From NCBI RefSeq assembly GCF_004010195.1, contig NC_057754.1, positions 4,905,609 through 4,939,746 of the forward strand: a stretch of 34,138 nucleotides of DNA. The letters run 5' to 3'. How positions within the stretch are numbered: the first letter of the stretch is position 1; each line of letters begins with the position of its first letter. The notes under the pieces were generated by a model. The model had not been told where the DNA came from. It searched no databases and saw nothing but the letters and a program-made list of their open reading frames with translations. The position numbers and the translations under genes are program-made. Origin of the DNA: Chiloscyllium plagiosum (taxonomy: Eukaryota). Below are positions 1 to 34,138 of the stretch, one piece after another.

Positions 1-435
1 CCTCACCTTTCCTGTTCCTAACCTCAGCCCAAACTACCTCAGATGGCAAGTCCTCATCCATCGTCCTTTCCACCACTGTAATATTATCTTTGACAAGCAA
101 TGCCACACCTCCCCCTCTTTTACCCCCCCCTCTGCCCCTACTCAAACATTTAAATCCTGGAACCTGCAACAGCCAGTCCTGTCCCTGTTCTAGCCATGTC
201 TCCGTAATAGCCACAACATCGAAGTCCCAGGTACCAACCCACGCTGCAAGTTCACCTACCTTATTTCGTATACTTCTTGCATTGGAGTATACACACTTCA
301 AGCCACTTTCCTGTTTACAGACACCCTCCTTGGAAATTGATGCCATGTTCCTAACCTCCCTACACTCCAGGCCCTGCACCCTGAAGCTACAATCTGGGTT
401 CCCATGCCCCTGCAGAGTTAGTTTAAACCCCCCCT
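1..435 (-). mobile_element. CR1 LINE, ORF1/ORF2 junction and APE endonuclease N-terminus (continues off the window)
   Basis: Minus strand reads LKCVYSNARSIRNKVGELAAWVGTWDFDVVAITETWLEQGQDWLLQVPGFKC..KRGGGVALLVKDNI, with APE motifs NARS, ITETW and GGGVA. It is preceded by ggggtttaaactaa, typical of a CR1 ORF1 end. Confidence 0.9.
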
Positions 436-439
436 GATC

Positions 440-1230
440 TCCCTACATTTGTCTTTGTTGTCCCTTGCAATAAATGATAGCCTTCTGATAGCTTCCCAAT
501 TACTTGTATCTGTATTTAAATCTTTTATGATTCATATACCAGGTCCCTTTGTATCTCAGAACTCTCAATTTTTCACCATTTAGGGAGTATGCATTTTTTT
601 CTCTTTTGCCAAAATGGACAGCTTGAGAATTTCCCACATTATACTCCATTTGTCAGATGTTTGCCCACTTATGGGCAAGTCCCCTTATGTCCACTTCACC
701 ATTTACTTCCAAAATGAGTCTTTGTATCAAAAGAAACCTTAACAGTCATATCTTTGATCCCTTCACCAAAGGTCTTAACATAAGTTGTAAGCATTTGAGG
801 CCTCGGCAGTGATCCCTGTGACCAACTGCTTGTTACAACTTAATATCTGGAGGAGGACTGATTTACGCCTTGTCTCTGTTTCCTGTTAGCTCACCAATTT
901 TCTGTCCATGCCAAAATGTTACCTCCACATCATGAGCATTTATTTTCTGCAATAGCATTTGTGCCACCTTATCAAATGCTTTCTGGAAATCTAGGTATAT
1001 CCACCAGTTTCTCTTTATTCACAGCACATGTCACTTCCTTAAAAATGTCCAATAGATTAGTTAAACATGATTTCTCTTTCACAAAACCATGTTGACTCTC
1101 CCTGATTAACTTGATCTTTTAAAATGCCTAACTGTATCATCTTTAACAATATCTTCTAATATCCTCCTTCTGACAGATGGTAAGGTAACTAACTGTCTTG
1201 TAGTTTCTGGCTTTGTCTCTCACTCTTCAA
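440..1230 (-). mobile_element. Decayed CR1 LINE, RT domain
   Basis: Minus-strand remnants IRESQHGFVK, YLDFQKAFDKVAH, a QGS..P motif and WANI*QMEYNVG. Confidence 0.85.
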
Positions 1231-1482
1231 GTAAAGTGTGAGACAGGTGGGGTCCCCATTTTATTAATTTAATATTAATCATATCAATTTTCGGCTGAGT
1301 GCACATGTGAATACTGTATCCATTTATATGGAATGAATTTGACATTTATTTTAATGAAGGAGTTGTTACGACGTCTGTGTGTAATGACCTTGCAGCAGAA
1401 TTTCATTCTGATTCAGTCTGAGCATGACTGAGGCATATTTGTGTTCACAAGGCCAGACTCGACTCTTGAGATCTGTAACAAC

Positions 1483-1585
1483 CAGTTCTGAAGAAGTGTC
1501 ACTGGACCCAAAATGTTAACACTGCTTTGTCTCCACAGATGCTGCCAGGCCTGTTGAGTTTTTCCAGCAATTTCTGTTTCTGTTG
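1483..1585 (+). mobile_element. Penelope-like terminal (pLTR) fragment with decayed hammerhead motif
   Basis: gtt-CTGAAGA-a-gtgtc actg gaccc-aaaa-tgtt-aac, followed by the conserved ctccacagatgctgcca..ccagcaatttctgttt tail shared with the copies at 19038 and 24010. Confidence 0.75.
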
Positions 1586-2173
1586 AATTGTATTCATAAA
1601 TGGCTTAAACTTTAACAATGCACAGTACAATACTTGAGATAGTTTAAAATGCACAGGACATAAAAATTAACATAAATTTTAAGTTTTGCTGTAACTGCAG
1701 ACTCCAAAGAAATCTTCAGAGGTTAGAAATAGGATAGTTTATACTGGTCCATTCTTAGGTGAAGGAGAATACTGTCTTTTTCCTCATTGCTTTCAGCAAA
1801 TTATGAAGCAACTTCATTTTTCATGATCGGCAATACAGTAATTGCTTTTCCACTTCTTAAGATTGAATATTTCAATGTTTTAACTAAACACTTTAATCAG
1901 ATAATCCTGTATGAAATTCTGGTTCTGTAAAGCCTTTCAGATGTGACAAGTTTTTGGACAAAACTGCATTGAGCATGGCCAGAAACATTTGATTTAAAGC
2001 TCTTAATGCCACCAGAGGGGCCACTCAGAGGATCTCTACATCAAGTCCTGTCCATGATAGGCTGAATGATCCCATGCAGTGCAGCAGTTGGGTGATTTTG
2101 AGCGCCAGATTCTGCTGCTGATTACTGTTCATTGACCCCTGTTGCAAAGTATGTCTATACTAATGATAATAAG

Positions 2174-2736
2174 GAGGTGCTGGTGTTGGACTGGGGTGGA
2201 CAAAGTAAAAAAAAAATCACAGAACACTAGGTTGTAGTCCAACAGGTTTATTTGGAAGTACTAGCTTTCAGAGCACTGCTCCTTAATCAGGTAGCTGTGG
2301 AGCAGGATCATAAGACACAGAATTTATAGCAAAAAATGACAGTGTCATGCAACTGAAACAATATATTGAACAAACCTAGATTGCTGTTAAGTCTTTCATC
2401 TTTTAGAATGGGTTGCAGGTTTTGGTTCATTAATATGTAAATCCCAGAACTTCTTTTAAGTCACATTCTCAAGATAACTTAAGATAACAAAAAAAATCTC
2501 AGCTCATAATTAATTAAAGGTGTGCGGTTAGAGTCTGTCTGTATCCCATTCTTGAGTCAGACTGGTTCTGTTTCCAAAGTAGGAATTTATAAAATGTTAA
2601 TGGATTGACTACCTGCAGATATGTGCTTTTTGAGCAAAATAGAATGTGTCTGCAAATACAATTTATAAATTCTTACTTTGGAAGTAGAACAAGCCTGACT
2701 CAAGTTTGGGATACGTACAGACTCTAACCTCACACC
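2174..2736 (-). mobile_element. Non-autonomous Penelope-like element with hammerhead motif and internal 75-bp inverted repeat
   Basis: Same terminus as the 6906, 7653 and 16378 elements (ggtgttggactggggt..aatcac..caacaggtttatttggaag). Minus-strand motif at 2259-2293: tac-CTGATTA-a-ggagc agt gctct-GAAA-gcta-gta. Inverted arms at 2519-2593 and 2662-2736. Confidence 0.75.
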
Positions 2737-2739
2737 AAT

Positions 2740-2908
2740 TCACCCTCACTTGCACATCTTTGGATTGTGGGAGGAAACCGGAGCAACCCCAAGGAGACAT
2801 GGGGAGAATGTGCAAACTCCATACAGACAGTCACCCGAGGCTGGAATCTAACCTGGGTCTCTGATGCCGTGAGGCAGCGGTGCTAACCACTGTGCCACCG
2901 TGCTGCCC
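2740..2908 (-). mobile_element. HE1-type V-SINE (tRNA-derived), 5' part
   Basis: Minus strand gggcagcacggtggcacagtggttagc (A box), ggttagattcc (B-box-like) and V-domain ggagtttgcacattctcccc..ccggtttcctcccacaatccaaagatgtgc. Confidence 0.88.
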
Positions 2909-4330
2909 TATCTTGAACAAGATGATATAGAAGATGAGCAAAACAAGGATGGAGTACAACTGAAATTCAAAAGCTATATATTTGAAGAAGGTGATGGATA
3001 CACATGAGCTTTAGACATCTACGCAGTATCTATTTCAGGAGGAGCCCAGTGAAGAGTTTAGTGGAGAGGAGGAGGTAGTATCTTGCAATTCAACTTCTCT
3101 TGAAGAAATACTTATAATGCAAAATCATCCATGAATGGAGCAGAGGGTGAAGATGATGAAAATCCAGCAAGCAGCAATGATTGGAATTGAAATTTGTGAA
3201 GAATGACATTCAGGGACATGGCTGCAAGAAGAAAATGGACAAGAGATGAAGGTAGGATGATATAGCATACTTAGAAAAGATAGAGTAGATGATAGTAAGG
3301 AAGACTTTGCATGTGAAAGTACCTAATATGACACCATCTTCAGTGGATTGGAGGAGCTGCGAATGACACTGGAGTAAGAAATGGACTTTGAAAATTTCAT
3401 TGATGCTTATCACAAAATCCAAACAATACATGAAGAAGAGAATATTGACGTTGGTACTACAGTGGAGGCTGGTGCAATTGCAACATTTAAAAGGCACCTG
3501 GATGAGTATACGAATAGGAAGGGTTTAGAGGGATGTAGGGCAAGTGCTGGTACATGGGACTAGAATAATTTACAAGATCTGGATGGCATGAATGAGTTGG
3601 ACTGAAGGGTCTGTTTCCATGCTGTATATCTCTATGACTCTCAGGCAGCTGGGTCCTCAGTTTGAGCAACTGTATTTCAAACTTCTCCATCTTTCCATTG
3701 CATATGAGACATATCAAGAAGACAGTGACAAATAATATCACCCATTTGTGACTGATCTGTTACAGATTTTTTTTAATATACGGGCATGTGCATATTTTGA
3801 AAATGCTAGAATTCTTGGATTCTGGTTGTATGGATACAAGTTCAGCTTCATGGAAGTTACAGTACTGTATATGAATGCACTTGATATACAGAACATGAAC
3901 ATGGTTTGATTTTTATCCCTTCTCCAAGATTATAATCTGTGTTATTTTCTTTCAAATTTTCCAAAGTCTGTCACCTTTTTGTATTTTTGGATCTAGCTGC
4001 TGATGAAGGATATGCATATTTATTAGAATTCTCTGGCCAAAGTGCTTCCTTCACAACCCCAGAATCGAGTTACAGTGTTGAAATGGAATGGATCATGAAA
4101 TGCTGTGGAATTCAAAATGTGTATATTTTCCATTTCCATTGCAAATGAGGATGTCCTGTTATGGAGGAATCCTTTTCTGAGTTTAATGCTGCAGAACACT
4201 AACCTGAAGATAGACTTTTACATTGTAATATAGGCACAATTTATTGTACAGTACTTCAAAGTACAAAGTTCATACAAATGTATTATATTTTCTAATGATT
4301 AGAAATAAAGCTTCACTTATACTACAAAAA
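2909..4330 (+). pseudogene. NEK1: NEK1 processed pseudogene (C-terminal coding region plus probable 3'UTR), interrupted by a CR1 fragment
   Basis: Manual translation gives LEQDDIEDEQNKDG..IFEEGD..HEL*TSTQYLFQEEPSEEFSGEEE..NGAEGEDDENPASS..EE*HS..YDTIFSGLEELRMTLE*EMDFENFIDAYHKIQTIHEEENIDVGTTV [CR1 3461-3641] RQLGPQFEQLYFKLLHLSIAYETYQEDSDK* (stop 3733-3735). This is collinear with the recalled human NEK1 tail (..[129 protein letters not shown]). It has stops, frameshifts and no introns. AATAAA at 4304-4309 is followed by an A5 remnant at 4326-4330. Confidence 0.88.
3461..3641 (+). mobile_element. CR1 (HER1-like) 3' end inserted in the NEK1 retrocopy
   Basis: VEAGAIATFKRHLDEYTNRKG end of ORF2 plus 3'UTR ending ctctatgactct; closely similar to 16060-16232. 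Confidence 0.9.
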
Positions 4331-5285
4331 TATAAGCTGTCAAAAACACCTCAACCATGAAACTCCTTGATGGAGATGGCACCAATCCAATTTCTGCTAG
4401 AGGTTGAGTGAGGTGTGGATTGAGAATTGGTTGTGCCAGAATTCAGTTTTATTAAACAGGGCCTTTTAAAAAATATCTGGTGGATGTGGTTGTGGATTTG
4501 TTGGAATTTTGCCTCACCTGCCTCTGAAATTTCCTGGGAATGAAGAGTTCATTAGTTCTGTTTATGCTCAGCAGGGTTTTGAATTTAAACCAGAATTCTG
4601 TTCAACCAGGTTTCTGCCCTGTTTACAACTTCAAATTCTGAACCTGTGGTAGGAGTGTTGTGTGCACTTTATGAATGCTTCATATGCCTGACAAATAACT
4701 TGTATATGAAAGAAAAACAACTTTTCTTAGAGAGCCTGAAGTAGTTCCTTTTTAAGGGTCACTGATTAGGCTTGTCAACATTGAATTACACAGCACTTAC
4801 AGCACAGAAATAGGCCATTTGCCACCCTTTAAACTCCACATGGGGCTTTCTCACTCTTGTTCATCTCATCCAGTGAGCAAAACCTTCTATTCGTTTCTCC
4901 TTAAGTTTCCCCTTAAATGCATTTAATTCTTGATATATTCCCCTGCCTTCCAAAATAATGCAGGGTGCATGGTTAGCATGCACAGAATATATTTTCTCCT
5001 TTTGTACATGAAATTTGCAGTTGCGGGCATTTGATAGGGTGAGGGTGTGGTGGTCTGCACAACTGTTACAGAGCTTGCTTTGCATTTTTGAGTAGTTGTC
5101 TGGTAGTTACAAGCACGAATGTTTGGCACCTATTTAAAGGCCCACCAGCAAACTACATCATACATAAGTAGGATGTCATTTAACAAAAGAAGCGTTTTAT
5201 GGGATAATGCAAGAAGTGTTATTTAGATTGAACATTTTCTCAGCAAGAACAAGTTTTACAGTATTGTTTCTGAAACTTTTAACAG

Positions 5286-5380
5286 GAGTCATGAAGAAGG
5301 GTTATACCCGAAACAGTGACTTCTCCACCTCCTGATGCAGCCTGGCTTGCTGTGTTCTTCCAGTCTCCTGCTTTTCTGTT
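5286..5380 (+). mobile_element. Penelope-like pLTR fragment with hammerhead motif
   Basis: agtc-ATGAAGA-a-gggt tat accc-GAAA-cagt-gact, then ctcctgatgcagcctggcttgctgtgttcttccag; same family as 22485-22613. Confidence 0.75.
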
Positions 5381-5614
5381 GTAAATTTTTAACAAGCAAT
5401 TTACTTGTAGTGGCTGAAGATGTAGCTGATGGGTTTGTGTGACCCTCCTGTCTACACTTACATTTGGAGATGTATGTCTTTTGGTAATGCTCTTGTATGA
5501 ACAGAAACCCAGTTCTTCTTCATGGAGGTGATATGAATTGCTGTTGCGCCACTTTATGAATGGAATCCAAAGAAAATGGAAATTTGGGGTTGTGACATAG
5601 GGAATGTTATCTAA

Positions 5615-5760
5615 ATCATTTCATTCTGGATGTTGGTGCCTCTGGTTAGGCCATCAACCAACACCTAGTGCTAATGTCCTTAAGAAGATGGTGGTGAGCA
5701 GTCCATTTGGTGTAGGTAGCCCAATGGTGCTGTTAGGAAGGGGACTTCAGAATTTAGACC
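5615..5760 (-). mobile_element. Decayed 3' end of a CR1/L2-group LINE
   Basis: aagatggtggtgagc..gtccatttggtgtaggta..gtgctgttaggaagg motif, similar to 26530-26585 and antisense to 28900-29150 and 30700-30930. Confidence 0.55.
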
Positions 5761-5869
5761 GTCAGGAAAGGTTTTCACAGATTCATAGTGTGAAATCCGT
5801 GCAAGAGATGTTATCACCTTTCCGAGTTCTGATACTGTTGTACCTGAATTTAACTGTTTCATTGATGTA

Positions 5870-6319
5870 AGTGGTTAGGAGGGCATACTTGGGGATATGA
5901 TCAACATGATACTCCCCAAGCAGGTGGTCTACTCCCAGCTTTGAAATGGAAGGCAAGCCCCAGGTGGACAGAGAAGCACTTCATTAATACCCTCAAGGCC
6001 TCACAGGCGAATTGTGGCATTCCCACAGACACCTCATTGGCCAAGACCATCTAAAGTGAAGGAGGAGCATTCTGGAAGAGCACTTTCTGACTTACCGTCA
6101 GGGAGAAGTGGAAGCCAGGCAAAAACAGTGTAAGGAGCACGCTTCCACATTACTACCCCATCCACCCCTTCCCATGACCACCTTCTGTCCCAAGTGTAAC
6201 AGAGCCTGCAGTAGCTGCATCGGTCTGTACAATCACCTGTGGACACACCCTCTTAGTGGAAGAGAGTCATCCTCATCTATGAGGGACTGCTGCTGCTGCT
6301 GTTGATGATGATGATGATG
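5870..6319 (+). mobile_element. RTE-clade LINE 3' end
   Basis: Remnants LPKQVVYSQL*NGRQAPGGQR, TLKAS, CGIPTDT and CPKCNRACSSCIGLYNHLWTH (C-terminal C2H2 motif typical of RTE ORFs), ending in a (ctg)n(gat)n microsatellite tail. Confidence 0.85.
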
Positions 6320-6905
6320 CTTGGAGAGGGTAATAGTGTACCAGACGGATATAAAACAAAATTGAGTAGATTTGGAAGCTGATGATCAAAATATATTAAA
6401 TGACATCATACTGCAATTGCATAATGCTCCAAACTAACTATATCGGGTTTGCCATTCACTGAAATATTAAAATGCTGGAATGCAGCAGAGAGATCCTAAG
6501 CAGCTGCCAAATGTCTGAGCCTCTCACCACAAAGAGAGCCTAAAAAGATGGTGTCGTTATTGTTTTAAAGGATAAAGCTGTGATTTTAAATTAGGTACCT
6601 GATGGTGAATGGTAGGATAAAAGTAAAACTGGAACTTGACTTCAAAGTAAACCTTGCCATTAGGATGAGACACAGGTCGAACTTCATATTGGATACTATT
6701 GGATTGACCAGTTCTGTTCCTCAGCACAAGACAAATCCAACTCAAAGGGCAAATTTGAAAATATATATTTGCTTTTTGGCTGACATCCTGGAACAGCATT
6801 TAACCCCATGTTCTATTTCGGCAAGCATACTATCCAGGTAACCAGGCATAATTGTCTGCATTTTCACTTTGAGCTCTTATCCGTTTGCTACCTTGATTTG
6901 CCTTG

Positions 6906-7103
6906 ATTTGGAGATGCTGATGTTGGACTGGGGTGTACAATGTTAAAAATCACACAACACCAGGTTAGAGTACAACAGGGTTATTTGGAAGCACCAGCTT
7001 TCGGAGCTCTGCTCCTTCACCTGATGAAGGAGCAGCGCTCCGAAAATTAGTGCTTCCAAATAAACCTGTTGGACTATAACCTGGTCTTGTGTAATTTTTA
7101 GCT
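6906..7103. mobile_element. Palindromic non-autonomous Penelope-like mini-element with hammerhead core and 13-bp TSD
   Basis: TSD ttgatttgccttg at 6893-6905 and 7104-7116. Inverted arms at ~6945-7019 and ~7025-7099. Plus-strand motif cac-CTGATGA-a-ggagc agc gctcc-GAAA-atta-gtg at 7018-7052. Confidence 0.85.
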
Positions 7104-7652
7104 TTGATTTGCCTTGCGCCTGAAACCCTTCACCATTTGGCTGTTACTGCTGTCATTTACCATGTGTTCTTTTCTTTTAATCACTTCACATTGGCACAAT
7201 CTTCAGTCATTGTGTTTTTGAACTCTGGAAATCTACTCCAAACACACTTATTCTTGTTAATTTTCTCCTGCCTCTTCAATCTTCTCCTTTTACTCCTGTT
7301 CACTGTCCCATTTTCATACTGTTGCATTACGTGTAAGTCCTGTATAACTATAAGTTGCTATGCTTTGGATTATATGTGCAATTATGTGAGATCTTGCTAT
7401 GTAGACAGTTGAATGGTTTGCACTATAGATATATACCCAATGACTCGTTAGAAGTTTTGAAATGTAAACTGTTGAAAAATACACAATGCACAAATTTAAT
7501 TTCTGCAACTATGCAGACATTTTATACCTGTTGAAAATCAGGCTCTTTTCCTTTCACTTGTGATGAAGTTAAATTGTTCAAATAACTTGTTTTTCTGTAG
7601 ACAAACTAAAATGCAGTTATACAGCATGCCAAGACATAGCCCTTTGGTACAA

Positions 7653-7830
7653 AATTAAAAATCACACAACACCAGGTTATAGTCCAACAGGTTTAATTGG
7701 AAGCACACTAGCTTTCGGAACGATGTTCCTTCATCAGGTAATAGTGGAGGGCTTGATCGTAACACAGAATTTATAGCAAACATTTACAGTGTGATGTAAC
7801 TGAAATTATACATTAAATAGTTGATTGATT
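7653..7830 (-). mobile_element. Non-autonomous Penelope-like mini-element with 13-bp TSD
   Basis: TSD ccctttggtacaa at 7640-7652 and 7831-7843; homologous to 2210-2370. Confidence 0.85.
7706..7740 (-). ncRNA. Minimal type I hammerhead ribozyme motif, intact core
   Basis: Minus strand UAC-CUGAUGA-A-GGAAC AUC GUUCC-GAAA-GCUA-GUG. Stem I is UAC/GUG, stem II is 5 bp and stem III is the palindrome AGCU. Confidence 0.75.
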
Positions 7831-8206
7831 CCCTTTGGTACAAGAATGGATTACTCAACTTGTTTACATTCTTAATGTTAATATGCTGATTTCACAATTT
7901 CTGGTTCGTTTTCTTTAGGCTGAGTTCACATATGTAAAAACTATGCCTATTATCGGACATACTATGATTCTTCATAAACTGTTGACATGCAGCTCACAAA
8001 CTACTTGTGCTGGCTTTAAAACTTTGACACAGCTAATAGGGCAGGACAGGATCAGAATCTCAGGTGCCAGCGGGATTTCCTAAAGAGACAAATGAGAATA
8101 AATGGGACTGAACAATGAAGAAGCTGAGAATATATGGTTAGAAAGTACTCACAGTATCGTATGGCAGGCCTGTAGTAAATAGCGATGAGCTCAAGTTATT
8201 TGGCAA

Positions 8207-8295
8207 GAGCTGAAGTGTTTGAAAAGCACAGCCAGTCAGGCAGCAACCGTGGAGCAGGAGAGTCGATGTTTTGGGCATAAGCCCTTCATCAGGAG
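8207..8295 (-). mobile_element. Penelope-like pLTR fragment with hammerhead motif (CpG-decayed)
   Basis: Minus strand tc-CTGATGA-a-gggc ttat gccc-aaaa-catc-ga..ctcctgctcc; same family as 21421 and 33925. Confidence 0.75.
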
Positions 8296-8300
8296 GGCAA

Positions 8301-8644
8301 GGGAAAGCTGGTGGCTCAGTGGTTAGCACTGCTTCCTCACAGCACGATGGACTGAAGTTCAGTTCCAGCTTCGGGGGACTGTCTGTGTGGGGTTTACATG
8401 TTCTCTCTGTGTCTGCAATGGTTTCCTCCAGTTTCTCCAGTTTCCTCCCACAGTCGAAAGATACGCAATTTAGGTAGGTTGGCTATGCTACATTGCCCAT
8501 TGGGTCCAGGGATTTGTATGCTAGGTGGATTAGCCATGGGAAATGCAGGGTTACAGGGATAGGGTAGGGTGATGGGTCTGGTGGGATACTCTTTGGAGGG
8601 GCTGAATGACCTGCTTCCACACTGTAGGGATTCTATGATACTCT
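8301..8644 (+). mobile_element. HE1-type V-SINE, near full length
   Basis: A box ggtggctcagtggttagc, V-domain, and a CR1-like tail ending cttccacactgtagggattctatga. Confidence 0.88.
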
Positions 8645-8991
8645 GGCACAAGGAAGCTGTCAGCATCCATACCAACTCTATGTAGCAAAATCCAGTCAAC
8701 CCATCTAATTTCATTTGTAGCAGGTTCCATGGAGACAGATTGTACACATTCTTCTAGAAAAATGTAGTTAATGTGAATGACTTTATATTTTAAAGTGATG
8801 GAATAAGTGGAACCATGTAAGCTCAAATTATTTTGAGACTTTGCCCTGGGAAGAAAGCTTGTTGGATGGAGATGGGGGATGGAGAAGTGCAAGTCCATTA
8901 AATCGACACTTCACCTACCATTGGACATCAGCTTAAGATTCACCGCGGCAACTTGCCAAATCTCCACCAACATCATCTTCCAAGCTTGCAA

Positions 8992-9860
8992 CATAGAAAC
9001 ATAGAGAAAAGTATAAAATATGAACAGAAGTAGGCCATTCAGCCCTTTGAGCCCAATCTGCCATTCATTATGATAATGGCTGATCATCTAACTCAATAGC
9101 TTGCTCCTCTTTCTACCACCTATCTTTTCATCCCTTTCATCCCAAGTGCTGTATTCAGTTCCTTCTTGAAATAATAGTGTTTTGTCTTTGACTGCTTCCC
9201 GTGGTAGCAAATGCCACAGGCTCCTACTCTCTGGGTGAAGAAATTACTTCTTACCTTAGTCCTAAATGGTTTACCCCATATCCTTAGACTGAGAGTTCTG
9301 GTTCCGAACTCCCCCACCATTCTTCCTGCATCTCCTTTCTAGTCCTGATAGAATTTTATTGGTTTTGTATAAGATCCTTCCTCAATCTTCTGAACTCCAG
9401 TGAACATAGTCCTAACCAATCCAATTTTCCCCCATACTCGGTTCTACCTTCCCAAGAGTCAGACTGGTAAACTTTTGCTGCACTCCCTCTATAAGAAGAA
9501 CATACTTCTTCTGATAAAGAGACCAATCATCATCCCCCTCATCATCTCTGCTATAACCTCGAAGAATCCAGTAGATTTGTTAAGCAAGATTTTCCTTTTA
9601 CAAATCCATGTTGACTATCTGATCCTGCCACCGTTTTGTAAATGCATGGCTATGAATTCTTTTATAATAAACTCTAGTATGTTTTCCCACCACCGACGTC
9701 AGGCTGACTGGTTTATAATTCCTGGTTTTCTGTCTGCTTCCTTTCTTAAATAGAGGGATTAAATTAGCTACCCTCCAATTTGTCGGAACTGTTCTGAAGT
9801 CCACAGAATCTTGGAAGATGACCATCAATGCATATTTCTAGGGCCGCTCCATTATGCGCT
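8992..9860 (-). mobile_element. CR1 LINE (RT start plus 3' end, internally deleted)
   Basis: Minus strand IFQDSVDFRTVPTNWRVANLIPLFKKGSRQKTRNYKPVSLTSVVGK and WGKPFRTKVRSNFFTQRV, with a catagaaa-type 3' tail at 8992. Confidence 0.9.
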
Positions 9861-10094
9861 TTGATGTTTCCTGGTTACTGCCAAGCAAAAGGAAGGAAAG
9901 AAAAATATCTGTTACCTTTGTGGATGCAGCAGCATAGTATGCATATATGGAAGTTGAGTGTGCAGTGACGTTTGATGTGTAACAATGATGCATGTTACAT
10001 TTGTTTTCTTTACAGTCTTAGGAGGTTGCTACTTTCCAAAGATGCAATTCCTTCAGTTACAGAATTAAATCCATACCCTATTCCTGTCCTAGTG

Positions 10095-10275
10095 ATTTGA
10101 GATGGAAAGCAAAGTCATTTGCACTGTTGGAAAAGGAGCAAAGAATTCTCCTGTGGCCTGGCTAATATTTCCCTCTAAATCAGTACCATTAAATTCAACT
10201 AGTTGTACATTTGTAACAAACATACTGAAATGACTTATGTTTGCTTGCAAAATAACAACTGGAATTTAAAATAGA
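10095..10275 (+). mobile_element. Decayed Deu-domain SINE fragment
   Basis: gcactgttggaaaaggagca..ttctcctgtggcctggctaatatttccctc resembles the Deu core also seen at 26620-26680. Confidence 0.5.
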
Positions 10276-10279
10276 CATT

Positions 10280-10546
10280 CTTAAGGTGAGAGGAGAAGAA
10301 TTTAAAGAACACCTGAGGGACATTTGTTTTATGCAGAGGGTGAATCACATGTGGAATGAACTCCTAAGGAAGTGGTGGATATAGGTTGAATCACAACTTT
10401 TAAAAGACATTTGGATAAGTACATGAATAGAAAGGTTTGAAGGGATATGAGCCTGGAGCAGGCAGCTGGGACTAGTTTAGTTTGGGATTATATTCAGCAT
10501 GGACTAGTTGGACCCAAGGGTCAGTTTCCTTGCTGTATGACTGTAT
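10280..10546 (+). mobile_element. CR1 3' end
   Basis: KVRGEEFKEHLRD..MQRV..WNEL..TFKRHLDKYMNRK plus 3'UTR ending ctgtatgactgtat. Confidence 0.88.
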
Positions 10547-10870
10547 ATGCACTGTGACACATTAGGGAGGGAGAAAGTTTCCTGACATTTTATTCCAGGT
10601 AGTGGTAATTATGAAGCCGTGAAAACAGAGCTTCCATGAAAGTCAGGGAGACAGAAAGCAGGAAGCACATAAGCCATATTAGCATCTGTCATTTGGAAAA
10701 TGTGGCCGGTGGCATTGTTAATTAATTATGGTATTAGTGTAATAGAAAAGTTCAGGAAGTCTTAAGATCATAAAGGAAAGTGAGATGTAAAAGCAGTTTG
10801 AATAGAGATTAAAAGTAACAAAGGTAAGAATCATTTGAGAGTAGTTAGCAGGTTCTCCAACAGTAACCAT

Positions 10871-11416
10871 AATAAGAAAATGGAGCAAACTTAGGGCATT
10901 CAGCCCATCAAGTCTGTTCTACCATTTGATCATGGCTGATATGATTTTCAATCCTATTCTCCTGCTTTCACGCTGTAACCCTTGATCCCACTGCTAGTCA
11001 AGAACCTATCTATCTCTTTCTTAAATGCACTCAATGACTTGGCCTCCACAGCCTTCTGCTGCATTGGGTTCCACAGATTCATAATTCTCTGGCTGAAGAA
11101 TTTCCTTCTCAATTTAGTTCTAAAGATAGTCTAAGTCTTTACTCTAAGGCAGTCTGTTGGGCCCTAGTCTAGTGGAAAATTTTTTTCCATGTCCATTTGT
11201 CCAAGCCTCTCAGTATTTTGTAAGTTTCAAAGAGATCCCTCCTCATCTTTCTAAAATCCATCTTTGGACAGACCCAGAGTCCTCAACTGCCCCTCATATG
11301 ACATCCTTAACCCCCAGGATCATTCTTGGAAACCTCCTCTGGACATCCTCCAGGGTCAGTGCATCCTTAGATATGGGTACCAAAACTGCTCACAATATTC
11401 TAAATGCAGTCTGACC
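10871..11416 (-). mobile_element. CR1 3' portion inserted antisense into the older CR1
   Basis: Minus strand VRLHLEYCEQFWYPYLRM through the 3'UTR (tagggcattcagcccatcaagtctgttctaccatt on the + strand). The host reading resumes after accat. Confidence 0.85.
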
Positions 11417-12310
11417 ATGTGGTAGGCTCGAGTATAATGAAAACAAAATGAGAGATTGTCAGAAAGATATGGCAATAATCAGGAAATTTTAATCTACATC
11501 TGTACTAGAAAGATCAGATGAGTAAAGGTGACCTAGATGAACAGATAGAAGAACATGCTTTTATAATAGTTTCTTACAAGAGCACCTTCTGGAGCTATCC
11601 AGAGAGCAGGCTGTAATAGGTGTGATATTGTGCAATAAAATAGGAATAATTAATTACTTGGCACAGATGATGACCCTGAGAGGCAACTATCACAATATGA
11701 ATCTTACATTCAATTGAGGAAGGAAAGTGTTGGTCATAACTAATATTTTAAACTTAAATAGGGGAAATTGTGAAGGCATTAAAGCAGAACTTTAATGGAA
11801 ATGTGGGGGACAGAAAGCAGAAAACCCTTAAGCCAGTTATGTAAACATTTGTCAGGATGAAGATGTTTGAAGGTGTTATTAAAAACATTATATAGGGGCC
11901 CTTAGTGCCATTCAAGATAACCAAGCAAAGTTAAAATGGCTTTGTGAAAGGAAAATCATGTTTAACCAATTTATTCAAGTTCTTTGAAAAAATAATGTGC
12001 TGTAGATAAAGGGGAACCTGCGGATATACTGTACTTAGATTTCCAGAAGGTATTTGATTAGGTGCCATTAGTAGAGTAGCTTTTATTTGTCATTTCTAAC
12101 ATCTACAACTGAGAGAGTAAAAACAAGACAGTGTTCATTATCAAGGATTATTGTGAAAAATAAAACTTATGATGTCCGTGGTAACTTATCTGCCTGTTTA
12201 GAAAATTGGCTAGCTAACAGGAAACAGAGTAGACATTGAGGCATCACTTTCTTGTTGGCTAGATAAAATGAATGAATTCCACAGAGGTCAGTGTCTCAAC
12301 ATTTTACAAA

Positions 12311-12585
12311 GGTGTCACGTTGTTCTGTGATTAACACTGCTGCTGTTGATTCCATCCTCAGGTAACTATCTGTGTGGAGTTGGCACATTCTTCCCTTGTC
12401 TGTGTGAGTTTCCTCCAGGTGCTCCTGTTTCCTCTTGCTGTCCAAATATGTGCATGTTAGATGGATTAGCTGTGCTAAATTGTCCCATAGTGTCCAAGGA
12501 TTTGAAGGCTAGGCCATGGAAGATGTGGTGTAGACTTGCTGAGCTGAATGGCCTGCTTCCACATTGTAAGGATTCATTTATTTTA
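12311..12585 (+). mobile_element. HE1-type V-SINE (decayed)
   Basis: tctgtgtggagttggcacattcttccc..tttcctccaggtgctcctgtttcctc V-domain and a gctgaatggcctgcttccaca tail. Confidence 0.85.
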
Positions 12586-13104
12586 TAATTTATATAAGTG
12601 ACTTAGATGGAGGGACTGAAGATGAAGTTGCTAAATGTACTGAGATTATAAGGAATTTGGGTAGGTTGAGTGAGTGGGCAAGAATCTGGCAAATGGAGTA
12701 TAATGTGGGAAAATGTGAAATTGTTTTGGCATACAAACTAAAAATAAACGTTATCTAAACAGTGAGAGGCACAAGATATGTAGGCATCTGGTTATCCTTG
12801 TAAATGAATCAGAAAGGGTTGCAAACCAGATACAGCATATTTAGAAAAACTAATAGAATGTTATAATTTATTGTGAGGGGAATCAAATACAAACATAAAG
12901 ACGTTATGCTTCAGTTATTCAGGGCATGGTGAGACTCAATCTGGTGTAAGGTATTGGTCTCTACATTTTACTAGACTTAATACCTCAAGGGGTTGGATTG
13001 TCTTACGAGGAAAGATCGGACAAGCTATGTTTGTATCTACTAGAGTTGAGAAGAGGCACCTTGATTGAAGCAAGGAAGATGCTGAGGGGTATTGTCAGGA
13101 TGTA

Positions 13105-13278
13105 CAGAGGAATCTCAGTTATCCAAAGGACACAGGCGAGGAGTATTTCGTTTGGTTAATCAAATTCTGAATAATTGAATACTGGATAACATAGTTTAGC
13201 CAAGCATCGGGATCTTGTGATCTTGCCGGATAATCCGATATTTGGATAATCGAATGCTGGATAATTGAGGTTCCTCTG
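13105..13278. mobile_element. Tc1/mariner-pogo-type MITE (174 bp)
   Basis: TA TSDs at 13103-13104 and 13279-13280. 20-bp TIRs CAGAGGAATCTCAGTTATCC / GGATAATTGAGGTTCCTCTG with 2 mismatches. Repeated internal GGATAA subterminal motifs. Confidence 0.9.
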
Positions 13279-14584
13279 TACGTAGAATGGCTGTTTCCTG
13301 TTGTGGTGGTGTCTTTAGGATTGAGGTCTCCCATTTCAGACAGAGGTGAAGAATGATGAATTTTCTCTCAGGGGCATGAATCTTTGGAACTGTCTTCTTG
13401 AAAGACAGTGAAAGCATAATCTTTGAATATTTTTAAGGCAAAGATAAATAGATTCTTGATAAGCAAGTGTGTGAAGGGTTATAAATGGTAGGGGAGAATG
13501 CAGAGTCATTCAGATTAACCAGGATGTTCTTGAATTGCTGCACACATATTTCAAGACGCCGAGTCATTTTTTTACAACTCCTGATATGTATTTTTGTATT
13601 TATATAAGTGTTTTGAGGTGTTTTTGAAATAAGACTGGGTGCTTCAGAAACTTGGGTGTCTATTGGTTTATGATAAGAACATCTACAACTCCCTTGAACT
13701 GGGTGCTAACCATTATTACATAATGCATCAATTGTTAAAGCTATCAGTAAACAGACAGATATATTAGTAAGGGAACTCTGATAGCATTAGATATGAAATT
13801 TTCCATCCACTAAAAACTGCTTTGATTTAATTCAATTTAATGTAAGTTTCGGGATAGATGCAACCATTGGACAGAAATTAAAATTCAGTCCTCTTTATCA
13901 GGGTGTTCAATCAGAAACTGGATGGATTAATTAAGACAGGATGCTTAAGATGCTGCCAAGTAGTGAATACACCATAAAATCAAAACTCGTCAAGTCATTA
14001 TCATTGATCAGACACAGAGTTACTGGATTTACAGATTTTGATTTATTTACAATTACTTAATTTGTAAGTGGAGTTGCTTGGTGAGTTGTACAGATTGAAA
14101 GATTCCTCAGTTCCAGTTCTGTGTTGGATTAGCTGATTTGACATTGATTGGCTGTGGTGAAGCTATATTAAGAGTCACTGTCTCTGAACTAGGGAGTGGT
14201 CAGAATTAGTACTGTTATTGTCTATCCTGTTTTGACCTTGTGAGTATATGGATGACAGGTGAGAACTGGGTTGTCCAGAATTTGTGTACAAAATCAAAGA
14301 TTAAGCAAGATTTCTGAGTGTTGCTTGGACTGTGGAAAACCAACATAGCTTTTGGGGAAGTACAGAGAAAACGGAAATTGGAGAAGAAATTGTAACTTCA
14401 GAAGATTGTTGACAGAGGTTAATATAATTTGTATTATAAAATTGTATGTTTATACATATATGTGCTAGCTGTGTTTTTACAGTTGTATATTTGGAATCAG
14501 GTGAACATAATGGGAGTTTTGGAGTGTTCTGGATTGTAGCCATTCCCATAGCAAAGAAGTAACTATTTGGCTTTTGTTACTGTT

Positions 14585-14685
14585 TCAGAGCACTTTGCAG
14601 CCAATGAAATACTTACTAAATTATATTTATTATAGTATTGTAGGAAACGCAGAAACCAATTTGTGCATTGCAGGCTCCCATAGAT
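14585..14685 (-). mobile_element. Deu-type SINE 3' fragment
   Basis: agcactttgcagccaatgaaatactt..gtaggaaacgcagaaaccaatttgtgca, antisense to the tail at 26720-26840. Confidence 0.65.
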
Positions 14686-14735
14686 CAGACAGCTGGTATC
14701 TAGCCTAAACCTCAACTTGAAAAAATATCATGAAG

Positions 14736-16232
14736 TTACTTTTTGTCATTTATGTAAATGATTTGGATGTAAACATAGGAGGTATAGTTAGTAAGTTTGC
14801 AGATAACACCAAAATTGGAGGTGTAGTGTACAGCGAAGAAGGTTACCTCAGATGGGCCAATGAGATCTTGATTAGATGGGCCAATGAGGAATGGCACATG
14901 GAGTTTAATTTAGATAAATGGGAGGTGCTGCATTTTGGGAAACCAAATCTTAGCAGGACTTGTAAACTTAATGATAAAGTCCTAGGGAGTGTTGCTGAAC
15001 AAAGAGATCTTGGAGTGCAGGTTCATACCTCCTTGAAAGTAGAGTCGTAGATAGATAGGATAGTGAAGAAGTTTGGTATGCTTTTCTTTATTGGTCAGAG
15101 TATTGAGTATAGGAGTTGAGAGGTCATGTCCCGGCTGTGCAGGACATTGGTTAGGCCACTTTTGGAATATTGCATGCAGTTCTGATCTCCTTCCTATCAG
15201 AAGGATGTTGTGAAACTTGAAAAGGTTCAGAAAAGATTTACAAAGATGTTGCCAGGGTTGGAGGATTTGAGCTATAGGGAGAGGCTGAATAGGCTGGGGC
15301 TATTTTCCCTGGAGCGTCAGATGCTGAGGGATGACCTTATAGAGGTTTATAAAATCATGAGGGGCATGAATAAGATAAAAAGACAAGGTTCTGAATGTGG
15401 TTTGCTCACTGAGCTGGAAGGTTCATTTGCAGATGTTTAGTCACCCTGCTAGTTAACGTTGTGTCCTTCTTTATCTGCATGTAAGGATACTAGTATATGG
15501 ACATCAACTAGCTACAAAACGACGTGACCCTCACTAGTATCCTTACATACAGATACATACTAGGACAAGCCAAACAGAGACACACACAAGAATTCCTAGA
15601 AGCATGGCATTCCAACTGGAACTCTATCAACAAACACATCCAATTAGACCCCCATCTACCACCCCCTGAGAAAAAGAGCAGTAAATGACATCACCACAGG
15701 AAATGACATCACGGAAAATGACATCACCAACCCAAAGAAAACCAAACATATAAATAGAAAGCAGGAATTATCAGCAGTGCTTCGCCCGGAGGCCCACTGC
15801 AGATGTTACCTAGCAGGGTGACAAAACGTCTGGAAATGAACCTTCCAGCTCAGCGAGCAAACCTACGTCTAAAATTCAACCTGAGCTACAAATCTTCTCA
15901 AAACTTGCTAAATAGACAAGATCTTTTCCCTGGGGTGGGGGAGTCCAGAACTATAGGGCATAGGTTTAGGCTTAGAGGGGAAAGATATAAAAGATACTTA
16001 AGGTGCAACGTTTTCAAACAGAGGGTGGTGTGTGTGTGGAATGGGCTGACAGAGGAAGTGGTGGAGGCTAGTACAATTGCAACATTTAAAAGGATGTGTA
16101 TATGAATAGGAAGGCTTTGGCGGAATATAGGCCAGGTGCTGGAAAGTGGGACAAGATTGGGTTGGGATATCTGGTTGGCATGGACAAGTTGGACCGGAGG
16201 GTCTGTTGCCGTGCTGTACATATCTATGACTC
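14736..16232 (+). mobile_element. 5'-truncated CR1 (HER1-like) RT plus 3'UTR, split by a Penelope insertion
   Basis: LFVIYVNDLDVNIGGIVSKFADNTKIGG, WHMEFNLDKWEVLHFG, LVRPLLEYCMQF, LEKVQKRFTKMLPGL..DLIEVYKIMRG, then QDLFPGVGESRTIGHRFRLRG and a ctatgactct tail. Confidence 0.93.
15388..15908 (+). mobile_element. Penelope-like element 3' end (GIY-YIG C-terminus plus pLTR) with inverted 5' pLTR piece
   Basis: TSD taaa(a/t)agacaag at 15376-15387 and 15909-15920. HQLATKRRDP and ILGQAKQRHTQEFLEAWHSNWNSINKHIQLDP. Hammerhead-like cca-CTGCAGA-t-gttacc tagcag ggtgac-aaaa-cgtc-tgg at 15794-15833. 15397-15457 is the reverse complement of 15805-15866. Confidence 0.88.
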
Positions 16233-16377
16233 TGTGTCTCTAAGTCTGTCTGTTCTTGGAGGCTTATTTGCTCTCATTAAGTAGTAGGTGACTGACAGCC
16301 TCAAATCTTCATTGTGAGTTTTGCCAAGGAACCTAAATTTATATAGCTATTGCAGTATTGAATCATAGAATCCCTAT

Positions 16378-16554
16378 GTTAAAAATTACACACCAGGTTA
16401 TTCTCCAACAGGTTTAATTCACCTGATTCTTCGACAATCACCTGATGAAGGAGCGTCGCTCCGAAAGCTAGTGTGCTTCCAATTAAACCTATAACCTGGT
16501 GTTGTGTGATTTTTAATTTTGTACACCCCAGTCCAACACCGGCATCTCCAAATC
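16378..16554 (+). mobile_element. Non-autonomous Penelope-like mini-element with 12-bp TSD
   Basis: TSD tagaatccctat at 16366-16377 and 16555-16566. Partial inverted terminus at 16378-16419, and the full terminus ends ccagtccaacaccggcatctccaaatc. Confidence 0.87.
16439..16473 (+). ncRNA. Minimal type I hammerhead ribozyme motif, intact core, sense to the host gene
   Basis: CAC-CUGAUGA-A-GGAGC GUC GCUCC-GAAA-GCUA-GUG. Stem I is CAC/GUG, stem II is 5 bp, stem III is the palindrome AGCU, with predicted cleavage after CUA (16470). Confidence 0.8.
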
Positions 16555-17468
16555 TAGAATCCCTATAGTATGGAAGCAGGCCATTTGGCTCATCGAGTCC
16601 ACACTGCCCCTCAGAAGAGCATTCCACCCAGAACCACACCCACACTCCTGCACCTCTGCATTTCCCATTGCTAATCCACCTAGCCTATCCATCTCTGGAT
16701 GTTATGGGCAATTTAGTACGGCCAATGCATCTAACCTGCACACCTTTGTATTATGGGAAGAAACCGGAGTACCTGGAGGAAACCCATGCAGAGAATGTGC
16801 AAACTACACACAGATAGTCGCCCAAAGGTTGAATCGAACCAGGGTCCCTGGCGCTGTGAGGCAGCAGTGATAACCATTCAGCTGTCCCATTTGAATACTG
16901 AGCAATGAAAATGTTTCGTACCTTCAGAAAAGTTATTGGCAAAAGTAACCTCTAGAGAATTAAATCAATAATTAAATAAATAGTAAGAAAACAAAAATGT
17001 TGAAGATTTCTAACCTGTAGTAGCAGTGGACTGTATTGTTTATAATTAAACCATTTTGGAATAAAAAAGTATCAGAGTTGGAGGGAGACTCAATGTATGT
17101 TGCCTTTCCTGAAATTTTTAGGATCAACCATTTCTACCAGCAATAATTGCTTTAAAAATATGCTGAGAAGTGTGGGAGAGTCAGTAGTGCAGAAGTGCAC
17201 TTTTCTTTGGCAGTGTTGAGTGATTTGTAGTAACTTATCCACCTAAAAGCCGTTGAATGTAAAGTGAGACAAAGGCAATTATACTGTTGCTTTTGAGTAT
17301 TCCACAATGGACTGTGTCATCTTACTTTTGAATGTAGAATTATTTCATAGCACCCATCTCAACACCGTGTTTTCTGTTACAGCACATACCCAATCATTTC
17401 TATCTAAAGCAAGTAGTAAGAATTTAGTGATTATTTCTGATCAATTTTAAATAGTATTGTGATTATGA

Positions 17469-17868
17469 TGCCTAAACATGGGAGATTCCCAGTACAAGAT
17501 ACGTTATTTCCCCATTGGTAATTTATCAAAGATATTTATGTGACTTCTTCTCATATTCCTGGGCTCTTCCAAATCACTTGATGGGTGGGAGCAAAGAAAT
17601 GGTATTAATTGGATAGCTTTGCCAAAGAACCTGCAGCAGTGCAGTGGATCACATGGTCTCCAGTTGCCTAAACATGGGAGATTCCCAGTACAAGATACTG
17701 TTATTTCCCTGTTTAGACCATTGGTAGTTTAACAAAGATATTTATGTGGCTTCTTCTCATATTCCTGGGCTATTCCAAATCAGTTGGTGGGTGGGAGCAA
17801 AGAAATGGTATTAATTGGATAACTTTGCCAAAGGACCTGCAGCATTGCAGTGGGTCAAATTGTCTCCA
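17469..17868. repeat. Local tandem duplication, two copies of ~200 bp
   Basis: Units 17469-17664 and 17665-17868 both start tgcctaaacatgggagattcccagtacaagatac and end gtctcca; roughly 90% identical by eye with small indels. Confidence 0.95.
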
Positions 17869-19037
17869 TCTGCATTGCACATTGCTGTTATTCTTCGACT
17901 TTCTGAGCACTAGATGTCTATTGCATACAAGCACGGATGCGCACAGTAAAATCCTTCACACAGCAAATGAGCAAGGACATCAAATGGATTTCAGGGCAAG
18001 TGATCAGATTTTATTGAGGGGTGACTGTTGGCCAGTGCTCGAACGGAACGCCTTACTTCCAACCATCACTGGATGAGTAATCCAAAGGCCAAGTCCAATT
18101 CAATGCTAAACTGTCATGTAAGATGGTCTGCTTCTCAGCCCAGTGGAATCTTAGTTCCTGTTAGCTTCCTGCTTTGTTCAACCATCCATATAAAAAAAAC
18201 AACCTTCTGCCTGTAATATGAGACTCGCTCAGCAAGCTCTGCCCTGTCTTTTATTGAGCCAAGCCCTTTGGCAAACAGGTGTGTGTTCATCACCATTCCA
18301 AATTGCAACTGACATTGCACTTGTTCCAACTAATTAGATTTTTGCTTCTGTAAGCAGCATTGTCATACACCATAAATGATGAAACATAGTTGACTACTAA
18401 ATTGTTTCAAAAACTTTACATTGCATCAGCAAAAGTCTGTAGAAATAGGATGGCAAAGCCTCTACTGTTCCCTTGACAGTTGTGTGGTGAATTTAGTCTT
18501 TTGTTCAAACTTCTTGTTGTGTCTCATGTTGTTGTTAATGGCAAATGTCTGACATGGCAAGGAACTTGTTTTATATTGACTTGGTGTAGCAAAATGGCTT
18601 ATACTGAGAGTCTAATTTTTTGTCCAGTTATCTGAAAGCACTGATTCATTCTAGAGATGTACTTTTGTCGCTGCTACCTGTTCTCTTGTTCCTTGCCCAA
18701 ATAAACCCTGTCTGTTGAGCAAATGTGTATGTAGTGACAGTGTCAGCAGGATATTTGATTGTGGATGACATCACATCTGAGCACAACCTTGTCTTCACCT
18801 TTTATTCATATGGAGCTATATTACAGTCAGGTTTTGGCAGATAGTGCAGTGGTCCTGAAGACACGTTTACTGTTCCTGAAGCTGTTGTGCTAGAGATCAT
18901 CTGGCTCAGTTCAAGCCACAATGCTGGTCTTTGTGTCTTAGTGCTTTGCTGGGTGGTAACTTAGCATCAGGAAGGCTCATTACTGTTTATGACTTGTTAG
19001 AGTTTTTTCTATAGCTAAGAGAACCAAAGTTATTGTT

Positions 19038-19140
19038 TAGTAGAAGGGTCACTGGACTTGAAATGTTAGTTCTGCTTTCTTTCTAAAGATGCTGCCAGAC
19101 CTGTTGAGAATCTCCAGCAATTTCTGTTTTTTGTTTTAGA
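19038..19140 (+). mobile_element. Penelope-like pLTR fragment (decayed hammerhead)
   Basis: agaagggtcactggacttgaaatgttagttctgctttct..gatgctgccagacctgttgag; same family as 1483. Confidence 0.72.
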
Positions 19141-19249
19141 ATTAATGCTTGCTTGATCAGCAATTCTTGTCCAAGTGGTGAAGAAAATGATCACTGTACT
19201 GATTTCTATATCAAATACAGATATTAAGCGCAAGTGCATCAACAAGAAA

Positions 19250-19413
19250 TCATAGTTGATCTGTTGCCTAACTCCAAACACCGGCCTTTGGCTCATATCC
19301 CTTAATACCTTTGCTTAACAAGAGTGTGTCTATCTCAGATTTAAAATTAACAACTGATCTCGCATTAACTGCCATTTGTGGAAGAGAGTTCAGACCTCTG
19401 TCACTTTCTGTGT
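19250..19413 (-). mobile_element. CR1 3' fragment
   Basis: Minus strand NSLPQMAVNARSVVNFKSEIDTLLLSKGIKGY. Confidence 0.82.
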
Positions 19414-19811
19414 GGCTATACATTTTGGAAAGCAGCGAACAGCCTTGTTCAACTGTTGTCATATTACTTAGAGAACATTACATGCTATTATAAGGTTGGT
19501 CAAGAGGAGTTTAACTTAAAACCAGTTTGGGATAAGAGATTAAACCCCAAGAACTGTCTTCCTCTTCATTATTTTGGGTTTCAGATACTGCTATGATTTA
19601 GTGCACTTTCACAGCTGGCAACCAAAGGTGTTCATTCTGTTGCTAAGTGCATTGCATTAATTAAATCTGTTGAAACTTTTATAATTAGTTGGGAAGTCTT
19701 AAACAATCCAACAGTTACCATTGTATTTTCATCTGCCACGTACCTAATTATACAGATTAAAGGTGACCAAGAAATTTAAATTTAGACACTACCGATAGTT
19801 TATTTGACAAC

Positions 19812-19899
19812 TTGGGTATATGAATAGGAAGGGTTTGGGGGGATATGGGTCAGGTGCTGACAGGTTGGACTAGACTGGGTTGCAATATCTGGTCGGCAT
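19812..19899 (+). mobile_element. CR1 3' fragment truncated by a Penelope insertion
   Basis: gggtatatgaataggaagggtttggggggatatgggtcaggtgctg..atctggtcggcatg, matching 16097-16181. Confidence 0.85.
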
Positions 19900-20186
19900 G
19901 TAGTCTAGGTAGCTGTGGGAGTCGGTCGGTTTATAGTAAATGTCCATGTTGATTCGGTCGCCCGAGATAGAAATGGAAAGGTCTAGGAAGGGGAGGGAGG
20001 AGTCTGAGACGGTCCAGGTGAATTTGAGGTCGGGGTGGAAGGTGTTGGCAAAGTGGATGAACTGTTCAACCTCCTCGTGGGAGCATGAGGCAGCGCCGAT
20101 ACAGTCATCGATATAGCGGAGGAAAAGGTGGTGCCAGTGTAGCTGCGGAAGATGGACTGTTCCACATATCCTACGAAGAGGCACAT
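19898..20186 (-). mobile_element. Penelope-like RT fragment (little decayed)
   Basis: CLFVGYVEQSIFRSYTGT / HLFLRYIDDCIGAASCSHEEVEQFIHFANTFHPDLKFTWTVSDSSLPFLDLSISISGDRINMDIYYKPTDSHSYLDY, with the RYIDD catalytic motif and the LPFLD and YKPT motifs of PLE RTs. Confidence 0.92.
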
Positions 20187-20196
20187 ATCCTACGAA

Positions 20197-22613
20197 CCCT
20201 AGCTATGCCTGCCTCTTTGTCGACTACATTGAACAGCCCTTCTTCAATAACTACACAGGTACTGTGCCCCAACTCTTCCGCTGTTACATCAATGACTGTT
20301 GAAACAGTTCAACGACTTCGCCCAAAACTTACACCCAGCCCTTAAATTCTCTTGGTCTGTCTTGGACACCTCCCTCCCCTTCCTTGACCTCTCTATTTCC
20401 ATCTCCAGCGATAGTCTCTAGATGGACCTTTAGTATAAACCCACAGACTCTCATAACTACCAGGACTATACCTCCTCCCAGCCAGTATCCTGCAATAACT
20501 CCATTCCCAATATCTCCACCTCCTCCACATCTGCTCGGATGAGGAGACATTCCACTCTCAAGCATGCCAGATGTCCACCTATTTTGAACAATGCGTTTTT
20601 CCCCACTCTGTCATCCAGACAGTCCTCCAGCGCATCTCCTCCATTCCCCTCTCCAAATGCAATAAAGACAGGGTTCCCCTTGTCCTCATCTACCACCCCA
20701 CCAGTCTCTGCATCCAATGTATTATCCTTAAACATTTCTGCCAACACTAATTAGACTCCACCACCAAGAACATCTTCCCCTCCTACCCTTCTCTACCTTC
20801 TGCAAGGATCTTTCCCTTTGCCAATCCTTGGTTTGCGCCACTCTCCCCACGAATCCCCCTGAACCCCCCAGGTACCTTCCCCTGCAACCGTGAAAGATGC
20901 AAAACCTGCTGGCACGCCATCCCCCCTCACTTTCATCCAGGGCCCCAAACAGTCCTTCTAGTTGAGACAGAGGTTGACCTACCTCTTCTCCAACCTAGTT
21001 TACTGTAACCGGTGCTCTCGATGTGGTCTTCTCTACATCGGTGAGACCAAACGTAAACTCATGGCACGTTTCGCCGGGCCACAGGGACTGACCTGACCTC
21101 CCAGTCACCGCCCATTTAATTCCCCTTCCCACTCCCTTTCCGACAGGCCATTCTTGACGTCCTCCATTGCCACAGCGAATCACACAGCACATTGGAAGAA
21201 CAACACCTCATCTTCCGCCTGGGCAGCCTACAGTCCGGAGGACTCAATGTTGAGTTCTCCAATTTCAAATATGCTCCCTTCCCATGAAACCGACTCCCTT
21301 TCCAGCCCTCCCCTCCCCCTCCCTTCCATTCTTTTGATCGACCCTTCCACCTATCAACCGGATTCATTCCTCCCATCGCACAACTAGGTCGTACTCTCCA
21401 CCTGTGTTCACCTGTCCCTAGGAGAAAGTGAGAACTGCAGATGCTGGAGATTGGAGATGAAAAGTGTGGTGCTGTAAAAACTGCAGGTTAGGCAGCGTCT
21501 GAGGAGCAGGAGAGTTGACATTTCGGGCATAAACCCTTCATTGGGAATGTGGGGTCTGGGGGGAAGTTGAGAGATAAATAGGAGGGTAGGGGTGATTGGG
21601 GAGGGTGGGTTAGAGCTGGGAAGGCAATAGGTTGATGCAAGTCGGGAGTGATCGTGATAGATCAGAGGGGAGGGTGGAGTGGATAGGTGGGAAGGAAGTT
21701 GGACAATTCAAGAGAGTGGTGCCGAGCTGGAGGGTTGGATCTGGGATGAGGTGGGGTGAGGGGAGGTTAAGAAATTAGTGAAATCGATGTTTATGCCATA
21801 TAGTTGAAGGGTCCAAAGGCGGAAGATGAGGTGTTCTTCCTTCAGTCATTAGGAGGCTTGATTTGGCAGTGGAGGCGGCCCGGGTCTTGCATGTCCTTGG
21901 CAGAGTGGAAGGGGAAGTTGAAGTGGTCGGCCACGGGGTGGTGTGATTGTTTGGTGCGTGCATTCCAGAGATGTTCCCAGAAATGTTCTGCGAGTTGGCG
22001 TCCTGTCTCCCTAACGTAGAGGAGACTACATCGAGAACAACAGACGCAGTTTGGATGTGCAGGAAAGTCTCTGCCGGATGTGAAAAGGTCCTTTGGGGCC
22101 TTGGACGGAGGTGAATGGGTAGGTGTAGCTGCCGGTTTTACAGCTCTTGCGGTGGCAAGGAAAAATGCCAGGTGTGAAGGGTGATTTGGTGAGGGGCGTG
22201 GACCTAACAAGGGAGTCATGGAGGGAAAGGTCTCTGTGGAATGCAGATGGGAGTGGGGAGGGAAATATCCCTTTGGTGGGGTCTGATTATAGGTGGCAGA
22301 AATGGTGGAGGATAATGCGCTGTATCTGGAAATTAGTCGGGTGGAAGGTGAGCACCAGGGGAATTCTATCCCTACTAGGGTTCTGTTCACAGGTTCTATC
22401 ACCTATCCCTACCTCACCACCCTGCCCCCTCCCCACCCAACTAACCCCCCCGACCACTATCTGCAGCTCCCCTTACACTCACCCCCAGTCCAGTAGAAGG
22501 GTTGCCCCAAACCGTTGACTTCTGCACCTCCTGATGTTGCCCGGCTTGCTGTGTTCTTCCAACCTCCTGTTTGTCTACCTTGGACCAACATCTGAAGTTT
22601 GTTTTTGTCTCTG
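20197..22613 (+). mobile_element. Penelope-like element (RT, GIY-YIG, pLTR), decayed, split by a nested PLE
   Basis: PSYACLFVDYIEQ..LPFLDLSISISSD..YKPTDSHNYQDY; NLVYCNRCSRCGLLYIGETKRKLMARFA (GIY-YIG); LEEQHLIFRLGSLQ. The 3' UTR resumes at 22399 and ends in a pLTR with a decayed hammerhead (22487-22520). Confidence 0.9.
21421..22398 (-). mobile_element. Penelope-like element 3' half nested in another PLE, 13-bp TSD
   Basis: TSD tcacct(g/a)tcccta at 21408-21420 and 22399-22411. Minus strand CVCCSRCSLLYVRETGRQLAEHFWEHL..HHPVADHFN. pLTR with decayed hammerhead at 21513-21546. Confidence 0.9.
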
Positions 22614-23694
22614 AAAATACTTTGAGCCTTGATTCTGCTCAAGTTTGTATATCACAGCTGGATAATGTACTCAAGCTTCATGTCAATTACCTGCAAATTT
22701 AAGTACTGCCACATTTGATGCACTTCTGTTTGCTATCATTCTTATTTTCAAAATCTACTTGAATGGAACAAGCCTAATAAACTGTTACCATTTTAAGAAA
22801 AAGCAATTAGGAAATCTGACTGGGGTTGAATGCTTTTGGAAAGAAGACCTATTTTAAGAGTGGAAAACATCACAAGGCATCAGGCAGACTAAGCAAAAGG
22901 CTGATGAAAATATTTTCATACAACAGAATCTTCCAGAAATTTCATTACTGAGAAAGTTCACTGATGGAATGGATTTGGCCAGAGGGAGTATCATTCAGGA
23001 AATTTGGTGATGAACTGGCTTGGCCAGAAGGTTTATCACTCGTGTGGTATCACTTATGGGCTGATCAGCCAAACTGATCGTCAACGAAGAGGCTTGTCAT
23101 TTAATTGGCTTGCCTAGGGGATTTATCACTCAGTAACTTCATTGGTAGCCTAATTTAGGTAGATCATATGTCCCTCAGGAGCCTTGCCAACAAACTGGCT
23201 TTTGATTCCTTATTTTCCCTTTTAGGTCTCTTTTTAAATCTTCAAGCTAAACAAACAAAAGGTCCAGTCACTTAATTCAGCTCTTTAATGTGAGTTGAGA
23301 GTGTTCAACATTGTAACAATGAAATTTACCTTTCATAATCGTGAGAATGCAGGAACTGGAAATACCTGTGACAAAGGTTGAGCATTAAATTCGAATTATA
23401 GAATTTTACAGCTCAGAAGGAGGCCATTGATTGTGTCTGTATCGGTTCCAGTTTCTTAATTAACCTGAAGTGAAAGGAATTAGGTTCTGACCTCACATCT
23501 GTGGCCTTTGTTTGAACTGAAATGGACTAATTTTAAGGACCAGAGGTGAAATGAAATTAACTTAAGGACATTGCCAGTTCCTAGTGTGCATGGACCCATG
23601 GCACAAACCTGAGCATTATTCAAGAGTCTTCCTACTGAGTGAGAAATATTATATGACTGCAGTAGCCTTGAGAGGTTTGGGATGTGGCACCTCA

Positions 23695-23970
23695 TGGAGT
23701 GTTGAGGAAGCTTAACTATGTATCTAAACTGCTCTGTACCTATTCTGGAACAATTGATGTGGACACTGCGGAGAACATTTTGCTGTGTATCTAACCCTGT
23801 GCTGTACTGTCCCTTGAGGCTGTTTAATGTGGACAGTACAGAGGGAATTTCACTTAGCAACCCTGTGTTGACCCTGTCTTGGGATTGTCTCATGGGAACA
23901 GTGTAGAGAGACCTTTATTCTGGATCTAACCCAGTGTTGTACCTGAGCTAGGTTTGTTTAATGAGGACAG
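23695..23970. repeat. Degenerate ~67-bp minisatellite, about 4 units
   Basis: Recurring (t/g)atctaaccc..tgctgtac..tgtttaatg(t)ggacag..agag unit, with tatctaa at 23721 and 23788 and gatctaa at 23923. Confidence 0.75.
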
Positions 23971-24009
23971 CCAAGAGGGAACTGACAAAATGACAAAACC
24001 ATTTTTAAA

Positions 24010-24140
24010 AAAAAAGCAAAGAATTGCAAATGTCTGAAATCAAAAATAAAACAGAAGTTGCTGGAAAAACTCAGGTTTGGCAGCATCTGTGGAGAGAAAG
24101 CAAAGTTAAAGTTTCGGGTCCAGTGACGCTTCTTCAGAAT
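24010..24140 (-). mobile_element. Penelope-like pLTR fragment with hammerhead motif
   Basis: Minus strand att-CTGAAGA-a-gcgtc actg gaccc-GAAA-cttt-aac..ctccacagatgctgccaaacctgagtttttccagc. Confidence 0.78.
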
Positions 24141-26391
24141 AAAACCATTCTGACAAAACCATTCACCTGTCAACAATCACTTGCTAGCACGACTCTCGTT
24201 TTGACACAGAAGGTGGTTTTACCAGAAATTGCTGTGGATTGAAGGTCTGGATTTTATTATCTTAATCCAAGGACTTGCACTCACATATGAATGTTCATTA
24301 TCCTTCATTGAAGCTGAACAGCGAAGAGATCTGTTGTCTGTTCACAGCAAATGGCCAAGAAAAATGTCTTCCTTGATGGATACCCTGTTAAATTTGAAAC
24401 TCTGCAGCCAAGTGCAAAGATCAGTGTTCATTTTCATATTGTGTAAACTTTGTAGGTCTCTAGTGTAGAGTCCATGATGGATGCATAGCTTGCAGAATGT
24501 TCGTTTGGCACATATGAGTCAAACATATAATTCACAGGCCACCCTTTGATATGTTTGACTTCTGTGGTCATGTATATTGATGTCATAGGGAAGCTCACAA
24601 ACTTCTGTTCATTTTCATTTTTTTTTATTACTAAACGAGATTGATGAAAATTATCTTTCCCTTTTTAACTTTTTCACTTCCATTATATCTCCCCTAACCA
24701 TTTCTTTATTGTGAATAAAGCATAATTTTCAAGCTATTCATAATGAATTTATTCTCATCCATGGTGTCATTTTTAAATAAAAATCAATCTTGCACCTTTT
24801 CTTTGTGTCTGATAAATTTTCTGTGACCAGGTGCTGATATTTGGGCACACTTTTCCAAATATGGTCTAACTTGTATCTCATTACTAATTAGTTTTACTCA
24901 GTTGCATAGTATAATGGTAATTCAAATAATTTTCAGTGCAAATACCATTAATTCAAATCTTGTCATTCTTCAATCGTTGTTGGCTGACATGGACATGTGT
25001 AGAGACCTGAAATTCACTTCATAAAACTTATTTGAGAATTTTGGTTTGTATATAATGTACTCAGCTATTATCAGTCAAAGTTTAATTTTCCTTCAATCCG
25101 TGCTTTGAAGTACTATAAGTACAGTTTGTGTCATACACTAATTTCTTTTATTTAGCCTGAAAATGCTGTCCACAGAGCTTCCAATACCGCAGTTGTGTGA
25201 TGTGTCACGATTCTTGTTTTTCTTTCTTTTCCTTTCTGATGAAAGACTGTTGTAGTTTCTATAGTTTACTGAGCATCAGCTTCTGAAATCTGAAGAGAAC
25301 ACTGTCTTTCTACACAATGGTTTAAAATATACGTTTTGATTGCATTCACTGTCACCCTATAGTATTCAGCTTTCTGGATGTTGGGTATGTTAATTCTTAA
25401 GACTACAGTGGGGTATCCATTGGTGCAACTGGAAAATGCATTATGTATTTTTGAAATTGAGTCACACAGAAAACAAGAACCTAATGTCCTTCCTAATCCT
25501 GTGCTGAGACAGATATTCAGATGAGACAGCACTTGTGCTGCTTCAGTCAAGTTCAGCACCCTTGCACCGAGCAAGGGGAAATCAGTTACCCGGAGGACCA
25601 CCTGGCATGATTCTGGTCTGGGAAATGTGGATATTAGACATTGGCAAGTTTGGGTTCAGTCATGATGAAATGGTCTGCTCGGGTTCATTGTGTTGGACTT
25701 ATACATGAACAAAACTCACTTAGATGAGATATCAGAGGATCCCTGCCCATTAAATACCTGGAGTTATTGCCCTCAGGACCAATTTGGAAAAAAAAACTCT
25801 GTGTAGTGAATTCTGACGCTGTTAACATTTTCCTGGTGTCCCAACTGGATTGTTCCTCTGATGGAAATCACAGCACTTTGTAAAGTTATCAGAGTGGCAT
25901 CAGTGTGGACACTCCCAAGGCCGTGCCTTAAAGAGTGATACTATCTACAGGACATTTGGCCGCAGGCAGTTCTAAATTCAGCACAGAAACAGCTACTTAA
26001 TTGTAAAAAAAAATCAACTGTTTCAACAGCCATTCTTCTCAGCTAAGCCCTTATCGTAGTGAAATAAAGATCAAAGTTAAGACTCTTAAAAAGCTTGCAA
26101 GTGGTGGAATCAGCTAAGCAGCATTCTTTTGCATTTCTGCTCTGGACAATATTTTGCAGATTATCACCATTTATTAAGCAGTAAATTTATACTTTTTAGT
26201 TACAAGGCTTGTTGTTATGTCACTACTTGTGTTGTGCCTCTATGGTGTTGGTCCATCCTGGAAACTACTTCAGGAGCTGAATGGGGTGATATGGATTAGA
26301 TCTTTGCTGCCCAGGATATCTAGCTCCCCTGGAAAACAGATAGCATGAAGGAAAAATCAGGAAAGACCTTTTTCTTCTTTCCTCTGCATTA

Positions 26392-26845
26392 TCAGCTGTG
26401 CTTCAGTGTGTAATAGTTTCACCTGAGTCAGTAGGTAATCGGTTTTATTTCCTCTCCAGAGACCCTGAGCTCACAATGCAGGCTGGCACTCTAAATATAG
26501 TGCTTTGGGATATTGTGCATTTTATTGCCTGTCCCTAGTTTCCATAAAGATGGTGGTGGCAAGCTGTCTTCTTGAACCATTTCAATCTAGGTGTTAAACC
26601 AAGGTCCTCTTGGGTTGATGTAAAAGAACTGAAGAGTTCCACTAGCGTTTTGACCAATATTTATTGCCTAACCAGCTTCGTTGAAACAAACAATCTCGTT
26701 GTTGATCCGAAATCTTGTTCTGTATAAATTGGCCACGGTGTTCACCTGCTTCATAAAAGTACATAGTCTCTCAAAAGCAATGAATTGGTAATGAGTTGTA
26801 TTAAAATGCCCATAGGTTGTGAAGAGCACGATATAAATGCATGCA
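26392..26845 (+). mobile_element. Deu-domain SINE (SacSINE-like), decayed, with a short LINE piece inside
   Basis: tRNA-like head, gttaaaccaaggtcc..gatgtaaaag..ttgaccaatatttattgcctaacca core and gttgtgaagagcacgatataaatgca tail. Confidence 0.65.
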
Positions 26846-27859
26846 CTTTCTTTGTCTTTCTGATGGTTCAGACAATATCTGCATTATGATACTTTGACAT
26901 GCAGAGAAGCTGAAAGGTGTCAAGCTTAATACATAGTCTGTAATCAGTAATTTGATCTTAATTGGTATGGTTGCTTAAGTGATTTGGTTGACTTCAACAC
27001 CATTATCAGAATGGGAAAATTATTGCCAGTCAGTGGCTGCTATTGGAAAGTATTGGATTTTAGGGTTTGAGTTGAGTCATAAAACCCTCTCACCAGAGTT
27101 AAATCATCTGTGGATAATCTCAATAATGATTTATAATGTGAAGGGTAATGCTTTGGGTCCAGCACATCTCAGTAAGGACAGAAGTGGATTTTAAATAGCA
27201 CCCCAATCTGGATATGCCAAAGTGCTTTACAGCTTCAGTTCAGTTCATTTTGAAATGTAGCAGCCAATTTTCACCAACAGCAAGCTACCACAGACAATGT
27301 AATGGGAAGCAGGGTATGTTTTAGCGGTGAAGTTTCCTTTGTTACTGTCTCAGGAAAGGTTTTTTTGTGAGTGAAATAAGAAAATAGTCAACTTTAGAGG
27401 CCAATATTGCATGCACATCTGTTGGCTATAGGGCAGCAAGAGGGAAGAGTTCATGAAATGTATCATAGTGAAAAGAAATAATTTCTACTGTGATCAGAAT
27501 TTTTTTCTTTTGAGTTTGAACCAAAGTCTGATGTTGCTTTTGAGAGTAAAGCTAAGATTAATTGCAACAGCCATACTTTTGACTACATTTTGATACCTGT
27601 AATAAAACTGTACATGGGTACTAAGTAGCAGCTCAGAGTGTATATCAATGTCAGAGAATCATTAAAAGTTGGAATGTTGAGGCAACTCTTTTGAAAAGTA
27701 CACGTACTTGGTTGTTAATTTTGAAATAGTTTGCATGACTGATTGACTCTCTGAAAGATGTGGCTGCCCCACTTAGATTAGAGCCATGTTGTTGCTGGAA
27801 GGTCTCCTGTATAACTCTCCTCCAAGGCCAAAGTGCGCCACATTTTTTTAATGTTCTGT

Positions 27860-28165
27860 GGTCAGGATGTGGTTGTCATCTGCAAGGACAACATTTGTTG
27901 CTTATCATTAAAACTCTGGAACAGTGGCTTACCAAATAATTTTAGAGAGCAGTCAAGAGTTAACCACATTGCTTAAGGTCTGGAGTCACATGTAGGCCAC
28001 ACTGGGTAATGCCAAAACATTTTTTTCAAGGACTAGTAAACCAAGTAGGTTTTTAAAAAATGCTGATAGTTGTCACGGTCACCATTACTGAGATTAGCTT
28101 TCAACAACTACGTTCCAGAAGCTGGAACAGTGGATTTGAACCTGTCTCTCCAGAGTATTAGCTCA
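27860..28165 (-). mobile_element. tRNA-derived SINE with LINE-like tail (family not named)
   Basis: ggatttgaacctg (antisense B box) at 28132-28144, body agagttaaccacattgct..ggtctggagtcacatgtaggcca, and a tail resembling the LINE end at 5620. Confidence 0.6.
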
Positions 28166-28414
28166 CAGTGAATAGAGGCTGTAAAGATGAATGTGTAGGT
28201 TCCCAATGAATCAACCCTTTCCCATTCACCCTCAATGGGCCGAATCTCTTTCCATTCATTCATATTGTACAGAATTTCTATAGTGTAATAGTCTTTTCTT
28301 TAATTGTACAGAATGCTGGTGCTGGCACAAAAGGTACCCTGATTATTCACTTTGTATTGTACGCCAAGGAAAGTACAATGAAACTTGATGAAAACACTGA
28401 ATCAGTTTCAGCTA

Positions 28415-28775
28415 TGCTGTTGTGTTCAGTTCTGGGATCTGCAACTTCAGGACAGATGTGAAGTCTTTGGAGAAATTTCAGAAAAGCATTATGAGATTGG
28501 TACCAAGGATAAAGATAGATTGGAAAACTGGGGCTGATTTTCTTGGAGAAAAGAAGCAAATGTTGAGAGGTTATTTGTTTGAAGGTTCTGACCGGAGTAG
28601 GTAAATGGGTCATATTGACTGAAAACCAGAGGGCACAATTTTAAGGTGATTGACAAATTAACAAAAGACAAACTTAAGTTTTTTTAGATGGAGTGAGTAG
28701 TTAACATTTGGAATGCATTACCTGAGAGTATAGTGGAGGCGATTTCAATTGAAACTTTCTACAGGGAATTTGGAA
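28415..28775 (+). mobile_element. Decayed CR1 3' part
   Basis: CVQFW..FRTDVKSLEKFQKSIMRLVP..TRGHNFKV..WNALPESIVEA. Confidence 0.8.
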
Positions 28776-28794
28776 AAGTCCAAATTTTGGTTTT

Positions 28795-29160
28795 GGGCTG
28801 ATAAGTGGAAGGTAACGTTACTTAGGGGTTACAATTGACCAAAACCTGAACTGGACAGTCCGTACAAACGCTGTGGCTACAATCACTGGAAGGACAAGGG
28901 TAGTGAATGCATTGGAGCACCACCACATGCAAGTTTCTCCCAAAGCCACACAACATGCTGACTTGGAAATATATCACTGTTCTTTCTCAGTTGATGTTGA
29001 AAATCTTAGAACTCCCTCTCTAATAGCACTAGTGGGTGTACGTACATCATGTGGACTGCAGCAGCTCATAGAGCAATTCTCAGGAGTGATTAGGGATGGA
29101 CAGTGAATGCTACCCGTAGCCAGAAATGCCTACATCCTGTGAATAAATGAATAAAATAAA
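28795..29160 (+). mobile_element. Decayed CR1/L2-group LINE with A-rich tail
   Basis: LGVTIDQNLNW remnant, caccacatgcaagtttctcccaaagccaca..gacttggaaatatatc and a catcctgtgaataaatgaataaaa tail. Confidence 0.7.
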
Positions 29161-30010
29161 AGATAAGCTCCCAAGGTGATAAGATTTACAAACTCTGAAA
29201 TAGAACTAATCAAGTTGCTGTTGCAGAGAGTTGTCATGAATATGTTCAGCTGATGGTTACTGCATAAAAGAGACCAATCTGTGATCCTGTATAATCAGTT
29301 CTGTTACCACCTGTAATACAGCACCACCTGTTCTATTTGCTGCTGTGTAAAATATATATTTGTTTTTATTTTATTCCTATTCTTCTTGTTCATGTTGTGC
29401 AGTGTATTAAATTAATCATTCAGTAACACACAAATTTGATTGTGCTTGCATTATGGAAATTCTGTTCCAGCCATAATTTCAATTCTAGCAGAATATTTAC
29501 TCGTAACTAACTGTCTGATACCTTGTTGCTAATTGGCATTATTCACTATAGTAACGGAAGACCCAGGTTTATGTTTTAGTTTAGTGCTGCTTGTGATTTT
29601 TTTAAAAAGTCTGTTTTGCCACATCTGGTTTCTCATCGATCTTGGAACGTTGAGGTTTCTTAAATATTATCTAATTGATAACACTTTGCTCTGCCAATCA
29701 GCTTTTGCACTATTCGGTTTATTACTTTGAAAATGGAGGTGAGAGAGCTAGGTACCAAAAATATTAGAATAAAAACTGAAAATATCAGCATTTGAAATAG
29801 AGAAGATGGGTAATGTTTCAGCTGAGACCTTTCCCTAACTGAGTTCTGAGGGAAGGTCCGCACTCAAAATGTTAACCTGCAATTTCTCTTTCAAGTGCTG
29901 ATGGTACTGCAACATAATTTAGAATATTATTTTCCTGTTTAAATTGTGGTGCTCCCTTACTTTTTATCCTTTTAAGTGCTTAATGGTGAGCATTTCCTTC
30001 TTTGTTGCAG

Positions 30011-30162
30011 ATGAACGTGAAGCGGTGCAGAAGAAAACGTTCACCAAATGGGTAAATTCACACTTAGCAAGAGTGACCTCCCGTATCACGGACTTGTATA
30101 CGGACCTGAGGGATGGGCGAATGCTGATTCGGTTGCTGGAGGTGCTGTCGGGTGAGCAGCTG
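30011..30162 (+). CDS. SPTBN2: Beta-spectrin internal coding exon (CH1 actin-binding domain), most like non-erythrocytic beta-III spectrin
   Basis: Polypyrimidine tract and acceptor tttccttctttgttgcag|ATGAACG (phase 1); donor CTG|gtcagt; 152 nt. Translates (D)[50 protein letters not shown], the beta-spectrin CH1 start. The family call is near certain. The paralog call is tentative (about 0.6; SPTBN1 and SPTB not excluded) and rests on VT, IRLL and EQL residues as recalled for fish/amphibian sptbn2. Confidence 0.93.
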
Positions 30163-30544
30163 GTCAGTATAAGCCTTTTGTGCTTTTTGTGGCAACCATC
30201 AGAACAATATCATTGTAGCTTTAGGTCAGCAATACTCACCAGCTTACACTTAGCACAGGCACAAGCTCAATCAGTATCTTGTTTGACAGACAATCAAGTA
30301 TGCTCAACACAGTAGAAGCTTAGTGAGTTGACTTGAGTTACAGGTCCATGAATGATCCACGAATTTTGATCATATTGTCAACAGCTGACCAGCCACTTCC
30401 CTGAAGGAAGAATTAAAGCTGCAACACCAGTTGGTTGTTTCTTTCACTTGCTGTATGGATATTGAGATAACTTTACCTGATTTTAGTGGACGGAAAAATG
30501 AAACATCTATTTGTTTAACGTATCTTCAAGATAGCCAACAACAA

Positions 30545-30937
30545 TAAAGCAAGTTGATACCATTCCAAGGCACCCTGTTCACCACATTAAATATTTAATC
30601 CCTTCACTGCCAATACACAGTGGCAATTATATGAGCCAACTACAAGATCATGCAGCCTCCTTCAACAGCATCTTACAAACCTGTGACTCTACCTCCTAGA
30701 AGGACAAGAGAATATCATCATTGGCAAGTTCCCCTCCAAGTCAAACACCATCCTGACTTGGAAATATGTCCCTGCTCCTTCATGTTGCTGGGTCAATTTG
30801 CTAGAACTCTGTTTCAAACAGCATTGTGGGGTGAATTCTTACACTTCAAAGTCTGCAAATCACCTAACACCTTCTCAAGGGCAGCAAATGCTGGCTTTGC
30901 CAGTGATACCTACATCCTATGAATAAATTAAAAAAAA
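30545..30937 (+). mobile_element. Decayed CR1/L2-group LINE 3' end (same family as 28795)
   Basis: caagttcccctccaagtcaaacaccatcctgacttggaaatatgtc..tacatcctatgaataaattaaaaaaaa. Confidence 0.72.
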
Positions 30938-31064
30938 ACTTAATTCATTATCAATTAATTTGCTTTGAAATGTATTCACTGTTGTTATTTACTCAAATAT
31001 GAATGTCACCTAGAGCATAGTTGCATAACAAGCATTTAAAATAATGATCCATGGTCTGTTCCTT

Positions 31065-31260
31065 TATTTGGTGCTGAATAGATTATTGGTCAGGGCACAA
31101 GTGGAATTCCCTATTTCTCTTCAAGCAGTGCCTTGGGTTCTTTCTAATCTTGCCATCACATGTTAATGGAGTCTTGGTTTATGGTTTCACCTTGAAGGTG
31201 ACCCGATGCTAGTACCTATCAGTACTGCACTGGAGTGTCAGCCTGGATTGTGCTTGCAAA
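31065..31260 (-). mobile_element. Deu-domain SINE fragment
   Basis: attggtcagggcac..ctcttcaagcagtgccttggg..cagtactgcactggagtgtcagcctggattgtg, antisense to the 26392 element. Confidence 0.62.
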
Positions 31261-31650
31261 TGTAATCAATGGTAAAGAGTTTGGAGCCTACTATATCCAG
31301 ATGAACATTTAAATCAACATCTGATTGACTGCTCAGGTAGTTTAGTATGTTAAAATCTGACCTAGCAAATCACACAATGACATTTTTCATTCATAAGAAT
31401 ATAGAAAGGAAAGGAAGAGAAGGTCATACCTTGAGTTGGCTCAGCAGTTTAATAAGATCATGGCTGAACTCAACGTCAAATTCACCTTCCAGCCCTGTCC
31501 CCATTTACCTCAATTCTGTTGACAGTTCAAATATCCGTGTATATTGTCACACGGTGGAGTTAAAGACCAGCAAATGAGTTACTCTACATCATTAGTATAA
31601 TTCCTCCCTTGCCCATTGTTTGAAAATTCCAGACCAGCTTTAACAGGGAA

Positions 31651-31711
31651 GACCAGAATTGCACGCAATATTCCAACAGTGGCCTAACCAATGTCCTGTA
31701 TAGCCGCAACA
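31651..31711 (-). mobile_element. Short CR1 fragment
   Basis: Minus strand LRLYRTLVRPLLEYCVQFWS, matching 15130-15188. Confidence 0.85.
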
Positions 31712-32519
31712 AATTTCTGGCTGTTAACAGCTGCTCCTTTTTTGAGGTATTTTAGGTGCTGGAGGTGATTTCCTCGAATTCCAGGAGCAGCAATTACTGT
31801 TTTATATGCTGTTGCATTGTTTTGGAACTTTGGGAAAAAAAGTCAAAACAATAGCGGTTTTAAAAAGGAGAAGAACAGACAAAGGAAGCACATGGTGAGG
31901 TCATTGCAGGAGAGAGAAAGAGAGAAAGAAACTGACACTGCCGTTGCTGTTTGAATTCATGTATCGCTGGACATCGGAGTGCATCTGGGAAAATTAACAA
32001 ACAGTGAAATTCACAGTGTCACATATAAATTGGTTATTCAATGTCATAATGGGTTATTGTTGGGATGCTTTGCTAAACTGATGTAGTCACTGAGGACTAA
32101 CCATTATTATCTATTTCATTCATACCTTGTACTTAAACAAAAATCAGCCAGGAGTCCTCCCAGGAATGGTGACCATTATGCTGTTGTAATCTCACTGTCT
32201 ACAGTGACTGATAAACACAGAAGGATCATTTATTTTATTGAATTCTGTAGACCAGGAGGATTTCAGGTTTGATTCCTGATCTGGAGCAAGTGGGCTTCTT
32301 GGTTGTTTATCTTGGCTAAGGAGGAGAAATTTCTATTAGGCATGTTGCTTCTGATTGTTGTCTAGTGACCCACAGTAGAAAGTGTCAAGATGTCAGTAAA
32401 ACACCAGTCCCTACTGTAGTCATAAATTGTATGGAAAGTTGCATTACACGTTCAGAAATGAAGAATGGGCAAGGATCACAGAATTGGACCCCAGCACCTT
32501 CGGATAGGAGGTGTGCATA

Positions 32520-33045
32520 TTACGAATGTTAAGTCATGCTTCAGGTATTGTGCACATTTGTGGTCTCTGTTTCATGAAAATGATACAGAAGAGTTATGAA
32601 GTTGCAAAAATATGTATAAGGATGACACTAATGAATTGTGAATATGAGGAAAAATTAGAACAGGTTTACTGTTTTCTGTAGAAAGCAGATGATGAGGACT
32701 GACCTAATAAGTAGGTCTTTAAAATTAAAAATATGTTTAATAGTGTGAATGTTCCCCTTGTGGAGGGGTGGGGGAGAAACCAGAATTAGAGGCCAAAAAT
32801 GCAAGGCAGTCATGATTAAATCCAACAGAGAATTCAGGAGAAAGGTCTTTAGAGAATGTGGAACTTGCTACGACAGGGAGCAAATAACAAAGACACATAT
32901 AATGGGGAGCTGCATAACCACACTGAAGAAATTATTAAAAGGACATGCTGATGAACTGTGAAGAGGGTTGTGAAAAAGCTCATCTTGAACATATTCACTC
33001 AGGTGAGCCTGTTGGCTGAATCATCTGACTCTGTGCTGCAAATTT
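32520..33045 (+). mobile_element. Highly decayed CR1 3' part
   Basis: YCAHLWS, YEEKLEQV, TRIRGQK..SNREFRRK remnants and a ttggctgaatcatctgactctgtgctg tail. Confidence 0.65.
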
Positions 33046-33924
33046 TATGTGAAAAAAAGAATGAAAACAGGCCTTATTGGCAGGAGACTAAATTGCATAT
33101 CTTCTGTGCCACTTTCCATGCTTCCAGGTGGATTCATCTCTCAACAATCCGGTTCAACCTTAATTTCCTGTTTACTGCTAGATGGAATCTTTTATTTAAC
33201 CCATCAACACTGCCATTAATTTCATCAGTTTAAATTGAGAGCTCATTGTGGGAGTTCAGGAACTAATATCCTCCCACGCTGCTGTTTAATGTGTTAAATC
33301 TGCAGCTGCTGCCAAGCTGAATATCTCATTATGATCTATTTGCCTAAACCAAGTAAAACTTTGGTCTTGTCTTCTGTACAAATCATACTTCCAAGATCTT
33401 CTGCCATGTAACACATTATGCTATCTAACATAAATTTATTTTCTTGGTTACTTTATCAAGGTGTATTCCTATTGAATAGATTGAAATCTAGCCAGAGAGT
33501 TTTATTTTACAAACATATCTAATGCATTTATTGCTAGCATCCCTAATTTGTTTGCAGACATCTTGACCTGCATTTCTAATGTTTTTGCATGATTTATTTT
33601 CCTCCCAGTTATTTTCGTTTTTTATTTATTGATTAATCTTTCTTCTCTTCACCATGTTTTATACTGGGGAGGCGTTGCTCAGACTTGGACGGGTTGGCTT
33701 TCTATATACTATGTTTGGAGAATTCAGCTTTTGTGATTGTTGACTAACCTGGCACACTGTTTCCACTGCAGTACATTGAGAATATAAGGTAGTACAGCTG
33801 TTTCCTTTGAATGGCTGACCCTGTATTTCAAAGGTTACTGGTATTTTGGAAGCATTTTAAGTGAGCCACAAGGAATGTGTCAGTAGTTGTAATCCATGCC
33901 CAAAGATGAAGGATTTAAAAGATG

Positions 33925-34138
33925 GAAATGTGTTGCTGGAAAAGCGCAGCAGGTCAAGCAGCATCTAGGGAACAGGAGAATCGACGTTTCGGGCATTAGC
34001 CCTTCTTCAGGAATGAGGAAAGTTGGTCCAGCAGGCTAAGATAAAAGATAGGGAGGAGGGACTTGGGGGAGGGGTGTCGGAAATGTGATAGGTGGAAAGA
34101 GGTCAAGGTGAGGGTGATAGGTCAGACTGGGGGGGGGG
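33925..34138 (-). mobile_element. Young Penelope-like pLTR (continues off the window)
   Basis: CpG-retaining terminus aaatgtgttgctggaaaagcgcagcaggtcaagcagcatc..; same family as 8207 and 21421. Confidence 0.85.
33980..34013 (-). ncRNA. Minimal type I hammerhead ribozyme motif, intact core
   Basis: Minus strand UUC-CUGAAGA-A-GGGC UAAU GCCC-GAAA-CGUC-GAU, with palindromic ACGU stem III, a GUC cleavage triplet and a weak stem I. Confidence 0.78.

Follow-up and report, generated by a model that had tools for sequence, protein, structure and literature searches.

The hammerhead motifs in a 34,138-nt stretch of the Chiloscyllium plagiosum genome (GCF_004010195.1, contig NC_057754.1, 4,905,609 to 4,939,746; termed the window, whose positions are used below) are probably minimal type I hammerhead ribozymes from the pLTRs of five Penelope-like element (PLE) families, mostly decayed, whose short copies likely derive from the front end of uncut RNA. 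The motif itself is already known from PLEs; what the analysis adds is that many short copies start just before it, not at the predicted cut site, and were therefore likely copied from uncut RNA up to the transcript start. Because these copies keep the whole ribozyme, their templates would have been uncut.

All 13 coordinates listed in an earlier note have a recognisable hammerhead-like architecture, and profile HMMs recovered all 13 motifs, adding two remnants that lack an intact 5′ core and one tail-only piece. The strict hammerhead descriptor is matched by 4 of the 13 (core C3 at 7021+, 7737−, 16442+ and 34010−). Family A comprises a remnant at 2259..2293 (−; G8>U) within a long pLTR copy with TATAAAT upstream; a head-to-head palindromic insertion with both arms at 6907..7120, whose + arm (7018–7052) is a strict match with helix III AAUU and whose − arm (6907–7031, an added remnant) is severed within the core; a strict match at 7706..7740 (−; GGAAC/GUUCC, UAC/GUG) in a long pLTR copy; and an intact motif at 16439..16473 (+), in a copy that starts at −8 (ACAATCAC) with a G just before and is preceded by the added tail piece in inverted orientation (16363–16419, −). 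Family B is present at 8262..8295 (−; G12>A, helix III ACAU), a short copy starting at stem I, at 21513..21545 (−; core CAAUGA), ∼390 nt 3′ of a GIY-YIG remnant, and at 33980..34014 (−), a strict match in a long pLTR copy whose stem I has 2 bp, then U.U. Family C remnants lie at 1485..1520 (+; GUU/AAC, with G12>A and AUGU in helix III), where the copy starts at stem I, at 19036..19070 (+; core strongly decayed) and at 24105..24140 (−; no core letter changed, helix III disrupted to ACUU and a single stem II pair lost), and those of family D at 5287..5321 (+; C3>A, helix III disrupted; copy starting at stem I) and 22487..22520 (+; core decayed). Family E has a remnant at 15794..15833 (+; A6>C, G12>A) in a long pLTR copy with TATAAATA upstream, and a second, absent from the earlier list, at 15375..15458 (−) with its 5′ core gone. 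No close direct tandem occurs among the window copies, which are ordinary repeat debris and would be inert.

The four strict matches compare with a mean of 0.003 (maximum 1) in 300 first-order Markov resamples of the window. Genome-wide there are 47,938 exact intact copies over five patterns, roughly 125,000 strict matches by extrapolation, and 72,776 exact family B tails. Within the window, Rfam found no hammerhead at either threshold, the gathering threshold included, as expected for motifs without helix III. The window's 34 kb hold 15 remnants, or 4.4 per 10 kb, whereas 58 background stretches totalling 559 kb hold 116, or 2.1 per 10 kb; the bootstrap value (p = 0.013) is anti-conservative, since the window was picked for bearing these motifs. 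The ‘high density’ reported earlier thus stands only as about 2–3 times background, a level also reached by 7 of the 58 background stretches.

Where at least four PLE lineages had been proposed, we find five families (A–E). The core CUGANGA…GAAA..UH with helices I and II is present in the four strict window copies and the 47,938 exact genome copies, with an extra nucleotide between 9 and 10.1 (A after A9; U in family E) and with G-C (G10.1-C11.1) as the commonest first pair of stem II in all five families. Helix II is short (4–5 bp in families A–D). Helix III is, as had been described, a loopless palindrome at the family level (AGCU in A, ACGU in B–E), although the strict copy at 7021 has AAUU. 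The reported covariation in three stems holds between families, with two-sided changes at pairs 1.1–1.3, stem II pairs 2–4 and 15.2–16.2; this was judged by two-sided changes on only five lineages, of which B–D are related to each other. It hardly extends within families, the one case being pair 1.3 in family E (10 C-G, 15 U-A, 2 C-A, 3 other; n = 30), where the copies form two subfamilies and the change so counts as one event. Two of the pairings cited for it are not family-level: of 135 copies of family A, 3 have UAC/GUA (Fisher p = 0.7), and the window copy alone has GGAAC/GUUCC among the 243 distinct strict matches listed. Decay by CpG-type changes, said to predominate, accounts through loss of G12 for only ∼4 of 9 decayed window copies, and for 15 of 24 broken cores in family B and 13 of 31 in family A. 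Divergence is lower at non-CpG core positions than in stem II (B, 0.8% versus 3.0%; A, 4.2% versus 7.2%); selection on cores after insertion was not read from this, given the richness of the core in A and a choice of rows that depended in part on matching the core.

The data support a PLE origin for each of the five families, and the motifs match the minimal hammerheads published by Cervera and De la Peña (2014, PMC4209133). In every family the hammerhead lies in the pLTR, in sense orientation, 3′ of PLE reverse transcriptase (RT) or GIY-YIG remnants, the evidence for C and E coming from one locus each. In family B, 19 of the 29 loci anchored on RT have it in sense and 3′ of RT; a family A locus (L118) reads pLTR-RT ORF-pLTR; endonuclease remnants precede the motif in 5 of 12 family D loci; 1 of 12 family C loci has an endonuclease remnant flanked by two C motifs; and a family E locus (L116) has GIY-YIG followed by E. 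Pfam GIY-YIG and RVT_1 matches in the elements are under curated cut-offs. The window itself carries an RT fragment at 19870..20202 (−) with a YIDD motif and 82% identity to a family B ORF, an older RT-to-endonuclease remnant at 20191..21072 (+; 37–54% identity to the family B ORF) and a GIY-YIG endonuclease remnant at 21842..22402 (−); Pfam gave no match on these RT and endonuclease fragments. The family B ORF has a Cys-rich linker, CxxxxCxxC, between RT and endonuclease, and truncated copy L118 retains the start of one in A, so that A and B appear to carry a Neptune-type linker, a call made by eye against the available text of PMC8557442. A Cys linker, whose absence before GIY-YIG marks the Penelope/Poseidon clade, was not seen in the family E locus, the E RT not being among the sequence recovered; E might belong to that clade. 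One family B subfamily has a different upstream sequence.

Junctions were mapped by picking copies by their 3′ tail and placing their 5′ ends relative to the core, for families A, B and E (D from four references; C lacks long references); most copies sampled lie within the initial 10 Mb of a single contig, and an insertion with two arms does not give two independent ends. Copies of A and B show a sharp 5′ cliff 3–11 nt upstream of the core: 76 of 232 B ends fall at −6..−1 versus 2 at −30..−13, and 47 of 130 A ends at −12..−1 versus 3 at −30..−13. Family E lacks a cliff (3 of 29 at −6..−1). TATAAAT lies 30 nt upstream of the A cliff, and a weaker TATA-like box ∼30 nt upstream in B. A splice acceptor was ruled out as the source of the cliff, because no AG precedes it and the upstream flanks are heterogeneous or inverted. 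A search of the literature on shark PLE hammerheads, pLTR start sites and strong-stop or template switching, with most subscription papers outside its scope, found no report of such a cliff.

At the cut site the picture differs. Genome-wide, 2,856 filtered junctions fall at −4 versus 51 at the exact cut site (+28) and 89 at a control position (+34); −4 is about 50-fold commoner than the cut site after correction for the filter, and the cut site is not in excess of the control. Of 30 cut-site loci, 9 were not true junctions, and Rfam gave no match to U6 or any other RNA on 20 loci with a junction at or near the cut site (junctions ending in U filtered out). The region +27..+30 holds 2 of 130 A junctions and 11 of 232 B junctions (2.75 per nt versus about 0.8 nearby; 8 of the 11 inverted). 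Of the 57 palindromic joins listed around the cut site, 26 are ambiguous, and 9 are both-arm palindromes at the cut site versus 16 at a neighbouring ACGT palindrome. Given the B excess and the ambiguous joins, a small fraction may have been cleaved.

The 3′ ends of A and B copies form two clusters about 35–40 nt apart. Target duplications of at least 7 nt flank 21 of 33 non-inverted B stubs (shuffled mean 0.8) and 7 of 13 non-inverted A stubs (0.3). Among seven start-site copies whose duplication abuts the junction, four have one extra base, G in all four. This signal is small: by eye, G versus A before unique-flank junctions runs 24:11 at −4 and 13:10 at the control position (+34), with no clear difference between the two. 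Polyadenylation of family A RNA occurs some 30 nt past the cut site, with loose poly(A) ends on 337+414 reads at +57/+60 of the pLTR, and poly(A)+ reads span the uncut motif; scRNA reads, from a library not of 5′-end type, show no pile-up of ends at any position. In all 7 cases folded, the dimer was predicted to be less stable than the two separate monomers.

In the mechanism we favour, transcription would start at the cliff, at an initiator-like A about 30 nt below the TATA box (A) or the weaker TATA-like box (B), with predicted starts at −8 (A) and −4 (B) and the predicted cut at +29/+28. Reverse transcription would begin internally about 90 or 125 nt downstream, pass through the uncut ribozyme and run off the capped end; a stub would result where the run-off cDNA is joined to the target, and a head-to-head palindrome where it is joined to a second arm. 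The ribozyme may then be a slow, dimer- or protein-dependent cutter of a minority of element RNAs. A bolder version, which we hold only tentatively, makes these Neptune-type pLTRs U3-R-U5-like, with the start at the ribozyme front edge and poly(A) ∼30 nt past the cut, so that one mRNA would carry the whole hammerhead twice, within a 65-nt repeat at each end. Stubs would be strong-stop-like cDNAs that failed to jump, and the two ribozymes would pair as a dimer clasping the mRNA ends. If so, the dimer could aid strand transfer, or strip cap and tail to yield a circle, the route to full pLTR-ORF-pLTR copies.

The cliff might instead arise in DNA: cDNA would be trimmed or joined at the ribozyme front edge by the GIY-YIG endonuclease, or by end-joining at a preferred ATT/AATT microhomology, and the cliff would then mark no transcription start. 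In the element studied in PMC11167929 (available text) the endonuclease prefers to cleave at ATT in that element's own pLTR, the B junction is C|ATT, and perfect AATT-centred palindromes are frequent among the junctions listed. Yet A junctions occur also in ACAACCAC copies without ATT, the profile is one-sided (near zero upstream, with a tail downstream), A has its TATAAAT, and single extra bases are G in 4/4, and we consider this origin unlikely. Somewhat less likely still is routine dimer cleavage, the reading of the earlier note, taken together with an origin of most genomic copies in cleaved or circularised RNA. All five families retain core and pairing, low dimer cleavage has been seen and the route proposed (PMC4209133, available text), B has its small +27..+30 excess, and long copies could derive from circles without leaving a junction; the rarity of exact cut-site junctions, the shortfall of cut-site palindromes beside the neighbouring ACGT, the A count at +27..+30 and the reads across the uncut motif speak against it. 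For the window copies in particular this use finds no support: most are decayed, none forms a close direct tandem, and 5′ ends keep the whole ribozyme.

That the short copies are a separate, self-amplifying non-autonomous family (SINE-like or retrozyme-like) is very improbable. Their very high copy number, fixed 5′ start and target duplications would suit it, as would the pLTR-derived retrozymes, present in one chondrichthyan among other hosts, in the available text of bioRxiv 10.64898/2026.07.22.740005; but copies are dispersed or head-to-head rather than arrayed in tandem, the TATA region upstream is missing from stubs, and stubs share their sequence and two-site tail with long ORF-bearing copies. 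Co-option to regulate a host pre-mRNA has next to no probability. The window includes a host exon at 30010..30165 (approximate; +), the start of a calponin-homology domain, in what is presumably the beta-spectrin gene, and two intact copies share its strand. However, 9 of 13 motifs are broken, both orientations occur, and the two sense copies lie 9.4 kb apart with helix III palindromes (AAUU and AGCU) that are non-complementary and cannot pair. A density 2–3 times background, matched in 7 of 58 other stretches, does not sustain the special link to the spectrin gene drawn earlier.

The function of PLE hammerheads is still called unclear in the available text of PMC8557442. This genome has some 100,000 intact motifs and a far larger number of stubs, in whose ends the template RNA is recorded, and the stubs provide exact predicted positions for start, cut and poly(A). 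Their ends point to uncut RNA as the source of most short insertions, in line with one in vitro study.

The motifs share with the minimal hammerheads of metazoan PLE pLTRs (PMC4209133, as far as available) type I topology, a short helix I, the extra nucleotide between 9 and 10.1, G10.1-C11.1, the loopless palindromic 15.2-16.2, mostly solo or opposite-strand pairs and several families per genome. They differ in host, no cartilaginous fish being seen in that text (0 Callorhinchus matches in its supplement), in their short helix II (4–5 bp in A–D) and in number, the exact and strict counts here lying well above the 4,000 and 9,000 copies given there for coelacanth and Xenopus, under descriptors that are not the same. 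In the available text on the Poseidon element PAc of Anolis (Frangieh et al. 2024, PMC11167929), RT initiates internally at two sites, the ribozyme is protein-assisted and uncut RNA is the dominant in vitro substrate; PAc likewise has two 3′ end clusters, a 30–40 nt tail, a ribozyme kept in inserted copies and RNA ends not seen at the cut site. Its ATG lies in stem II, whereas in family A some 120 nt separate the core from an ATG on its 3′ side; the putative Neptune-type linker sets A and B apart, and a 5′ cliff is not among the features described in that text. Non-LTR retrozymes (the bioRxiv preprint, in part) are also pLTR-derived, non-coding and hammerhead-bearing, but are defined by tandem arrays in which two or more of the ribozymes are complete, an arrangement absent from the dispersed or inverted window copies. 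The D. virilis Penelope (PMC2377424, available part) differs in its internal promoter without TATA, while the rotifer pLTR likewise combines TATA with an initiator-like sequence (PMC3846280/PMC8557442, available parts). Insertions of EN+ PLEs (Arkhipova 2013, PMC3846280; Craig 2021, PMC8557442; same parts) resemble ours in the inverted 5′-truncated arm, palindromes at the inverted junction and optional tail. Head-to-head palindromes are there (Arkhipova 2013) ascribed to self-priming on an antisense template; those here have junctions that cluster where the sense transcript is predicted to begin, in keeping with run-off cDNA ends having been joined.

Hammerhead architecture is recognisable at all 13 window sites for which it had been claimed, and the motifs, which are of a known kind, divide by stem II and 3′ tail into five families of Penelope-like elements (PLEs), an earlier note having given at least four lineages. 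These are A (stem II GGAGC; core nucleotide C3 at 2290(-), 7021(+), 7737(-) and 16442(+)), B (GGGC; 8292(-), 21542(-) and 34010(-)), C (GGGUC; 1488(+), 19036(+) and 24137(-)), D (GGGU; 5291(+) and 22490(+)) and E (GUUACC; 15797(+)). The strict descriptor of the minimal hammerhead (min-HHR) finds four of the 13 (chance mean 0.003 over 300 resamples), so that intactness had been overstated, and an Rfam search of the window, proposed as a check, returned no hammerhead among them. G12 lies within a CpG and is changed in 17/118 B and 13/73 A copies; G12>A underlies 15/24 (B) and 13/31 (A) broken cores and explains about four of the nine decayed window copies, and not most of them, as had been claimed for CpG-type changes. 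Covariation in all three stems proved real between families (at 1.1-1.3 in stem I, the second to fourth pairs of stem II, and 15.2-16.2, with B position 1.3 being U.U), but within families, where it had been overstated, it was confined to pair 1.3 of E. Most B copies have the U.U mismatch where a B subfamily with GAAU past the cut site (L140 and L158, elsewhere in the genome) pairs fully, giving a 4-bp stem I.

Across the 3.56 Gb genome, family A has 14,834 exact intact patterns, B has 32,499, C 22, D 80 and E 503, and reversed control patterns gave 0 matches. A background sample of 58 ten-kb stretches, placed at round-number coordinates and totalling 558,593 bases other than N, contains 116 core-spanning remnants (profile HMM matches) and 20 strict matches, or 36 per Mb, extrapolating to ∼125,000 genome-wide (range roughly 80,000–200,000, with few matches behind the estimate). 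The window, picked for this feature, has four strict matches and 15 remnants, ∼3 and ∼2 times background, its own copies being among the HMM seeds for the remnant counts; this modest enrichment is equalled in 7/58 stretches, so the high density claimed was overstated. The window also carries a 220-nt inverted repeat (2518-2737; 79-nt arms 86% complementary, sub-threshold Rfam MIR7533 match), probably a miniature inverted-repeat transposon, a near-tandem duplication of ∼200 nt (17469-17873; 89–91% identity), and LINE-like RT fragments and SINE-like repeats common to many loci (14721-16250, 8310-8635 and 16555-16876).

With a window RT fragment as query, 41,007 first-look candidates were found genome-wide, and at 19/29 other RT-anchored loci the RT is followed on its 3′ side by a B motif in the same sense. 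Locus L118 is a family A element with an ORF between two pseudo-LTRs (pLTRs) and its ATG ∼120 nt past the core; in L116, an inverted structure carries a GIY-YIG remnant and then an E motif on each arm. The D motif has an endonuclease remnant on its 5′ side at 5/12 loci, and such a remnant sits between two C motifs at 1/12, the Pfam GIY-YIG and RVT_1 matches being weak and under cut-offs. A nested cluster at 19870-22590 of the window is made of PLE pieces in both orientations, dating from two or more periods. At L009:1400-2850 two divergent family A pLTRs surround a piece of an older, different PLE ORF, 42–45% identical to family B, which suggests capture or template switch between families. 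In 10/11 divergent A pairs from the genome-wide listing, compared by eye with GTC/GTT scored as CpG decay, both arms share a loop II variant and thus usually come from one source.

Copies were picked by 3′ tail alone (exact tails 72,776 for B and 24,851 for A), and their 5′ junctions were mapped relative to C3 (position 0) at L049-L066 and L129-L308, after removal of six B and two A copies whose junction base was N. Family B junctions (n = 232) rise from 0.11 per nt at -30..-13 to 1.2 at -12..-7 and 12.7 at -6..-1, followed by 5.3 at 0..+5 and a declining tail; family A junctions (n = 130) rise from 0.17 at -30..-13 to 3.9 at -12..-1. Copies extending past -95 are 31/232 (B) and 24/130 (A). 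The B peak is the A of TCATTC, ∼31 nt downstream of TTTATCT, and the A mode is -8, 30 nt downstream of TATAAAT; by comparison with consensus motifs, these sequences are a putative initiator and TATA. Family D has 13/29 junctions at -6..-1 (four references only), and E, with 3/29, shows no cliff. Non-inverted stubs, the short copies starting just 5′ of the core, carry target duplications (B 21/33, shuffled 0.8; A 7/13, shuffled 0.3) and 3′ ends clustered near +81..+96 and +116..+128, the +81 bin partly reflecting subfamily divergence from the reference; they are therefore insertion products, not later deletions.

Genome-wide patterns requiring a mismatched flank gave 2,856 junctions at -4 (from a single subfamily, each perfect palindrome being scored twice), 51 at the B cut site, +28 (+29 in A), and 89 at a control, +34, with an estimated ∼14, ∼9 and ∼12% of random flanks passing the filter. 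Indels within intact copies account for 9/30 cut-site loci, and internal deletions, by eye, for ∼13 control rows. After correction, junctions at -4 are ∼50-fold commoner than those at +28, which do not exceed the control in these patterns. A small cleaved fraction, a few percent of copies, is possible, since 11/232 B junctions fall at +27..+30 and, of the 57 palindromic joins among the matches listed (first 100 of 142), nine by eye are joined at the cut on both arms; 16 of the 57 have the adjacent ACGT as their centre, and CG microhomology leaves 26 ambiguous. Unique-flank junctions near the B cut at L339, L343, L346, L348, L364 and L368 (1500-1515) end CAG, then G, and may represent splice-like joins or inverted arms of very short length.

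Under a filter passing A or G only, the base before the junction at 10 unique-flank start-site loci is G in seven and A in three; where a duplication abuts (seven loci), one extra base, always G, is present in four and none in three. This G is only suggestive as a cap trace, because by-eye G:A counts are not clearly different between -4 (24:11) and +34 (13:10), a pattern that fits cap copying and general terminal addition alike.

RNA reads came from X19, one poly(A) single-cell run with the same species label (∼2% sampled), and may derive from any of the copies, among them host transcripts whose end lies in a pLTR. They span the uncut ribozyme, and no pile-up of read ends was found in this run. 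Poly(A) is added to A pLTR reads at +57 (337) and +60 (414), and on L118 at the same two sites (350 and 442), 12–15 nt downstream of ATTAAA, in DNA that is not A-rich.

The stubs, whose junction positions and target duplications are observed directly, as is the poly(A) site, are most likely cDNAs of uncut RNA begun at the front edge of the ribozyme. Reverse transcription would begin at two internal sites, pass the uncut ribozyme and continue to the RNA 5′ end; the start site, the cap and the joining are putative. As the start and the poly(A) site are placed on either side of the ribozyme, a bolder reading gives the pLTR a candidate U3-R-U5 organisation.

The shark motif agrees feature by feature with the min-HHR of PMC4209133, and family B has the Cys linker, a trait of Neptune and Nematis according to PMC8557442. 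By nearest-neighbour folding the dimeric hammerhead lies 1.7–9.4 kcal/mol above two free monomers in 7/7 copies, a penalty consistent with both the weak activity reported in PMC4209133 and the protein-assisted activity in PMC11167929.

Follow-up and report, generated by a model that had tools for sequence, protein, structure and literature searches.

A decayed processed copy of the 3' end of a NEK1 mRNA in the genome of Chiloscyllium plagiosum

Positions 2909-4330 of the DNA analyzed here are a decayed, processed copy of the 3' end of a NEK1 mRNA. All coordinates refer to the window, i.e., the whole stretch of 34,138 nucleotides from Chiloscyllium plagiosum. The assignment to a NEK1 parent, the origin from mRNA and the inclusion of the 3'UTR in the copy are supported, and the view of the locus as an ordinary, old and dead NEK1 processed pseudogene, one of a class common in sharks and rays, is well supported. 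Very probably, a spliced, polyadenylated NEK1 mRNA that contained a 25-codon cassette was reverse-transcribed in the germline of an ancestral shark, inserted into the genome and left to decay neutrally. The features that carry this reading, together with those that adjoin the copy, are as follows.

2173-2736, no strand assigned: interspersed repeat; by self-BLAST it matches 6910-7106, 7657-7817 and 16440-16549 as well as itself, and it adjoins the broken end of the SINE
2735-2908, minus strand: 5' half of a tRNA-type SINE with A- and B-box-like motifs; its 5' end adjoins the retrocopy
2909-3213, plus strand: first coding part of the retrocopy, comprising the last part of one NEK1 exon and the exon after it; three stops and five frameshifts, aligned from 2912; matched by a parent-type contig in run X20 (3029-3180)
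3214-3288, plus strand: copy of the NEK1 cassette exon, 75 nt or 25 codons, in frame at both ends, with one stop
3289-3422, plus strand: copy of the DDSEED...YNKIK exon, with two stops; a parent-type X20 piece begins at 3289
3423-3461, plus strand: initial part of the penultimate coding exon, which follows the preceding exon directly, with no intron between them; two codons deleted
3462-3641, plus strand: CR1-type 3' fragment, 5'-truncated, a later insertion, 78% identical to 16061-16233
3642-3735, plus strand: remainder of the penultimate exon, the last junction (3721|3722) and the stop codon; 64% identity over 28 codons
3736-4303, plus strand: copy of the NEK1 3'UTR, with parent-type DNA and RNA matches
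4304-4330, plus strand: AATAAA and, 16 nt after it, A5 (4326-4330), a probable polyadenylation signal and eroded tail
about 30011-30161, plus strand: beta-spectrin exon bounded by AG and GT, the start of the first calponin-homology domain (Pfam CH, E=2.2e-10)

NEK1 identity and exon junctions

The NEK1-like reading runs through 2912-3461, resumes at 3649-3732 with the C-terminus YQEDSDK and ends at a TAA stop (3733-3735). A frameshift-aware alignment with horn-shark or whale-shark NEK1 gives 137 identical codons of 211 (65%); in the same columns, shark NEK1 orthologues are 94-97% identical among themselves. About 200 C-terminal NEK1-like codons ending in YQEDSDK had been recovered by hand in an earlier, sequence-only reading, and the 211 aligned codons bear this out. 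That reading was also right that the open reading frame at 3381 is a chimera: its ATG (3381) lies in a 61-codon stop-to-stop frame (3378-3563) that is part NEK1 and part CR1. The last ~219 residues are collinear with cassette-bearing shark and ray NEK1 (Heterodontus X2, P0200; Rhincodon, P0188; Pristiophorus X3, P0201) at 65% identity. Unlike these proteins, however, the copy lacks the kinase domain, everything upstream and all introns, and it is damaged by six stops, five frameshifts and the 180-nt CR1 insertion. Its coding capacity is lost, and it does not qualify as an intact, selected and expressed retrogene.

The best match had been expected to be NEK1, and phmmer, a profile search and the frameshift-aware alignment all point to it. 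With a 67-residue read-through of the copy, phmmer found 39 matches with E<=0.001 in a set of 1.84 billion proteins, the best at 1.5e-10, which is well beyond chance. Four of the ten whose names were examined were Nek1 or Nek1-like and the rest were generic Ser/Thr kinases or hypothetical proteins; a kinase domain was present in seven of the eight matches scanned. With a profile weighted to the window sequence, named NEK1 proteins of sharks and rays ranked among the highest matches (57-68% identity). A coelacanth-seeded search had no shark among the best 120 of 2063 matches, and a mixed profile recovered sharks. The same 67 residues gave one candidate and nothing significant in a word-indexed search, no match in a PDB sequence search and no Pfam family. 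The remaining 1181 residues of NEK1 have no match anywhere in the 34-kb window, which holds no other NEK1 exon. When NEK1 was sought upstream of the SINE and the repeat, the best tblastn hit (E=0.23) lay elsewhere in the window, and the score of 22 for 1800-2175 against upstream NEK1 was reached or exceeded by 39 of 73 background windows.

Four junctions (3213|3214, 3288|3289, 3422|3423 and 3721|3722) are crossed without an intron and placed to the base, three of them from gene models of other vertebrates and from shark isoforms rather than from the parental gene of this species. A fifth is probable near 2975, because the gene models P0204, P0007 and P0029 lose homology there. These joins, together with a parent-type UTR match over 3795-4297, agree with the prediction that the copy spans several parental exon junctions and the 3'UTR. 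After KIK, 18 of the 39 phmmer matches read on as KIK-V and 21 are spliced; after YQE, seven of 39 read YQE-G and 13 are spliced as YQE-D. We infer that the KIK-V and YQE-G forms are gene calls running into a GT intron, which would place parental introns at 3422|3423 and 3721|3722. Parent-type RNA crosses 3422, both in X20 record 19 (3289-3436), where the reading of run X20 as RNA is a guess on library type, and in two of two raw X21 reads with the parent-type letter. A second DNA contig in run X18 (organism B) is counted at 3375 and 3699 and absent at 3419-3459. Such gaps in parental-DNA coverage can come from divergence alone: at 3741-3783, which lie within the last exon, parent-type DNA is likewise absent, and there divergence is the only explanation.

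The cassette at 3214-3288 consists of 75 in-frame nucleotides that have no counterpart in bony-fish NEK1, and it is joined exactly at both ends in the copy. Its 25 residues are present in 7 of 256 NEK1 sequences that span the site (redundant top matches rather than a census), all from sharks or rays, and other isoforms of these groups skip it; none of the NEK1 sequences retrieved from bony vertebrates or Callorhinchus has it. Depth arithmetic on run X20, in which bin depths were reproduced to two decimals, points to a further piece, absent from the listing, that spans about 3211-3285 and has the same depth as the parent-type contig, so the cassette is probably in the X20 parent transcript too. 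It is well supported that germline mRNA already contained the cassette at the time of copying, and the copy would thus be a record of this shark and ray splicing event.

The shark and ray cassette contains Trp/Tyr and is alternatively included (proteins P0188, P0199, P0200, P0201, P0203, P0204, P0205 and P0226). One Chiloscyllium isoform has 13 more residues after it. By length arithmetic, the parent-type contig X20 record 19 exceeds the copy by about 75 letters at 3285-3289, where the cassette meets the next exon; these letters may be a second cassette exon.

The two ends of the copy and later insertions

Between the stop codon and AATAAA lie 568 nt at 66.9% A+T, in agreement with the ~570 nt of AU-rich, UTR-like sequence noticed earlier, and parent-type UTR pieces match them. 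These are a DNA contig of run X18 over 3795-4269 (69 mismatches, 20 gaps) and a contig of run X20 over 4069-4208. Raw poly(A) single-cell reads from organism A (run X21) accumulate at 4042-4297 and share the alternative letters of the parent-type contigs. No parent-type read reaches beyond 4297, and the pieces listed for the 3' flank (4298-4800) include none of parent type. The accumulation fits a parental 3' end close to 4297, the AATAAA itself lying outside the coverage of the parental data.

Of the proposed poly(A) remnant, AATAAA at 4304 and the A-run 16 nt later are present, but the run is only A5; it is not distinctive by itself, because 5 of the 25 AATAAA motifs on the plus strand of the window have A5 within 10-35 nt. 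A search for a target-site duplication found no repeat of at least 8 nt between 4312-4388 and the candidate 5' junctions, the latter disturbed by the SINE and a deletion. The one candidate, a single 7-mer, was rejected as lying on the wrong side of the A-run.

At the other end, NEK1 homology begins at most 3 nt from the 5' end of the antisense SINE, which we take to be HE1 and which by self-BLAST is 73-78% identical to 8310-8474, 12348-12460 and 16722-16876. The 3' half of the SINE was not found beyond the upstream repeat (score 21 against 1950-2175, with a background of 14-24 and a positive control of 133); the original 5' junction was therefore probably removed by deletion. What remains of the copy is indeed 5'-truncated, as had been claimed, but the true end supposed at 2909 is masked by the SINE and the junction is disturbed. 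The repeat at 2173-2736 is presumably a PLE, the label given to it in the sequence-only reading. Within it, 2519-2736 form a 218-nt inverted repeat that matches its own reverse complement at 74%.

The fragment inside the coding part, which we assume to be CR1 from its upstream peptide and its ATGACTCT-type end, shows sharp loose ends at both borders (3462 and 3641); its depth is very high in each of the four runs, and contigs of organism B enter it from both sides. The site has no target duplication, and about five parental codons were lost or scrambled. An insertion of this kind had been noticed before, with its start at 3461; the insertion is there, but it begins at 3462 (3462-3641). Pfam searches of 12 repeat-derived ORFs or frames of the window gave one spurious weak match and classified none of the 12, so the labels CR1, HE1 and PLE are provisional.

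Age and genomic setting

Organism B has an orthologue with the same SINE edge, the same CR1 piece and the same 3' flank. It differs from the window at 17/601, 22/682 and 9/542 positions, i.e., by 2.8-3.2% in the copy and 1.7% in the flank. From organism C came a gap-free piece of 217 nt with eight differences; it is probably the orthologue, a reading that rests on the aligned piece at an organism C share of 0.06. The dating by other species that had been proposed is thus taken partway, in that both relatives carry the copy, in organism B with flank and in organism C probably. Parent-type pieces, RNA and DNA alike, differ from the copy by 13-15% (14.5-17% corrected), a figure biased low by an 80% filter. 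From these divergences, the insertion would have about five times the age of the A-B split under equal drift of the parent, and about ten times that age if the parent barely changed.

At seven sites (2924, 3015, 3131, 3228, 3273, 3315 and 3709), the copy is nearer to the horn-shark residue than to that of Chiloscyllium plagiosum, CpG decay being possible at 3131; at four sites where the horn shark alone differs (3066, 3243, 3282 and 3300), the copy sides against the horn shark. From these residues, the copy appears to keep the ancestral state where carpet-shark NEK1 changed, and to be old. If the genome is that of a carpet shark, the copy predates changes common to whale shark, zebra shark and bamboo sharks and is therefore expected in all of them. 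With this predicted distribution, it may serve as a presence/absence marker for shark phylogeny. Some of the damage is younger. At 3375 and 3699, organism B still has the parent's letter; the stop at 3375 is thus more recent than the A-B split. At 3443, run X10 (organism A) and organism B agree with each other against the window, which is likely a polymorphism.

The exon at 30011-30161 has beta-spectrins as its best PDB matches (E=2.8e-23 and 3.5e-23) and is the only host exon found; a motif search of the window showed no upstream spectrin exon. The copy was said to lie within a spectrin intron in the orientation of the host gene. The orientation is confirmed, copy and exon both being on the plus strand. 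The intronic location is plausible from the downstream exon on the same strand, the only spectrin exon in the window.

Origin and rival explanations

The sequence-only reading had considered a retrocopy notable in a genome dominated by CR1 and PLE elements. The literature argues against this. In a survey that covers 244 vertebrate genomes, cartilaginous fishes account for 14,081 retrocopies, or 5.4% of loci, which places them third, behind mammals and amphibians; outside mammals, the survey sees CR1 or Tx1 as the likely drivers of retroduplication (10.64898/2026.06.26.734816). According to the VGP paper, every assembly contains retrocopies (10.64898/2026.06.24.732306). Besides CR1 and Penelope, sharks are described as carrying Tx1 L1-like and RTE elements, with Tx1 L1-like repeats in both whale shark and elephant shark and no full LINE1 reported in the whale shark (PMC8455134).

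The template would have been a spliced, polyadenylated NEK1 mRNA of the isoform with the 25-codon shark and ray cassette. Reverse transcription would have started from the 3' end of this mRNA in the ancestral shark germline, presumably as target-primed reverse transcription by a non-LTR element acting in trans, with insertion at this locus. A CR1 fragment would then have entered the coding part before the A-B split, and the SINE, another repeat and a deletion would have disturbed the 5' junction. LINE-mediated retroposition, as claimed earlier, agrees with an intronless, mRNA-derived and 3'-anchored copy, but nothing in the locus identifies the enzyme. We give a poly(A)-priming Tx1/L1-like element roughly an even chance. 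It is favored because poly(A)-recognizing L1-type elements are described as the established makers of retrocopies, whereas a LINE that recognizes 3' ends stringently requires its own 3' end (PMC3747384), and because whale shark and elephant shark both carry Tx1 L1-like repeats. CR1/L2 is a distinctly weaker candidate, and RTE, Penelope or a repair-templated event is weaker again.

A variant of this reading, in which CR1, another stringent element or break repair, and not an L1-like enzyme, made the retrocopy, is possible but doubtful. CR1 dominates shark genomes, with the whale shark reported to be without a full LINE1 (PMC8455134); the survey credits CR1 or Tx1 outside mammals, by correlation only (10.64898/2026.06.26.734816); and the absent target duplication and minimal tail would fit. 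However, a poly(A) signal lies close to the end of the copy, which bears no CR1 3' end, the requirement of stringent LINEs for their own 3' ends applies (PMC3747384), the inner CR1 piece is separate and later, and age and the disturbed 5' junction suffice to explain the missing hallmarks. Somewhat less probable still is the narrower version, in which CR1 or another stringent LINE acted in trans before the carpet-shark radiation and the locus is a dated fossil of CR1-driven retroduplication as well as of a shark- and ray-specific NEK1 splice isoform, of which the isoform part is well supported. If the sequence had instead arisen by DNA-level duplication or transduction of part of NEK1, or were the remnant of an ancient NEK1 paralogue, the lack of a clear poly(A) tail or target duplication would be expected. 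Four to five junctions are nevertheless joined exactly, including both ends of an alternative cassette, and neither another NEK1 exon in 34 kb nor a parent-type piece at 4298-4800 was listed. We regard this explanation as extremely improbable, and DNA-level duplication as largely refuted.

The copy, or its sense-oriented AATAAA, might also have been co-opted, as the early end of a short beta-spectrin transcript or as part of a non-coding RNA. Its position on the strand of the spectrin exon and the intact AATAAA are in keeping with this, as are four runs of one study (X10, X11, X12 and X15) that each hold 38-39% of the words of the stretch, the contig of X10 being near-identical and confined to 2890-3491, on the 5' side of the CR1 fragment. 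Run X10, however, is not on record as RNA and holds no parent mRNA pieces; a reduced-representation DNA library may account for runs of this type, or a local transcript. The raw X21 reads (about 2% of one run, organism A) speak against expression of the copy: the parent-type letter stands in every read (5/5 to 9/9) at each of the 12 diagnostic sites listed for 4102-4178, and the flank of the copy has zero depth in the sampled reads. At a thirteenth site, 4120, the X21 reads match the window, the change being listed in organism C only. Between A and B, the copy has diverged no more slowly than its flank and at least as fast. Co-option is thus very unlikely, and the copy most likely does nothing.

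As a decayed NEK1 processed pseudogene, the locus resembles the retrocopies surveyed in vertebrates in being an intron-less copy of a multi-exon mRNA, longer than 120 bp, with terminal junctions kept and a later repeat inside. Like 84% of the cartilaginous-fish retrocopies in the survey, it has no intact ORF, but unlike the 95.7% of survey copies that are species-specific, it is old and shared between species, a comparison in which the survey's sampling of close relatives may differ (10.64898/2026.06.26.734816). It differs from typical processed pseudogenes in that tail and target duplication are eroded. The 3'-anchored mRNA copy ending near a poly(A) signal is shared with mammalian L1-made retrocopies (PMC3747384), whereas no poly(A) tail or target-site duplication is demonstrable here; and in contrast to mammals, the host lineage is reported to lack full LINE1 and to carry Tx1 L1-like repeats (PMC8455134). 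No title in the literature searched concerns a shark NEK1 retrocopy, and the supplementary tables of both preprints may already list the locus. Young copies whose junctions are intact, rather than this old one, are the material from which to learn what reverse transcriptase produces retrocopies in genomes dominated by CR1.

Elsewhere in the window, a frame end with a CxxC...HxxxH motif followed by a (GAT)n run at 6060-6320 is, we assume, the 3' end of an RTE-type LINE, which suggests that the window holds more than CR1 and Penelope elements; Pfam gave no match for this frame. From the ORF list and self-BLAST, 17469-17868 are two tandem, diverged copies of a unit of about 200 nt. Nested, fragmented pieces on both strands, with several internal self-matches, form a cluster at 19813-22576 that we take to be Penelope-like.
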